Positions 1-64,000 of a DNA stretch of 64,000 nt are shown one piece after another. Each line of letters starts with the position of its first letter. The stretch's first letter is position 1. The stretch comes from Terriglobia bacterium. Its GTDB lineage: Bacteria > Acidobacteriota > Terriglobia > Acidiferrales > UBA7541. The position numbers and the translations under genes are program-made. Below the pieces are notes generated by a model. The model was not told where the DNA came from. It was given only the letters and a program-made list of their open reading frames with translations, and ran no database searches. Location of the stretch: NCBI GenBank assembly GCA_963695545.1, contig OY968796.1, positions 2,272,001 to 2,336,000 on the forward strand, in the 5' to 3' direction.

Positions 1-1
1 C

Positions 2-469
2 TGGTTCCGCTGGGGCGTGATCGAGTTTCTCTTTACGCTGAGCCTCTTCGTGGTTGGCTTGCATTGGGGCCCCAGCGGCATCGCCTCGGCCTGGACCGTC
101 TCTTATTTCGTTCTGATCCTCCCCGCCTTTTGGTATGCCGGTAAGCCCATCGATTTTGGAGTGGCGCCCGTCCTGGGTGTGATCTGGAAATTTTTCGCAG
201 CATCGGTGGTGGCCGGCTGTGGTGCGGCGTTGCTCCTTCACGTCGCGCCGTTATTTCCGCGCGTGGGTGGCGCGCCTGGCGCGTTCGTGCGGGCCGCGTC
301 GGATTCTCTGCTTTTTCTAGCGCTGTACATTTGTGCGGTCCTCGCGTTCCATCGCGGGCTTGCTCCCATTCGGCAAACTGGCCGACTCATCAAGGATTTT
401 CTGCCCCAGCGGTCTGCGGCGCGGGTGGCGGTAGCCGAGCCGGCAGTACCCGCGACGACCGGGGTCTAG
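2..469 (+). CDS. Polysaccharide flippase (Wzx/MATE-like), C-terminal part; 5' end lies outside the window
   Basis: Frame is open from position 2 (WFRWGVIEF...); four hydrophobic helices; 'GLHWGPSGIASAW' is typical of polysaccharide-export flippase C-termini; glycan locus context. Confidence 0.7.
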   Translation, partial: WFRWGVIEFLFTLSLFVVGLHWGPSGIASAWTVSYFVLILPAFWYAGKPIDFGVAPVLGVIWKFFAASVVAGCGAALLLHVAPLFPRVGGAPGAFVRAASDSLLFLALYICAVLAFHRGLAPIRQTGRLIKDFLPQRSAARVAVAEPAVPATTGV

Positions 470-640
470 CAGGGAAGCTCCGGCTCCGCACGTTTAAAGC
501 GCATTTCCACGCCGGATGGTAGCATCGAACTTCGCGGAACATCCGACGTGCGGACAATGGGCTTTGGCTCTATCTTCTTGCGCAAGAGAGCTGTCCGCGA
601 CACGAGGAAGAAACACCAGTTTGCGTTAATGGAGGAAATT

Positions 641-1588
641 ATGGACGCCGAGCTAATCGAAAAGAAAAAGAACGAGGTCATCAGGAAATATGGGCCGTGG
701 ACAGGCCACAACGTGCACTTGCAGGAAGGCATCTACACCATTGGGCCGAGGATTGTCGGTGATGAAATCAGGCTGAGGCGCATCACGCAAATTGTGTTCG
801 ACCTTATGGGCGGGACGGTAGAGGATTTGCGAGTCCTTGACTTGGCCTGCCTCGAAGGTCTGTTCGCCATAGAATTTGCCCGCCACAAGGCGAATTGCCT
901 GGGGATCGAGGGGCGAGAAGCAAATATCGAAAAGGCACGCTTTGTCAAAGAAGTCTTGTCTCTCGACAATTTAGAGCTTGTTCAGGATGACGTTCGCAAC
1001 CTGTCCGCGGAGAAGTACGGTCACTTCGACGTGGTGCTTTGTCTTGGGATTCTGTATCACTTGGATCAGCCCGATGTGTTCTCGTTTATCGAAAGGCTCG
1101 GTGAAGTGTCCAAACGGCTGTGCATTGTCGACACTAGAGTTACTCTTCACCCGAAAATGAAGGTTACCCACAACAATAGGACCCACTATGGAAGTAAGGG
1201 CGAGGAACACGAGCCCACAGATTCAAAGGACAGTAAGCTGGCCAGGCTGTGGGCTTCTTTGGACAACAACTACAACTTCTATCTTAGTCGAGCGACAATT
1301 TGCAATGCTTTGTTACACGCCGGATTTACGTCAGTGTACCAATGTAACGTGCCAGGAGAGCCTGAGAAGCCGGCCGATCGAATCGCTTTCGTCGCGATCA
1401 AGGGAGAAGTTGGCGATCTTCTCAGCGCTCCCCTGATGAGGTCTCGGCCTAGCGATGAGATGCCGGAACGTCCTCGTCGCGAACGCTCTGTTCCGGTTGA
1501 AGCAATCAGGAGAATGAGCCACCTGCTGCCTCGCGGAGTGAGGAAGGTCGGCAAGAAACTAATTGGCAAAGAAAACAAGTTGACATAG
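641..1588 (+). CDS. Class I SAM-dependent methyltransferase
   Basis: Motif I VLDLACLEG, motif II FDVVLCLGILYHL; GGAGG RBS at 631-635 before ATG 641. Confidence 0.85.
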   Translation: MDAELIEKKKNEVIRKYGPWTGHNVHLQEGIYTIGPRIVGDEIRLRRITQIVFDLMGGTVEDLRVLDLACLEGLFAIEFARHKANCLGIEGREANIEKARFVKEVLSLDNLELVQDDVRNLSAEKYGHFDVVLCLGILYHLDQPDVFSFIERLGEVSKRLCIVDTRVTLHPKMKVTHNNRTHYGSKGEEHEPTDSKDSKLARLWASLDNNYNFYLSRATICNALLHAGFTSVYQCNVPGEPEKPADRIAFVAIKGEVGDLLSAPLMRSRPSDEMPERPRRERSVPVEAIRRMSHLLPRGVRKVGKKLIGKENKLT

Positions 1589-1591
1589 ACG

Positions 1592-2861
1592 ATGCACCCC
1601 AATCCTATCTACGAGAAGGCCTCAGCTGCAAACCTTGATACCGTGGAGCCTATTACGCCCCGGGCGCCGGCGGATATCGAAATCGCTCTGCTTACGGCCT
1701 GCAGAGACAAACACTACGTGTACGGCCTAGCTAAGGCGCTGGCATCAAGCGGAGTCGGCGTCGAAGTCATCGGAAGTGATGAGATCGACTGCCCCGACTT
1801 TCATGAGACGCCGCGCCTGAATTTTCTCAATCTGGGCGGGAAGCAGCCGAAAACCGATAGCCTCGCGAGGAAGTCAGTCAGGGCCATCAGATATTATGCG
1901 CGACTGATCCGATACGCGGCCCTCACCAAGCGAAACTCTGTTTCACATCCTGTGGAACTACAAGTTCGAGTATTTCGATCGAACGGTGTTAATGATGTAC
2001 TACAAGTTATTGGGAAAAAAAATCATACTAACTGCTCATAACGTGAATGCTGACTCTAGGGATTCAAATGACTCGTGGTTCAATCGCGTTACGCTCAAGT
2101 TCCAGTACCGACTTTCCGATCACATTTTTGTTCACACTCAAAAGATGAAGAACGAGCTCTGCCAGAACTTTCAAGTTGTCAAAGAAGCCGTCACCGTTAT
2201 CAGACATCCGATTAACACTGCCGTACCTGTCACGGACCTCGCGCCTGCCGAGGCGAAACGGCGCTTAGGCCTTGCGGGCGACGAGAAGACCATCCTGTTT
2301 TTCGGAAACATTGGACCCTACAAGGGTCTTGACTATCTGATCGCCGCATTTCAGATGATCGCTGCTCGAAATGCGGGGCATCGTCTTATCATAGCTGGGA
2401 AGCCAAGGGGAGGGTCTGAGAAGTACGTGAGTGATATTCGTGCGGCCACGAGCCGGGACGTTGATCTGGGGCGGATAATCCAGCGGATCGAGCACGTTCC
2501 TGATCAGGACATCGAGATCTATTTCAAAGCGGCCGACGTTTTGGTGTTGCCTTACACCTATATCTTTCAGAGCGGCGTGCTTTTTCTGGGGTATAGCTTC
2601 GGACTTCCGGTAATCGCGACTGACGTCGGGTCTCTTCGGGAGGATGTGATCGAGGGTAAAACAGGATTTCTCTGTCGGCCATCCGACTCGGCCGACTTGG
2701 CCAGGGCTATCGAGGCATATTTTGAGAGCGATTTGTTCAAGAACCTTGGCAGTCGGCGACGACAGATACGAGAATCCGCTCGCGAAAGAAATTCGTGGGA
2801 TGCGGCAAGCGAATTGACGCGAAATGCTTACGCCGCGTTGCTGCGCAGGCATCTGCCGTGA
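1592..2861 (+). pseudogene. GT4 glycosyltransferase split by a +1 frameshift near 1931-1937 (pseudogene or sequencing error)
   Basis: ORF 1592-2041 gives the N-terminus; the +1 frame continues LFHILWNYKFEYFDRTVLMMYYK...FFGNIGPYKG...ADVLVLPY...GLPVIATDVG (GT4 motifs) to 2861. Confidence 0.85.
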
Positions 2862-2944
2862 GACGCATCGTATCAGTTTTCATCTCCGCATTCGACACGC
2901 AGGAGCGTTCGGCTGAGATGCGCCGTTTGTTGTTTTGCTGGTGA
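2858..2944 (+). pseudogene. Possible decayed N-terminal stub of a GT2 glycosyltransferase
   Basis: GTGA overlap with the GT4 stop; translation VRRIVSVFISAFDTQERSAEM resembles the GT2 start pattern (VSILIPAFNAQE.IAE). Confidence 0.35.
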
Positions 2945-3043
2945 AGTCAAGATCCCGCTATCGACTGCCGAAGGTCAGAGGCGTAGCGCCACATCACGAC
3001 AAAGTTTGCTGAGCGGCCTGGTCAATTCTTCTGGAGAAACTCT

Positions 3044-4090
3044 ATGATAATTACACGCACCCCGCTTCGCATTTCGTTTTTTGGAGGAGGCACTGACTAT
3101 CCGGTCTGGTACCGCCAGCATGGCGGAGCCGTATTGTCGACGACCATCGATAAATCTTGCTACATCACAACCAGGTGGCTTCCGCCCTTTTTCGAGTACC
3201 ACAGTCGCATTTCTTATACGAAGGTGGAGAACGTCGGTGCGAACACCGAAATTGAACACCCATCTGTGCGCGCTTGCCTGCAGTTCATGGGAATCGACGG
3301 TGGCGTGGAAGTTCATCACATAGCTGACTTGCCGGCGCGGACCGGTTTGGGTACGAGCTCGGCGTTTACGGTTGGCCTGCTTCTCGGCCTGTATGCGCTG
3401 AAAGACAAGATGCGAGACAAGCAAAGCCTTGCTGCCGACGCAATACACGTAGAACAGGATTTGATTCAAGAAGCTGTTGGGGCGCAGGATCAAGTGAGCG
3501 CTGCGTACGGGGGCTTCAATCGTATTAACTTCCAACCCGACGGCGCGATTGACGTGAAGCGCATTCTGGCCGCTCCTAGCAGATTGACCGAGCTGGAGCA
3601 GCATTTGGCGCTCTACTTCACAGGGTTTGCTCGCACTGCTTCAGAGATCGCCAAAGAGCAACTCAAGGCGACCCCTAATCGGCAACGGGAGTTGAACGAA
3701 ATGTTCCAGATGGTGAGCGAGGCTGAGGACATCGTCACCAGCCCCGGCCGTTCATTGAATGAATTTGGGAGACTGCTGCACGAGGGTTGGCAGATAAAGC
3801 GGACGTTGACGCAGCGGATCTCGAATGACAGCATTGATGAAATCTACGAGGCCGGGCTAAGCGCCGGCGCGCTTGGGGGAAAGCTCCTGGGCGCTGGTGG
3901 GGGAGGATTCATGCTGTTCTTCGTGCCACCCGAGCGGAGGGAAGCACTCAGGGCACGCTTGAAGAAGCTTTTGTGCGTCCCATTCGGGTTCTCCAATCGA
4001 GGCAGCGATGTCGCCGTCTACGAGTCCGAGGTAGCTTACGACAAATCGCTTGCGAGCGACCGGTCCGAGATCTATGCCCAACGCGGCTGA
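3044..4090 (+). CDS. hddA: GHMP kinase, D-glycero-alpha-D-manno-heptose-7-phosphate kinase
   Basis: TPLRISFFGGGTD, PARTGLGTSSA, GGKLLGAGGGGF; adjacent to gmhA, gmhB and a guanylyltransferase. Confidence 0.88.
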   Translation: MIITRTPLRISFFGGGTDYPVWYRQHGGAVLSTTIDKSCYITTRWLPPFFEYHSRISYTKVENVGANTEIEHPSVRACLQFMGIDGGVEVHHIADLPARTGLGTSSAFTVGLLLGLYALKDKMRDKQSLAADAIHVEQDLIQEAVGAQDQVSAAYGGFNRINFQPDGAIDVKRILAAPSRLTELEQHLALYFTGFARTASEIAKEQLKATPNRQRELNEMFQMVSEAEDIVTSPGRSLNEFGRLLHEGWQIKRTLTQRISNDSIDEIYEAGLSAGALGGKLLGAGGGGFMLFFVPPERREALRARLKKLLCVPFGFSNRGSDVAVYESEVAYDKSLASDRSEIYAQRG

Positions 4091-4820
4091 CGCGATACTG
4101 CTCTGTGGCGGAGCTGGCCTTCGACTGAGAAGCGTTACGGGAAATGCCCCCAAAGCGCTAGCGAGTATCGGCGGCCGGCCATTTCTGGAATTGCTTCTCG
4201 GCCAGCTGCGACGGCATGGGTTCCAACGCATCATTCTGGCTGTGGGCTATGGGAACGACGCGATCCGCTCGTACTTCGGTGATCGGGCGCTCGGCCTGAC
4301 GCTAGGATATGCGATCGAGTCAGAACCGCTAGGGACCGGCGGCGCGTTGCGCAATGCGGTCGATCTCATCGAATCGAACGCGGCGCTGATTATGAACGGC
4401 GACAGCTACACCGACGCTGATTTGTCCGCGTTTGTGGCCGACTACCGCGAAGCAGAACCCGATATCTCGATGATTGTGGTGCCGGCGGATGGTCGCGTGG
4501 ATTGCGGTCTGGTGTCGGTGAATTCCAGCCGAGAAGTGGTCGGATTCAAGGAAAAGCAGTCTACGTCTGGGACGCCGTACGTCAACGCCGGCATATACCT
4601 TACGACGAAGCGCACCCTCAGCGGTATCCCTGCTGGAGTGCAGATCTCCTTGGAACATGAGCTTTTCCCGCGATGGCTTGCTGAAGGTAGGCATATCAGG
4701 GCGTTTAGCTATTCGGGTAGTTGCATCGATATCGGCACTCCAGAGCGGTATCGGGAAGCGCAAGATTCCTTGGCGAGCGTCGAAGTTGATGGGAGCTTGC
4801 CGGGGCCCGAGGGTGAGTGA
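4074..4820 (+). CDS. hddC: Nucleotidyltransferase, heptose-1-phosphate guanylyltransferase-like
   Basis: ILLCGGAGLRL, PKALASIGGRPFL, EPLGTGGAL, NGDSY, DIGTPE. Confidence 0.82.
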   Translation: MPNAADAILLCGGAGLRLRSVTGNAPKALASIGGRPFLELLLGQLRRHGFQRIILAVGYGNDAIRSYFGDRALGLTLGYAIESEPLGTGGALRNAVDLIESNAALIMNGDSYTDADLSAFVADYREAEPDISMIVVPADGRVDCGLVSVNSSREVVGFKEKQSTSGTPYVNAGIYLTTKRTLSGIPAGVQISLEHELFPRWLAEGRHIRAFSYSGSCIDIGTPERYREAQDSLASVEVDGSLPGPEGE

Positions 4821-4884
4821 GCTTAAATTCAACTAGTGCTTGTGCTCGATTGAGAAACGAGCGCAGCGCTAACCTGGACGGCCT

Positions 4885-5556
4885 ATGAAAGAGCACGAGA
4901 AGATTGAGTTCCTGCATGAGCTGGTGCGCGATCGAATTCAGCGCAACATTGACGTCAAGCAAGTGTTACTGAGCGATGCCAATTTTCGCAACCTCGTGGC
5001 GCAAGTGTCGATGCAAATCGTGAAATCGCTCCGTACGGGCGGCAAAGTCATCTTCTTCGGAAATGGTGGAAGCGCCGCGGACGCGCAGCATCTGGCGGCG
5101 GAATTCACAGGGCGCTACTTGAAAGAGCGGCGAGCACTGCCTGCGCTCGCGCTCAATGCGAACTCGTCGTCCGTAACGGCCATCGGAAACGATTACGGAT
5201 TCGAATTTGTGTTCGCCCGGCAATTGGAAGCGCTGGGCAACGAAGGGGACGTTGCCGTGGGCATTTCGACCAGCGGGAATTCGCGAAATGTGCTCTGCGC
5301 GCTACAAGCGGCCAAGACGAAATCCATGTACACGGTGGCCCTCACCGGAGCGACCGGCGGATCGATGAGAAATGTCGCGGACTGCACGATTCGCATTCCT
5401 TCAGACGAAACTCCCCGAATTCAAGAGTGTCATATTCTAGCGGGTCATTTGATCTGTGAAATTGTGGAGCTGATGATGTTCGATTCTTCCGGACGGACCG
5501 ATTCTGTAGATGACATCGCTGCGGGACGTCCGCGCACTGTTCCGGAAAAAAACTAG
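4885..5556 (+). CDS. gmhA: D-sedoheptulose-7-phosphate isomerase
   Basis: GNGGSAADAQHLAAE, NDYG, STSGNS, TPRIQECH. Confidence 0.95.
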   Translation: MKEHEKIEFLHELVRDRIQRNIDVKQVLLSDANFRNLVAQVSMQIVKSLRTGGKVIFFGNGGSAADAQHLAAEFTGRYLKERRALPALALNANSSSVTAIGNDYGFEFVFARQLEALGNEGDVAVGISTSGNSRNVLCALQAAKTKSMYTVALTGATGGSMRNVADCTIRIPSDETPRIQECHILAGHLICEIVELMMFDSSGRTDSVDDIAAGRPRTVPEKN

Positions 5557-6208
5557 GGAACGGGAATCCAGCTTGCTGCGTATATTTTTTTCTGATCCTA
5601 CGAGGACTGGCAGAGGCCCGGCCATTTTTATTGACCGCGACGGCGTAATAAACTGCAGGCGACCCGGAGATTATGTTCTGAATTGGTCGCAGTTCGTTTT
5701 TGTGCCAGGCATTCGGTCGGCGCTAAGGCAGCTCTCAAGTTTAGGGTTGCCAATAATAATTGCGTCTAATCAGGCGGCCGTTGGTAAAGGTCTGTTAGCT
5801 GCGGATAGGCTTCAAGAGATCACAGCTCAGTTGCATCAAATCCTTCATGCTGATGGCACAATACTCACCGCTGCCTATTATTGTCCGCATAAGCCGAGCG
5901 ACGATTGTGTTTGCAGAAAACCCAAGCCGGAGTTGCTGTACAAAGCGGCCCATGATTTCAATCTTGATTTGGGCCGATCCATTTTCATTGGCGATTCCGA
6001 CACAGATGTCCAAGCAGCCCAGGCGGCCGGCTGTAAGCCCATACTTTTCGGTTCCGGCCATGCGGCATCTTCCGGCTCATCGGCATGGGCCGTCGGACTC
6101 CCTACTGCGCGCGCGGCGAACGAAGTCTTCGATATTGCGGCGAATTGCCTGTACAAGGGAGACCGTAGTGGATCAGGCGATCGCGGTACTCGACCTGCTG
6201 GATTATAA
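5510..6208 (+). CDS. gmhB: D,D-heptose 1,7-bisphosphate phosphatase (HAD IIIA); start uncertain
   Basis: FIDRDGVIN, SNQ, CPH-x5-CxCRKPKP, IGDSDTD. Confidence 0.92.
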   Translation: MTSLRDVRALFRKKTRERESSLLRIFFSDPTRTGRGPAIFIDRDGVINCRRPGDYVLNWSQFVFVPGIRSALRQLSSLGLPIIIASNQAAVGKGLLAADRLQEITAQLHQILHADGTILTAAYYCPHKPSDDCVCRKPKPELLYKAAHDFNLDLGRSIFIGDSDTDVQAAQAAGCKPILFGSGHAASSGSSAWAVGLPTARAANEVFDIAANCLYKGDRSGSGDRGTRPAGL

Positions 6209-6468
6209 AAGATGACATTGCGAGTTCGCGAATAACGGCACTGCTTTTTCGCTAAAGGGAGCTGGGATCATTCGATCGAACGCCGAGCAAATCCAACTAG
6301 GCAGTGTTTGAGCGAGCCGTTTCCCTCATCGGGTGAGGGCGCCGCACGTCCACGGCCACTGACGCCTTAAAGTACGTCAAGTTCTTGTCGCCTAATCTGG
6401 AATCATTCCACAACAAAACAGGTAGCCGCTGGCTCCTGGGCAGGTAGACTTAAAATGGAGATCAGAAC

Positions 6469-7113
6469 ATGCCAATCGCGCAACGCACGCTGACTTTTGT
6501 TCGAGGATTCCTTCTAAGCTACGGTCCCTCCAACATTAAGAAAATGCTATGGGACAAGGAATTCTCCGGAACGAAATGGGATTTCATCGATAACACCGCG
6601 GGAGACTGCGTCTACCCGCACCTTGAAAAGTATTCGCAGAATGGAGACATTTTGGATCTCGGGTGCGGACCGGGAAATACAGCAAACGAACTAGCGGTGA
6701 CCGCGTACAAGACTTATATAGGTGTCGACATATCCGAGGCGGCCTTGGCTAAAGCGGCAAGGCGGACACAATCGAGCGGCAGAACGGATAAGAATGCATT
6801 TGTGAGGTCGGACTTCCTCGGGTACGAGCCGATCCGCGCATTTGACGTAATCCTGTTCCGGGAGTCCATGTATCACATCCCCTATGGGAAAGTTCAGCCT
6901 ATACTCAATAAATATTCAACCCACCTGAAGCCAGGTGGGGTTTTTATGGTCAGACTCTTTGCCGCAAAAATCGAGACCGGGAAAATCAAGCGTCGCGTGA
7001 CCCGCAAATTGGATTTGATCAAGCGCGAATTCGACGTTGTGGAGGCGACGGAACACAGTGATATCGCGGGTCGGCCAACCGTCCTAGTTTTTCGACCGCG
7101 GCGCATAAGCTGA
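6469..7113 (+). CDS. Class I SAM-dependent methyltransferase
   Basis: ILDLGCGPG, GVDISE, FDVILFRESMYH, LKPGG; GGAG RBS. Confidence 0.88.
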   Translation: MPIAQRTLTFVRGFLLSYGPSNIKKMLWDKEFSGTKWDFIDNTAGDCVYPHLEKYSQNGDILDLGCGPGNTANELAVTAYKTYIGVDISEAALAKAARRTQSSGRTDKNAFVRSDFLGYEPIRAFDVILFRESMYHIPYGKVQPILNKYSTHLKPGGVFMVRLFAAKIETGKIKRRVTRKLDLIKREFDVVEATEHSDIAGRPTVLVFRPRRIS

Positions 7114-7344
7114 GCGGTTCCATCGCGATGTGAGTGTGGGAATTGTTTTGCAATCGCGCATTCGTTCCGATTCTCAGTATCTACCGAGTTCGATATTGGC
7201 CAGTCGCGAAACACATTCTCAGGTCTCCGTGTCCTCTCCGGGAACCCCAAGCAGGAATGAATAGTTCTCAGGATAAGGATTCGCAATCTACTGTTCCCTA
7301 GGGCCAGAGAGTAAGACTTGGTCCAAGGGCGAAAGGAGTGTCCT

Positions 7345-8658
7345 TTGAAAATCAGCGTCTTCGGATTGGGTTATGTTGGAACCGTTTCGGCGGGATGCCT
7401 CGCCCAAGACGGTCATAAGGTCATCGGTGTAGATCCTGTCCGCACGAAAGTTGAACTCATAAATGCCGGGCGCTGCCCCATCATTGAGGCGGATATCGGC
7501 GAAATCATCGCGGCGACGGTCAAGAGCGGCCGGCTCCGGGCAACCGGCGATCAAGAAGAGGCTATTCGCGAAACAGAACTGTCCTTCGTCTGCGTCGGCA
7601 CTCCGAGCCAGGCCAACGGCAATCTCGATCTGACCTACATCCGACGTGTTTGCGAATTGATCGGCAAGAGCCTGAAGAACAAACCGGGTCGCCATACGGT
7701 CGTCATCCGCAGCACGGTTTTACCCGGGAACGATGCGTCAGATTGTTATTCCTACGCTAGAGGAATGGTCGGAGAAGAAGGCAGGAGTTGACTTCGGCGT
7801 TTGCAATAATCCTGAATTCTTGCGGGAAGGTTCGGCGGTAAAGGATTTCAATTCGCCTCCCAAAACCGTCATTGGGGAACTGGATCCTCCAGCGGGGACT
7901 TACTGGAAGCGCTGTACGCGAAACTGAAGGCACCTTTCATTCGGACGGATATAGAGACCGCGGAGATGGTCAAGTACGTCGATAACAGCTGGCATGCGCT
8001 GAAGATTGGTTTTGCGAACGAGATCGGAAATTTATGCAAGTCGTTCTCCATCGACGCGCACGAGGTCATGAAGATTTTCTGCCAAGACAAGAAGCTCAAC
8101 ATCTCTCCGGCATATCTCTTGCCGGGTTTTGCCTTCGGCGGTTCTTGCTTGCCCAAGGATCTGCGAGCCCTGGCGTACAAAGCCAAAGTGAGCGATTTGG
8201 AGTTGCCCATCATGAATGCAATTCTGCCCAGTAACGAATTGCAGATTGGAAAGGGCGTGCAACTCATAACGGACAAAGGGCACAAGCGAATCGGCATCTT
8301 GGGCTTCAGCTTCAAGGCCGGCACAGACGATCTGCGAGAAAGTCCCATGATCGATGTCATAGAGCGCCTCATCGGCAAGGGCTATGACCTGCGAATTTAT
8401 GACAGGAACGTAAATTTGGCCAGTTTGGTGGGCGCCAATCGCGATTTCATTCTCAATCACATTCCGCACATCTCGAGGTTGATGGTGAATCGCATCGATG
8501 CGGTTCTGGACCACGCTCAAACAATCGTGATCGGTAATAAGGATCCGGAGTTTCAGGATGTGATCGATCACCTGCGCGAAGGTCAACGCGTGGTGGATTT
8601 CGTCCGAATCTCAAGTCATAGGAGTGAAAATGGCAAGTACGACGGTATCTGCTGGTAA
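7345..8658 (+). pseudogene. algD: GDP-mannose 6-dehydrogenase (AlgD-like; UDP-glucose/GDP-mannose dehydrogenase family) interrupted by +1 (~7726) and -1 (~7887) frameshifts
   Basis: Three consecutive ORF pieces give GLGYVG, CVGTP, RSTVLPG / NPEFLREG / FGGSCLPKD, SFKAGTDDLRESP and the AlgD-like C-terminus GICW; TTG start after AAGGAG. Confidence 0.85.
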
Positions 8659-9847
8659 GCAGCTCGGGAACTCGAGTGTCGGTGAAGTTTCGAAGCGCCA
8701 GATATACGAATCTATTGGCCGGCTCTCCGACTGGCTGGAGAAGAATGACTATCGTGGATACGATACCTTCGACGGCTTGAGCGCGAGGTATCTTCGCCCA
8801 CTGACCTTCGAAAACAAGTTCCTGCGAATCGCGCTTCAACAAGGGGTCCGCCGGTTTCCACTAAACCTGAGGCCGCTGCTCGGGATTCCTAAGGAGCGCT
8901 CGACGAAGGGCATGGGTTTTCTGGCCCGAGGTTTCATGCGTCTTCATCAAGCGACTGGCGACGCTGCCTGGGAAAGCAAAGCGGAGCTGGCTCTAGCTTG
9001 GCTCGTCGAACACGAATCTACAGGATGGGCTGGGGCGTGTTGGGGAAATCATTTCGATTATCAATCGCGGGACGGGTATACGCCTAAAGATATGCCGTCC
9101 GTCGTGTGGACGTCCCACATAGGACACGCTTTCTTGGATGGCTACAACCACTTCAAGAAGGACAGCTACCTCGAAGTCGCGGTTAGCTCTTGTGAGCACA
9201 TCCTGCACGACCTGGGCGCTTTTGTCGAAGGAGAGGAACACTGTATAAACTATTTTCCGCACTCCAATAACCACATTCATAACGCCAATACGCTGGGCGG
9301 CAGCTTGCTTGCCCGCGTCTATTCGTACACGGGAAATGAATCCTACCGATCATTCGCGAAAAAGGCGATGGCCTATACGGCCAAACATCAGAGAGCCAAC
9401 GGATCCTGGTATTACGGTGAAGCACCTAACGTTCGTTGGGTCGACAACTTTCACACCGGATACGTGCTGGACTGTTTCAAATACTACGAGACGGCCACCG
9501 GCGATGAAGAGTTTGACGCAAAGATGAATGCAGGATATCAATTTTGGAAGAACACATTTTTTCTGCCTGACGGCACTCCCAGGTATTATGACTACAAAAC
9601 GCTGCCGATTGATATTCAGTGCGCCTCCCAGGCGATCGATACGCTTGTTTTCTTCAATGACCGAGACCCTGAAAACCTTCCGTTGGCGCTGAACGTCGCC
9701 AAATGGACGATCGACAACATGCAGGATCCCACCGGATATTTCTACTATCGCCGGTATTCGCCGTGGATTGTGAACAAAACCCCCACCTTGCACTGGGGAC
9801 AGGCGACGATGTTTTGCGCGCTGACCGGACTTTACAATTTGCTGTAG
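8630..9847 (+). CDS. Conserved glycan-locus protein, probable (alpha/alpha)-barrel glycosidase/epimerase-like fold
   Basis: Repeating aromatic helical hairpins (GSWYYG, WVDNFHTGYVLD, GYFYYR); overlaps the algD stop; fold is inferred. Confidence 0.6.
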   Translation: MASTTVSAGKQLGNSSVGEVSKRQIYESIGRLSDWLEKNDYRGYDTFDGLSARYLRPLTFENKFLRIALQQGVRRFPLNLRPLLGIPKERSTKGMGFLARGFMRLHQATGDAAWESKAELALAWLVEHESTGWAGACWGNHFDYQSRDGYTPKDMPSVVWTSHIGHAFLDGYNHFKKDSYLEVAVSSCEHILHDLGAFVEGEEHCINYFPHSNNHIHNANTLGGSLLARVYSYTGNESYRSFAKKAMAYTAKHQRANGSWYYGEAPNVRWVDNFHTGYVLDCFKYYETATGDEEFDAKMNAGYQFWKNTFFLPDGTPRYYDYKTLPIDIQCASQAIDTLVFFNDRDPENLPLALNVAKWTIDNMQDPTGYFYYRRYSPWIVNKTPTLHWGQATMFCALTGLYNLL

Positions 9848-9859
9848 GACAGGGACCTC

Positions 9860-12517
9860 TTGGCCGCCAAGAAAAAAATCCTGATCATCGTGGAAAACGC
9901 GCCCGTGCCTTTCGACCCGCGTGTGTGGAATGAAGCGCGCGCACTGCAGAGGCACGAGTACGACGTTACAGTGCTGAGCCCCCGGCGTAAGGGTTACGCG
10001 AAAACGTGCGAGGTGATCGACGGAGTTCGAATCTACCGCCACCCTCTGCCCAAAGACGGGAACACTCTGCTCGGCTACACGTACGAATACGGCTGTGCCC
10101 TGTTTTGGGAATTTCTTTTCGCGTGGTGGATTTATCTACGGCATGGTTTCGATGTCATCCAGAGCTGCAATCCTCCCGATGATATTTTTCTGGTCGCCCT
10201 CCCGTTTAAACTCCTGGGGGTCAAATACATCTTCGATCACCATGACGCGTGCCCGGAGCTGTACCTCTCGAAGTACGACAAAAAGGGAGTCTTCTACAAA
10301 ATCCAGGTGTGGCTCGAGAAAATGACTTACCGCGTCAGCGACGTCGTAATGGCTACGAACGAAAGTTACAGAAACCTGGCCATGACTCGCGGGAAGCTCG
10401 CTCCGGAAGACGTGTTCGTCGTTCGCAATGGACCGAATCTGGATACTCTAAAGGCTGTTACCCCCAAACCTGACCTGAAATTCGGCAAGCCTTATCTAGT
10501 GGGCTATGTCGGAAACATGAGCGAGCAGGATGGACTGGACATACTCCTCGATGTTGCGGCTCATGTAAAGCACTTGGGACGGCGTGACGTTCATTTCACA
10601 TGTGTGGGGGGAGGCCCGGGCCTGGCTGGACTCCGCAAGATGAACCGCGACAAGAATCTAGAGGATATCGTCACATTCACCGGACGAATTCCCGATGGTG
10701 AGTTGCTGGACATCTTATCCACCGCCGACGTTTGCGTAAATCCGGACAAACCGTGCCAGATGAACGACATGTCGACGATGATCAAAATCATGGAGTACAT
10801 GGCTCTAGGCAAGCCCATTGTTCAATTCGAATCGAAGGAAGGTAGATTCAGCGCTGATGAGGCCTCCTTATACAGCGATCCTGAAAACCAGGTAAGCGAC
10901 TTCGCAAGCAAAATCCTCTGGTTGCTCGAGAATCCCGATGAGCGGAAAAGAATGGGCGAGTTCGGGCGAAAAAGGATCGAAGAAGAACTTGCCTGGCAGT
11001 ATTCCGTTCCAAGCCTGCTTGCAGCTTATCGGAGAGCCTTCACTAAGCGAGCAAAACGAACCGAAGCGGATTCTGACCTAGATAGATTCTTGGCCGACCG
11101 GAAGCTTGGGCTGGGTCATTCCGTAAATCGCGTTCTCTCCGATTACTACCGTGTTCCCGAACGCGAGCTCGGGCCCGTATGGGCGGCAGAACCGTCTGGC
11201 GAGACCGGATTCTTTCGGTTCGGGCCGGAAGTGATTTGTTTTGGGCAATCTGCGTCGGGCGTCTCGTCGAAAGTGGACAACTCGGACGCCTACGACGCGC
11301 TGAAAAGTGCGCGCCGAAAAGACTCGGAGGTCTATTTGCCGTTTGATCCGGCGCAGATCATTGAAAACCTCCGCAGAGAGCGCTACGTGAGGCGTTCGCG
11401 CGCGAATCAACGCCGCATCGTCGACCATCCCCTGGCTCGCAAGAGCTACTACTACATCCGAGAGCTGTTGCCAGTTTCGATTCGTAAGCATCTTCAGAAA
11501 GTCTACCTTAGTGGTTGGCAAAAGCTCCGATTCCCGAGCTGGCCCGTGGATTTCACGGTTGACAAAATTCACGAAGAGCTTCTTCGTCTCTCGATGGAAG
11601 CTGGTGGCGTGGAACGGGTCCCGTTCATTTGGTTTTGGCCCGAGGGCGCTTCCAATTGCTTGATCATGACGCATGACGTGGAAACCGCGGCGGGCAGGGA
11701 TTTCACTCCGGTATTGATTGATCTTGATCACTTCTATGGCTTTAACGCTTCCTTCCAAGTCATCCCAGAAAAGCGCTACGAAGTTCCTGATGAGTACGTG
11801 CGGCAGATAAGAAGCCGCGGATGTGAATTCAACATACACGATTTGAATCATGATGGGCATTTGTATCAAGAGCGGGAGAAATTTCTCCAAAGAGCCAAGC
11901 AAATTAACAAATACATCACCAAATTCGACACGCGCGGGTTCCGAGCCGGAGCCATGTACCGCAATCTCGATTGGTACGGCGCGTACGACTTTTCGTACGA
12001 CATGTCGGTACCGAACGTTGCCCATCTGGAGCCGCAACGCGGCGGCTGTTGCACCGTGATGCCTTATTTCATCGGCAATATACTTGAGATACCTTTGATG
12101 ACGATCCAAGACTACTCACTCTTTCACATCCTGGGTGACTATTCGATCGATCTATGGAAACAGCAGATCGAAATAATTCTGAAGGGGAACGGTTTGATTA
12201 GCTTCGTGGTCCATCCCGACTACGTGATCGAGAAGCGCGCCCGGGCCGTGTACGCGGAACTTTTGCAACATTTGGCAAAGCTGCGAGACGAACGAAAGCT
12301 GTGGAGCGCTCTTCCTGGCGAGGTAAACCGATGGTGGAGAAACCGAAACCAGATGAAATTGATCGCGGCGGGCGACGGTTGGAGGATTGAAGGCCCAGAC
12401 TCTGATCGTGCGCGAGTCGCGTACGCGACCTTGGATGGCGATCGGCTCAAGTACACCGTTGAAAGTCAGTCCCGAGCACTTGTCCCTCCGACGGAGGACG
12501 GCATTCATTCGAATTAA
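9860..12517 (+). CDS. GT4 glycosyltransferase fused to a polysaccharide-deacetylase-like domain
   Basis: N-terminal ~400 aa GT4 (FDHHD, KIMEYMALGKPIV); C-terminal THDVE, HDLNHDG, FRAG, HPDY (NodB/CE4-like). Confidence 0.8.
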   Translation: MAAKKKILIIVENAPVPFDPRVWNEARALQRHEYDVTVLSPRRKGYAKTCEVIDGVRIYRHPLPKDGNTLLGYTYEYGCALFWEFLFAWWIYLRHGFDVIQSCNPPDDIFLVALPFKLLGVKYIFDHHDACPELYLSKYDKKGVFYKIQVWLEKMTYRVSDVVMATNESYRNLAMTRGKLAPEDVFVVRNGPNLDTLKAVTPKPDLKFGKPYLVGYVGNMSEQDGLDILLDVAAHVKHLGRRDVHFTCVGGGPGLAGLRKMNRDKNLEDIVTFTGRIPDGELLDILSTADVCVNPDKPCQMNDMSTMIKIMEYMALGKPIVQFESKEGRFSADEASLYSDPENQVSDFASKILWLLENPDERKRMGEFGRKRIEEELAWQYSVPSLLAAYRRAFTKRAKRTEADSDLDRFLADRKLGLGHSVNRVLSDYYRVPERELGPVWAAEPSGETGFFRFGPEVICFGQSASGVSSKVDNSDAYDALKSARRKDSEVYLPFDPAQIIENLRRERYVRRSRANQRRIVDHPLARKSYYYIRELLPVSIRKHLQKVYLSGWQKLRFPSWPVDFTVDKIHEELLRLSMEAGGVERVPFIWFWPEGASNCLIMTHDVETAAGRDFTPVLIDLDHFYGFNASFQVIPEKRYEVPDEYVRQIRSRGCEFNIHDLNHDGHLYQEREKFLQRAKQINKYITKFDTRGFRAGAMYRNLDWYGAYDFSYDMSVPNVAHLEPQRGGCCTVMPYFIGNILEIPLMTIQDYSLFHILGDYSIDLWKQQIEIILKGNGLISFVVHPDYVIEKRARAVYAELLQHLAKLRDERKLWSALPGEVNRWWRNRNQMKLIAAGDGWRIEGPDSDRARVAYATLDGDRLKYTVESQSRALVPPTEDGIHSN

Positions 12518-12793
12518 CGCGGGGCCGTTTAACGCGCCTTCTTCGGAGTCAGGATCGGAAGACCCTTAAGGCACCTAATTGAACAACTTCGGAGCTGAAA
12601 GGATCTGTTAATCAAACCGCAGACGTTCCTTTTGCTTGGTTTGTGATTTTGTCCGCCACGGAGATATCGAGATTTCCGCGCGTTGCGGCAGTGCGCGGCT
12701 AGATTGGCGCGCGCCCTCCGAACCGCGCGCTCGGCAGTTAAACACGTGATCCCTGCTGTCGCGTTCAAAGGCAGCTCACCCAGAGAGGTTGCG

Positions 12794-13990
12794 ATGCTGA
12801 ATTGTGATGTGGCAATCCTTGGCGCCGGTCCATATGGCTTAGCGGCGGGCGCGCATTTGCGGAATATCAAGGGTCTTGATGTTCGAGTGTTTGGTGAGCC
12901 CATGGATTTCTGGAAATCGCACATGCCGGAGGGTATGTTCCTGCGATCGCCTTGGGCAGCTTCGCAGATATCGGATCCGCAATCGTCTCTAACTATGGAC
13001 GCATTCCGTCAGGCCACGGGCACGGAGATATCCAAACCGATTCCGCTTGATCGGTTTGTCGACTATGGACTTTGGTTTCAGAGTCAAGCCGTCCCGGAAG
13101 TGGATCGCCGCCACATCGAGCGAATCGATCAGCGTGCAGGAAGTCTCTGTGTAACTCTCGAGGATGGTGAACAGCTTTCCTGCAAGCGCGTTGTAGTCGC
13201 GGCGGGTATCAGCACGTTCGCGCGTCGTCTCTCGCAGTTTGAGGGGATTTCGCCCGAATTCGTAACGCACGCGTCGGATGGGAGAGACGTCCACAGATTC
13301 GCTGGCAAGCGGGTCGCCGTGGTCGGCGCGGGACAAAGCGCGCTTGAATCGGCAGCTCTGATTCATGAAGCGGGCGCGGAAGTGGAAGTGATCGCCCGCC
13401 AGTCGAGCGTGCATTGGCTGGGCTGGCGGGCGAGAATGCAGAAGCTCGGTCCCATCGCGAAGTTGCTCTATTCACCGCACGACATAGGTCCGGCCGGCGT
13501 CAGCCGAATCGTCGCCATGCCGCAATCCATGAAATATTTTCCGCGTGTCGTGCAAAATCGTTTTCGAATCCGTGCGCTCCGCCCTGCCGGGGCGCGCTGG
13601 CTTCAGCCCCGCTTCCACAGCATTCCCATTACCACCAGACGGCAGATTACGACCGTGGCGATGTCGGGCGACCGGCTGAATCTCCGGTTGGATGATGGCA
13701 CTACTCGCGATGTGGATCATGTTTTGCTCGGCACCGGATACAAGGTCGATGTCTCGCGCTATCCATTTCTGCCGGCGGAGTTGAGCAATAAGTTAGATCA
13801 AGCGAATGGCTTCGTGAAAGTAAACCGGGGATTCGAGTCATCCGTTCCGGGCTTACATTTCCTGGGCGCTCCTACTGCCTGGACTTTCGGCCCGCTCATG
13901 TATTTCGTTTGTGGAACTGATTTCGCCGCTCGACAACTGGCCGCATATGTTTCGCGCACAGGCACACGTTCGGGAAGTGGTTCAAAGTGA
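12794..13990 (+). CDS. FAD/NAD(P)-dependent oxidoreductase (flavin monooxygenase-like)
   Basis: GAGPYG FAD motif, GAGQSALE NAD(P) motif, GTGY, ESSVPGLHFLG. Confidence 0.85.
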   Translation: MLNCDVAILGAGPYGLAAGAHLRNIKGLDVRVFGEPMDFWKSHMPEGMFLRSPWAASQISDPQSSLTMDAFRQATGTEISKPIPLDRFVDYGLWFQSQAVPEVDRRHIERIDQRAGSLCVTLEDGEQLSCKRVVVAAGISTFARRLSQFEGISPEFVTHASDGRDVHRFAGKRVAVVGAGQSALESAALIHEAGAEVEVIARQSSVHWLGWRARMQKLGPIAKLLYSPHDIGPAGVSRIVAMPQSMKYFPRVVQNRFRIRALRPAGARWLQPRFHSIPITTRRQITTVAMSGDRLNLRLDDGTTRDVDHVLLGTGYKVDVSRYPFLPAELSNKLDQANGFVKVNRGFESSVPGLHFLGAPTAWTFGPLMYFVCGTDFAARQLAAYVSRTGTRSGSGSK

Positions 13991-14018
13991 TGTCTCCTGC
14001 CAAGGGAGCTTAATTCAG

Positions 14019-15221
14019 ATGGTGGATCAGAATACCCGGCCTGCCGATGAGCCCGGCGCCAAAGTTGGCGCCGTTGTCGTTGGAGGCGACTTTCATGGAC
14101 TGGGCATCATGCGCAGTCTCGGAAGCCGAGGTGTGCCAATTTGCGTCGTGGATGACGAATACTCCATCGGCCGTTATTCCAGATATGCGACTCATTACGT
14201 GCGCGCTCCCAATCTTCGCAAGGAAGAGGAGACCGTCGAGTTCTTGCTCGCCATGGGCCGTCGCTTGAACTTAAAAGGATGGGTTCTGTTCCCCACTCGC
14301 GACGAGCACGTTGCCACGTTCTCGCGGCACCGAAGCGCTCTGGCGGAGTTCTTTCGAGTTCCGACACCGGAATGGGAAAGTGTAAAGTGGGCCTGGAACA
14401 AGTGGAACACGTATTCCCTGGCCGAGAAGCTTGGGATTCCAATTCCAAAAACTTGGTGTCCGCGCAGCGTCGAAGAGCTCGATGCGATTGAAGCGAGCTT
14501 TCCGATCGGCATCAAGCCCGCCGTCAAAGAGGATTTTTTCTACGCGACGAAAGCAAAGGCCTGGCGCGCGAATAATCGCGACGAACTAAAGGCCTTATTT
14601 CTAAGAGCCTCGGCCCACGTTGGATCAAATGAAGTCTTAGTTCAGGAAATTATTCCCGGCGATGGTCATAGCCAATTTTCTTGCTGCGTTTTTTTCAAGG
14701 AAGGGAAAGTCATCGCCAACATGGAGGCGCAACGATGGCGTCAGCATCCGCCGGAATTCGGCCGGGCCGCCACATTTGTTGAGAGCGTCGACCTTCCTTC
14801 GATCGTAGACCCCACGCTCCGGTTTCTCCGGGCGATCAATTACTACGGCTTGGCGGAAGTGGAGTTCAAGCTGGATTCCAGAGATGGAAAATATAAGTTG
14901 CTGGACGTAAACGCCAGGACGTGGGGATTCCATGCACTAGGGCGGCCGGCGGGGGTCGACTTTTCGTACCTACTTTTCGCCGACCAGGTCGGTGAGACCC
15001 TGGCGCCGTGCCGAAGCCGGGCGGGCGTCGGTTGGATTCGCATGATTACCGACATTCCGACCAGCATATCCGACATTCTTCATGGCAGGCTCAAGCTGAA
15101 CGCATACTCCACATCATTGAAGCACTTCCGCGTTGAATCCGTTTTCAGTCGAGAGGACATCCTTCCGAGTATCGCTGAGATCGTCCTGCTTCCGTACCTG
15201 GCCGTGAAGCGTGGTTACTAA
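14019..15221 (+). CDS. ATP-grasp carboxylate-amine ligase (D-aspartate-ligase-like)
   Basis: LFPTRD, IPIPKT, IKPA, VQEIIPG, EVEFKLD...KLLDVNAR; GGGAG RBS. Confidence 0.85.
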   Translation: MVDQNTRPADEPGAKVGAVVVGGDFHGLGIMRSLGSRGVPICVVDDEYSIGRYSRYATHYVRAPNLRKEEETVEFLLAMGRRLNLKGWVLFPTRDEHVATFSRHRSALAEFFRVPTPEWESVKWAWNKWNTYSLAEKLGIPIPKTWCPRSVEELDAIEASFPIGIKPAVKEDFFYATKAKAWRANNRDELKALFLRASAHVGSNEVLVQEIIPGDGHSQFSCCVFFKEGKVIANMEAQRWRQHPPEFGRAATFVESVDLPSIVDPTLRFLRAINYYGLAEVEFKLDSRDGKYKLLDVNARTWGFHALGRPAGVDFSYLLFADQVGETLAPCRSRAGVGWIRMITDIPTSISDILHGRLKLNAYSTSLKHFRVESVFSREDILPSIAEIVLLPYLAVKRGY

Positions 15222-15332
15222 GGTACGCTCGTAAATATTTTCCCGACACAAGCGACGGGGCTCCGAACCAAAGAAAGCGCTCGGCAACAGTTCTTTCAGG
15301 AATAGATATCCGGCTTGAAATAGAGAGAAATT

Positions 15333-16385
15333 GTGTCGACAGTTTACAAATTAGATCCGTTGCGCGACCCTCGATGGAAAGCCCTGGTTGAGCGGCACCC
15401 GAGCGCATCGGTATTCCACACGACCGGCTGGCTCGAAGCCCTCCAGCGAACCTATGGGTATAGGCCGGTGGTGTTTACGACGTCGCCGCCAACGGGGGAA
15501 TTGCGCAACGGACTTGTTTTTTGTCGGATACGTAGTTGGATCACCGGGCCGCGAATGGTTTCACTTCCGTTTTCCGACCATTGCGAGCCATTGGTCAATT
15601 CCCCGGAAGAGCTTGCGTTCCTTCTGGATTACCTGCAGGCAGAAATGGAACACCAGGAATGGAGGTATTTGGAGGTCAGGCCGATCAATGGATGTGCGAG
15701 CCCAATAGCGAAGGAGAGCGGCTTCGGCGCCGCCAAGCATTACTACCTACATCGGATGGACATCAAGCCAAATGACGAGGACATTTTTCGGAGCCTTCAC
15801 AAGGATTCGGTGCAACGGCGGATCAAACGCGCAGCAAAAGCGGGGCTTGAATGCGAATGTGGGCGATCCGACAGGCTGTTAAAGGATTTCTACCATCTGC
15901 TATTGCTTACGCGAAGCCGCCATCGTCTTCCGCCGCAGCCATTCGCGTGGTTTCACAATTTGGCCTCCGCGATGGGCAGTTCGCTTGAAATTCGAGTGTC
16001 CTACAAAAATCAAGCGCCGACCAACGCCATTCTGACGCTGCGTTTTCGAGACATCGTTTATTACAAGTATGGGTGCTCAGATTCGAGGTTTAAGAATTTG
16101 GGCGCGATGCCTTTACTTCTGTGGCGCGCAATTCAGGAATCAAAAGCGGCGGGCGCAAATGAGTTTGACCTCGGCCGGTCGGAAATTGATAACGAAGGGT
16201 TAATCGCGTTCAAGAACCATTGGGTGCAGGACCACACTCAAATCGCCTATTGGAGATACCCTGCGCCCGATTCTATGGCTTTGGCTGGAGACTGGAAGCT
16301 GAATATGGTCAAACAGATTTGTGCGTGGATGCCGTACAGATTGCTTGCGATGACAGGAAACTTGCTTTACCGCCATATCGGATGA
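15333..16385 (+). CDS. GNAT/FemAB-like acyl- or aminoacyltransferase
   Basis: ASVFHTTGWL, SLPFSDHC, FDLGRS...GLIAFKNHW are typical of FemAB-related EPS proteins. Confidence 0.82.
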   Translation: MSTVYKLDPLRDPRWKALVERHPSASVFHTTGWLEALQRTYGYRPVVFTTSPPTGELRNGLVFCRIRSWITGPRMVSLPFSDHCEPLVNSPEELAFLLDYLQAEMEHQEWRYLEVRPINGCASPIAKESGFGAAKHYYLHRMDIKPNDEDIFRSLHKDSVQRRIKRAAKAGLECECGRSDRLLKDFYHLLLLTRSRHRLPPQPFAWFHNLASAMGSSLEIRVSYKNQAPTNAILTLRFRDIVYYKYGCSDSRFKNLGAMPLLLWRAIQESKAAGANEFDLGRSEIDNEGLIAFKNHWVQDHTQIAYWRYPAPDSMALAGDWKLNMVKQICAWMPYRLLAMTGNLLYRHIG

Positions 16386-16630
16386 GCAAGGATGGTTCAC
16401 GATTTTCATTCCACGCGAAGCATGCGAAGTCTCTCGACTGATCGATGGGCTCCGACGTTCTGATACTGGCACGCGTACACGAGCGATCCGTCAAGGTCAT
16501 GGAAATGCGCGCGCTCCGTCGAGAAAAATCCTCTTCACGCATGGATACCTCACCACGCGCGCGTGCGGAGCGCCGCTCTCCGAGAGGGCGTTACCGATAT
16601 GAAGCCGGTACAATCAGGCTGGCGAGACAC

Positions 16631-17551
16631 ATGGCTGAACCAGAGCGTATCTCAAATGCCCGCCCGCTATTCAGTATCGTCATAGCGGTCTACGACGATT
16701 GGGCGCTTCTCGATCAGTGTCTTCAATCCTTGGCTCAACAATCGAGCGAGGTGAGCTACGAAGTCATCGTCGTGGACGACGGTAGTAGAGATCCTGCCCC
16801 TGATTCAATCCGCCGTTGGATCGATTGTTATCCACTGATGGTCATTAGAGAATCGCACGCCGGAATCTCTGCCGCGCGAAATCGAGGCGTTCAGATTTCT
16901 AGTGGTGCGGTGTTGCTTTTCGTGGACGCTGATTGCAGGGTTCAGCCAAACTGTCTTGTGGCCCTCGCGTCGACCATTTCAAAATTTCCGCAGCAGAATT
17001 GTTTTCAGTTGCATCTCGTTGGAGATTGTTCGGGGCTGGTTGGGCGCGCGGAAGAACTGCGGCTGGCGACGCTTCAAGATCAGATGCTGCAGCAGGACGG
17101 CCGGATCCGATATCTAAATACCTCGGGATTTGCCATTCGGCGCGCCGCAGTAGACGTTGAGAATGGAATCTTCGATCCTATCGCCCTTCGGGCGGAAGAC
17201 ACGCTATTGTTGGCGACTCTGATTCAACGCGGCGAGCTGCCTCTATTTGTTACTGGCGCGTTCGTTCAACACGCGATTCGACTGTCTTTGCTACAGTGCA
17301 TTCGGAAGGATTTTCGGTCCGTCCACCTGGTCGGAAAGACGTATGACATCATCTCCTCGAAGGGCGTGAAATTTAGACTGAGTCATCGCGAACGTTTGGC
17401 GATGCTGCGATCGATGTGGAAAAGCTCCGGACGGGAATCGATCGGAAGGTCGGCATGGTTCGTAGTAACCGGGCGGCGAGCGCTGCGCCTGATCCTTTCA
17501 TTTTCTTACCGATGCTTCCACGGATTCTCGCAGAATTCCACGACGCTCTGA
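16631..17551 (+). CDS. GT2 glycosyltransferase
   Basis: FSIVIAVYD, EVIVVDDGS, SAARNRG, FVDAD. Confidence 0.88.
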   Translation: MAEPERISNARPLFSIVIAVYDDWALLDQCLQSLAQQSSEVSYEVIVVDDGSRDPAPDSIRRWIDCYPLMVIRESHAGISAARNRGVQISSGAVLLFVDADCRVQPNCLVALASTISKFPQQNCFQLHLVGDCSGLVGRAEELRLATLQDQMLQQDGRIRYLNTSGFAIRRAAVDVENGIFDPIALRAEDTLLLATLIQRGELPLFVTGAFVQHAIRLSLLQCIRKDFRSVHLVGKTYDIISSKGVKFRLSHRERLAMLRSMWKSSGRESIGRSAWFVVTGRRALRLILSFSYRCFHGFSQNSTTL

Positions 17552-18042
17552 AATTGATCGGGAGCTTGCGAAATACTCTCGGGGTTCGCGGTCGGCGGCA
17601 GTCGGTTGCCACGCGAGGAGTAGCGCGGGAAAATTGGCGGCGCCGGGAATCGGAGTGCCTCCGCATCTTGATTCACAACGCCCGCTGAACCAGCTTGCAA
17701 TTCGGTCATTGGCATGCTATTTCGAGCGCTAAGCATGTTTGCGGGTATGATCGTAACGATGGAGTCAACTGCCTAGGGGTCTGAGGAAACTCGCGTTGAT
17801 GACTTTTTGCCGGAAGTAAAAATGGTGGAAAGTGGGTAGAGCGCAGCCGGTCTATATTTAGGCGAAATTGTTTCCACTCCCGGGGGCGGAATGGCTGCAG
17901 GAAACGGTCAATTCGGTACTAAGACACTTGTTTACAGCGACATACGAGAAGTCAGTAGTGGTCCGTCGATTGCTCTCTTCATGGTCAAATGCATGTCTAC
18001 TCGATCGCTACGAAGGAGACGGAGCCCGAACAGACCCCATTG

Positions 18043-19140
18043 ATGAGCGACACGACTGCAATCGGGGACGATGCCACTCGCCAGCTGGCGCGCATTTGGC
18101 AGGAACTCCTGGGCGTCGATCCGATAGGTCTCGACCAAAACTACTTTGATTTGGGCGGCGACTCATCGGTGGCGGTGCACGTATTCGCTCGGATCGAGCG
18201 AGAATTCAAAGTCAAGTTGCCCCTCGCCACCCTATTCGAGGCTCCCACCATCGAAGAGCTCGCGCAGGTTCTGCGTCGCGAGTCCTCACCATCCGGATGG
18301 TCGCCGCTTGTCGCTATTCAGCCGGCGGGAACGCGGCCTACTTTCTTCTGCATGCATGGGGCTGGCGGAAACATTTTGATTTATCGTGACCTCGCGCGCC
18401 GATTGGGCTCCAATCAGCCGTTTTATGGCTTGCAGGCTCCTGGATTAGATGGGAGTCGTCCTCTGCTGACGCGCGTGGAGGAGATGGCGGCCCTGTACGC
18501 GAAAGAGATTCGGAAGATGCAGCCTCGCGGGCCCTACTTCCTTGGCGGTTACTGCATGGGCGGAACCGTTGCGCTCGAGGTTGCGCAACAGCTTCAAGCG
18601 TGTGGAGAACAAGTGGCCTTGCTCGCGATGTTCGATACCATGGATTGGTCTAAGATCCCCATCCCGTCGTTCTTAGGCAAAGGCTACCAGTCCTTCCAGA
18701 GGCTCGCCTTCCACGGAGCGAATTTCTTCCGCCTGGACGGCCGCGGTAAGCTCCAGTTTTTTAAGGAAAAAATGAAAACGCTTCGCAGCCGAATCCCGGT
18801 GTGGCGAGGAATGCTACTGGCAGAATTCGCGAGTCAACCCCGTGCCGTTGCGTCAGAATCCCTCTTGCTCGCGAAGGTCTGGCAAACAAACGACCGAGCG
18901 TGCGTCAACTACCTCCCGCGACCCTACGCGGGAACGATCACTGATGTTCGCCCCCTGAAGCAGTATCGCGCTTTCAATAAAACCGACGCAAAATGGGATC
19001 AGCTGGCGAAAGGCGGACTAAAGGTCGTGGTGCTGCCGACGTATCCCGCCGGGATGCTTGTCGAGCCATTCGTCAAGTATTTGGCTACTGTCCTAGAGAA
19101 ATCGATTGACGATGCGATTGGAAGATGCGGAGATACCTAG
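18043..19140 (+). CDS. Carrier protein (PCP/ACP)-thioesterase didomain 1 (Cys nucleophile)
   Basis: YFDLGGDS phosphopantetheine site, LFEAPTIEELA; TE motifs HGAGG and GGYCMGG; alternative start at 17989. Confidence 0.85.
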   Translation: MSDTTAIGDDATRQLARIWQELLGVDPIGLDQNYFDLGGDSSVAVHVFARIEREFKVKLPLATLFEAPTIEELAQVLRRESSPSGWSPLVAIQPAGTRPTFFCMHGAGGNILIYRDLARRLGSNQPFYGLQAPGLDGSRPLLTRVEEMAALYAKEIRKMQPRGPYFLGGYCMGGTVALEVAQQLQACGEQVALLAMFDTMDWSKIPIPSFLGKGYQSFQRLAFHGANFFRLDGRGKLQFFKEKMKTLRSRIPVWRGMLLAEFASQPRAVASESLLLAKVWQTNDRACVNYLPRPYAGTITDVRPLKQYRAFNKTDAKWDQLAKGGLKVVVLPTYPAGMLVEPFVKYLATVLEKSIDDAIGRCGDT

Positions 19141-19184
19141 CAATTCCCAGGTGGATCCCGCCTACAAGGCCGTGGAGGAGTTGA

Positions 19185-20048
19185 ATGACGGCCGCCATTA
19201 GCTGGTCTAAGACTTGGACATATTTAGACGGAGTTTGGCACGAGGGGAACGTGCCAATCATGGGGCCGCGTACCCACGCCGCTTGGCTCTGCTCCGTGGT
19301 GTTTGATGGCGCGCGGTATTTTGAAGGCGTTGCGCCCGATCTCGATCTCCATTGCGCGCGCGTCAACGACTCCGCTGCCAAACTATTCCTGAAGCCGACG
19401 GTTCCGACGGAGACATGGGTCAAGCTAGCCTGGGAAGGGATCGCCCGGTTCGATAAGGATGCCCCGCTCTACATTCGACCAATGTACTGGGCAGAAAAGG
19501 AAGGTCCTTGGATTCAGGCGCACGAGCCGGAGTCGACGCGATGGTGCTTGACGATCTACGAAGCACCCATGCGGCCACCTAAGGGTTTCTCGGTGACACT
19601 GTCACCGTATCGCAGACCGACGCTCGACACAATGCCGGTTGATGCGAAGGCTGGATGTCTTTATCCCAATAACGCGCGGGCTCTTTTTGAGGTGCAAGCG
19701 CGGGGTTTCGACAATGCGATTGTATGTGACATGCTCGGGAATGTCGCCGAACTGGCCACATCGAACATTTTTATGGCCAAGAACGGTGTAGTGTACACGC
19801 CCGTTCCGAACGGAACATTTCTCGCGGGCATCACTCGCCACAGGGTGATCGGTCTGCTGCGTGGAGCCGGTGTGAGCGTAGTCGAGAAGGCGCTGGCGTA
19901 TCGAGACTTCAAGGATGCGGACGAGATATTCTCGACAGGAAACTATTCCAAAGTAGTTCCAGTGACGCGCATTGATGATCGTACACTTTCATTTGGGCCT
20001 TTGTATGCCAAAGCACGAGAACTCTACTGGGCGTTCGCGCATTCATGA
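19185..20048 (+). CDS. Class IV PLP aminotransferase (branched-chain/D-amino-acid type)
   Basis: VFDGAR, YIRP, AKAGCLY, ELATSNIF, FLAGITR; GGAGGAG RBS. Confidence 0.9.
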   Translation: MTAAISWSKTWTYLDGVWHEGNVPIMGPRTHAAWLCSVVFDGARYFEGVAPDLDLHCARVNDSAAKLFLKPTVPTETWVKLAWEGIARFDKDAPLYIRPMYWAEKEGPWIQAHEPESTRWCLTIYEAPMRPPKGFSVTLSPYRRPTLDTMPVDAKAGCLYPNNARALFEVQARGFDNAIVCDMLGNVAELATSNIFMAKNGVVYTPVPNGTFLAGITRHRVIGLLRGAGVSVVEKALAYRDFKDADEIFSTGNYSKVVPVTRIDDRTLSFGPLYAKARELYWAFAHS

Positions 20049-20150
20049 ACATCGTGCCATCCGGTCAACCGACGAGAAAGCACCCCGATCGTTAGCGCAC
20101 CGCTCAGACCCGGAAGGTAATATCTTCGATTCCATCTCGTCGCGTGGACT

Positions 20151-21200
20151 ATGACGTCTAAGCCCATCTCTTCAACTGCTGAAGTGCTGACGCCGATTTG
20201 GGAACGCTTGCTGCAACGGTCTCCGATCGGTGCCGACGATAATTTTTTCGATCTCGGCGGCGATTCGTTGCTGGCCGTTCAGCTTTTTGCGGAAATCGAG
20301 CGAGCATGTGGTCGGGACTTGGTTCCCGTGACAATTTATTGTGCTCCGACGATCGCTTCTTTGTCTGCGATTCTCGACGAGCCCACCGCGCCGCGTTTCC
20401 CGCCTCTTCTGCAATTGAAGGCTGGCACTGAAGCGTCGCCGGTTTTCGTTGCGCACGGCCTTGGCGGCACCGCCATGGATTTTTTCCAACTCGTGAAACA
20501 CATCCAAACGCAACGTCCCATTTATGGGATGCAAGCCAAGGGCGCCGATGGCGCCGACGAACCCTTCGACCGGATCGAAGACTTGGCACAATTTCATCTC
20601 GACGCAATTCAGCAATTGCAGCCCCACGGTCCCTACTTTCTGGTCGGTTACTCTCTCGGAGGACTTGTGACGCTTGAGATGGCGCAACGCCTAACGGAGA
20701 AGGGAGAAAACGTCGCGCTGCTGGCCATGCTGGAAAGTTATCCGCACCCGAGGTTCCTTTCGGCGGTAGAGCGCACGCGCCTCGCCACTCGCATGGCGAG
20801 GAGCCGCGCTTCGGCCGTCGGTCGATTGCCCATACGCAATGTACTTTCCTACATTATTCACCCGTCTGAACGCGGCTCGAGTGGGTCCCGAGATGGGAAC
20901 GGAGACGCAGCAGGCAAGCCGGCGGTTAGCGCATCCGTTTCGCCGACGATGCAACGCGCTCGTGATACTGCCTACACCGCTTTGACGCGATATCGCCCGA
21001 AGTTTTACAGCGGATCGATAAAATTCGTGAGGGCCGAGATCGTCTCCGACTTCCCTGATGATCCTGCCGCAATTTGGTCTAGCTTGGCCGGTAAGTTTGA
21101 AGTTGAGACGGTGCCGGGTGATCATCTCGGCATCCTCGGCATACACTTCGAGACCCTCGCCTCCGTAATTTCCCGTTACTTGGCCGAAGCCTCGTCTTAA
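20151..21200 (+). CDS. Carrier protein (PCP/ACP)-thioesterase didomain 2
   Basis: FFDLGGDSL; TE motifs HGLGG, GYSLGG, VPGDHLGIL. Confidence 0.88.
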   Translation: MTSKPISSTAEVLTPIWERLLQRSPIGADDNFFDLGGDSLLAVQLFAEIERACGRDLVPVTIYCAPTIASLSAILDEPTAPRFPPLLQLKAGTEASPVFVAHGLGGTAMDFFQLVKHIQTQRPIYGMQAKGADGADEPFDRIEDLAQFHLDAIQQLQPHGPYFLVGYSLGGLVTLEMAQRLTEKGENVALLAMLESYPHPRFLSAVERTRLATRMARSRASAVGRLPIRNVLSYIIHPSERGSSGSRDGNGDAAGKPAVSASVSPTMQRARDTAYTALTRYRPKFYSGSIKFVRAEIVSDFPDDPAAIWSSLAGKFEVETVPGDHLGILGIHFETLASVISRYLAEASS

Positions 21201-21265
21201 CAGCGCAGCTGGAATTCGATGCTCTTCGCTCGGGCGCTCCAACTCTTCGCCGGCCCGGCTCCAGT

Positions 21266-22498
21266 CTAGAGCGTCACCGGCAGCGTCTTCAGCCCTCTGA
21301 ATCCGAAATTCGGCGCCCATTCCGGCTTCTGCGTCGCGAGCTGCATCCGCGGAAACCGCCTCACCATTCCCAAAACTGCAGCCTGCCCTTCCAGACGAGC
21401 CAATTGATTCCCGATGCAGAAATGCGCGCCGGCACCAAACGCCAGATGCTGATTGTTCACGCGTTTCAGGTTTAGCCGGTCAGGTTCGTCAAACTGTTCT
21501 GCGTCCCGGTTCGCGGCCCCGAGCATGCACAGAATTGTTTGCCCCCGCCGCAGCCGCACGCCGCAAATCTCCGCCTCGTCTTTTACAATCCGCGCGGTGT
21601 ATTGAATCGGACTTTCGTATCGCAGCATTTCCTCCACGGCCGTGCGAATTATTTCAGGATTTTCACGCAGGCCGCGAGCCTCGAGTGGATTCTGCAGTAG
21701 CGAGCACATTCCATTGCCAATCAGGTTTCGGGTCGTCTCGTGTCCGGCGAAGAGCAGCATTACGCACTGCGCGTAGAGCTCGTCTTCGGTCAACGTCTCT
21801 CCATCCGCCTCGATGTCAATTAAGAGGCTGATCAGGTCGTTGCCTTTGTTCCGCCGCCGCTCCGCCACAGCCTGACGAAAAAAGTCCGTCAGTGCAATCA
21901 CCGCCTGCTGCGCCGCCCGCGCCTCCTCCGGTGTGCGGTTCGGACTCCCCATGAAATTCGCGATCGCCTCCGACCACTCGATGAACCGTTCATGCAGCGT
22001 CTCCGGCACGCCGAGCATATCTGCGATAACGTGCACCGGCATCGGATAGGCGATCGCCCGCATCAAGTCCGTCTCGGTCACGCGCGTGAGCGGCGCGAGC
22101 ATTCGGTCCACGACCGCCTCGATTTGCGGGCGCAGCTCTTCCGCCCCCGCCGGCGAAAATCCCTTGTTCATCAGTTTTCGCAACCGCGTATGCTCGGGCG
22201 CGTCCATGAAAATCATCCACATCCCCATCATCCGCGCCAGGTCCTGAAACTCAGCCTGTTGCTCTGGCGGCATCGTAAGCAAAAGTCTTCCCGTCCGCCT
22301 TGCCGAGAGTCGCGCATCTCGCGTCGCCGCAGAGCAGTCCGCGTGGCTGATCACTGCCCACACCGCCCACATCCCACCGCTCACGTCCACGTAGTGGAGC
22401 GGCCCCTCCTCCAGGAGGCGCCGGTAGGTCGGATAGGGGTCTTGAACGAATTCAGGCGTAAACAGGATCTTCGGGGCAGGCGTTGCCGGTCGTGCCAT
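21266..22498 (-). CDS. Cytochrome P450
   Basis: DAPEHTRLR, AGHETT, EEMLRY, heme motif FGAGAHFCIG. Confidence 0.95.
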   Translation of the reverse strand: MARPATPAPKILFTPEFVQDPYPTYRRLLEEGPLHYVDVSGGMWAVWAVISHADCSAATRDARLSARRTGRLLLTMPPEQQAEFQDLARMMGMWMIFMDAPEHTRLRKLMNKGFSPAGAEELRPQIEAVVDRMLAPLTRVTETDLMRAIAYPMPVHVIADMLGVPETLHERFIEWSEAIANFMGSPNRTPEEARAAQQAVIALTDFFRQAVAERRRNKGNDLISLLIDIEADGETLTEDELYAQCVMLLFAGHETTRNLIGNGMCSLLQNPLEARGLRENPEIIRTAVEEMLRYESPIQYTARIVKDEAEICGVRLRRGQTILCMLGAANRDAEQFDEPDRLNLKRVNNQHLAFGAGAHFCIGNQLARLEGQAAVLGMVRRFPRMQLATQKPEWAPNFGFRGLKTLPVTL

Positions 22499-22642
22499 CG
22501 TCGATCATCTCTCCGAACTTCGCGGAAATTGAACAGCTGCGCGAACCTGAATTTACATTGTTCAGTTACGAAATTCGAGGCGAATCGCTCGCCGTCGTTT
22601 CTCACGACCGTCGTAATATAGGACGTCTCATTACTCTCTAAT

Positions 22643-24190
22643 ATGAACGGCGCTGAAAGTCTAGTTCGCACGCTGATCGCTGCCGGAGTGGGCGCCTGTT
22701 TCACCAACCCTGGCACGTCCGAAATGCATATTGTTGCCGCACTGGACGGCGCGGCGGAAATGCATTGCGTGCTCGGCCTGTTCGAGGGTGTCGTAACCGG
22801 GGCCGCGGACGGCTACGCGCGCATGTCTGGAAAGCCGGCATGCACTCTGCTGCACCTCGGTCCTGGGCTGGCGAATGGCGGCGCTAATTTGCATAACGCG
22901 AGTCGAGCTCGCGTGCCGATGGTTAACATCGTCGGCCAGCATGCGATCCACCATCTGCGCTATGACGCGCCGCTTACCTCCGATATCGAAGCGATTGCGC
23001 GCCCATTTTCAAAATGGGTGTGCACATCGGTCGCCGCCTCGGATATAGGACGCGATGCTGCTCGAGCGATCGTCGCGGCGCGCACAGCGCCGGGGCAGAT
23101 TGCAACGCTGATCGTTCCCGCCGATGTCGCCTGGACCGACGGCGGCGCGATCGCTAAAATACCGGCTCTCCTGGAGCCGCCGTTACCATCGAGCGGCGCG
23201 ATTGACCGTGCGGCCTCGATGCTCCGGACCGGATTGCCCACCGCACTGTTGCTCGACGGGAATGCGCTGTACGGAAATGGGCTCATCGCGGCTGGGCGCA
23301 TCTCCGCGGCTACAGGCGCGAGATTGCTCGCGCCTTATCCCATTACCCGCGTCCAGCGCGGGGCTGGTACTCCTTCGGTACAGCGAATTCCTTATATGCC
23401 AGAGCAGGCCCTCGAGCTTCTCAAAGATTTTCGTCAGCTGATATTGGTGGGCGCGCCCGTACCGGTTGCCTATTTTGCTCGCCCGGGCAGAAGCAGCGAG
23501 CTGGTGTCTTCCGAATGTGAGATTCATGCGCTAGCGAGTCCGGGCGATGATTATCCTGGCGCTCTCGACGCGTTGGCGGTGGCATTATCGCTGCAAAACG
23601 GGGCGCGATCGCCGGAGAAGAAGATAGACCGGCCGCCCGCGCCAGCCGGCGAAATTACTCTGCCCGGTCTCGCAACTTCTATCGCGGCGATGTTGCCTGA
23701 GGACGCTATCGTAGTCGATGAAGCGATGACGTCGGGTCGAGGCATCATGGCGGCGACAAGCGGAGGCCCGCCACACGATTGGCTGGGGAATACGGGTGGC
23801 TCAATCGGTATCGCGCTGCCACTCGCTGTGGGCGCGGCGGTCGCGTGTCCCGCGCGGCGCGTGCTATGCCTCACGGCGGACGGCAGCGGAATGTACACGC
23901 CGCAGGCGCTGTGGACCATGGCGCGAGAAGGACTGAAGGTCACCACTGTGGTTTTTGCAAATCGTACATATGCGGTGCTTCAGCGCGAGTTTCTCAGCCT
24001 TGGTCTCGGCGCGCCCGGGCCGCGCGCCGCGGATCTATTCGATATCGGGCGCCCAACACTCGACTGGGTTCATTTGGCAAAGGGTCTGGGCGTGCCGGCC
24101 TGCCGTGTCACTTCGCTCGACGCATTCGCAAAAGCGCTGAGAGATGGATTTGACAGCGATGGACCTACGTTGATCGAAGTTCCTCTGTAA
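22643..24190 (+). CDS. ThDP-dependent enzyme (acetolactate-synthase-like / 2-keto-acid decarboxylase family)
   Basis: NPGTSE, FEGVVTGAADGYAR, ThDP motif ADGSGMY...N. Confidence 0.88.
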   Translation: MNGAESLVRTLIAAGVGACFTNPGTSEMHIVAALDGAAEMHCVLGLFEGVVTGAADGYARMSGKPACTLLHLGPGLANGGANLHNASRARVPMVNIVGQHAIHHLRYDAPLTSDIEAIARPFSKWVCTSVAASDIGRDAARAIVAARTAPGQIATLIVPADVAWTDGGAIAKIPALLEPPLPSSGAIDRAASMLRTGLPTALLLDGNALYGNGLIAAGRISAATGARLLAPYPITRVQRGAGTPSVQRIPYMPEQALELLKDFRQLILVGAPVPVAYFARPGRSSELVSSECEIHALASPGDDYPGALDALAVALSLQNGARSPEKKIDRPPAPAGEITLPGLATSIAAMLPEDAIVVDEAMTSGRGIMAATSGGPPHDWLGNTGGSIGIALPLAVGAAVACPARRVLCLTADGSGMYTPQALWTMAREGLKVTTVVFANRTYAVLQREFLSLGLGAPGPRAADLFDIGRPTLDWVHLAKGLGVPACRVTSLDAFAKALRDGFDSDGPTLIEVPL

Positions 24191-24244
24191 CCGCTCGGCT
24201 CTCAACTCACACTCCGCGAAGCTCCGCCCCGGGAAAACGCGCTT

Positions 24245-25816
24245 TCACTCTGGCTTGGCGGTGGATGGCAGTAGTTTCGCGAGCTCGTCCTTTTTGACTT
24301 TTCCGGTTAGAGTCAACGGCATCTCGGGAACCAGAATAATTTGCGATGGGTGTTTGTACGGCGCAAGGTTGCGCATCGCGTGGCTTGTCAGTTCGGCGAT
24401 CGTGGGCGGTGAATCGGCCGACGGTTGAACGAATGCGACGACCTCCTCCCCGCCTCCTTCCATTCCTTCAACGGTTCGGCCAATCACGGCCGACCGGACG
24501 ACGCCAGGGTGGGAATTCAGCACCGCCTCAACCTCTGCCGGATAAACATTCATCCCAAATCGCACGATCAATTCCTTAGTGCGCCCCACGATAAATAGAT
24601 TTCCATCTTCCAATCGAGCGAGGTCGCGGGTGTTGAACCATCCCTCGGCGTCGATGGCGGCGGCCGTCTCCTCTGGGGCGCGATAGTAACCCTTCATCAC
24701 GTTCGGCCCGCGCACCCATAATTCACCCACTTCACCTTGAGCCACTGGCTTGCCGTCCGCCCCCACGAATTTCACTTCGATTCCGGGAAACACCTGGCCG
24801 ACAGAAATGTCGTTGCGGGGTTCCTCGATTCTCGCTTGCGCTATGTTCGGCGAGCATTCCGTGACGCCGTAACCGTTATAGAGCGGCATGCCAAAAAGCG
24901 CTTCTACGGCCGTTTTTACCGCAGGTTGCAGCGGCGCGCCGGAGGACGAGATGATTCGAAGCGCAGGGAATTTCAATTTCTCCAATCTTTTTATTTTTGA
25001 GTACTCAACCAACAAGCCGAACATCGACGGCACGCCGAGTACGACCGTGAGTCGATCACGTTCCAGCGCCGCGAGCGCCGCGACGGGATCAAAACGCGGC
25101 GCCACGTACAGCGTCGCGCCGCTAAGCAGCGTGCCTAAAAGTACCACCGAGAGCCCTACAGCATGCGACATCGGCAGAACGCCGTAGAGACGATCATCCG
25201 GCGTCAGCGAGCGAATTTTTGCCGAAATCGCCGCGACAAACAGCAAATTCCTGTGAGTTAGTACCACGCCTTTGGGTAGTCCGGTTGTCCCTGACGTATA
25301 GATCAGAGCCGCGACGCGATCAGCTCGGTTCTCTTCAACCGCCTCGGGCTCGACTTTCTCGTTCATCGAGCCAAAACCGATCGGGCCCAGTCCGGCGACA
25401 TCTCCCATCGTCGCACCATGCCGCTTGGCATGCTGCGTAGCGTGCGGCGAGACGCTGGTAGTGTAAATTACGCGGCGCGCGCCACAGTGATCGCGGATGT
25501 CGTCGATCTCGCGAGCTGAAAGCCGCGCGTTCACGAACACCGGCCATGCGTCGATACCCGCCGCAGCCAGGAAAATCGCGATCAGCGCTCGACAGTTCTC
25601 GCATACGATCATGACTCGATCACCCGCGCGCACGCCCGATTCGCGGAGCCAGGAGCTAGTTTCGGCGACCACCTCGCCCAGTTGCCGATAGGTCCAGCTA
25701 CCCGCGGCCTCCACCACCGCCGGCCGGTCAGGGGAGCGTTCGGTCCACGGCCCGATGACGTCGCTTACGCTCTCCGGCAGCGCTTTCAAGATTTCGGATA
25801 CGTGAATGTCATTCAT
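24245..25816 (-). CDS. AMP-forming acyl-CoA synthetase / stand-alone adenylating enzyme
   Basis: YTSGTTGLPKG, YGVTE, GELWVRGPNVMKGYY, NVYPAEVE, TGKVKK. Confidence 0.92.
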   Translation of the reverse strand: MNDIHVSEILKALPESVSDVIGPWTERSPDRPAVVEAAGSWTYRQLGEVVAETSSWLRESGVRAGDRVMIVCENCRALIAIFLAAAGIDAWPVFVNARLSAREIDDIRDHCGARRVIYTTSVSPHATQHAKRHGATMGDVAGLGPIGFGSMNEKVEPEAVEENRADRVAALIYTSGTTGLPKGVVLTHRNLLFVAAISAKIRSLTPDDRLYGVLPMSHAVGLSVVLLGTLLSGATLYVAPRFDPVAALAALERDRLTVVLGVPSMFGLLVEYSKIKRLEKLKFPALRIISSSGAPLQPAVKTAVEALFGMPLYNGYGVTECSPNIAQARIEEPRNDISVGQVFPGIEVKFVGADGKPVAQGEVGELWVRGPNVMKGYYRAPEETAAAIDAEGWFNTRDLARLEDGNLFIVGRTKELIVRFGMNVYPAEVEAVLNSHPGVVRSAVIGRTVEGMEGGGEEVVAFVQPSADSPPTIAELTSHAMRNLAPYKHPSQIILVPEMPLTLTGKVKKDELAKLLPSTAKPE

Positions 25817-26010
25817 ACCCGATCATCATACCAGCGCGCTTTGGCCACGTGTGGGCTGCGTGACGCGTACTGCGATGTCTGCGGCCGGTAAATTCTGGCC
25901 AGTTGGAACTGCGCGGGGAATATTACGGGGAGAAATATCACATAGCGTGTATCGACGAAGAGGCCGTACGGCCGAAACACATTAGCCTCAGACAATTTGA
26001 ATGGACGAAC

Positions 26011-27057
26011 TCACCCGCGCACTGCGGGGGTCGCGGCCCGAATCGACGACGCGTCGGCCTTCCCGGTGATCAGATACCGTAACCAATTGCTGTAAACGGT
26101 CGCGGCCGATTTTTGCCAGGTACCTTGGATGGCCTCGGAAATGGCGGCCTCGGGAAATCTTGCCAAGAGTTCCTCGCGTGGATCCGCAATAACGCTCTCT
26201 TGAAAATCCGATAGCAGTTTGGTGGCTATAGGGTCGAAGTATCCTTCTGGCATCGTCGGGTACGATTCTCTGTCCCGCCTCAAAAACCGTTTTATGTCTC
26301 TTCGGAACTCTTTGAGCAGGGTTCGCGTCTCGTATTCCGGATGACCCTGAAAGTGCACGAAGAAGCTGTTCTTCTTCTTTTTGACAAATAGGTCAACGCC
26401 CGCTTCCGCTGATTGCGTCAGGATCTCATATCCACAGGAAGTGAGCGCATCGGCTCGGACTTCATTCCAGCGAGAATGTGGAATCTGCATCCCATCCCCG
26501 AGGCCTTCGGTCAGCGCATGGCCGCGCACTTTCTTATACTCGAAAACGCCGAACTGTTTGTCAGGGAGGCGATGGCGAGGGATGCCGTCGCTGTAGAGGA
26601 CGCCGGCGTGAGCTGCCAGGCACGACAGTACCGTTGAAGTCGTGTTGCCTTCGGCCCAGTCAAGAACTTCGGTCAGGGCGGGCCAGTACGGTTCGTCCCG
26701 CAAGTCAGGGAGGAGCGGTTCAGTGCCAGTCACGATCACGCCGTCGAATCTACTGTTCAGAAGATCGCTTATCCCAGAATAGAAATCGTCGAGGTGTTTC
26801 CTTCCCGCGTCATTACGGGAAAGTTCGGGCAGGGAATAGAGCTTGAGAGATAACGGAATGTCGCCAGCCGCAGATTCGAGAAGTTCGAAGAATTGCACTT
26901 CGGTGTCCTCGAGCGCGGAGTCTGGCATGTTGTTGATCAGCGCGATTCTAACCGGCCCGGACCGCGATGTCCGATTGTCCGCGCTTCGCGCAGCCCGCGA
27001 ACGGTTCTTCCGCGACAAAAGATTCGGAACCCTTCCTCCGTCGATTGTGATTGACAT
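26011..27057 (-). CDS. metA: Homoserine O-acyltransferase (MetA/HTS family), divergent
   Basis: LINNMPD...TEVQF, FDGVIVTG, SCLAAHA (catalytic Cys), PHSRW, QGHPEY. Confidence 0.82.
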   Translation of the reverse strand: MSITIDGGRVPNLLSRKNRSRAARSADNRTSRSGPVRIALINNMPDSALEDTEVQFFELLESAAGDIPLSLKLYSLPELSRNDAGRKHLDDFYSGISDLLNSRFDGVIVTGTEPLLPDLRDEPYWPALTEVLDWAEGNTTSTVLSCLAAHAGVLYSDGIPRHRLPDKQFGVFEYKKVRGHALTEGLGDGMQIPHSRWNEVRADALTSCGYEILTQSAEAGVDLFVKKKKNSFFVHFQGHPEYETRTLLKEFRRDIKRFLRRDRESYPTMPEGYFDPIATKLLSDFQESVIADPREELLARFPEAAISEAIQGTWQKSAATVYSNWLRYLITGKADASSIRAATPAVRG

Positions 27058-27099
27058 TCCCTGGTACCTAGGCTGACGACGACCACGATCGCGACAGGC

Positions 27100-28377
27100 T
27101 TACGGAGTCGCTTTATCGAGTGCCTGCGCGAGGTCGGCGATTATGTCGTCGATGTGTTCGATGCCCACGCTCAACCGAATCATTTCCGGCGTCACGCCCG
27201 CTTTCAATTGCTCTTCGGGCGTCAGCTGACGATGTGTGGTGGACGCGGGATGACAAGCCAGCGATTTGGCATCGCCCATGTTGACCATGCGCTTGAACAA
27301 AGCGAGAGCGTCAAAGCATTTCACACCGGTCTCGAACCCGCCCTTAACTCCAAACGTAAGCAGGGAACAAGGCCGCGAGCCCAGATATCTCTGCGCCATC
27401 GGATACAACGGGCTATCCGGAAATCCCGCGTAATTTACCCACGCCACGCGTTTGTGGCCGCGCAAAAACTCCGCTACCTTCCGTGCATTCTCCACATGGC
27501 GTTCCACGCGAAGCGCCATCGTCTCGATCCCTTGCAGCAACAAGAATCCGTTGAAGGGCGAGAGCGTCGATCCCGTGTTTCGCTGGGCGACGGTCCGGCA
27601 GCGCGCCACGTACGCGGCCGCTCCATAGTGCTCGGTATATACCACGCCGTGATAGGCTATTTCAGGCTTGCTGAACATGTAGAAGCGCTCCGGATGATCG
27701 CGCCACGGAAATTTTCCGCTGTCAACTATCATCCCGCCCAACGTCGTGCCATGCCCGCCCATGAATTTCGTCATGGAGTGCACCACGACGTCCGCGCCAT
27801 ATTCAATGGGCCTCAATAAGATCGGCGTTGCCACGGTGTTGTCGACGATCAGTGGCACGCCGTGCTTGTGCGCTACGCGCGCGAGTCCTTCGATATCCGC
27901 GACGTTTCCAGCGGGGTTTCCGACACTTTCGCAAAAAACCGCGCGCGTGTTTTCGTCGATCAATTTCTCGACCGCGTCGGGATGATCACTCTCGGCAAAC
28001 CTTCCCGCAATTCCTTGCTTGGGCAAAATGTGTGCCAACAGCGTGTAGGTCGCGCCGTAGAGTTGCGGAAGCGAAACGATGTTGTTACCCAGCTCCGCGA
28101 TGTTGATCAGGGAGTAGTGGATTGCGGCCATTCCCGAGCTCACGCTCAGCGCTTCCACGCCGCCTTCAAGCGCCGCAACTCGCTTTTCCAGAATTGTGTT
28201 GGTCGGATTTCCGATGCGCGTGTAGATATTCCCCTGGACTTCGAGGTTAAATAACGCCGCGCCGTGCGCCGCGTCGTCGAATTCGAACGCGACCGTCTGG
28301 TAGATCGGCACGGCCACGGCTTTGGTCGTGGGGTCGCCGTCGTAGCCGGCGTGAATTGCCATGGTCTCGAGCTTCAT
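27100..28377 (-). CDS. metY: O-acetylhomoserine aminocarboxypropyltransferase / sulfhydrylase
   Basis: PIYQT, YTRIGNPT, VDNT, HSMTKFMGGHG (PLP Lys), HPASTTH, IRLSVGIE. Confidence 0.92.
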   Translation of the reverse strand: MKLETMAIHAGYDGDPTTKAVAVPIYQTVAFEFDDAAHGAALFNLEVQGNIYTRIGNPTNTILEKRVAALEGGVEALSVSSGMAAIHYSLINIAELGNNIVSLPQLYGATYTLLAHILPKQGIAGRFAESDHPDAVEKLIDENTRAVFCESVGNPAGNVADIEGLARVAHKHGVPLIVDNTVATPILLRPIEYGADVVVHSMTKFMGGHGTTLGGMIVDSGKFPWRDHPERFYMFSKPEIAYHGVVYTEHYGAAAYVARCRTVAQRNTGSTLSPFNGFLLLQGIETMALRVERHVENARKVAEFLRGHKRVAWVNYAGFPDSPLYPMAQRYLGSRPCSLLTFGVKGGFETGVKCFDALALFKRMVNMGDAKSLACHPASTTHRQLTPEEQLKAGVTPEMIRLSVGIEHIDDIIADLAQALDKATP

Positions 28378-28517
28378 ACGTTCAGTCGCCTCGGCATCAG
28401 AAACACATCTCTGGTGGCGTCGAACCAGAGCTCTTACGCGCCTCGATAGACATTCGCCTAACGCGTCTTGCGGTTGCGTGGGCCGAGTTTGGCTCAACTG
28501 CGCCGCGGCGGCGTCGG

Positions 28518-29759
28518 TCAGTCCGCGATCGTCTCAGCCCTGGATACCGGCGCAGGTGCCGGATTCCGCGCGAGCGCTTTCGTCATCGCCTGCGTCAGAC
28601 GTCGTGCAGCGAAACCCGCGCCGAACGCGAAGCGCATGACCGGCCCGAAGCTGTTCGCAGCCGCGAGCCCGACGAAATAAATGCCGGGAACGGATGACTC
28701 GAAATCTGACGACAACACCGGCGAGCCGTCCACACATTTGAGCTTCGAGCGGATGTCAGAATTGAGGAACGCCAGGCTTTCCGGATCAACTTTGTATCCG
28801 GTCGCGGCGATGACGTGCTCGGCGACGATTTCGCGTTCGGAACCGTCTAGACCGCGCAGATGCAGCCGCACTTTGCCATCGTCGATCGCGGCGCGCTGAA
28901 CAGCGAATCCAAGAAGAAGAGGCACGCGCCCTAGCACCTTGTCCTTAATAAACCAGCCTCCGGACGGGCCAAGCGTGGTTCGGACGATATTGATGCGCAC
29001 ACTCTCCGGTAAATAGTGAAACAACGCGGGCCCATCCGAGAAGAAGCGGGAACTCAGGCCCGGGCCGAGTCCTGAATCCGGATGTCGGATGCGCTTCCAT
29101 AACGATCGACGTTTACCCGGCGTCGGCGCGTTGTGAAATTTCAGGGAGGTGGCGCGAGCCACAAGCTGTACATCGGCGTCGGCGTCGCGCAGCAATCCAG
29201 CCATATCAATTGCCGAAGAGCCGGCGCCGACTACGACGACGCTGCGGCCCTTGAACGCTGCAAGATCGCGATGAAGGTAACTATGCGACACAAACTCCGG
29301 TGCGAGATTCGCCAGGACATCCGGAATGCGCGCAAAATGCGTGATTCCAACGGCGAGTACAACGCGACGTGCCTTGACCTCTTCGCCGTCGTCCAATCGC
29401 AAAAGAAATCCGTCCGCGGAGCACTCGATGCCGGCGACCAATTTGTCTTCGAGTTCCGGAACCATGCGGTCCTTGAAGGCGAGCCCATAATCGCCGAACG
29501 TGGCGAGGTGCACCGGAATGCCCATATCCGCGTATTCGATCCCACGTTCCGCGCAGAATTGTTTCAAAGTAAATTTGGCATCGGGATCGTAGATGTTCGA
29601 AGCGAAGCCGTCAGATTTAAGCTTCATGCCCTTTGGCATGTGTGCTTCCCAGCTATCCATCGGACGTCCAAAGATGCGGAACGGGATTCCGCGGCCGCGG
29701 AAGTGCGCGGCGATTGAAAGTCCGTAAGGTCCTGCGCCGATAATGGCAACTTCAGTCAT
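28518..29759 (-). CDS. FAD/NAD(P)-dependent oxidoreductase, paralog of 12794-13990
   Basis: GAGPYGL, MPKGMKLKS, GAGSSA, ATGY, ESSVPGIYFVG. Confidence 0.85.
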   Translation of the reverse strand: MTEVAIIGAGPYGLSIAAHFRGRGIPFRIFGRPMDSWEAHMPKGMKLKSDGFASNIYDPDAKFTLKQFCAERGIEYADMGIPVHLATFGDYGLAFKDRMVPELEDKLVAGIECSADGFLLRLDDGEEVKARRVVLAVGITHFARIPDVLANLAPEFVSHSYLHRDLAAFKGRSVVVVGAGSSAIDMAGLLRDADADVQLVARATSLKFHNAPTPGKRRSLWKRIRHPDSGLGPGLSSRFFSDGPALFHYLPESVRINIVRTTLGPSGGWFIKDKVLGRVPLLLGFAVQRAAIDDGKVRLHLRGLDGSEREIVAEHVIAATGYKVDPESLAFLNSDIRSKLKCVDGSPVLSSDFESSVPGIYFVGLAAANSFGPVMRFAFGAGFAARRLTQAMTKALARNPAPAPVSRAETIAD

Positions 29760-30270
29760 AGTCCTAACCAAGGATCCTTCCAAGTGGTCTCTGTTGCTCG
29801 CTGTGTCACATGCACCCCGCCGTCCGGGGGCATTAGCGATACTGGCCCGAAATCGGAAATCTGTCCAGACGCTGTGTGCGGGCCACCATCGTTTGAGATA
29901 CGTCCCGCGATCCATTTGTCTGCAATCGAATCGCCCACTTTGCGTCCTATAAATACCTTATAATGAGCCATATATAGGTCCTCAAAAGAGAAGGGAGCGA
30001 TTCAAATACCCTTTTCCGGCCAAGCAATTCCTCAAGAACGCGCCGTAGCACCAGTGGCAACCTGAGACCATTCCCACCGTCGGAAAGCGCTTTGCGAACG
30101 TCAAGCAGAGCGCGGGTCGCTCGGCATCAGGCGCTAGCCGTGGCAAAGCGGACATCCTGTATACTCTCCTCCAATTCGTGGCGTTTGCCCGCGCAATTTT
30201 GTGAGCAATTCGATGGAGCCCCGGGTTGCTAAGCGGTCGATGGCCCGATCCCGGTCAAGCAGCAGAGCCC

Positions 30271-31353
30271 ATGCAACGAAGAATTCCTCAACTCGACGGC
30301 GTCCGGGGCGTGGCGATTCTCGTCGTGATGCTTCACAACATCAGCCTGAAATATCCTCTATTCCACTCGCAACGGTTGTTCGCTGATGGCTGGATGGGAG
30401 TCGATCTCTTTTTTGTGCTTTCCGGTTTCCTGATTACCGGCATCCTGGTTGATACAAAGCAATCGGAGGCTTATTTCAAAAATTTTTACGTCCGTCGCTG
30501 TCTGAGAATATGGCCCCTTTATTACTCGCTGCTCTTTTTCATGTTCGTCGTTGTTCGTTTCGTGAGCAAGTCGCAATACCATGACATTATTCAACAGTCG
30601 TCGCCCTGGTGGGCCTTTCCGCTGTTCCTGCAGAACTTCTTGCTTCCGATTTCAACCAATGCGGCCGGCCCCTTGGGTGTCACCTGGTCGCTCGCCATTG
30701 AGGAACAGTTTTATTTGGTCTGGGCCCTGGTTGTGCGATTTTGTTCGGCCACTAGCCTGCGGCGCGTCGCCGTCGCGGAGATTTGCATTTCGCCCGTGCT
30801 ACGCTATTTCCTCTCGCTCCGCCACGTCGATCTCTACATAAACGTATTCTGCCGATTGGACGGCCTGATGGCCGGAGCGCTTCTTGCGCTTCTTGTTCGA
30901 TCTGACAAATTTATCCCATCGAAGTGGCTCAAGCGCGCCTGGATTTTGCTGGCGATCGCAACGCCGCTTGCAATCTTGACCGCGCGCTACAATCTCGGAT
31001 GGATTCTGTATTCCCTTACGGCGCTGGCTTCGGTGTCCTTCGTTTACGTTTCGTTGTTTTCACCACGAAAGTGGCTACGGTCAGTGATGACCAACCGATT
31101 CCTGGTCTATACCGGGGTCACGAGTTACGGGCTGTACTTGCTGCACAAGATTCCCTTTGGCGTGGTGCAAACGCTTCGTCTGGATCGTCATCCCTTCGTT
31201 CCGCTACCGTTCATATTCGTAACGAGTTTTGCGATGGCGGCGATCTCCTGGAATCTTCTTGAGAAGCCATTCCTGAACTTGAAGCGTTACTTCGAGTCCC
31301 AGCCGAGTGAGCGGGCTGGCCGCGGTCTCTCGATTTCAGTCGCTTCGCGCTGA
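30271..31353 (+). CDS. Acyltransferase-3 (OafA/YrhL) membrane O-acyltransferase
   Basis: LDGVRGVA, GVDLFFVLSGFLI, FYVRRCLRIWPLY, WSLAIEEQFY, SYGLYLLH. Confidence 0.93.
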   Translation: MQRRIPQLDGVRGVAILVVMLHNISLKYPLFHSQRLFADGWMGVDLFFVLSGFLITGILVDTKQSEAYFKNFYVRRCLRIWPLYYSLLFFMFVVVRFVSKSQYHDIIQQSSPWWAFPLFLQNFLLPISTNAAGPLGVTWSLAIEEQFYLVWALVVRFCSATSLRRVAVAEICISPVLRYFLSLRHVDLYINVFCRLDGLMAGALLALLVRSDKFIPSKWLKRAWILLAIATPLAILTARYNLGWILYSLTALASVSFVYVSLFSPRKWLRSVMTNRFLVYTGVTSYGLYLLHKIPFGVVQTLRLDRHPFVPLPFIFVTSFAMAAISWNLLEKPFLNLKRYFESQPSERAGRGLSISVASR

Positions 31354-31440
31354 ACTTTTGTCGGACGAGGGGATCGCAACAGAGTCTTGGAGCTTCATGG
31401 AAGGCGCGTTTCTCGAAATCGGATGCCTCGTATACTTTGC

Positions 31441-32289
31441 TCAGTGTTTCTTCAGCAGGCACGCACCGGTCCACGGATAATTTCCTTGCACCACCTTGGG
31501 TTCGGGCAATAAGGAGAGCAACTCCTCTGGTGCCCGGCCCAACTGTGCCGCGGTCCTGAGGAACCCCTGCGTGTCCGTTGGTTCCCAGCCGTACGCCGCG
31601 AAAAAATTCGCGCCGTCCGAGGGACCAAACTTGAACGCCGCGCCCGCGTCGCTGAGCTGCTTTCCGGTCGAGCGCTGCATGTATTTCAGCTGGCCGGGCG
31701 AGGCAAGGTCGATGATCCAGCTTCGGAAATGCTCCCCGAGAGCAAGATCCCGCGCCAAGGATGCAACCTCGTCGCTCGTGAAATAGATCAACAACCCTTC
31801 GGTAACGACTGCGATTTTCTTCGCTCGCTGGTCGAGATCCGTGAAAAGAGCTTGGCGTTTGGGGTTGTCGGACAGGTCCAAGCTGACGCGCTCGAGCCTG
31901 CATTTTGGTTTTTCGTTTCCAAGAATTTCTTGCTTGTACGAGACGATTTCTGGCAAGTCCACTTCCACCCATTGAAATTCCGGACGGAGCTCCATGCGGT
32001 ACGGCCGGGCGTCGAGTCCCGCGGCGAGATTCAACACAAGGTCCGCCCCTTCCCGGATTTCGCGCGAGATGAACTGGTCAAAAAGATAGGTCCGCGCTAC
32101 CCAAGCCCACTCATGTTTGTTTCCCTGAGCCAGGTTGTTGGCGATTTGAAATCCGCGTTCGCCGGCGAGGCGCTCGGCGAAAGGATCGCGGAACAGCGCG
32201 TCTGGCCGCTGCGTTTCGCGGGCGCGAAAATACGCAACCCATCGCGCGGTATCGGATATGTTGCGAACGGAAGAGTTCGTGTCGTCCAT
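31441..32289 (-). CDS. SAM-dependent O-methyltransferase (LCM/leucine carboxyl methyltransferase-like)
   Basis: DTARWVAYFRARE, LFRDPFA, LAAGLDARPYR, EVDLP, TEGLLIY. Confidence 0.88.
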   Translation of the reverse strand: MDDTNSSVRNISDTARWVAYFRARETQRPDALFRDPFAERLAGERGFQIANNLAQGNKHEWAWVARTYLFDQFISREIREGADLVLNLAAGLDARPYRMELRPEFQWVEVDLPEIVSYKQEILGNEKPKCRLERVSLDLSDNPKRQALFTDLDQRAKKIAVVTEGLLIYFTSDEVASLARDLALGEHFRSWIIDLASPGQLKYMQRSTGKQLSDAGAAFKFGPSDGANFFAAYGWEPTDTQGFLRTAAQLGRAPEELLSLLPEPKVVQGNYPWTGACLLKKH

Positions 32290-32728
32290 ACGCGAGCGCC
32301 CCAGAATGTCAAGAGAAACATTATGACGTAGAGTGCGAATTGCGGAACAGGAAATTGTTCGATTCGATTGTGGAATATCCGATTGCCAACGATCATATTG
32401 ATCGGCGGGGCTATGGGGTGGGCGTTGCAATTGACGAAAGAAGTTTGGTAGGGAACTCATTGCATACGATTCCACGACAGCGCTTGATCCGAAGCAGGGG
32501 AGCGGGATTGTGTTGATAAGGAATTGTCCGCGCGCCCGTGCCGAGAAAGCGCTCAAGAAGGCCCAAAATCTTGGTAACATTCCTAGATTGAGCATCTTAC
32601 GGTACGTATGTAAGTTTCCTGATCGCCATATTATGGTAGGCTGATTGCGTTCTGGGTCGTCGGGTCATTTTCGAAAACTTGCTTAGCTTCGCGCCGCGCA
32701 GCCAGATGACGTGAGATCCGGGCACAAG

Positions 32729-33982
32729 ATGGAGGCTCGAACCACTGTGGAACCAACGATTCTCATTGCGACTACCCAGCGCTGGATCTCGACCGCCCGG
32801 CTGGCGGTCGCGCTCGCTGACGCCGGGTTTACCATTGATGCTGTCTGCCCGCCTCGTCACCCACTAGCCGGGACCGGCGTGGTGCGAGACACATATCGGT
32901 ATCGCGGCCTGTCGGGCGTGACGTCCATCGCCGATGCAATCGCGGCTTCAAAACCGGACTTGATCGTTCCCGGAAACGACTTGGCGACCCAGCAACTGCA
33001 CCTTCTGTACGCTCGCGAGCAGCAGAATGGTGCCGCCGGCGCGCCGATTTGCGCGCTGATCGAGCGTTCGCTCGGAGCTGCGAAGAATTTTGCACTTGCT
33101 TACGCGCGGACCAAATTTATGGATCTGGCCCAGGAAGAGGGCATCCGCACTCCGAACACGGAAGTCATTAGCGACATCAGCGACCTCAAGAAGTGGATCG
33201 GTCACTCGGGTCTTCCCACGGTCCTGAAAGCGGACGGCACTTCGGGAGGCGACGGAGTGAGAGTCGTCCGGACCTTGGAAGAAGCCGAACGGGCGCTGCG
33301 GATTCTCCAAGCCCCTCCGCTTGTGGCGCGGGCGGCGAAGCACGCTTTGATCGATCAGGACCTGACGATGGTTTGGCCCACGCTGCTTCGGACGCGCTCC
33401 GTCGTGAATGCCCAATCATTTGTTGCGGGGCACGAAGCAACCAGCGTAGTCGCTTGTTGGGAGGGGGAGGTATTGGCTGGCCTCCATTTTGAAGTGATCA
33501 AGAAACTTCATGCCACTGGCCCGGCCACCGTTCTGCGCCTGACCGAGCACTCCGAGATGTCGACCGCTGCCGAAAAAATGGTGCGCCGCCTTGGCTTATC
33601 GGGAGTGGTCGGGTTTGATTTCATGCTCGAGGCACAAACCGGAAACGCTTATCTAATCGAAATAAATCCTCGATCGACTCAAGTGGGGCACCTGGCGCTG
33701 GGCCTCGGACGCGATATTCCCGCGGCGCTGTTCTCGGCCGTGTCCGGACAGCCTATCCGCCCCGCACCGAAAGTCACGGAATACGACACGATCGCTCTTT
33801 TCCCGCTGGAATGGATTAGAGACTCGGCCAGTTCTTTTCTTCAATCTTCCTATCATGATGTTCCGTGGGACAGACCCGAACTGATTCGCGCCTGCGTCCG
33901 CGCACGCCGGAAACAGCGCGCCTGGTATTCCCAGCAGGGTCGCCTTCAGGCCTTTTCGGTGGCGCGCCCTCCTCGCGTATGA
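32729..33982 (+). CDS. ATP-grasp domain protein 2
   Basis: GIRTP, PTVLKADGTSGGDGV, GFDFM...YLIEINPR. Confidence 0.82.
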   Translation: MEARTTVEPTILIATTQRWISTARLAVALADAGFTIDAVCPPRHPLAGTGVVRDTYRYRGLSGVTSIADAIAASKPDLIVPGNDLATQQLHLLYAREQQNGAAGAPICALIERSLGAAKNFALAYARTKFMDLAQEEGIRTPNTEVISDISDLKKWIGHSGLPTVLKADGTSGGDGVRVVRTLEEAERALRILQAPPLVARAAKHALIDQDLTMVWPTLLRTRSVVNAQSFVAGHEATSVVACWEGEVLAGLHFEVIKKLHATGPATVLRLTEHSEMSTAAEKMVRRLGLSGVVGFDFMLEAQTGNAYLIEINPRSTQVGHLALGLGRDIPAALFSAVSGQPIRPAPKVTEYDTIALFPLEWIRDSASSFLQSSYHDVPWDRPELIRACVRARRKQRAWYSQQGRLQAFSVARPPRV

Positions 33983-34037
33983 AGGTTCCAGCCAATCACA
34001 GCCGAAAAGGTTATAGTGCTGGCGAGCCGGAGGAGAC

Positions 34038-34805
34038 ATGAAAGGCGTAGTGCTCGCGGGCGGAACAGGCAGTCGGCTAAGTCCGCTCACTCGAGTTACG
34101 AACAAGCATCTACTCCCCATCTACGACAAGCCCATGGTGTATTACCCCATTCAGACTTTGGTCAACGCGGGAATAGAAGAGATTCTTCTTGTTACGGGCG
34201 GCAAGAATGCGGGCGATTTTCTGCGCTTATTGGGAAATGGCCGCGATTTCGGCTTGAAACACTTGAATTACACATATCAGGAAGGTGAAGGCGGAATCGC
34301 CGAAGCGCTCGCTTTGGCCGAGTATTTTGCTGCTGGAGAACCGATCTGTGTTATCCTCGGCGACAACATTATCGAGAACAACATTCGAGCAGCCGTGGAA
34401 CATTTCGAGTATCAACAAGAAGGCGCAAAGATTCTTCTCAAAGAAGTGGTTGATGCGCATCGATTCGGCGTGGCCGAAATTCGCGGCGAGCGTGTTGTGG
34501 GTATCGAGGAGAAACCCAAGGCGCCGAAATCCAACTGTGCCGTCGTCGGAATCTATCTTTATGACGCAACCGTGTTCGAAAAAATCCGGCGCTTGAAACC
34601 ATCGGGGCGCGGCGAACTCGAAATCACCGACGTCAACAATTTCTATATCGAAGAGGGCAAACTCACCTACGAACTGCTCGACGGTTGGTGGACCGACGCC
34701 GGAACATTCGAGTCACTGTTGCGCGCCAACACCTTGGTGGCCGAAACCGGCGCCAACAATATGGTGGCTACACGCACGAAGCCTCGTGAGCGAGGCGCGC
34801 GATGA
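34038..34805 (+). CDS. rmlA: Glucose-1-phosphate thymidylyltransferase (short form)
   Basis: LAGGTGSRL, NKHLLPIYDKPM, LGDN, EEKP, RGELEITD, WTDAGT. Confidence 0.9.
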   Translation: MKGVVLAGGTGSRLSPLTRVTNKHLLPIYDKPMVYYPIQTLVNAGIEEILLVTGGKNAGDFLRLLGNGRDFGLKHLNYTYQEGEGGIAEALALAEYFAAGEPICVILGDNIIENNIRAAVEHFEYQQEGAKILLKEVVDAHRFGVAEIRGERVVGIEEKPKAPKSNCAVVGIYLYDATVFEKIRRLKPSGRGELEITDVNNFYIEEGKLTYELLDGWWTDAGTFESLLRANTLVAETGANNMVATRTKPRERGAR

Positions 34806-35851
34806 AGATTCTAGCGACCGGCGGTGCCGGATTTATCGGCTCCAATTTTATCCGCTACATTCTTGGACTCAGCCGCGGATACGCTGTCGTCAACTTCGAT
34901 AATCTGACTTACGCGGGGAACCTGGCCAATCTCGATTCGCTCGCATCAAGCTCCCAATATAAATTCATTAAAGGAGATATCCTCGATGCTGCCGCGGTGG
35001 AAGCCGCGATGGCCGGCTGCGATGCCGTCGTTCACTTTGCCGCGGATTCCCATGTTGATCGAAGCATTTACGAGCCGGCGGTATCGATCGAGACCAACGT
35101 AAAGGGCACATTCATTTTGCTGCAAGTCGCGCGCAGACTGAAAATTGCCCGCTTCGTTCACATTTCCACCGATGAAGTGTATGGCGACATGCCGCAGGGT
35201 GCTTTCGCGGACGAAGACTCACCTCTGCGGCCGAGCAGCCCCTACTCCTCGACCAAGGCCGCGGGGGATTTGCTCGTGCGCTCTTACGTGCGCACCTATG
35301 GATTTCCCGCTCTCATTACGCGTTCGTCGAATAACTACGGCCCGTATCAGTTTCCAGAAAAATTCCTGCCGCTCATGATTACCAACGCCCTGGACGACAA
35401 ACCGCTGCCAATCTATGGCGATGGAAAACAACAGCGCGACTGGCTTCATGTCGAGGACAATTGCCGCGGCATTCTCGCGGTGCTCGAACGAGGGCGTGTG
35501 GGCGAGGTTTACAACATCGGCGGCCGCGAGGTCGAAGAAAACCTCACCATGGCACGTCGAATACTTCGGCTAACTGGCAAACCCGAATCGTTGCTTTCCT
35601 ACGTGTCGGACCGCCCCGGCCATGATCGGCGCTACGCGTTGAAATGCGACAAGATCGAGCGAGCATTGGGTTGGAAGCCTGCCATTTCTCTTGACGACGG
35701 CTTACGTCAAACAATTGATTGGTATGCGAAGAGTACGGAATGGCTGGCCGGAGTCCGCGGCGGAGAGTATCGGTCCTACTATGAGAAGTACTACGACAAG
35801 CGCGATTCCTCGCTGCACGCCATCGCACATCCAGGGGCGAAGGCTCGCTAG
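34802..35851 (+). CDS. rmlB: dTDP-glucose 4,6-dehydratase
   Basis: TGGAGFIG, SHVDRSI, STDEVYG, YSSTK, DRPGHDRRY. Confidence 0.95.
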   Translation: MKILATGGAGFIGSNFIRYILGLSRGYAVVNFDNLTYAGNLANLDSLASSSQYKFIKGDILDAAAVEAAMAGCDAVVHFAADSHVDRSIYEPAVSIETNVKGTFILLQVARRLKIARFVHISTDEVYGDMPQGAFADEDSPLRPSSPYSSTKAAGDLLVRSYVRTYGFPALITRSSNNYGPYQFPEKFLPLMITNALDDKPLPIYGDGKQQRDWLHVEDNCRGILAVLERGRVGEVYNIGGREVEENLTMARRILRLTGKPESLLSYVSDRPGHDRRYALKCDKIERALGWKPAISLDDGLRQTIDWYAKSTEWLAGVRGGEYRSYYEKYYDKRDSSLHAIAHPGAKAR

Positions 35852-35938
35852 ATTTGGAGACTTTCTGGGTTGGGTTCCCGCGAGGATTGCGAGACGTCCA
35901 CCCGCCACCGCCCCAAGCGCTAAGGAGGAATATATTCG

Positions 35939-36499
35939 TTGCAGCGAATCGAGACAAGTCTGCCGGGAGTTTTGGAACTGCGTCCCGAAATTTTCCGCGA
36001 TGAGCGCGGTTCTTTCATGGAAACGTATCACGCCCGAAAATTCGCTGCGTTAGGAATCGCCGGCGAATTCCCTCAAGACAACCAATCCAGATCTGTGAAG
36101 GGAACGCTGAGAGGTCTTCACTATCAGTTGCGTCACCCGCAGGCCAAACTTTGCCGGGTCCTGGAGGGCGAAGCTTTCGACGTGGTCGTGGACATTCGGC
36201 TCGGCTCGCCATATTTCGGTAAGTGGACAGCCCTCGTTCTTTCGGCGACGGAACAAAATCAGATTTACATTCCGCCCGGATTCGCACATGGCTTTCTTGC
36301 TCTAACCGAGGTGGTTGAATTCCTGTATAAGTGCAGCGATTTCTACGATCCGTCCGACGAACATGGATTACTTTGGACCGACCCCTCCCTGCGGATCCCA
36401 TGGGGCGTTGAGCACCCACTGGTCTCCGAAAAAGATTCGAAGTACCCCACCCTCGCCAGCGTGGCCCACGAGTTTCTTCCGCGGTTTCCCGGGAAATGA
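35939..36499 (+). CDS. rmlC: dTDP-4-dehydrorhamnose 3,5-epimerase
   Basis: DERGSFME, RGLHYQ, VDIRLGSP, GFAHGF; AAGGAGG before a TTG start. Confidence 0.95.
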   Translation: MQRIETSLPGVLELRPEIFRDERGSFMETYHARKFAALGIAGEFPQDNQSRSVKGTLRGLHYQLRHPQAKLCRVLEGEAFDVVVDIRLGSPYFGKWTALVLSATEQNQIYIPPGFAHGFLALTEVVEFLYKCSDFYDPSDEHGLLWTDPSLRIPWGVEHPLVSEKDSKYPTLASVAHEFLPRFPGK

Positions 36500-37428
36500 A
36501 AGCCAAAATTCTTCTCATCGGCAAAAATGGCCAGGTCGGCGGAGAACTGCAGCGTCTGTTGCCTCGCCTGGGCGAAGTCGTTGCGCTCGATCGCCAGCAG
36601 CTGGATCTTGCGAAGCCGGACGAAATTCGCCGAGTGGTGCGCGAGGTCCGGCCTGGGTTAATCGTGAACGCCGCGGCCTACACCGCCGTTGATCAGGCCG
36701 AAAAGGAAGAGGCGGCAGCCCAGTCCATAAATGCTGCCGCCCCTGCGGTGCTCGCGGAGGAGGCGAAGAAAATAGGCGCGGCTCTCGTCCACTACTCGAC
36801 CGACTACGTATTCGATGGATCGAAGCGCACTCCCCACGAAGAGGACGATTCGCCAAATCCGATCAGCGTCTACGGCAGGACGAAACTCGCAGGTGAACAG
36901 GCCATCCGTGAAACTGGGGTACCACACCTAATTTTTCGCACGGAGTGGGTCTACGCGAGGCAGGGCCGGAATTTCCTGCTCACGATTCTGAGCCTCGCCG
37001 CAGAACGCGAGGAATTGAGAATCGTTTCCGATCAAATCGGCGCGCCCACGTCAAGCCGCGAAATCGCCCAAGCAACAACCGAAATACTCGCGCAAATTTC
37101 TGAGCCGCTTGCGAATCGACCTTCGTGGTCTGAAGTGAGCGGCACGTATCACATGACAGCTTCCGGAGAAACGACCTGGTACGAATTTGCGAGAGCGATT
37201 CTGGAGGAGGCATCGCAGGCGGATCGGACTGCGGCGTGGCTCGCGGCGGCCACCGGCGGGCGTCCGTTGATCGCGCAGCGAGTCGTCCCGATTAAATCCG
37301 AAGACTACCCGACGCTGGCCCGTCGCCCCGCTTATTCAATTCTCTCGAACGCTCGCCTCGCAAGGACGTTCGGCGTTCATCTTCCCGATTGGCGTACACA
37401 GCTGCGCCTGCTGGTCTGCGCCGTATAG
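36496..37428 (+). CDS. rmlD: dTDP-4-dehydrorhamnose reductase
   Basis: GKNGQVG, NAAAYTAVD, STDYVFDG, YGRTKLAGE, DQIGAPT. Confidence 0.95.
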   Translation: MKAKILLIGKNGQVGGELQRLLPRLGEVVALDRQQLDLAKPDEIRRVVREVRPGLIVNAAAYTAVDQAEKEEAAAQSINAAAPAVLAEEAKKIGAALVHYSTDYVFDGSKRTPHEEDDSPNPISVYGRTKLAGEQAIRETGVPHLIFRTEWVYARQGRNFLLTILSLAAEREELRIVSDQIGAPTSSREIAQATTEILAQISEPLANRPSWSEVSGTYHMTASGETTWYEFARAILEEASQADRTAAWLAAATGGRPLIAQRVVPIKSEDYPTLARRPAYSILSNARLARTFGVHLPDWRTQLRLLVCAV

Positions 37429-37536
37429 CGTCGTAGAAGTGGCAAGGTCGGGGAGCCTATTCGGGGCAGCGCACAGCATGCTCGCGTATGTGATCCGCGC
37501 AAGCTGTGCGAGCGATTCCAGAATCATCTTCCGGCG

Positions 37537-38613
37537 CTACGGGATACTGACGGTGGCAGTAGTTGAAAGGACGCTCTCGACGCCGGCGGCATCGACCGCC
37601 GTTACGGCGTATGTGTAGGTTTGGCCCGACGCCACGCCGAAGTCCTGATAGCTAAGCGATTGGTCGATCTCGCCGGTCAGTTTGGATAGCTGCGCGTTCG
37701 CACCGGTGCCGCGATAGACGTAATAGCCCACTACTACCGAAGGGCTGGGGCTCCAATTCAAACTCACTGAAGGCGTTCCGGCGGCGACGCCGGTGCCGGA
37801 CAGCGGAATCTGCAATTGCGGGGCGTTGCTTGCCACGACGACGCTGCCCGTCGCAAAGCCCGGCGTAGTCGGATCGAAGCTCACCATCACATCGACCGAT
37901 TGATTCGGCGCTAGCGTGACAGACGACCCGCCGCTGACGCTGAATCCAGGCCCTCCCGCGGTGATCGACGAGATACTGAGCGTCGAATTTCCCGAGTTCG
38001 TCAGCACGACATTTTGTGACAGGGCGACTCCAACAGTCGTGGTCGCAAACGTAATCGACGCGGGGTTTGCTGAGAGCTGAACGGCCGACGGGCCGACCGT
38101 TGCGCTTAGGCCGACCGTCGTCGGCGAACCCGCTGCGTTGCTGGTGATCGTCACAGTTCCGGAGGCGCCGCCGAACGTGGGCGATTCGAAGGTGATCGCA
38201 GCGTATGCACTCTGGCCGGCCAACAGAGTGAGCGGCAGTGAAAGCCCGGCCACGCCGAATCCACTTCCCGATGCAACAATCTGGGTGAGCGTCAAATTGG
38301 CTGACCCGATATTCGACAAGACGAGCGTCTGCGCGTAATTCACGCCCGCAAGCACATTGCCGAATGAAATCGATGACGGTGTCGCTTCAGGTGCCACGGG
38401 CAGCGCAGGAGGAGGCGCCGCTGCAACCTCTTGAGCCGAGGGCGCGCCCAACGAAGCCGTGGACGCTATGCAGCCCGAGAGGTTGATTATTCCAAGGACG
38501 AGAAGGCCCAGAAGAACTATGGAACCGAAAGATACGCCTCCCACAGTTTTCGATTTCTCTCGTTCGCATGCCGGGGTGGGCCTGCGAATGGAAGGACCTC
38601 TCAAAGTATCCAA
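37537..38613 (-). CDS. Lipoprotein with two choice-of-anchor-D/ASH Ig-like repeats and a C-terminal FN3-like domain; start uncertain (GTG 38544 possible)
   Basis: Lipobox LSGC; repeats PxSIxFG...LxNxG; C-terminal SLNW...GYYVYR...YAVTAVD...ES. Confidence 0.8.
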   Translation of the reverse strand: MDTLRGPSIRRPTPACEREKSKTVGGVSFGSIVLLGLLVLGIINLSGCIASTASLGAPSAQEVAAAPPPALPVAPEATPSSISFGNVLAGVNYAQTLVLSNIGSANLTLTQIVASGSGFGVAGLSLPLTLLAGQSAYAAITFESPTFGGASGTVTITSNAAGSPTTVGLSATVGPSAVQLSANPASITFATTTVGVALSQNVVLTNSGNSTLSISSITAGGPGFSVSGGSSVTLAPNQSVDVMVSFDPTTPGFATGSVVVASNAPQLQIPLSGTGVAAGTPSVSLNWSPSPSVVVGYYVYRGTGANAQLSKLTGEIDQSLSYQDFGVASGQTYTYAVTAVDAAGVESVLSTTATVSIP

Positions 38614-38713
38614 AGTATCGGCGAACTGAGCGTCAGAGTCCAGTCTCTCGAAGCATGTGTTGTGGAAAAACTCGGGGGATGCTCGAGCCCCTCAAATCCA
38701 ATTTGCGCCGTCG

Positions 38714-39963
38714 TGACCTGACCGGGGTTTTTTGTACCAGCGGGAGTGAGAGAGAATTCACTCTGGAGGGAAGCTGGTATGCCGATGAGGAGATACAAGC
38801 CGGAGCAGATCGTCACGCTGCTGCGGCAAGTTGAAGTTGAAATCGCCAACGGAAAGAGCACCCCACAAGCCTGCAAGGAAGCCGAGATCACCGCGCAGAC
38901 CTACTACCGCTGGCGGAAGGAATACGGCGGCCTGAAGTTGGATCAAGCGAAACGCCTCAAAGAGTTGGAGCGGGAAAACGCCAAGCTGAAACGGTTGGTG
39001 GCGGAGCTTTCGTTGGAGAAGCAAATTCTGAAGGATGTGGCAGAGGGAAACTTCTAAGCCCTGAGCGGCGACGTAGCGCGGTGGAGCATGCACGCGAGAG
39101 CTACCAAGTATCAGAGCGGCATGCCTGCCGGTTGCTGGGGCAGTGGAGAGGGACACAACGCTACGAGGTGATCCACCGAACGGATGAAGACGCGCTGACG
39201 CGAGACATCGTGGCGCTGGCCAGCGAGTACGGGCGCTTCGGCTATCGGAGGATCACGGCGCTGTTGCAAGCACGGGGCTGGTATGTGGGCAAGGATCGGG
39301 TGCAGCGGATCTGGCGGCGCGAAGGGCTGAAAGTGCCGCAGGGACAAAGGCCGCGAGGAAGGCTGTGGTTGAACGACGGATCGTGTGTTCGTCTCCGGCC
39401 GGAACGAGCCAACCATGTGTGGAGCTACGATTTCGTGAGCGCGATGACCCACGACGGCCGAACACTGCGAATGCTGACGCTGATCGACGAATACACGCGG
39501 GAGTGCCTGGCGATCCGCGTGGCGAGAAGGCTGGGGAGATACGAAGTGATCGAAGCGCTGGCGGACGTGATGCTTTACCGGGGAATTCCGGAACATATTC
39601 GCTCGGACAACGGCCCGGAGTTCGTGGCCAAGGAGCTGAGGAGTTGGCTGGCGAAGGTGGGAACGGGGACGCTGTACATCGAACCGGGAAGCCCTTGGGA
39701 GAATGGCTACTGCGAAAGCTTCAACGGGAAATTGCGCGATGAATGTTTGAACGGAGAGATTTTTTACTCGCTGAAGGAAGCGCAGATCGTGATCGAGAAA
39801 TGGCGGATGGTGTACAACACGCTGCGTCCGCACTCAGCGCTGGGCTACAGGCCACCGGCGCCGGTGGCCTGTAGCCCCTTGGTGCCGCCAATTCTCGGTT
39901 CGCCGTCGACGGCTGTGATGTAGACTCTCTCATTCACCGTGGTACAAAAACTCGGGCTGGTCA
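38714..39963 (+). mobile_element. IS3-family insertion sequence (IS407-group-like), 1,250 bp, apparently intact
   Basis: Ends TG...CA; imperfect terminal IRs TGACCTGACCGGGGTTTTTTGTACCA / TGACCAGCCCGAGTTTTTGTACCA; 4-bp target duplication GTCG at 38710-38713 and 39964-39967. Confidence 0.95.
38779..39923 (+). CDS. IS3 transposase OrfAB via -1 programmed frameshift (OrfA 38779-39057; OrfB frame to 39923)
   Basis: OrfA HTH (YYRWRKEYGG, LERENAKLKRLVAEL); slippery G-GGA-AAC at 39045-39051; OrfB WSYDF, SDNGPEF, PGSPWENGYCESFNG. Confidence 0.93.
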
Positions 39964-40282
39964 GTCGTAACATTCCTGTAACACAGCTCGCGCCTCGACT
40001 GCCGCGCGTTTCTTGCAAACGGCGGCGATTTCAGGCGGCGCTGTTCGTGTTTCCGGGTTATCGCCTGGCTCTTTCGTGATCCGGGCCGCGAGTGGCAGTC
40101 AGATTCTCGGAAGTGTCTGTGCAGAGAGGTTTGCGAATCCCAAGATCAGATTTAGGCGCGTCCGATTCAATTCAATTGCGCGTCCATTGTGTGGCAGCGG
40201 CGGCAGTACTGACGGGGGAACTTGACTGGGGCACAGCGCGAATCACGATCTGTGATCGTTGTCTGCTGTCGACGCGACGAAT

Positions 40283-41980
40283 CTAAGGGACGTTGGCCGT
40301 TGCTGGGGTCGAATACGTGCTTTCGACGTCGCTCGAATCAACCGCGGTGACAACGTAATAGTACGTCGTGCCGCCTTCAACCGACGTATCGTTATATTGC
40401 AAAGTCGAGGCCGGAGTGTTTGGGTTCAATTTCACATACCCTGAGCCTAGTGTTGTCGATCGATACGCGTAGTAACCGGTCACGTCCGGCGATACGCTGG
40501 CCGACCACGTCAGCGTAACCGACGGTTGGACGCCCGCGCCAGAGAGGGGAATCAGCAGCCCACCTGCGTTGCTTGTGATCGTGACGCCGGCGCCGGAGAC
40601 GGTCCCCAACGTCGTAGGATCGAACGTTACGGTCAGCGTGGCTGTTTGATTCGGCTGCAGGGTCAAACCATTGGATATTCCGCTGGCGCTGAATCCAGCA
40701 CCCACCGCGGATACGCCTGAGATCGTCACGTTCGAATTACCCGTGTTCGTGATCGTCGTCGGCATTGGAGTGCTGACGTTAAGGTTGGTGTTGCCGAACG
40801 TCAGACTCGTTGGGCTCGCACCTAACTGTGTGGTTGCCGCAATACCGGCTCCGCTCAGCGGGATCGTCAGCTGCGCGGGGGATCCGTTCGTTGCGAGAAC
40901 GATCGATCCGTTGACAGTTCCGCTGGTGGCGCCCGACGGCGTGTACACGGCGTTGAAAGTTGCGTTGCTGCCAGCAGCGATTGTCGTCGAGGTCGAAGGG
41001 CCTGTAACGCTGAAGCCGTTCCCTGTCACCGTGACTTGCGAGAATGCCAGCGTCGCGTTTCCGGAGTTACTGAGCATGATAGTTTGAGAATTGCTGCTTC
41101 CGACGACCACCGTGCCGAGGTTCGCAGACGTCGGGTTTGCCGAAGCCAACGGCTGAGTTCCTGTTCCGGTCAATGCGATTGTCGCTGGCGAGTTGGGCGC
41201 GTTGCTGCTGATCGAGATGTTTCCAGGGACGGTACCGCCGGCCGTCGGCGTAAATTTAGCCGTGAAGGTCGCGTTCAGGCCAGCGCCTATCACTTGACCC
41301 GCTGACAGACCGCTGATGCTGTAGCCTGTTCCCGAGACGCTGGCCACTGAAATTGTCAGCGATGCGTTTCCCGTGTTCGTGAGCGTAATCGTCTGCGGGT
41401 TGTTGGCGCCAACGGCGACGGTGCCAAAATTCTCACTAGTCGGACTGATCGTCAATTGAGCCTGAGTTTGTGTTGCCGTTCCGCTGAGAACAATCGTGAG
41501 GGGAGAGGCCGGCGCGCTGCTCGTAATCGTGATTGCTCCGCTCGGACTCCCGGCGGTGGTCGGCGCGAACACGGCATTGAACGACGCGTTTTGGCCGGCG
41601 GCGATAACCTGCCCTGCCGATAGGCCATTGACACTGTATCCGGCTCCCGAAGCGACCGCCGCTGATATCGTTACGCTGGCCGTACCGGTGTTCGTCAGCG
41701 TCACGGGTACGCTGGTGGTGGCGTTAATCAGAATGCTGCCAAAAGCGACGGTGGTCACGCTCGGCGTCAGCACCCCGACCGCGGGCGGCGGATCTTGCAC
41801 CTCTGCCTTTGTGCCTGACGCCGCGCTGGTGACTCCCGCGCAGCTCGACAGCCCTACCACCGCCAGCAGAAGTGCGAGAGGCGCGGTTAGGGCGAATAGG
41901 CCACGATAATTGCGTTCGCTGCGGGCCTTGACCGATGGGAAGACAATTGGGGAGTCCAGTCGCTGGGCCTGTGGTCTCAT
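40283..41980 (-). CDS. Lipoprotein with four choice-of-anchor-D/ASH Ig-like repeats and a C-terminal FN3-like domain
   Basis: Lipobox LSSC; four ~100-aa repeats (PTSxxFG...TLTNTGNA); C-terminal VTLTW...GYYAYRS...YYVVTAVD. Confidence 0.85.
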   Translation of the reverse strand: MRPQAQRLDSPIVFPSVKARSERNYRGLFALTAPLALLLAVVGLSSCAGVTSAASGTKAEVQDPPPAVGVLTPSVTTVAFGSILINATTSVPVTLTNTGTASVTISAAVASGAGYSVNGLSAGQVIAAGQNASFNAVFAPTTAGSPSGAITITSSAPASPLTIVLSGTATQTQAQLTISPTSENFGTVAVGANNPQTITLTNTGNASLTISVASVSGTGYSISGLSAGQVIGAGLNATFTAKFTPTAGGTVPGNISISSNAPNSPATIALTGTGTQPLASANPTSANLGTVVVGSSNSQTIMLSNSGNATLAFSQVTVTGNGFSVTGPSTSTTIAAGSNATFNAVYTPSGATSGTVNGSIVLATNGSPAQLTIPLSGAGIAATTQLGASPTSLTFGNTNLNVSTPMPTTITNTGNSNVTISGVSAVGAGFSASGISNGLTLQPNQTATLTVTFDPTTLGTVSGAGVTITSNAGGLLIPLSGAGVQPSVTLTWSASVSPDVTGYYAYRSTTLGSGYVKLNPNTPASTLQYNDTSVEGGTTYYYVVTAVDSSDVESTYSTPATANVP

Positions 41981-42279
41981 CGCACGACCAGTTTAGGAAC
42001 GCCAAAGGGGCTTCATCTACTGGTCGGAGGACCGAAGAAAGGGCAGGTAGCTGCGCCTGTTCATGGCACCGCCGATAGCTGGTCTTGAGCGCGCGGCACG
42101 GGTATCCGCCAGGCGTCGGCGTGGGTCCGCCACGCGAAGAAACTAAATGACTTACGTTCGCATCTGAGGCGCGACTGACGGCGAAACTGCGTGATGCTTC
42201 GGCACCCGGCAGCACACGACGTCAGTCTGAATTCGTGGTAGACTCTGGGTATCGTCTCGATAAACCTGCCTTCACTGGT

Positions 42280-43830
42280 ATGACCAGGGACACTCCAGCG
42301 ATTTCACGGTTCGTTGCTCCGACGACGGGTTGGTCGAACCGCGTCCTGCTGCTGGCTCTCGCGGGTATATTGTTCCTGACGTTTTACCCCTTTCAATTCG
42401 CGCCGCGGGCGACGTCTTTAGCTCACTCGTCTCCGTTCCTCCTCGGCGGCATAGCGAAGGGAGGACGGGCTCTCGAGGTCTACCTCAACATCTTGCTCTT
42501 TATGCCGTTTGGCTTCGGCGTATCTGAAAAGCTGCGCGAACGGGGATGGGGTTGGAGAGCGACCGCGCTCGCGACTTGGATCGCGGGGATCCTTCTCTCC
42601 TACGGCGTCGAATTTCTGCAGCAATACACCCCAACGCGCGCTTCTCGATGGGAAGACGTCTGTACGAACAGTGCGGGCGCGATCGCTGGTTTCATTTTGT
42701 TCGCGCTTTGCGGCAGGTTCATCGTCGAGTGGAGCTCAAGGGCGGAGTCTGCGCTTCGAGCGTCACTTACGCCTCGCCGGGCCCTCCTGCTTATTCCCAT
42801 TTATTTTGTGCTTTGGTTTGGCCTCTCGATGTGTCTGCAACGCGAAACCCGGTTGACGAATTGGGACGCCGAGTCCCGGCTTTTGGTTGGCAATGGCGCG
42901 GGACAATGGCAGTCGCCAAACTGGAAAGGATCCGTTTCCCGTCTGCAGTTTTGGAATCGGGCCCTGCCGGACGATCTCGCGCGCTCATTGACGGCGGGAG
43001 GAATGCCGGCCGGTTCTCAATCCGGCTTGCTGGCATCGTACGATTTTCTCGCACCCGCGCCAGCCCAGGATCAAACGAAATTCCTCCCCGCTCTATCCTG
43101 GTCGCCGGGTCCGCCGCCAACATCAACCCAGAGCGCGCTTGTGTTTGACAGAGGATCCTGGTTGAGCTCGCAGGTTCCTGTCTCAAACCTGGTGGAAGCT
43201 TTGGAGAAAACGAATCAATTTTCTCTTGAGTTTGCGTTCACTCCTGCGGAATCCGCTGGAGTTGACGGCGGGATTATTTCGATCTCGCCCGCGCCGCGAC
43301 GCGTTGATCTGTTCGTTAGGCAACAAGATTCTAATCTTGTCTTTTGGTTTCGCAGCGCAGTCACAGCCAGCCAGGACGGAATAATCTGGTCGATTCCCAA
43401 CACGTTCGTCGCCGGCCAGCGTCGCGATGTTCTTCTTACCTACGATGGGTCTGACGTCTCCGTGTACCTCGACGGGAAAGCGCGTCCCAACGTGTTCGAA
43501 CTCGGACCCGGAACGGTCCTCGCAGAGTCCATACGCCACGTCAAGGCGACCGAGTTCCGGGGTTATTCCTACATCTATGACGCCCTGATTTTTCTCCCGG
43601 CCGGCGCGCTCTTCGGGATGGTTGCAATTCCTGTCAGATCGCGCGTCAGCGCCGTAACAATCGTGCTGGCGATCGAATTTGTTTTGCCGCCGTGGCTGCT
43701 CGATCGAATTCTTTCGCACGTCAGCGGTCGGCCGATCTCGGTCGGAACTATATTCCTCTCGCTGGTTTTGGTCGCTGCGGGCAGCCTATGGATAAACGCC
43801 GACCGTCGACGCCCCGCTTCCGGTACTTGA
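42280..43830 (+). CDS. VanZ-family membrane protein with a LamG/concanavalin-A-like periplasmic domain
   Basis: NILLFMPFGFG, EFLQQYTPTR...DVCTNSAGA (VanZ); LTYDGSDVSVYLDG (LamG-like). Confidence 0.75.
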   Translation: MTRDTPAISRFVAPTTGWSNRVLLLALAGILFLTFYPFQFAPRATSLAHSSPFLLGGIAKGGRALEVYLNILLFMPFGFGVSEKLRERGWGWRATALATWIAGILLSYGVEFLQQYTPTRASRWEDVCTNSAGAIAGFILFALCGRFIVEWSSRAESALRASLTPRRALLLIPIYFVLWFGLSMCLQRETRLTNWDAESRLLVGNGAGQWQSPNWKGSVSRLQFWNRALPDDLARSLTAGGMPAGSQSGLLASYDFLAPAPAQDQTKFLPALSWSPGPPPTSTQSALVFDRGSWLSSQVPVSNLVEALEKTNQFSLEFAFTPAESAGVDGGIISISPAPRRVDLFVRQQDSNLVFWFRSAVTASQDGIIWSIPNTFVAGQRRDVLLTYDGSDVSVYLDGKARPNVFELGPGTVLAESIRHVKATEFRGYSYIYDALIFLPAGALFGMVAIPVRSRVSAVTIVLAIEFVLPPWLLDRILSHVSGRPISVGTIFLSLVLVAAGSLWINADRRRPASGT

Positions 43831-43945
43831 TCCGCAGCCAATTCCCGGCGGAGTCCGCCCGCTGCGATGCGTTTCGCATATAATCAAATACTCACGCGGC
43901 GCAGGCCGCGGAGCGCGCCACCACTGTGAAATCGAGGCAGATCTC

Positions 43946-44434
43946 ATGATTCTCGACGTTAACGGCATCCAGAAAATTCTCCCACACCGCTATCCCTTCC
44001 TGATGGTGGACGCCATTCTCGAAATGGAGCGCGTGAAGCGCATCGTGGGCATCAAGAACGTCAGCATCAACGAATACTATTTTCAGGGCCATTTCCCCGG
44101 CAAACCCATTATGCCCGGCGTGTTGATCATCGAGGGCATGGCGCAGACGGGCGGCTTGCTGCTGCTGCTCGAAGTTCCCGACCGCGAGAACAAGCTTCTC
44201 TATTTTGTGGCCGTCGACGACGCCCGGTTTCGCCGGCCCGTCGTGCCCGGCGATCAGTTGCGCATTGAGATGACCGTGCTTTCCTGGCGCGCCACGTTCT
44301 GCAAGCTGCGCGGGATCGCGACCGTGAATGGCGACGTCGTCGCCGAAGCCACGCTAATGTGCAAGATGGTCGATCGCGAAATGGCCGCGGCCGCAGAGGC
44401 CCGGTCCAAGGCCGAGGTGGAATCCAAGCAATGA
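43946..44434 (+). CDS. fabZ: 3-hydroxyacyl-ACP dehydratase
   Basis: LPHRYPFLMVD, GHFPGKPIMPGVLIIE, FRRPVVPGD. Confidence 0.97.
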   Translation: MILDVNGIQKILPHRYPFLMVDAILEMERVKRIVGIKNVSINEYYFQGHFPGKPIMPGVLIIEGMAQTGGLLLLLEVPDRENKLLYFVAVDDARFRRPVVPGDQLRIEMTVLSWRATFCKLRGIATVNGDVVAEATLMCKMVDREMAAAAEARSKAEVESKQ

Positions 44435-45210
44435 GCGAGATTGATCCCCGGGCAGCGGTTTCGCCGCGTGCCCGCCTTGGCGCGGGCGTGCGTGTCGGCG
44501 CGTTTGCCGTGGTTGGCGACGAAGTCGAGCTGGGCGATGGCTGCGTGGTCATGCCGAGTGCTGTGTTGCAAGGCCCCGCGCGTTTTGGCACGGGCAACAT
44601 TTTCCATCCGTGCTGCTCAGTAGGCGGCGATCCCCAGGATTTGAAGTTCGCGGGCGAGCGCACGGAGTTGGTGGTCGGGGACGACAACACGTTTCGCGAA
44701 TTCGTTACGATCAATCGCGGAACCGGGTCAGCCGGCGGCGCGACGCGAATCGGCAACCATAATTTGTTCATGGCGTATGCGCACGTGGCGCACGATTGCA
44801 ACGTAGGCGATCGCACGATTTTCGCCAATGGCGCGACTCTCGCGGGCCACGTCGACGTGCACGATCACGCAACCGTCGGCGCGTACTGCACGATTCACCA
44901 GTTCACGCGCATCGGCCGCTACGCCTACATTGGCGCGCTCACGGCGCTGGTAAAGGATGCGCCGCCGTTTTCATTGATCGTGGCCGAGCGCGAGGTTCAC
45001 TGCTATGGCCCGAACTCGGTAGGAATCGAGCGTGCCGGCTTCGGGGCCGAGCGCACCCAGGCCATCGAACGCGCATTTCGTTTGCTGCTTCGCGCGAAGC
45101 TCAACACCACGCAAGCCGTTACGCAGCTCCGCACGCAGATGGCGGATTCGCCCGACATTCGGGAGCTTGTCGAGTTTATCGAGTCGAGCAAGCGCGGCGT
45201 GATCAAGTAA
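44431..45210 (+). CDS. lpxA: Acyl-ACP--UDP-N-acetylglucosamine O-acyltransferase
   Basis: Hexapeptide repeats, PQDLKF, REFVTINRGT, HVAHDC, LAGHV, HQF. Confidence 0.96.
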   Translation: MSEIDPRAAVSPRARLGAGVRVGAFAVVGDEVELGDGCVVMPSAVLQGPARFGTGNIFHPCCSVGGDPQDLKFAGERTELVVGDDNTFREFVTINRGTGSAGGATRIGNHNLFMAYAHVAHDCNVGDRTIFANGATLAGHVDVHDHATVGAYCTIHQFTRIGRYAYIGALTALVKDAPPFSLIVAEREVHCYGPNSVGIERAGFGAERTQAIERAFRLLLRAKLNTTQAVTQLRTQMADSPDIRELVEFIESSKRGVIK

Positions 45211-45218
45211 CCCTGCCG

Positions 45219-46112
45219 ATGACCAACCCAGCCCAGCACGCTCCTTTCGCCATCCCATCGGATCCCACTGGATGGGGCTTGATCGCGGGCAACGGGCGCT
45301 TCCCATTTCTCGTGCTGGAAGCCGCGCGCAGTCAGGGAATTGACATGGCGGTGCTGGCTCTGCGCGAGGAGGCTTCGCCTGACCTTGAACGGCTCTCGAA
45401 GCGGCTGCATTGGGTCAGCCTAGGAGAACTCAGCCGAGCTCTCGAGCTATTGCATCAAGAGGGAGTGACGCGCGCCGTGATGGCCGGCCAGGTGAAGCAC
45501 AAGCAGATATTCAGTTCGATTCGTCCCGATTGGCGCTTGGCAAAGCTGCTCTTTTCGCTTCCGTTCAAGAATACCGATTCGCTCATCGGAGCCGTGGCCG
45601 GGGTGCTGAAAGAGGAAGGCATCGAGCTCGTGGATTCCACCGCGTTTTTGAAACCGCTCGTGCCCGAACCCGGTGTATTGACGCGCCGCGCCCCGGACGT
45701 CCGCGAGGCTGCGGACATCGTCTACGGCCGCACAATCGCCACAGCAATCGCCGCGCTCGATCTCGGTCAGACAGTGGTGGTGCGCGACGGCGCCTGCGTG
45801 GCCATCGAAGCCATGGAAGGAACCGACGAAACGATCGAGCGCGCTGCGCGTATCGCCGCAGGCAGTCCGCTCGTGGTTGTGAAAGTCAGCAAGCCGCGCC
45901 AGGACATGCGCTTCGATGTACCCGTGATCGGCCTCGCGACCGTCGAAGTGATGCGAAGGTGTGGCGCGACGGCCCTCGCGATCGACGCCGGCCGCACGCT
46001 GCTTTTCGATCGTCCGCGCCTCGTCGAAGCGGCAGACGCGGCCGGTGTGGCGATCGAGGCGTTCCCACCCCAGGCATCGCAGGCAGGCGATCCGCCGAGC
46101 GAGGCGCGCTGA
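45219..46112 (+). CDS. lpxI: UDP-2,3-diacylglucosamine pyrophosphatase LpxI
   Basis: GLIAGNGRFP, DLGQTVVV, EAMEGTD, KPRQDMRFDVPVIG. Confidence 0.93.
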   Translation: MTNPAQHAPFAIPSDPTGWGLIAGNGRFPFLVLEAARSQGIDMAVLALREEASPDLERLSKRLHWVSLGELSRALELLHQEGVTRAVMAGQVKHKQIFSSIRPDWRLAKLLFSLPFKNTDSLIGAVAGVLKEEGIELVDSTAFLKPLVPEPGVLTRRAPDVREAADIVYGRTIATAIAALDLGQTVVVRDGACVAIEAMEGTDETIERAARIAAGSPLVVVKVSKPRQDMRFDVPVIGLATVEVMRRCGATALAIDAGRTLLFDRPRLVEAADAAGVAIEAFPPQASQAGDPPSEAR

Positions 46113-47110
46113 TGGAAAACTCTTCCAAGGTGGCCAGTCGCGTTCGCGTCGCAGTGGTGGGCGTAGGAGATTTCGGCCGCAATCACGTCCGCGTCTACAG
46201 CGAACTTAACGAGGCTGAGCTAGTCGGCGTCGCGGATGCGGACGCCGCGCGCGCCAGCGCCATTGCGCAAGAATTCTCGGTCACAACGTTCGATAGCATT
46301 GAAGCGCTGGCCGGAAAAGTAGACGCCGTGAGCCTGGCCGTGCCCACAACCGAGCACGCGCGCCTGGGCTGCCGTTTGCTTGAGATGGGGCTCGATGTGC
46401 TCGTCGAGAAGCCCATCGCCGCATCGCTCGACGAAGCGGACGACCTCGTGCGAACGGCCGCGCGTCGCAGCAGAATTTTGCAAATCGGGCATCTCGAGCG
46501 ATTCAATCCCGGTTTGGTGGCAGTGATGCCCATGGTCAAGCGGCCGCTATATTTTGAGGTGCATCGTCTCGGGGTGTTCACGCCGCGCAGTTTGGATGTA
46601 GACGTGGTCTACGATGTTATGATTCACGATCTCGACATACTATTGGCGCTCACGGGCGAACCGGTCGTGGAGATTGACGCAGTAGGAATTCCCGTGCTCA
46701 CTGAGAAAGTGGACATCGCGCAGGCGCGTCTCGGATTTCCCTCCGGCGCCGTCGCCAATGTCACCGCCAGCCGCGTCTCCACCGAGCGCGTGCGCAAAAT
46801 GCGCTTCTTTCAGCATCACGAATACATTTCCGTCGATTTCAATCGTCAGGACGCGCTGCGCATCCGCGTGAAGGAAGCCGGCCCACAACCGAAATTCGAT
46901 TTTGAAAAGCCGGCAGCCGATCCCGAAGAGCCTCTGCGCGCCGAGCTTCGCTCGTTCTTAAATTCGGTCCGCACGCGCACCGCGCCGCGCGTGGACGGCG
47001 CCGCCGGCAGGCGCGCTCTCGAGCTTGCTGACCGGGTGATGGCAGGCATCCGCGAGCACGCGCTGCGCGTCCAATTGGCAGGCTCCGCGCTTCCCCGGGA
47101 AAACGAATGA
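46112..47110 (+). CDS. Gfo/Idh/MocA oxidoreductase (GnnA-like)
   Basis: GVGDFG, VEKPIA, GHLERFNP, DVMIHDLD, ASRVS; coupled to lpxI. Confidence 0.88.
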   Translation: MENSSKVASRVRVAVVGVGDFGRNHVRVYSELNEAELVGVADADAARASAIAQEFSVTTFDSIEALAGKVDAVSLAVPTTEHARLGCRLLEMGLDVLVEKPIAASLDEADDLVRTAARRSRILQIGHLERFNPGLVAVMPMVKRPLYFEVHRLGVFTPRSLDVDVVYDVMIHDLDILLALTGEPVVEIDAVGIPVLTEKVDIAQARLGFPSGAVANVTASRVSTERVRKMRFFQHHEYISVDFNRQDALRIRVKEAGPQPKFDFEKPAADPEEPLRAELRSFLNSVRTRTAPRVDGAAGRRALELADRVMAGIREHALRVQLAGSALPRENE

Positions 47111-48483
47111 GTCAGCGGTATATGGTTCCGAGATTCTTGGTTCCGACCGATGTGCGTCCGGTCGCCGATGGCGCGGACGGCGCCGCGCCGCCGCGGCGTC
47201 TTTCGACGTCGCTCGATAACCGCACGATCGTGCCGGCAAATCTGCCGCATCTCGAGCTCGACACGCGCTCGACGATTCCGCTGTATATGCCGCTGGACGT
47301 GTTGGCCGCGCGCATGGTGATTCCGCGCGACGCCGGAGACGCGCCTCTCGACACCGAGCACACCATCCCCGACTACGTTCCGATCACCATCACGGAGTCC
47401 CGCTTCGTCGTCCCCGAAAAAATGGCGCCGGTCGAGCTGAAGTCGAAGCCTCGAATGTCCGCCAGCGAATTGCCGGATTTGGTCGAGCCCGACGTGATGA
47501 CCACGGGCGAAGTCAATTTGATGGACACACCGGTCGAGGAGCGCATCTCGGCCTGGAAGCGGCTCTCGCGATTCGTCTCCATCGCTGCGCACGTCGCGAT
47601 CATCATTTTCATTTTCATCGAGCCGAAGCTATTTCCGTATCGCCCGCCGACCGCCGACCAGTTGAATCTCGCCCAGAATGAGCTGACCTGGGCCAATCTG
47701 CCGGCGCTCTCGAATGACACGGCACGGTCGAGTCCGCGCCCAGCGCCGCCCGGCCCGCAAGTGCGCGTCGATCCCCGCGTGCTGCAGCAGGTCACGCCGC
47801 CCGAGCCCACGCCAGAGCCCGAGCGCGCGGCGCCGAGTGAACCCGAATCCACGTTGCCGGCGGCACCAACTCCGCAGCCCCAGCAGCTTGCGCCCACGCC
47901 GCAGCCGCAACAGGAGATTCCGTCGGCCCCGGAAGCCCCGGCGCCGCAGCCGACTAATAACGGATTGATGCTGCCGAAAATTGATTCCGGCGCATCCCCC
48001 GATGATTTGCGCGCGCGTGGTGAGGGCGGAGGCACGAGCCAGGGTTTTGAAGCCCCCATGCCGGGCGCGCGCAGACAAGGCGGCGGCCAGGGATATGGCG
48101 GTGGTGGCGGTGGAGGTTATTCTAGCGGCGGCGTTCAGATGCTGACGCCCACTCAGGGCCTGGATTGGTCGGGCTATCTGGCGCGAGTTCTCGACAGCGT
48201 GAAGCGCAATTGGTACGCGATCATGCCGGAGTCAGCGGAAATGGGCGATCGCGGACGCGTGGTTCTGGATTTCAAAATCCTGCGCGACGGAAACGTTCCC
48301 GACCCTGATCCCGAGATGAGGAGCAGCTCTCAAAAGGAACCGCTGGACCGTGCCGCCGCTGGCGCAATTCGCGCCTCCAGCCCATTTGAGCCCTTGCCTC
48401 CGGAATTCAGCGGTCCTTACATCGAGCTGCGCTTCATCTTTTTGTACAACATTCCGCTCAGTGAAGCCGAGCAGCCCCAATGA
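47107..48483 (+). CDS. TonB/TolA-family energy transducer with an extended N-terminus
   Basis: TM helix with S-x3-H (SIAAH), Pro/Gln-rich spacer, C-terminal VKRNW...F.ILRDG...LDRAAAGAIRASSPFEPLP. Confidence 0.85.
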   Translation: MSQRYMVPRFLVPTDVRPVADGADGAAPPRRLSTSLDNRTIVPANLPHLELDTRSTIPLYMPLDVLAARMVIPRDAGDAPLDTEHTIPDYVPITITESRFVVPEKMAPVELKSKPRMSASELPDLVEPDVMTTGEVNLMDTPVEERISAWKRLSRFVSIAAHVAIIIFIFIEPKLFPYRPPTADQLNLAQNELTWANLPALSNDTARSSPRPAPPGPQVRVDPRVLQQVTPPEPTPEPERAAPSEPESTLPAAPTPQPQQLAPTPQPQQEIPSAPEAPAPQPTNNGLMLPKIDSGASPDDLRARGEGGGTSQGFEAPMPGARRQGGGQGYGGGGGGGYSSGGVQMLTPTQGLDWSGYLARVLDSVKRNWYAIMPESAEMGDRGRVVLDFKILRDGNVPDPDPEMRSSSQKEPLDRAAAGAIRASSPFEPLPPEFSGPYIELRFIFLYNIPLSEAEQPQ

Positions 48484-48575
48484 AGCCTAATCGCGCTCAA
48501 GTTCTGGGCGCGCTGCTTTTGGCCGCGCTCTTCGCGCTCTATTTGTTGATTCGCTACGGAAAATTCCTCGGATGA
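48480..48575 (+). CDS. Small single-pass membrane protein, 31 aa (MKPNRAQVLGALLLAALFALYLLIRYGKFLG)
   Basis: ATGA overlap with the TonB stop and ATGA overlap with the miaA start; one hydrophobic helix flanked by basic residues. Confidence 0.7.
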   Translation: MKPNRAQVLGALLLAALFALYLLIRYGKFLG

Positions 48576-49591
48576 ATCGCCCATCCCCCGCTTCGCCTGC
48601 GCCGCTTGTGGCCATCCTCGGTCCGACGGCCTCCGGCAAATCCGCGCTGAGCGTGTTCCTTGCCGAACGCTTCGGCGGGGAAATTCTCGCCTGCGATTCG
48701 ACGCAGGTCTATCGCGGCTTCGATATCGGCACTGCGAAACCTGCGGCCGCGGAGCGCCGCGGCATCCCGCATCATCTTCTCGATTTGGTCGAACCGTCAG
48801 ATCTCTTCACCGCTGGCGAGTATCGGCGCCGAGCCGAACTCGTCCTGGCCGATTTGCAGAGCCGCGGCCGCCTGCCGATCCTGACGGTCGGCACGGGCCT
48901 ATATCTTCGCGCGCTGCTCGAGGGATTGGCCGACGCGCCTGAGCGCTCAGCCGAGCTTCGCGCGCGTCTTGAGGCACGCGCCGCTGCGTGCGGTCCCGCG
49001 TATCTCCATCGCATCCTTGCGCACCTTGATCCCCAATCCGCGCGCCGCATCGCTCCGCGCGATCGTCAGAAACTCGTGCGCGCGATCGAGATATGCGTTC
49101 TCGCAGGCAAGTCCGTCACGGAGCTGCATCGTTCGGGCCGCGATCCGCTCATCGGCTTTGCGCCGATTCGCATTGGACTCAATCCGCCGCGCGCGGAGCT
49201 GCGTGCGCGAATCGAGCGGCGCACGCACGGGATGCTCGCGCGAGAATGGCTTGACGAAGTGGCCGAATTAATTCGCGCCGGCGTCCCCGCGCAGAGCAAG
49301 CCATTCGAGTTCATCGGCTATCGTGCGCTGCGCGAACATCTCGAAAGCCGCACGAGCTTGGCCGATGCAACCGCCGTGATCGTGCAGTCCACGCGCCGTT
49401 ACGCCAAGCGGCAGCTTACCTGGTTCAGGCGCGAGCCGGACGTGGCGTGGCTTGCGGGATTTGGCGACGATCCCGAAATCGCCGATGCGGCCGAACGTCT
49501 CATCGCCGCACGCCTCGTCGCGTTTCGCGCAGGCGCCGCGGAAGTTTCTTCGCACAGGCCCACCGCAGTCCATCCACGCGCGGACGTATAA
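48572..49591 (+). CDS. miaA: tRNA dimethylallyltransferase
   Basis: GPTASGKS, DSTQVYRGFDIGTAKP, GTGLY, TRRYAKRQLTWFR. Confidence 0.97.
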   Translation: MNRPSPASPAPLVAILGPTASGKSALSVFLAERFGGEILACDSTQVYRGFDIGTAKPAAAERRGIPHHLLDLVEPSDLFTAGEYRRRAELVLADLQSRGRLPILTVGTGLYLRALLEGLADAPERSAELRARLEARAAACGPAYLHRILAHLDPQSARRIAPRDRQKLVRAIEICVLAGKSVTELHRSGRDPLIGFAPIRIGLNPPRAELRARIERRTHGMLAREWLDEVAELIRAGVPAQSKPFEFIGYRALREHLESRTSLADATAVIVQSTRRYAKRQLTWFRREPDVAWLAGFGDDPEIADAAERLIAARLVAFRAGAAEVSSHRPTAVHPRADV

Positions 49592-49674
49592 TGAGACCGG
49601 TGCCGATGCTCCTCACCCCCGCCGTGCGCGACCGAATCTCTCTGCGAATTTTTCTGCGATCCAACTCACAATGA
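49591..49674 (+). CDS. Putative 27-aa peptide / hflX leader (MRPVPMLLTPAVRDRISLRIFLRSNSQ)
   Basis: TAATG overlap with the miaA stop and ATGA overlap with the hflX start; fills the gap exactly. Confidence 0.4.
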   Translation: MRPVPMLLTPAVRDRISLRIFLRSNSQ

Positions 49675-50984
49675 AAACTCCGCGCAGCACCGAATCGCAC
49701 GAACGTGTCCTGTTAGTTGGCGTCGGCTTGAAACGTACTCCCCGCATGGCTGGTCAAGAAGCCGGCGCACCCGAGCGCGAAGCGCTGCTTGAGCTCGAGG
49801 AATTGGCGCGCAGCGCCGGCGCCGTCGTGGCGGGCTCGGTGTTCCAGGTCCGCGACGCGATCGATTCGGCCACGGTGGTCGGACGCGGCAAGCTCGAAGA
49901 AATCAAAATTGAAGCGAATCTGCACAAGGCGCCGCTAGTCGTCTTCGACCGCAACCTTACGCCCACGCAGCAGCGCAACCTCGAGCGCGAAATCGATCGT
50001 CGCGTGATCGATCGCACGCAGTTGATCCTGGATATTTTCGCGCGGCACGCCCTCAGCCGCGAAGGCCAACTCCAAGTCGAGCTCGCGCAATTGAACTACA
50101 TGCTCCCGCGCTTGGCCGGCCAGCGCACCGAGCTCTCGCGGCTCGGCGGCGGCATCGGCACTCGCGGTCCCGGCGAACAGAAACTCGAAACCGACCGCCG
50201 TCGCATTCGCGATCGGGTCGGCCGCATCGCGCGGAGCATCGAGACGCTGCGCAAACAGCGCGGCGTGCGTCGCCAATCGCGCCGCGCGGTTCCGCTCGGC
50301 ATGATCGCGCTTGTCGGCTATACGAACGCCGGAAAATCCACGCTGTTTAACGCGGTGTCGGGCGCCGACGTTTTGGTTTCGCACAAAATGTTCGCCACGC
50401 TCGACCCGACGGTGCGCGGCGTGCGTCTGCCCTCGGGCCGGCGCGCGTTGTTTTCCGACACGGTCGGATTCATTCGCGATCTGCCGCCGGGACTGATGGC
50501 GGCATTCAAGGCTACGCTCGAGGAAGTCGAGGAGGCGGCGCTGATCCTGCATGTCACCGACGTTTCAAATCCAGCTCACGCCGAACAAGACGCCGAGGTC
50601 GAAAAAGTGTTGCACGATCTCGGCGTCGCGGGCCGCCCTCGACTCCGCGTCTTCAACAAGATCGATCGTTTGACGCCCTCGGAGATTGAGGCGCTGAACG
50701 CACCGGGCGAATCGGGCGACACGGCGTCAGTTTCCGGGCTCACCGGCGCCGGCCTGGAGCAGTTGCTTCAAAAAATTGACGAGCGCCTGCCAGTCGATCC
50801 AATCGTCCGCCTGCGCTTTCGCTTGCCACTCTCCGACGGTCGGTCGCTCGCCCTAGTGCACGGCTTAGGGCACGTCCTGAACTCGGAAGTTGAAGATTCG
50901 CATATGCTTCTCGAAGCCGACCTGCCCGAGTCGATCGTGCGCCGCCTGGGCCTTGAGTCGGTTGGCGATCCGGCCCGAAAATAA
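49671..50984 (+). CDS. hflX: Ribosome-splitting GTPase HflX
   Basis: DRTQLILDIFA, GIGTRGPGE, GYTNAGKST, FATLDPT, DTVGF, NKID. Confidence 0.97.
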   Translation: MKTPRSTESHERVLLVGVGLKRTPRMAGQEAGAPEREALLELEELARSAGAVVAGSVFQVRDAIDSATVVGRGKLEEIKIEANLHKAPLVVFDRNLTPTQQRNLEREIDRRVIDRTQLILDIFARHALSREGQLQVELAQLNYMLPRLAGQRTELSRLGGGIGTRGPGEQKLETDRRRIRDRVGRIARSIETLRKQRGVRRQSRRAVPLGMIALVGYTNAGKSTLFNAVSGADVLVSHKMFATLDPTVRGVRLPSGRRALFSDTVGFIRDLPPGLMAAFKATLEEVEEAALILHVTDVSNPAHAEQDAEVEKVLHDLGVAGRPRLRVFNKIDRLTPSEIEALNAPGESGDTASVSGLTGAGLEQLLQKIDERLPVDPIVRLRFRLPLSDGRSLALVHGLGHVLNSEVEDSHMLLEADLPESIVRRLGLESVGDPARK

Positions 50985-51008
50985 AGACCGTCCAGTAGGA
51001 CTGCCCGA

Positions 51009-51223
51009 GTTGGAAAAGCTGTGGAAACCTCTGGAAGTGGCTGCAGCGCCAAGATCTTAGGGGAAACGCGTGATCCAAGCGGAGCGGCGACTGCGGCTGC
51101 ATCCTATTCATACTAAGCTGGTTACGCGATAGCCAGGAATTGCGTCTATGGCCGCCGGCGCGATTTTCCCCTAAATCCTTTGATTTGTGATTTTCACAGC
51201 CCCCAAGCCCTATTGTGGCCAAC
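51009..51223. repeat. Long nested imperfect inverted repeat (candidate structured RNA or MITE-like element)
   Basis: Pairs 51009-13/51219-23, 51018-27/51191-200, 51051-70/51159-80, 51118-24/51130-36. Confidence 0.55.
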
Positions 51224-51276
51224 TGGTAACCCGCCAAGATGGTTTGCCCTAACGCCTCGCGCCTCGGTCAGGGGCG

Positions 51277-51305
51277 TTGACGCCCCGCGCATCGGGGACT
51301 ATATT
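51277..51305 (+). promoter_or_regulatory. sigma70-type promoter of pgsA
   Basis: TTGACG-N17-TATATT; the -35 sits inside the palindrome GGGGCGT-TG-ACGCCCC. Confidence 0.65.
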
Positions 51306-51372
51306 GTGATTGGTCTCGGAGCCGGGCTCATCGTGGTTATGCCGCGTCCGGCTAAGTGTCCTCGGATACCCC

Positions 51373-52005
51373 ATGAACCTGCCCAACAGCCTGACGATCC
51401 TCCGGATTTTCTTCATTCCGCTCTTGGTGGTCGTCTTGCTCACCCAGCAGCCCAATATTAACTTCTGGGGGCTGCCGATGAACTTCGCGGTGTGGGGCGT
51501 GCTCATTCTGCTGGCCGCTGCGGCAACGGATTGGGCTGACGGCTACTACGCGCGCCGCCGCCGCCAGATTACCACGCTCGGGATTCTGCTCGACCCGATT
51601 GCGGATAAGCTGCTGATGACCGGGGCGTTCATTTCGCTTGTCGAGATGCGTCTGGTTGCCGGCTGGATGGCGGTGATCATCATCGGGCGCGAGATTACCG
51701 TTCAGGGGCTGCGCAACATCGCCTCCGCCGAAGGATTCACGATTCCGGCGTCGGCGCTCGGCAAGACAAAGATGGTGTTGCAGGTACTCGCCGTCTGCGT
51801 GGTGATTCTGGCCGCGAAACGGCCGCAATTTCATCGGCTGGGCATTTTGTTGCTGTGGCTGGTGGTGGTAAGCGCGATCGGCTCAGCAGTGCAGTATTTC
51901 AAGAAGTTCTGGAGTCAGCTCGACGATCGCGTGAAGCAGCGGCGCAAACTTTCGGTCCTCGACGCGCCGCCGCACAAGAATCCTCAGGATGTCGCCACTT
52001 TGTAG
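51373..52005 (+). CDS. pgsA: CDP-diacylglycerol--glycerol-3-phosphate 3-phosphatidyltransferase
   Basis: NLPNSLTILR, TDWADGYYAR...GILLDPIADK, GKTKMVLQ. Confidence 0.95.
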   Translation: MNLPNSLTILRIFFIPLLVVVLLTQQPNINFWGLPMNFAVWGVLILLAAAATDWADGYYARRRRQITTLGILLDPIADKLLMTGAFISLVEMRLVAGWMAVIIIGREITVQGLRNIASAEGFTIPASALGKTKMVLQVLAVCVVILAAKRPQFHRLGILLLWLVVVSAIGSAVQYFKKFWSQLDDRVKQRRKLSVLDAPPHKNPQDVATL

Positions 52006-52552
52006 TGAAGAGCGGCGGGAACTGTTGGCCCGCGCGCGCCGCGCCATCCTTGATGCAACAATCGGCAAGCCTTCTTCTCAGTCCGCATCTCGATCCGAAT
52101 CCGGCTCCACGGCAGAAAACACCTGCGGTGTGTTCGTAACGCTGCATCATCGTGGACGATTGCGCGGGTGCGTAGGCCAAATCGAAGCCGTTGGCCCGCT
52201 CTCCGACGCCGTCGCGCGCTGCGCCGTCGCCGCGGCGTGCGAGGATCCGCGGTTTCCTCCCGTCGAGGCGGCGGAGATCGCCGATCTGGAAATCGAGATT
52301 TCGCTTTTGTCGCCGCTCAAACCGCTCGCGGCGTCGCAGATCGAGATCGGACGTCACGGCCTCGTCGTGGAGCGCGGATCGCGGCGCGGCTTGTTGTTGC
52401 CGCAGGTCGCGGCGGAGCGCCACTGGCAGTGGCCGCGCTTCGTCGAAGAGACCTGTGTAAAGGCCGGCCTTTCGCGCGACTCCTGGAAGGATTCGGCAAC
52501 GCGCACCTTCGCGTTCACGACGGAAGTGTTCAGCGAGAAAAACTGCACGTAG
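51989..52552 (+). CDS. amrA: AMMECR1-domain protein (AmmeMemoRadiSam protein A)
   Basis: GVFVTL, LRGCVG, DPRFPPV, EISLLS, GRHGL, GLLLPQVA, KAGL. Confidence 0.92.
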   Translation: MSPLCSEERRELLARARRAILDATIGKPSSQSASRSESGSTAENTCGVFVTLHHRGRLRGCVGQIEAVGPLSDAVARCAVAAACEDPRFPPVEAAEIADLEIEISLLSPLKPLAASQIEIGRHGLVVERGSRRGLLLPQVAAERHWQWPRFVEETCVKAGLSRDSWKDSATRTFAFTTEVFSEKNCT

Positions 52553-52587
52553 TTGCGCGGTCTTTCGCGCCTCCACTTTCACCAAAT

Positions 52588-52617
52588 GGAAAGGGCCGGG
52601 CGTTTCCGCCCGGCCCT
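52588..52617. terminator. Intrinsic terminator between convergent genes
   Basis: 11-bp perfect stem AGGGCCGGGCG-TTTC-CGCCCGGCCCT with short T-rich tails on both strands. Confidence 0.7.
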
Positions 52618-52667
52618 CGTTTATCCGTCGTGGCTGCGTGCGGGGAATTCCTCCCCGCGCCCGCGGT

Positions 52668-53537
52668 CTATTCGATCTCGACGTAGTCCCCGGCGAATAG
52701 TTCCCGCCGAGCGTGCGTAATCATCACCGTCGCCGCGTTCGTTCCCACGCGCACTACGATCCCCTCGCCCAGCACTTCGCGCGGAAGATCGCCCCACGTG
52801 TAATGCTCCGGATCGGTTCCGAAGCCGTACATCGTGTAGGTTGTGTTCTTATCCTGATAGGTTGATTCGTTCGTCTCGCCTTCGTGGCGGAACACGCGCA
52901 CGTAGTCGCCCACTTGCAGGCTTTGCTTCGCGCCCAAATTGACGTACACAATTCCGCCGTAGCCGATCACTTGACCGAAGTGCTTCGTCGTCACGATCAT
53001 TCCCACCGGTTTCCCGCTGGGCGGCGCGAACATGTCGAATTGGCTGTCCGCATGGTAGGGCGGAGCGGGTCGCTCGGCGAACGGCACCAGGATGTCGTCT
53101 CGCTGAATCCAATCGCAACTGTGCGTCACTTGAGCGATGGCCGTCTTGGCCTGCACGTTCAGCACGCGCAGCCGGCCCAGATCCACGTACATCGTGCCCA
53201 TCGCGCGCAGTAGCGCGGTCTGACCTTTGAAGTAGGGCTGCGGGACGAAGTCCGATTCCGCGCGCATCGCCAGGAATTCATCTCCGACCTTTACGCCCGC
53301 GTCGGAACCCTTGTTGATGGTCACGAAATCGGGTGCGATGGCCGTAATGCGGTGTTCAGCCTGTTCGGGCGCGATCACGTAGATGTCGTGTGGCATGGCC
53401 TCGCTTGAGACCACGCTCGAGCAATACATGTCGTCTTCAGTAGGCGTGGTGGGCTGCTTCTGCGCCGCGGCCACTCCTGCGGAGAGTACCAGGACCGTCC
53501 CCACATTGAGACACACAGATAATATTCGTCGGTTCAT
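52668..53537 (-). CDS. Exported hypothetical protein (beta-rich, FlgT-C/TsaP-C-like)
   Basis: Signal peptide MNRRILSV...AAAQ; two INKGSDAGVKVGD / VNLGAKQSLQVGD repeats; GGAG RBS. Confidence 0.65.
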   Translation of the reverse strand: MNRRILSVCLNVGTVLVLSAGVAAAQKQPTTPTEDDMYCSSVVSSEAMPHDIYVIAPEQAEHRITAIAPDFVTINKGSDAGVKVGDEFLAMRAESDFVPQPYFKGQTALLRAMGTMYVDLGRLRVLNVQAKTAIAQVTHSCDWIQRDDILVPFAERPAPPYHADSQFDMFAPPSGKPVGMIVTTKHFGQVIGYGGIVYVNLGAKQSLQVGDYVRVFRHEGETNESTYQDKNTTYTMYGFGTDPEHYTWGDLPREVLGEGIVVRVGTNAATVMITHARRELFAGDYVEIE

Positions 53538-53606
53538 TATTGCGCTCCTCCAAACGCCGGGAGCTTGCCTACCCCGGGGTGAGGTGTTGCCTTGCCAAAC
53601 CACGCT

Positions 53607-53623
53607 AGCAAGGCCGCTTCCAG
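53607..53623 (-). promoter_or_regulatory. Candidate sigma54 (-24/-12) promoter for the exported protein
   Basis: Minus strand CTGGAAGCGGCCTTGCT (GG-N10-GC with TTGC), 70 bp upstream of the ATG. Confidence 0.5.
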
Positions 53624-53711
53624 TGGGTCAAGAATGGACTGAGGCCCGCTTTACACTTTTGATACCCGCATGGTACTAAGGTAGCTTCCTTAAAAGAGTT
53701 AGGGGGCAGGG

Positions 53712-55235
53712 GTGTTTGGACCAAATCGCATCTGCGGAGTTGTGGCCGCCGGGACCGGGCTCGAAATGGCCCACCTCCTCAGGCGAACCCTGCGGCAGAC
53801 CCGTACGGTGGAATTGCGCCTCGATTACCTCCGCGGCCCGCGCGAGCTGGCCGCTTTTTTCGCCATTCTCGCCAAAGAATCGCCTCGTGCCACGCTGATC
53901 GCGACGTGCCGTTCCCGCCGCGGCGGAGGACGATTCCACGGTACCGCTGCGGCACAGCGCGAGGCCCTGGCCTCGGCCGCCCGCGCAGGCTGTCAATGGT
54001 GCGATGTCGAGATCGAAGCCACGCGCGGCTGGTCCGCCGCCCGGCGACGGCGCGATCTGCGGCCCGCGCGCGTGCTGCTTTCCTATCACAACTTTCGTCG
54101 CACACCCCGGAATCTGGGCGCGTTCGCGCGCCGTCTCGAGCGCTCCGGCTCCGACGCGATTAAGATCGCCGCCGAATGCCGTTCGATTCAGGATGCTGCG
54201 CGCCTACTCGAATTGGCGCGTGGCCGGAAAAATCGCGTGATCGTGCCTATGGGCGAGCTGAGCCAGGCGGCGCGCGTCCTCGCACTGCGCGAAGGCAGCG
54301 CACTCGCGTACGCCCCAATCGAAACGGCCACTGCGCCGGGCCAAACGTCTCTCGATGAATTTATGCGCCTGGTTCGCGCGCGCCGCCCAACCGGAGCGCG
54401 TTGGCTAACGCGCCAAACTCGCGTCTATGCCGTAATCGGGGATCCCGTGGCCCATTCTCTTTCGCCGCTGATGCACAATGCGGCGTTTGCGCTGACGCAG
54501 CAGAACGCAATCTATCTCGGATTCCGCGTTCCCTCGCTGCCTGATTTTCTGGCCAGCGTCGGCTCGCTCGGCATCTCTGGTTTTAGTGTCACGCTGCCGC
54601 ACAAGGAAGAGATGCTGCGCCGCCTCGACGATTGCGATCCGCTCGCCCGCGCAATCGGCGCCGTCAACACCGTTGTGGTGCGCCCAGGTGGGCGTTTGTA
54701 CGGCTACAATACAGATTACGTCGGTGTGCTGCGTGCGCTCGAACGGCGCGTGAACATCCCGGGCAGTTGCGTCCTTCTTCTCGGTGCCGGCGGAGCGGCG
54801 CGCGCGGCGGCGTTCGCGCTATCGCGCGGTGGAGCGAATGTTTCGATCTGGTCGCGCACGACAGCGCGGGCGCGAAAGTTGGCGCGCGCAGCCGGCGGCG
54901 AAGCGATCGAGCGCGATCGCATCGCGAAGCAACATTTCGACGCCATCGTGAATTGCACGCCGGTCGGCCTTTATCCACACGGCGGCTCTCCGCTGCGCCC
55001 GGCCGAGCTCAACTGCCGCATCGTGATGGACATGGTTTATCGCCCGCGCGAAACCGAATTGTTGCGCGCCGCTCGCCGCCGAGGGATCGAAACTATGTCC
55101 GGCGTGGAAATGTTCGTGGCGCAAGGCGTCGCTCAGTGGGAAATTTGGACCGGCCTGCGCGCGCCGGAAGCGGCCATGCGTCGCGTGGTCAATCAGGCGC
55201 TTCGACAAGAGGAAAGGGAATCAGCGCGGCGATGA
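53712..55235 (+). CDS. aroE: Bifunctional type I 3-dehydroquinate dehydratase / shikimate dehydrogenase (AroD-AroE)
   Basis: VELRLD, SYHNF, KIA, TAPGQ; then GDPVAHSLSP, VTLPHK, GAVNT, NTDYVG, GAGGAA. Confidence 0.93.
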   Translation: MFGPNRICGVVAAGTGLEMAHLLRRTLRQTRTVELRLDYLRGPRELAAFFAILAKESPRATLIATCRSRRGGGRFHGTAAAQREALASAARAGCQWCDVEIEATRGWSAARRRRDLRPARVLLSYHNFRRTPRNLGAFARRLERSGSDAIKIAAECRSIQDAARLLELARGRKNRVIVPMGELSQAARVLALREGSALAYAPIETATAPGQTSLDEFMRLVRARRPTGARWLTRQTRVYAVIGDPVAHSLSPLMHNAAFALTQQNAIYLGFRVPSLPDFLASVGSLGISGFSVTLPHKEEMLRRLDDCDPLARAIGAVNTVVVRPGGRLYGYNTDYVGVLRALERRVNIPGSCVLLLGAGGAARAAAFALSRGGANVSIWSRTTARARKLARAAGGEAIERDRIAKQHFDAIVNCTPVGLYPHGGSPLRPAELNCRIVMDMVYRPRETELLRAARRRGIETMSGVEMFVAQGVAQWEIWTGLRAPEAAMRRVVNQALRQEERESARR

Positions 55236-56818
55236 CTCAAAGCACCATCCAGCCCGATTTCAAAACGTTCTCGCGCCTCGCGCGCCGCGGCAACCTCGTC
55301 CCCGTGTACTCCACGTTCACGGCCGATCTGCTCACGCCCGTATCCGCCTATCTGCGCCTTGCGCGGCAAGCGCGCTACGCCTTTCTGCTGGAAAGCGTCG
55401 AAGGCGGCGAGAAGATTGCGCGCTACACCTTCGTCGGCGCGAATCCGGTCGAGGTGTTTCGCTACGTTCGCGGCGCGTGCGTGCTCGAAGGCGAAGGCCG
55501 CGTTTCCTGGGAGCAGACCAACCCGCTCGATTTCCTGCGCCATCGCGTCGAGCGCTATCGCCCCGTGCGCGTGCCGGGCCTGCCGCCGCTGGTCGCGGGC
55601 GCCATTGGCTATTTCTCGTATGACATGGTGCGCTTGTTCGAGCGCATCCCCGACACTGGCCGCGACGATGTCGGCGCCGACGATGCCGCCATGATGTTTT
55701 TTCTCGGCATGGTCGTATTCGACCACGTCCAGCACCGCATCTGGATCGTGCGCAATGTTTTCACGGACGGCGAAGGCAGCTTGCGCTCGAAATATTTGGC
55801 CGCGGTTCGCGAAATCGAAGCCACGCGCAAACTTCTCGATCAGCCGCTGCCCGCAGAGCAGTCCTCCGCGAAGCCGCAGCGCCGCTCGAACGCGCGTCTC
55901 GCCTTCACCACGAACACCACGCGTGGCCGCTATGAGGCCGCCGTGCGCAAGGCCAAACGCTACATTCGCGCTGGCGACATTTTCCAAGTCGTCGTCAGCC
56001 GCCGCACCGATGTTCGCACCGACGTTGATCCATTCGATCTCTATCGCGCGCTGCGCGTCGTCAATCCTTCGCCCTACATGTATTTTCTAAAGCTTGACGA
56101 CACGGCCGTTGTCGGCAGCTCGCCGGAAATGCTCGTGAAGGTGCAAGGCCGCGAGGCCTTCTATCGTCCCATCGCCGGCACGCGCCGCCGCGGTCGCGAC
56201 GACGCCGACGATCAGCGCCTCGAAGCCGAAATGCTCTCCGATCCCAAAGAGCGCGCCGAGCACATCATGCTTGTCGATTTAGGACGCAATGATCTCGGCC
56301 GCGTCTGCGAATACGGCTCCGTCCAAGTCGAGCGCCTCGCTTTTGTCGAGCGCTATTCGCACGTCATGCACCTGGTCTCCACGCTCCGCGGCCGGCTGCG
56401 CGCCGACGTCGATTGTTTCGACGCGCTCGCCGCCTGTTTTCCCGCCGGCACGCTCACCGGAGCGCCCAAGGTTCGCGCCATGGAGATCATCGACGAACTC
56501 GAGCCCACGCGCCGCGGCATCTACGGCGGCGCGATCCTGTATCTCGATTTTTCCGGCAACCTCGATTCTTGCATCGCTATCCGCACCATGGTGGTCAAAA
56601 AAGGTGTGGTTCATTTGCAGGCCGGCGCAGGACTCGTTGCCGATTCAGTGCCCTCGCGCGAATATCAGGAAACGATCAATAAGCAAGGCGCGATGCTCGC
56701 CGCGCTCGAAGCGGCCCACGCCGAATCGTCGTCCCGCCGCACCACGAAATCGCCGGCGCCGAGCGCGCGGCGAAAAAAATCGAGCAAGAAAAAATCGAAG
56801 CGCGCAAAAACAAAATAA
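55232..56818 (+). CDS. trpE: Anthranilate synthase component I
   Basis: LLESVEGG, GDIFQVV, NPSPYM, PIAGTR, AEHIMLVDLGRND, PAGTLTGAPK. Confidence 0.95.
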   Translation: MTQSTIQPDFKTFSRLARRGNLVPVYSTFTADLLTPVSAYLRLARQARYAFLLESVEGGEKIARYTFVGANPVEVFRYVRGACVLEGEGRVSWEQTNPLDFLRHRVERYRPVRVPGLPPLVAGAIGYFSYDMVRLFERIPDTGRDDVGADDAAMMFFLGMVVFDHVQHRIWIVRNVFTDGEGSLRSKYLAAVREIEATRKLLDQPLPAEQSSAKPQRRSNARLAFTTNTTRGRYEAAVRKAKRYIRAGDIFQVVVSRRTDVRTDVDPFDLYRALRVVNPSPYMYFLKLDDTAVVGSSPEMLVKVQGREAFYRPIAGTRRRGRDDADDQRLEAEMLSDPKERAEHIMLVDLGRNDLGRVCEYGSVQVERLAFVERYSHVMHLVSTLRGRLRADVDCFDALAACFPAGTLTGAPKVRAMEIIDELEPTRRGIYGGAILYLDFSGNLDSCIAIRTMVVKKGVVHLQAGAGLVADSVPSREYQETINKQGAMLAALEAAHAESSSRRTTKSPAPSARRKKSSKKKSKRAKTK

Positions 56819-56839
56819 GCGAGCGACCGGCCTCAAAGT

Positions 56840-57403
56840 ATGATCCTACTGATCGACAACTACGACTCGTTCACTTACAACCTGGCCCAATTCCTCGGCC
56901 ACCTGGGCGAAACGCTCGAAATTCGCCGCAACGATCAGATCACGCTCGATCAGATCGCCGAACTCGCGCCCGCTCGCATCGTCATTTCTCCCGGCCCCGG
57001 TACGCCGCAGCAGGCCGGCATTTGCATCGACGTGATTCGCCGCTTTGCCGGGCAAGTGCCGATTCTCGGCGTTTGCCTGGGCCACCAGGCTATCGGCCAC
57101 GCCTTCGGTGGCCGCGTCATTCGCGCGCCGAAATTGATGCACGGCAAGACCAGCCAAATTCTTCACGACGGCAAAACGATCTTCCGCGATCTGCCGCAGA
57201 GCTTCGTCGCCACGCGCTACCACTCCCTCATCGTCGATCGCAAAGGCTTGCCCAAGGAGCTCGAAATTTCCGCGCACGTCGCCGACGGAACCATCATGGG
57301 CCTGCGCAGCCGCCGGTTGCGCCTCGAGGGCGTGCAGTTCCATCCGGAATCGGTGCTCACCGACGTCGGCATGCAACTTCTGCAAAATTTTCTTAGCCTA
57401 TAA
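56840..57403 (+). CDS. trpG: Anthranilate synthase component II (glutamine amidotransferase)
   Basis: IDNYDSFTYN, SPGPG, GVCLGHQ, RYHSL, QFHPES. Confidence 0.95.
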   Translation: MILLIDNYDSFTYNLAQFLGHLGETLEIRRNDQITLDQIAELAPARIVISPGPGTPQQAGICIDVIRRFAGQVPILGVCLGHQAIGHAFGGRVIRAPKLMHGKTSQILHDGKTIFRDLPQSFVATRYHSLIVDRKGLPKELEISAHVADGTIMGLRSRRLRLEGVQFHPESVLTDVGMQLLQNFLSL

Positions 57404-57478
57404 GCGGCGTCGATTTGTTTTCGGCCCGCTCGTCTCGAAATGGGATGCGGCCGCATCCGATGCTTAGGTGCCGGATCG

Positions 57479-59080
57479 ATGAAGCTCTCCAAGCCCTTGA
57501 CGATCGTCCTCGGAATCCTGGGCGGCGTGCTCCTCGCGTACTGTGTGATCTTCGCGATTAGTCTCGAGTGGGCGTCGCGCCACGGTCGCGAGTTCGTCAT
57601 GCAACAAATCCAAAAAAGGTTCCACGGCGAAGTGCAACTTGATTCCATCAATATCAAGGTCTATCCGTCGGTCCAGGTGACCGGCACCGGCGTCGTAGTG
57701 CTTTTCAAGGGACGCGAAGACTTGCCCCCGCTGATTTCGATCAAGAGCTTCACCGCGCAGGCGAACTGGCTGGAATTGATGCGCCTGCCTCGCCACATTT
57801 CGCACGTCACGCTGGTCGGTTTGCAAATCACGGTTCCCGCCGGGATTCACCGAATCGGGGAGGATAGCGCGCGACCCAGAATTTCGCTGGGTCACTTGCA
57901 CGGTGTCTTCCTCGACGACATCGAAGCGAACGACGCGACCCTCTCGATTTTGCCGAAGCAAGCCGGTAAGGAGCCGCAGGTTTACGACATCGCGAGCCTC
58001 CACGCGCATACCACTTCCGCCGATGGCGAGGTGGCGTTCGAGGCCACGCTGCGCATCCCTGTTCCGCCCGGCGACGTCCTTACCCGCGGTTCTTTCGGTC
58101 CTTGGGATGTCGATGCCCCGGGTCTCACTCCTGTCTCCGGCTCATTCACATATGACAACGCCGATCTCGGCCACTTCAAAGGAATCTCCGGGATTTTGTC
58201 CGCGAAAGGAAGCTACGACGGCGAGCTCGAACAGATCGCTGTCGATGGCGCAACCGACACGCCGGACTTCAGCGTTGACTCCGGCGGACACCCGGTTCAT
58301 CTCACCACCACATTTCACGCCGTCGTTGACGGCGTCAACGGAGACACCGCGCTCGATCCGGTCGACGCGCATTTCCGCCACACCACTCTCCACACCACGG
58401 GAATTATCGCCGGCACTCCGGGCCAAAGGGGCAAAGCGGTCAGACTTCAAGTCAGCACCGCGGGCGCGCGCGTCGAAGATCTTTTGTTGCTCGCCGTGAA
58501 AGACGAACCCGCCATGACCGGCGACGTCCAATTGCACACCGCGTTCCTCTTGCCCGCGCGATCGAAAGACGAAGTTCTGAATCGCCTGTTCCTCGACGGC
58601 GCTTTCAGCGTTGATAAGGTCGTGTTCACCAATCACGGCATCGAACAGAAAGTGGACAAGCTCAGCATGCGCAGCAGCGGAGATACCGGCGCCGTCCCCG
58701 AGGGCGAAGACGTCGCCACTGAGATGCAAGGTCAGTTTCGGCTCGAAGACGGCGTGATCTCTTTTTCCGATCTGAATTTTCGCGTGCCCGGTGCGAACGT
58801 CAACGTGGCCGGCACATTCGGTCTCGATAATCAGGCGCTCGATCTGCACGGCACTTTCGATATGCAGGCGAAGCTTTCGCAGACCACCACCGGCGTAAAA
58901 TCCTTCTTGCTCAGGGCCGTCAATCCCTTCTTCGCAAAACCTGGCGGCGGATCGCGCATCCCCTTCAAGATCGGCGGCACCGCGAAGGATCCCGTCTACG
59001 CGCTCGATCGCCACTATAAGAATGGTGACAACAGCCAGACGCCAACCAAGAGTAGCTCCGCCGAAGCACGCGGCAACTAG
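57479..59080 (+). CDS. AsmA-like protein 1
   Basis: N-terminal TM anchor, beta-rich body, AsmA_2-like C-terminus (FSDLNFRVPGA...PFKIGGTAKDP). Confidence 0.75.
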   Translation: MKLSKPLTIVLGILGGVLLAYCVIFAISLEWASRHGREFVMQQIQKRFHGEVQLDSINIKVYPSVQVTGTGVVVLFKGREDLPPLISIKSFTAQANWLELMRLPRHISHVTLVGLQITVPAGIHRIGEDSARPRISLGHLHGVFLDDIEANDATLSILPKQAGKEPQVYDIASLHAHTTSADGEVAFEATLRIPVPPGDVLTRGSFGPWDVDAPGLTPVSGSFTYDNADLGHFKGISGILSAKGSYDGELEQIAVDGATDTPDFSVDSGGHPVHLTTTFHAVVDGVNGDTALDPVDAHFRHTTLHTTGIIAGTPGQRGKAVRLQVSTAGARVEDLLLLAVKDEPAMTGDVQLHTAFLLPARSKDEVLNRLFLDGAFSVDKVVFTNHGIEQKVDKLSMRSSGDTGAVPEGEDVATEMQGQFRLEDGVISFSDLNFRVPGANVNVAGTFGLDNQALDLHGTFDMQAKLSQTTTGVKSFLLRAVNPFFAKPGGGSRIPFKIGGTAKDPVYALDRHYKNGDNSQTPTKSSSAEARGN

Positions 59081-59202
59081 CGCTCCTTCGCCGTCGATCT
59101 CTCCGTTCTCATCGGCGTCAAGCGGCAACCGACGCGGACTGGTAACGCGCCGCCCCCGCCAAAACGGTGCGGATTCGCATCAAATGCATGGGTGCAAGGT
59201 TC

Positions 59203-60804
59203 ATGAAATTGTCCAAGCGTTGGAAAATAACTCTAACTATTATCGCTGGTGTGCTCCTCGCGGCGTGTCTGGCGTTTGTTATTGGCGTCAGGTGGGCTTC
59301 TCGCCACGCCCGAGAGGTAGTCATCAACTCGCTCCGAAAGCAGTTTCACGCCGACGTGACGCTTGACTCCGTCGAAATGAAAATGTTCCCAATCATCCAG
59401 GTAAGCGGCGTGGGCCTGGTGATGCGCACGAAGGGACGCGACGACTTGCCACCGCTGATCTCGATCAAAAGTTTCACCGCGCAGGCGCACTGGCTCAAGT
59501 TGCTGCGGTTCCCGCACCACGTTTCGCAAGTGACGCTGGTGGGCCTCGAAATCACCGTTCCGACCGGCCAGCCAGGCGACGACGAGCGCCCGAGAAGCGG
59601 GAACTTGTTGGGCCGCGTCACCGGCGTCGTCATGGATGATGTGCACACGGAGAACGCGAAGATTACGGTTCTACCGAAAGACCCCGCGAAACAACCGGAA
59701 GTCATCGATGTCGCGAGTCTCGAAGCACATTCGATCTCCGGCGATGGCGAACTCGCTGCCGACGCGACCATCCGAAGCGCGCTTCCGCCGGGCAATATCA
59801 TTACAACCGGCAGGTTCGGTCCCTGGGATCCCGATGTGCCTGCGCGCACGCCTGTCTCCGGCTCGTTTACCTTCGACAACGCCGACCTCAGCACCATTCC
59901 TGGCGGCCTCGCGGGCACGTTGTCGGCCCGCGGCCACTATGAAGGCATCATCGAAAAAATTGCTGTGGATGGCACAGCCGGCACGCCGGATTTCAGCACG
60001 AAGTCGAGCGAACACCCAGTCGACCTGACCGCGACGTTTCATGTGATCGTCGACGGCGCGAACGACGAAACAATTCTCCAGCCGCTCGACGCGCATTTCC
60101 TGCACACCACTCTCCACGCGACCGGCGAAATCGCCGGCACTCCCGGACAGCAAGGCAAGGCCGTCAGCTTGGATGTAAGCGCGACCGACGCGCGCATCGA
60201 GGACATTTTGGTGCTAACCGCCAAGGACGAGCCTGCTCTCACCGGCAACATCCACTTACATACATCGCTTGCTTTGCCTGCGGGGCCTCAAAATGATCCC
60301 ATGAATCAAATAACCCTCAATGGCTCATTCAATCTCGATCAGGTGGTCTTCACTAATCACGCGGACGAGAAGAAAGTGAATACGTTGAGCATGCGCAGCC
60401 AGGGCGAAACCGGCGAAGTCTCGGATGATGCCGTCGCCTCGGAGATGCAAGGAACCTTCCTGGTTCAAAACGGCGTGATGACGTTTTCCGATCTCAATTT
60501 TCAAGTGCCGGGGGCGCAGGTCCACCTGGTTGGCACAATCGGCCTCGAACACCAGAATTTCGATATGCGCGGTATTTTGGATATGAGGGCGGAGATTTCC
60601 CAGACCACCACCGGCGTCAAATCATTTTTCTTGAAAGCCGTTGATCCACTCTTCTCGAAGCCCGGCGGCGGATCGCGCATATTTTTCCACATCGGTGGCA
60701 CCGAGAAAATTCCCATCTATACACTCGATCTCCACCACAAAACTCCAGAGAAGGCTCAGGACCAGCCCCCGAACAAGACCACTGCCAACGCCGGCGGTAA
60801 CTAG
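59203..60804 (+). CDS. AsmA-like protein 2 (tandem paralog)
   Basis: Shares LPPLISIKSFTAQA, FGPWD, TPVSGSFT, SQTTTGVKSF, KPGGGSRI with the upstream gene. Confidence 0.75.
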   Translation: MKLSKRWKITLTIIAGVLLAACLAFVIGVRWASRHAREVVINSLRKQFHADVTLDSVEMKMFPIIQVSGVGLVMRTKGRDDLPPLISIKSFTAQAHWLKLLRFPHHVSQVTLVGLEITVPTGQPGDDERPRSGNLLGRVTGVVMDDVHTENAKITVLPKDPAKQPEVIDVASLEAHSISGDGELAADATIRSALPPGNIITTGRFGPWDPDVPARTPVSGSFTFDNADLSTIPGGLAGTLSARGHYEGIIEKIAVDGTAGTPDFSTKSSEHPVDLTATFHVIVDGANDETILQPLDAHFLHTTLHATGEIAGTPGQQGKAVSLDVSATDARIEDILVLTAKDEPALTGNIHLHTSLALPAGPQNDPMNQITLNGSFNLDQVVFTNHADEKKVNTLSMRSQGETGEVSDDAVASEMQGTFLVQNGVMTFSDLNFQVPGAQVHLVGTIGLEHQNFDMRGILDMRAEISQTTTGVKSFFLKAVDPLFSKPGGGSRIFFHIGGTEKIPIYTLDLHHKTPEKAQDQPPNKTTANAGGN

Positions 60805-60836
60805 CCGGACTTCGTGATTTCTAAATTTTATTTTTT

Positions 60837-61859
60837 CTAGCGATGGCGAAACGCGATCAGCGCGTGCAGCTTCGCTCGTGCCGCGCCGGAATCGATCGAG
60901 CGCGCCGCTAGTCGCACGCCTTCGCGGAAATTCGCGGCGCGGTCGGCTGCCACCAGCGCCGCTGCCGCGTTCGCCAGCACGATGTCGCGCCGCGGCCCGC
61001 GATCGCTGTCGAGAATTGCGCGAATCATCGCGGCGCTGGTCTGCGCGTCTCCGGCGGCCATTGTCTCTCGCGGTGCGCGCGCCAAACCAAAATCCTCCGG
61101 CGAAACGCGATATTGTTTCACGGTCCCGTTTGACACTTCGGCCAATTCCGTTTCCGCGCTCAACGAGATTTCATCCAGGCCGTCGAGTCCGTACACCACG
61201 AACGCGTGCCGCGCGCCCAACTCCGCTAGCGCGCGCGCCATCGGCTCGACCACTTCCGCCGAAAACACTCCGATCACTTGCGCAGATGCGCCTGCCGGGT
61301 TCGTCAGCGGCCCCAAAAGATTAAACACTGTCCGCCCGCCCACTTGCCGTCGCGCCGGCATCGCATGTCGCACCGCGCGATGTGCCGCCGGCGCAAATAA
61401 AAATCCGATGCCGATCTGTGCGATCGCGCGACCAGCCTCTTCCGCCGGAATTTCCACCGCCACGCCCAGCGCTTCGAGCACATCCGCCGAGCCGCTCTTT
61501 GACGAGATCGAACGATTCCCGTGTTTTGCCACGCGCACGCCCGCGCCCGCCACTACAAACGCCGCCGCTGTCGAAACGTTGAACGTACCCGAACCGTCTC
61601 CTCCGGTTCCGCACGTGTCGAGCATTTCGTCGTTCGGACGCGTTCCCTCCGCAAAAACTGGTTCCGCTCGCCGCCGCATCGCGTGCGCAAATCCCACCAG
61701 CTCCTCGGAGCTTTCTCCCTTCGCACGCAGCGCCAGCAGCAGCCGCACGATCTGCGCATCCTCGAGCTGTCCCGAAAGCAACTGTTCCATTGCGGCGTCG
61801 GCTTCGGCGCGATCGAGATCTCGATCCGCTTCCACCTTGGCGATGATTTCGTCAATCAT
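60837..61859 (-). CDS. trpD: Anthranilate phosphoribosyltransferase
   Basis: DTCGTGGDG, NVST, KHGNRSISSKSGSAD, FNLLGPLTNP, GLDE. Confidence 0.96.
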   Translation of the reverse strand: MIDEIIAKVEADRDLDRAEADAAMEQLLSGQLEDAQIVRLLLALRAKGESSEELVGFAHAMRRRAEPVFAEGTRPNDEMLDTCGTGGDGSGTFNVSTAAAFVVAGAGVRVAKHGNRSISSKSGSADVLEALGVAVEIPAEEAGRAIAQIGIGFLFAPAAHRAVRHAMPARRQVGGRTVFNLLGPLTNPAGASAQVIGVFSAEVVEPMARALAELGARHAFVVYGLDGLDEISLSAETELAEVSNGTVKQYRVSPEDFGLARAPRETMAAGDAQTSAAMIRAILDSDRGPRRDIVLANAAAALVAADRAANFREGVRLAARSIDSGAARAKLHALIAFRHR

Positions 61860-62234
61860 GAAAATTCTTCCCAATCCATCTTTTCGAGAACTCGACAGCT
61901 TGCCATAGAAACGCCCTTGGCGATTGCGTTTCTAACGATCGGCCTCGCCAGGCTCGGCGCTCCTCAAAATGCCAGTCGGCGCAAGGCTCGAGCTGCCAAC
62001 CGCCCGCTAACACCTGCCTGAAGGACGAATCCGGTCGAACCAAAATGCGTACTACATAACATGCGTGTTAACAGTGTGTTACGGACGTGTCCGGGCTCCT
62101 GGCATTAGCCGCAGACGCGATTCGACCCGGCTTTTGACCCGTCCCTAGCCGCTGTCCGGCGATTCCCCTCGCTTGAGAGCCAGTCTCATCCCAGCATGAT
62201 TTCCGATTTGACCGGCTCGGAAATCCCATCCGTC

Positions 62235-62251
62235 TTGGCAAGCGGCTTGCT
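62235..62251 (+). promoter_or_regulatory. Candidate sigma54 promoter upstream of the str operon
   Basis: TTGGCAAGCGGCTTGCT matches TGGCA-N6-TTGC. Confidence 0.5.
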
Positions 62252-62261
62252 CTACTTTGGA

Positions 62262-62290
62262 TTGACAGATCGCGGCACTTCTTTTATTAT
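62262..62290 (+). promoter_or_regulatory. sigma70 promoter of the str operon
   Basis: TTGACA-N17-TATTAT. Confidence 0.8.
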
Positions 62291-62621
62291 ATTGAGGTCT
62301 TTTAGTCAGGGGAGCAAGAGGCCCTGTTGTTGTCGTCGGGCCAGTGGTTGAATAGGTGAAGGTCTTCCGCCCCGGAACATTGTAGGACGGATCGGGGTTG
62401 GGGGAGCGGCCGAAATGGGGCGCCAGCCCCGCAAAGCCGAGCAGCCCTCTCCGCTTTGACCAGTTGGTGCGAACGTTTCGACTGGGGTTGTGCGCGGAGT
62501 GCCGTCACGGTTCTCCAGACAGCGGTTGAATTTATTTTTGGGGCAGTTTGTGCCACGGCATCTCTAAGTGTGCCGTCGCGCAGTTGAACGAGATCGAATT
62601 TTGAGTTTCTGAGGGAGACTT

Positions 62622-63005
62622 GTGCCGACGTTTTCACAACTCGTTCGCCATGGACGCGAACTGATTCGCAACAAAACGAAGTCGCCGGCGCTCGAGAGCT
62701 GCCCGGAAAAGCGCGGTGTCTGCATTCGCGTCTACACGCAGACTCCGAAGAAGCCCAACTCGGCGCTGCGCAAAGTCGCCCGCGCGCGCCTCACCAACGC
62801 CATGGAAGTCACCACCTATATTCCCGGCGTCGGCCACAATTTGCAGGAGCACTCCATCGTACTCGTGCGCGGCGGCCGTGTGAAGGATTTGCCAGGCGTG
62901 CGCTATCACATCATTCGCGGAACGCTTGACGCTGCCGGCGTCGAGAACCGCAAGCAGGGGCGCTCGAAATATGGCGCCAAGCGGCCCAAAGCCGCGCAGA
63001 AATAG
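62622..63005 (+). CDS. rpsL: 30S ribosomal protein S12
   Basis: [37 protein letters not shown] start after GAGGGAG. Confidence 0.99.
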
Positions 63006-63488
<483 letters not shown>

Positions 63489-63512
63489 GGATCAATCGAA
63501 AAGAATAACGCA

Positions 63513-64000
63513 ATGGCCGCAGACACACATCTCGAACGCACGCGCAACATCGGAATCATGGCGCATATCGACGCCGGTAAGACCACTTCGACTGAACGCA
63601 TCCTGTTTTACACCGGAGTGACTTACAAAATCGGCGAAGTCGACGAAGGCACCGCCACGATGGATTGGATGGAGCAGGAGCGCGAGCGTGGCATCACCAT
63701 CACGTCGGCCGCTACCAGCGCGTCCTGGAAGCGCGACGCCACCGACTACAAAATCAATATCATTGACACGCCGGGCCACGTCGATTTCACAGTCGAAGTC
63801 GAACGCTCTCTGCGCGTGCTGGATGGCGCCGTCGCCATTTTTGACGCCGTCGCTGGCGTGCAGCCGCAAACTGAAACGGTTTGGCGCCAGGCCGATAAAT
63901 ATCACGTTCCGCGCATCGCCTTCGTCAACAAGATGGATCGCACCGGCGCCGATTTCGATCATTGTATTAAGACCATGCGCCAGCGTTTGTCGGCCCGCCC
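63513..64000 (+). CDS. fusA: Elongation factor G, 5' part (runs off the window end)
   Basis: [46 protein letters not shown]. Confidence 0.98.

Follow-up and report, generated by a model that had tools for sequence, protein, structure and literature searches.

The window, meaning the whole stretch of DNA analysed (64,000 nucleotides), comes from an uncultured soil Acidobacterium and carries, between 12.7 and 34.0 kb, a gene cassette within the surface-polysaccharide locus of the organism. All of the genes named in the initial annotation (two carrier-thioesterase proteins, a P450, a ThDP enzyme, MetA, MetY and the others) were found, and each was confirmed by Pfam or NCBIfam matches:

9860..12517, +: GT4 protein of 885 aa (Pfam GT4 in the N-terminal half), fused to a CE4-fold deacetylase-like domain (C-terminal 485 aa, 11060-12517)
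12683..13990, +: flavoprotein 1, class B flavin monooxygenase-like, likely ATG start at 12794 (Pyr_redox_2/3, partial Lys_Orn_oxgnase)
13911..15221, +: ATP-grasp ligase 1, accessory (weak matches: Pfam CPSase_L_D2, E 7e-5; NCBIfam PRK12767-type, 4e-15)
15333..16385, +: FemAB/GNAT-type transferase, accessory (PF13480, PF02388)
16445..17551, +: GT2 glycosyltransferase (PF00535)
17989..19140, +: T-TE1, carrier-thioesterase 1 (Pfam PP-binding and Thioesterase)
19185..20048, +: class IV (branched-chain type) aminotransferase (PF01063; NF009896)
20151..21200, +: T-TE2, carrier-thioesterase 2 (Pfam carrier and thioesterase)
21266..22498, -: cytochrome P450, CYP107-like, accessory tailoring (PF00067)
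22643..24190, +: ThDP enzyme, benzoylformate-decarboxylase type (TPP_enzyme_N, TPP_enzyme_C; NF005760)
24245..25816, -: stand-alone AMP-forming ligase, acyl/aryl-CoA-synthetase type (AMP-binding, AMP-binding_C)
26011..27057, -: MetA-type homoserine O-succinyltransferase (PF04204; NF003776)
27100..28497, -: MetY-type O-acylhomoserine sulfhydrylase, a PLP gamma-replacement enzyme (TIGR01326)
28518..29915, -: flavoprotein 2, class B flavin monooxygenase-like (Pyr_redox_3)
30226..31353, +: AT3 membrane acyltransferase, accessory (PF01757)
31441..32595, -: LCM/TIGR00027-type SAM methyltransferase, accessory (PF04072)
32711..33982, +: ATP-grasp ligase 2, accessory (several ATP-grasp Pfam families)
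34038..37428, +: rmlA, rmlB, rmlC and rmlD of the dTDP-rhamnose pathway (Pfam), given as context for the downstream glycan flank

No condensation domain was detected across the whole 4.16-Mb genome (93.8% complete), and its sole full ketosynthase match was a 429-aa FabF-type gene located 230 kb from the cassette. The initial annotation had remarked on the lack of C and KS domains at the locus, and the genome likewise offers the cassette no C or KS partner. The sugar genes described on both sides of the cassette were also confirmed: the upstream flank holds heptose-type genes, a UDP-glucose/GDP-mannose dehydrogenase and GT4s, and the downstream flank rmlABCD. The 20 kb preceding the window encode Wzy, Wzx, GT2, GT4 and DegT proteins, and the Wzx/Wzy locus extends at least 20 kb upstream.

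Relatives of T-TE1 were encoded in 418 of the 444 stretches scanned, and we retained the best 80 loci for comparison. With a cassette locus defined as one in which at least three of six core genes were detected with a minimum identity of 45%, 44 of these best 80 related loci, from related soil genomes, are cassette loci. The core consists of T-TE1, the class IV aminotransferase, T-TE2, the ThDP decarboxylase, the AMP-forming ligase, MetA, MetY and the flavoprotein; the ligase was present in all 44 loci, the ThDP enzyme and MetA in 40 each, the aminotransferase in 37, T-TE2 and MetY in 35 each and flavoprotein 2 in 31. These genes form two blocks, one of T-TE1, aminotransferase, T-TE2 and ThDP enzyme and the other of flavoprotein 2, MetY, MetA and ligase, whose relative order and orientation vary. 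Because the core recurs in 44 of the 80 related loci and in several gene orders, the cassette is a conserved gene set and more than a chance neighbourhood. A PPTase gene was present within 16 of the 44 cassette loci and an exosortase in 14; in the genome studied here the PPTases lie more than 1.2 Mb and the exosortase 750 kb from the cassette, a point against the role proposed below. The set also recurs beside glycan genes: in 40 of the 44 loci we counted a glycan or exosortase gene no more than 10 kb away. The most frequent glycan neighbour was the GT2 ortholog (26/44 loci, median identity 59%), usually located upstream of T-TE1.

MetA scored 403.8 bits with NF003776 (cut-off 358) and is single-copy in the genome; MetY scored 613.6 bits with TIGR01326 (cut-off 495), and the genome has no other full-length copy. 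The median identity of MetY between loci was 86%, and its clade at 70% identity or more tracks the cassette, with such cassette-type MetY proteins found in only 5 of 121 genomes of the class. At E 1e-80, MetY had no match in 12 of 14 sampled genomes of the same family and was found in the other two, which establishes MetA and MetY as dedicated cassette members and not housekeeping genes. Flavoprotein 2 adjoins MetY in every locus where it is present; it gave only remote matches to solved structures and was placed in generic N-hydroxylase/FMO-type Atlas clusters. Its inferred role is S- or N-oxygenation. What the initial annotation missed is that the cassette has an invariant centre made up of MetA, MetY and the flavoprotein. 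Since MetY passes the cut-off of a curated sulfhydrylase subfamily, a sulfur nucleophile is favoured, although the nucleophile may be a non-sulfur one.

The two carrier proteins differ in their active sites. T-TE1 joins a carrier domain (Ser59) to a thioesterase-fold domain of non-canonical type, in which Cys189 is the nucleophile, Asp216 and His242 are conserved, and Pro353 takes the position of the canonical His. Over the 80 loci, Cys189, Asp216 and His242 were conserved in 80/80, and Ser59 and Pro353 in 79/80 each. In an alignment to AB3403 (4ZXH), which has the canonical His, this residue faces Pro353 of T-TE1. With no canonical His, T-TE1 could be catalytically unusual or inert. Some homologs carry two or three carrier domains in tandem. 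In T-TE2 the thioesterase joined to the carrier domain has a canonical Ser168/Glu195/His325 triad; the Ser and His were retained in all 41 orthologs, with Asp as the acid in 29 and Glu in 12, and the carrier Ser was replaced by Pro in nine of the 41.

The best NCBIfam model for the AMP-forming ligase was PRK06187 (353 bits, below the cut-off of 476), whose name, fatty-acid CoA ligase, is the nearest available, and its best solved match was feruloyl-CoA synthetase (5.7e-69), followed by MatB, a malonyl-CoA synthetase. At the site where amino-acid A domains carry a motif with an Asp, this ligase reads PMSHAVG. The ‘free adenylating enzyme’ noted earlier is a stand-alone ligase of the acyl-CoA-ligase type and not an amino-acid A domain. 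Although ligases of this type often make CoA esters rather than loading carriers, we predict that it loads a carrier. The aminotransferase (NF009896, 468.8 bits, cut-off 262; median identity 81% in its 37 loci) is predicted to convert an amino acid to a 2-oxo acid. The ThDP enzyme scored 724 bits with NF005760 (cut-off 363) and matched benzoylformate decarboxylase over its full length (E 2e-36), with no Pfam match to its middle domain; it is a predicted 2-oxo-acid decarboxylase.

We also analyzed the C-terminal half of the 885-aa GT4 protein, which had no Pfam or NCBIfam match. Its AlphaFold model (pLDDT 72.4, pTM 0.73) gave CE4-type deacetylases as nine of the ten best Foldseek matches in the PDB (E 5e-6 to 1e-4), and the motifs THDVE and HDLxHDG were invariant in 12 sequences. 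The modelled domain has a CE4 fold, is deacetylase-like and is likely a sugar de-N-acetylase. It is encoded by a separate gene in 10 of the 44 cassette loci. The family occurs in 23 of the 121 genomes, but only three of them (G000, G033 and G083) have it 10 kb or less from a T-TE gene, which means that it is not tied to the cassette. Neither this domain nor the Cys-type thioesterase of T-TE1 had been recognised in the initial annotation.

We tentatively propose, at somewhat less than an even chance, that the locus encodes a condensation-free carrier cassette that would convert homoserine to an unusual short acid, charge a carrier protein with it and transfer it to the surrounding polysaccharide. 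Glycan decoration, as suggested in the initial annotation, remains the best reading; the monomer route of the NikP1/NikQ type put forward with it is not supported. Substrates were assigned to the enzymes from family membership only. MetA would O-succinylate homoserine, and MetY would replace the succinate, most likely by sulfide, to give homocysteine; an aspartokinase (4/44 loci) and a homoserine dehydrogenase (2/44) in the clusters of some relatives might feed this step. The class IV aminotransferase would turn the homocysteine-type amino acid into a 2-oxo acid, from which the benzoylformate-decarboxylase-type enzyme would remove CO2 to leave an aldehyde. Oxidation of the aldehyde would yield a 3-mercapto- or 3-thio-propionate-type acid with one carbon fewer. 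An aldehyde dehydrogenase that could serve this step is present in 16 of the 44 cassette loci; the window contains no such gene and the route here would depend on some other oxidant; the best match in this genome is only 40% identical. The flavoprotein beside MetY could oxygenate the heteroatom. The ligase would then adenylate the acid and load it on Ser59 of T-TE1, the Cys189 domain may accept the acyl group as a thioester, and the Ser/acid/His domain of T-TE2 would then hand it on. The recipient is probably a sugar assembled by the neighbouring GT2 or GT4, and the amine freed by the CE4-like domain is a possible attachment site.

A different product, a free or glycosylated small metabolite such as a thio-, sulfino- or aminooxy-acid or a hydroxamate-type chelator, is unlikely but deserves consideration. 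T-TE2 would release it by hydrolysis, for which the triad is intact in 41/41 orthologs, and the neighbourhood would reflect co-regulation or shared export; secondary-metabolite clusters often adjoin polysaccharide loci without a functional tie. Within this same reading, a variant by analogy with the cycloserine logic (DcsE/DcsD/DcsG) would have the flavoprotein N-hydroxylate an amine that MetY couples to O-succinylhomoserine through an N-O-C bond. Both flavoproteins have partial N-hydroxylase (PF13434) matches and fall in N-hydroxylase/FMO-type Atlas clusters, and flavoprotein 1 (14/44 loci) adjoins ATP-grasp 1 (13/44) in all 13 loci with both. Rhamnose-catabolism genes lie upstream in one full-length locus (L005), where no gene for glycan synthesis occurs at a distance of 10 kb or less. 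The cassette also has a patchy distribution of the kind common in secondary metabolism: stand-alone T-TE1 orthologs were found in just 3 of the 121 class genomes. Against a free metabolite, however, stand the glycan or exosortase genes of 40 loci, the recurring GT2 ortholog, the absence of a dedicated exporter conserved with the core, and the sulfhydrylase score of MetY, which favours a sulfur nucleophile.

It is improbable that an envelope lipid or lipid-linked anchor, rather than the polysaccharide repeat, receives the acyl unit; such a target could be an aminolipid, a lipid-A-like molecule or the anchor at the reducing end of the polymer. An Asp/Asn-hydroxylase-like gene, found in 4 of the 44 loci, most resembles the acyl 2-hydroxylases OlsC (255 bits) and LpxO, with both scores below the cut-offs, lipocalin-like genes occur in two loci, and the window contains lipid A genes 10 kb further downstream; the fatty-acid name nearest to the ligase and the closeness of the P450 to BioI, which acts on acyl-ACP, point the same way. 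However, the accessory genes cited here are rare, none of the lipid acyltransferase families is conserved along with the core, and a homoserine-derived precursor fits a fatty acyl chain poorly.

The initial annotation had taken NikP1/NikQ/NikP2 and BpsD/OxyD/Bhp as its template, in which an A, T, P450 and TE set beta-hydroxylates a carrier-bound amino acid to make a modified monomer. The P450 does sit between the T-TE2 and ThDP genes, and AspH-like or second P450 hydroxylases occupy similar places in a few loci. It was present in only 4 of the 44 loci, however, and its nearest solved structures (8YHN, BioI (3EJB) and PksS) are of CYP107 type and not aminoacyl-carrier hydroxylases; with a ligase that best matches acyl/aryl-CoA ligases and reads PMSHAVG at the A-domain motif, we consider this route very improbable. 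Least credible of all is a housekeeping metA-metY operon placed by chance among unrelated genes inside the polysaccharide locus: both genes are single-copy and pass curated methionine-pathway models, but the distribution of MetY in the family, its clade following the cassette, and the continued linkage of the genes across 44 loci despite several rearrangements disfavour it.

Beyond the core, the P450, methyltransferase, AT3, FemAB and ATP-grasp genes are probably extras specific to certain lineages. The FemAB/GNAT gene (TIGR03019, 104 bits, below the cut-off of 260) was present in 18 of the 44 cassette loci, the AT3 gene, with five hydrophobic segments, in nine, and the LCM-type methyltransferase (TIGR00027, 116 bits, cut-off 93.6) in seven. 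The two genes that bear on the amide link to the uronic acid considered in the initial annotation, ATP-grasp 2 and the ‘AlgD-like’ UDP-glucose/GDP-mannose dehydrogenase, are likewise accessory, since they occur in 10/44 and 7/44 loci, respectively. In this assembly the dehydrogenase gene is broken by two frameshifts; short-read contigs produced in the same study contain neither of them.

We recovered all of the genes named in the initial annotation between 12.7 and 34.0 kb, using an ORF list and Pfam/NCBIfam scans of the window. The cassette core comprises T-TE1 and T-TE2 (each a carrier domain fused to a thioesterase-fold domain), a class IV aminotransferase, a ThDP enzyme, an AMP ligase, MetA, MetY and flavoprotein 2. 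The features referred to by position are as follows.

9860-12517, + strand: 885-aa GT4 protein with a CE4-like C-terminal half
13911-15221, + strand: ATP-grasp 1
17989-19140, + strand: T-TE1
20151-21200, + strand: T-TE2
32711-33982, + strand: ATP-grasp 2

The ‘free adenylating enzyme’ of that annotation is a free-standing ANL ligase, as described; its best models and structures are acyl/aryl-CoA ligases rather than an amino-acid A domain. The best NCBIfam model was PRK06187 (353 bits), and the PDB matches were feruloyl-CoA synthetase (5.7e-69) and malonyl-CoA synthetase, with the NRPS A domain LgrA coming after these at 4.7e-59. The A4 position, which has an Asp-bearing motif in amino-acid A domains, reads PMSHAVG. 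Both carrier-TE proteins have a GGDS phosphopantetheine site. The cassette had also been called condensation-free, and this was borne out in the whole genome (one contig of 4.16 Mb, 93.8% complete), where PF00668 gave no match and PF00109 matched a FabF-type gene, with two weak matches elsewhere. Since PF00668 is absent genome-wide, the T-TEs cannot be stray pieces of an assembly line encoded elsewhere, and we rejected a canonical NRPS/PKS assembly line on these grounds.

Curated NCBIfam cut-offs were exceeded by the aminotransferase, the ThDP enzyme, MetA (NF003776, 403.8 against 358) and MetY (TIGR01326, 613.6 against 495.1), with MetY falling below the equivalog model NF004757 (690.8 against 790). 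The ThDP enzyme aligned end to end with benzoylformate decarboxylase, flavoprotein 2 matched only generic N-hydroxylase/FMO clusters in the Protein Atlas, and the ATP-grasp 1 gene was recognised weakly by Pfam/NCBIfam. The aminotransferase has alpha-proteobacterial homologs (52-66% identity), the gene context of which was uninformative in the two cases inspected, on S. meliloti and Ruegeria replicons. Rfam and tRNA scans of the window produced no match, and no riboswitch pointing to a ligand was found.

We examined the conservation of the gene set by scanning the T-TE1 alignment against one genome per species, which yielded 444 stretches, 418 of them encoding relatives. The best 80 were taken with 10-kb flanks as related loci (L-numbers), and 35 window proteins were run against them by tblastn. 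ORFs without a window homolog were clustered, and the recurrent clusters (23 representatives) were scanned with Pfam and some with NCBIfam. The contigs of the relatives bear the labels Terriglobia, Acidobacteriaceae and Acidiferrales, and the host of the window is an uncultured soil Acidobacteriota. Among the 120 best protein matches, no named one derived from an isolate. At least three of six core genes were present in 44 of these 80 best loci (hereafter cassette loci), supporting the proposed co-conservation. Some of the counts are lower bounds, as distant genes can lie beyond a 10-kb flank and 20 of the 80 loci do not attain 20 kb in length.

Genes found in the 44 cassette loci (number of loci with the gene)
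AMP ligase: 44/44
ThDP enzyme: 40/44
MetA: 40/44
Aminotransferase: 37/44
T-TE2: 35/44
MetY: 35/44
Flavoprotein 2: 31/44
GT2: 26/44
FemAB: 18/44
PPTase: 16/44
Aldehyde dehydrogenase (ALDH): 16/44
Exosortase: 14/44
Flavoprotein 1: 14/44
ATP-grasp 1: 13/44
ATP-grasp 2: 10/44
Cupin and 361-aa protein pair: 10/44
AT3: 9/44
LCM methyltransferase: 7/44
Window-type P450: 4/44
AspH-like: 4/44
Aspartokinase: 4/44
Homoserine dehydrogenase: 2/44

The core falls into two blocks, T-TE1–aminotransferase–T-TE2–ThDP enzyme and flavoprotein 2–MetY–MetA–ligase, each with a constant internal order. The blocks themselves occur in several relative orders and orientations among the loci, and their remaining intact despite this shuffling argues for selection on the gene set. 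The association with surface polysaccharide genes was likewise recurrent: a glycosyltransferase, nucleotide-sugar gene, flippase or exosortase lay within 10 kb in 40 of the 44 cassette loci. The four loci lacking a glycan or exosortase gene within that distance were the full-length L005, which has rhamnose catabolism genes upstream, and the short loci L006, L010 and L025. Some of the remaining 36 of the 80 loci are truncated cassettes, and in 18 an A domain is distantly matched some 5 kb upstream of the T-TE. One of these, L056, was checked by Pfam: a hybrid PKS-NRPS (KS-AT-aminotransferase-C-A-T, then C-C-T-TE) terminates there in the T-TE, and a GT2 gene lies 2 kb downstream.

The window version is without the ALDH, PPTase and exosortase that its nearest relatives among the loci, L003 for example, contain; a P450 is present instead in the window, and likewise in L029 and L031. 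We considered whether ALDH and P450 are mutually exclusive, and no such claim is possible, for the two show zero overlap (16/44 and 4/44) where only about 1.5 loci were expected. A Cupin_3 protein and a 345-361-aa protein form a pair that is absent from the window and usually lies between MetA and the ligase in the 10 cassette loci that have it (L019 4909-6594, L023 7111-8196, L025 10701-12337 and 7 other loci); the 345-361-aa partner gave no Pfam/NCBIfam match.

We evaluated the possibility that MetA and MetY represent a housekeeping metA-metY operon. MetA is encoded once in the genome, as is full-length MetY. Of 121 evenly sampled genomes of the class, 29 gave a MetY match at E 1e-80, as did just 2 of the 14 from the window's family. 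MetY proteins of at least 70% identity were confined to five of the 121 (the window's own genome G000, together with G083, G108, G115 and G103), the other matches being 47-55% identical, and the housekeeping explanation was rejected on this distribution. Stand-alone T-TE1 orthologs of at least 59% identity occurred only in G000, G083 and G115 of the same sample. The same-genus genome G125 (95% complete) contains rml and CE4-like genes and gave no T-TE match at E 1e-20. The patchy distribution and the restricted MetY indicate that the cassette is an accessory module equipped with a homoserine-activating branch of its own. An aspartokinase or homoserine dehydrogenase joins some cassette loci.

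The two thioesterase-fold domains differ in their catalytic residues. T-TE2 has the residues of a type I thioesterase triad (Ser168, Glu195, His325), and Ser, Asp/Glu and His were found in 41 of 41 orthologs; the acid, expected about 27 residues after the GxSxG serine for type I, is Asp in 29 and Glu in 12. In T-TE1, Cys189 (within GGYCxGG), Asp216 and His242 were kept in all 80 loci and the carrier Ser59 in 79. A Ser-Asp-His type I triad was rejected for T-TE1, for the serine is replaced by Cys189 in 80/80 loci and Pro (Pro353) occupies, in 79/80, the position aligned with the canonical GDH histidine of AB3403 (4ZXH). The carrier serine of T-TE2 is replaced by Pro in 9 of 41 orthologs, which indicates that the essential carrier is the one on T-TE1. 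Both T-TEs matched the Pks13 model and structures below threshold. Among the T-TE1 homologs, tandem carrier domains precede the Cys-type TE in P0002 (559 aa, three carriers) and P0016 (473 aa, two), the loci noted with this arrangement being L007 and L020. The Cys189/Pro353-type TE, at 53-60% identity, also appears to terminate large PKS-NRPS proteins in other Acidobacteria (L047, L055-L058, L063, L065-L071, L074, L075, L079, L080 and L082).

We further analyzed the C-terminal 485 aa of the 885-aa GT4 protein, which had no Pfam/NCBIfam match (Pfam at E 0.001). Relatives encode this half as a gene of its own, about 455 aa long, which is present in 10 of the 44 cassette loci and situated 5 kb from the T-TE genes in G033 and G083. 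The motifs THDVE, HDLxHDG, RGGCC and HPDY were invariant across 12 sequences of the family. A profile search of the PDB gave only non-significant matches (E 0.047 or worse), five of the nine being CE4 deacetylases; in these matches THDVE lay opposite TFDD and HDLxH opposite HxxxH. An hhalign comparison with seven canonical CE4 proteins from relatives reached a probability of 10% with a CE4 alignment that was poor. Protein Atlas leads were clusters of the family itself, one of which bears the automatic name polysaccharide deacetylase, together with PF01522 clusters at a greater distance. The AlphaFold model of the domain (pLDDT 72.4, pTM 0.73) was searched against the PDB with Foldseek, and CE4-type deacetylases, including ArnD, made up nine of the ten best matches (TM 0.4-0.6 on target). 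The domain is likely to be a divergent CE4-fold enzyme acting as a sugar de-N-acetylase. A strict linkage between the family and T-TE genes was rejected: the family is present in 23 of the 121 class genomes, mostly not beside a T-TE, which makes it a frequent partner of the cassette and not a fixed one.

A pathway can be proposed from these assignments. MetA and MetY would convert homoserine to a gamma-substituted aminobutyrate, most simply homocysteine, the substrates being inferred. The chain might then be shortened to a C3 acid by the aminotransferase and the decarboxylase together with an oxidant for the aldehyde, the oxidation falling in relatives to the ALDH that they encode, and the flavoprotein could oxygenate a heteroatom. 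The ligase would load the T-TE1 carrier, from which the Cys and Ser domains would pass on the acyl group, the probable recipient being a sugar that the GT2/GT4 genes produce; the acceptor may be an amine exposed by the CE4-like domain.

Several known systems share parts of this arrangement. NodC/NodB/NodA and LpxC/LpxD carry out deacetylate-then-reacylate tailoring of sugars with a dedicated carrier. The Nod factor system (NodC/NodB/NodA with NodF/NodE) and LpxC/LpxD of lipid A resemble the cassette and its neighbours in that a dedicated carrier, provided with an acyl supply of its own, occurs together with a glycosyltransferase and a CE4-fold deacetylase-like domain. However, the cassette has no NodA- or LpxD-type acyltransferase, so that transfer would fall to the carrier-fused thioesterase-fold domains, its acyl unit apparently derives from homoserine and not from fatty-acid synthesis, and the CE4-like family is found also without the cassette. 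D-alanylation of teichoic acids by the Dlt set (DltA ligase, DltC carrier, DltB and DltD) is similar in that a stand-alone AMP ligase and a carrier decorate an envelope polymer without a condensation domain. In the cassette, by contrast, carrier and TE domains form fusions, an acyl-type ligase is present and a seven-gene precursor pathway is attached; membership of the Dlt set was rejected, as Pfam found neither an MBOAT protein (DltB) nor DltD among the window ORFs, which include an AT3 membrane acyltransferase instead.

The terminal ACP-TE of Pks13, which transfers mycolate to trehalose, offers a carrier-TE didomain with a TE that is an acyltransferase to sugar, whereas the T-TEs of the cassette stand alone without a megasynthase and T-TE1 has Cys for Ser and is missing the canonical His. 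The closest solved relative of T-TE1 is AB3403 of Acinetobacter baumannii (4ZXH/4ZXI; E 7.8e-37, carrier and TE covered), which shares the Cys in its GxCxG nucleophile motif; AB3403, however, is a full C-A-T-TE module and retains the histidine that is Pro353 in T-TE1. Cys-type alpha/beta-hydrolases such as CmaE and SyrC shuttle acyl groups between carrier domains. T-TE1, a carrier-fused domain of type I TE fold, is likened to them by description, in having a Cys nucleophile beside a carrier, and the analogy suggests transfer rather than hydrolysis.

PEP-CTERM accessory models (TIGR03098 ligase_PEP_1 and TIGR03100 hydr1_PEP) likewise describe an AMP ligase and alpha/beta-hydrolases within exosortase-linked polysaccharide loci. 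We rejected membership of either, as the ligase scored 203.5 bits against a TIGR03098 cut-off of 592.35 and TIGR03100 gave no match at either T-TE. An exosortase lies within 10 kb in L003, L009, L019, L026, L029, L031, L040, L041, L043, L044, L052, L054, L060 and L072, the nearest model being XrtC (170 bits against a cut-off of 300), and the single exosortase of the window's genome is 750 kb off. Four regex matches to PEP-CTERM-like or VPEGGS-like tails were found in the window, none in a plausible short secreted ORF. The passages searched in Haft et al. 2006 (PMC1569441) contain no mention of an acyl-CoA ligase, acyl carrier, FemAB, decarboxylase or hydrolase, those of PMC2907700 note a PEP-CTERM/EpsH locus and nothing more, and a full-text literature search found no paper on the gene set. 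The NikP1/NikQ/NikP2 template invoked by the initial annotation did not fit: the best NCBIfam/PDB matches of the ligase are not those of the alpha-amino-acid A domain that it involves, and the P450, expected as a core partner, is confined to four cassette loci and has 8YHN, BioI and PksS as its nearest solved relatives.

The cassette is a real, conserved module, and its best classification is among carrier-protein-dependent systems of glycan tailoring, as a variant. A far more specific proposal, which we consider rather unlikely, is that soil Acidobacteria practise a thiotemplated decoration of EPS, in which a private homoserine-to-homocysteine branch supplies a short, sulfur-containing acyl group on a carrier, a Cys-type, His-less TE serves as the sugar acyltransferase and a divergent CE4 deacetylase frees the amino sugar. 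If true, glycan modification would gain a new class and the TE fold a new catalytic role. Acidobacteria rank with the most abundant bacteria of soil, and their polysaccharides influence how soil aggregates and how it retains water; to our knowledge, the chemistry of these polysaccharides is almost uncharted. The cassette is common in acidobacterial genomes, as seen from the number of T-TE1 relatives (418) in a species-level genome collection. Should it decorate a polymer, it would add a carrier-protein route, probably for a sulfur- or heteroatom-bearing acyl group, to the known glycan modifications and would assign a function to the TE subfamily in which the nucleophile is Cys and the canonical His is missing. 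The cassette presents a testable pathway of eight soluble enzymes that could be reconstituted in vitro without a cultured host.

The surroundings of the cassette were analyzed in the window and in the 20 kb ahead of it (L099). The upstream part of the window contains heptose-type genes, methyltransferases, GT4 genes and a UDP-glucose/GDP-mannose dehydrogenase gene, and the downstream part rmlABCD, Ig-like surface proteins and an IS3 element. The 20 kb ahead of the window encode a transketolase-type E1 beta subunit, a lipoyl-hexapeptide transferase, DegT, a GT2, an AsnB-like gene, Wzy, two Wzx and a GT4. With Wzy/Wzx upstream and rml downstream, the cassette lies within a Wzx/Wzy-type locus that takes in at least the 20 kb ahead of the window and continues as far as the rml genes at 37.4 kb. 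At L099 13-2072, about 18-20 kb before the window, Pfam identified the E1 beta gene followed by one for a protein that combines a lipoyl domain with a hexapeptide acyltransferase; the two give this polysaccharide locus a second unusual system of acyl delivery. The Wzx-type flippase at L099 12646-13991 (G000:C1:2264646-2265991) is divided between two overlapping ORFs, apparently by a further frameshift in the single-contig assembly.

Within the window, a GHMP kinase, a nucleotidyltransferase, an SIS isomerase and a HAD phosphatase follow in a row at 3044-6208 (+), and look like a nucleotide-activated heptose pathway supplying the polysaccharide locus. The frame of the dehydrogenase gene (7318-8658, +) is broken from about 7725 to 7884, and NPEFLREG is readable in another frame. 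In short-read contigs from four runs of one study, one base is deleted near 7722-7729 (two runs) and one is inserted at 7884 (all four); the break may be an assembly error or strain-specific, and the short-read indels would restore the frame. Directly upstream of the gene for the 885-aa GT4 protein, a 407-aa ORF (8624-9847, +) has no hydrophobic segment, belongs to no Pfam/NCBIfam family and has no homolog among the 80 related loci. Downstream, the IS3-family transposase pair (38746-39923, +; HTH_Tnp_1 then rve) is flanked by genes for DUF1573/ASH-type Ig-repeat surface proteins at 37537-38613 and 40283-41980, both on the - strand. Two adjoining paralogs of about 545 aa each, with weak DUF748/YhdP-like matches, lie at 57440-60804 (+) amid tryptophan-pathway genes.
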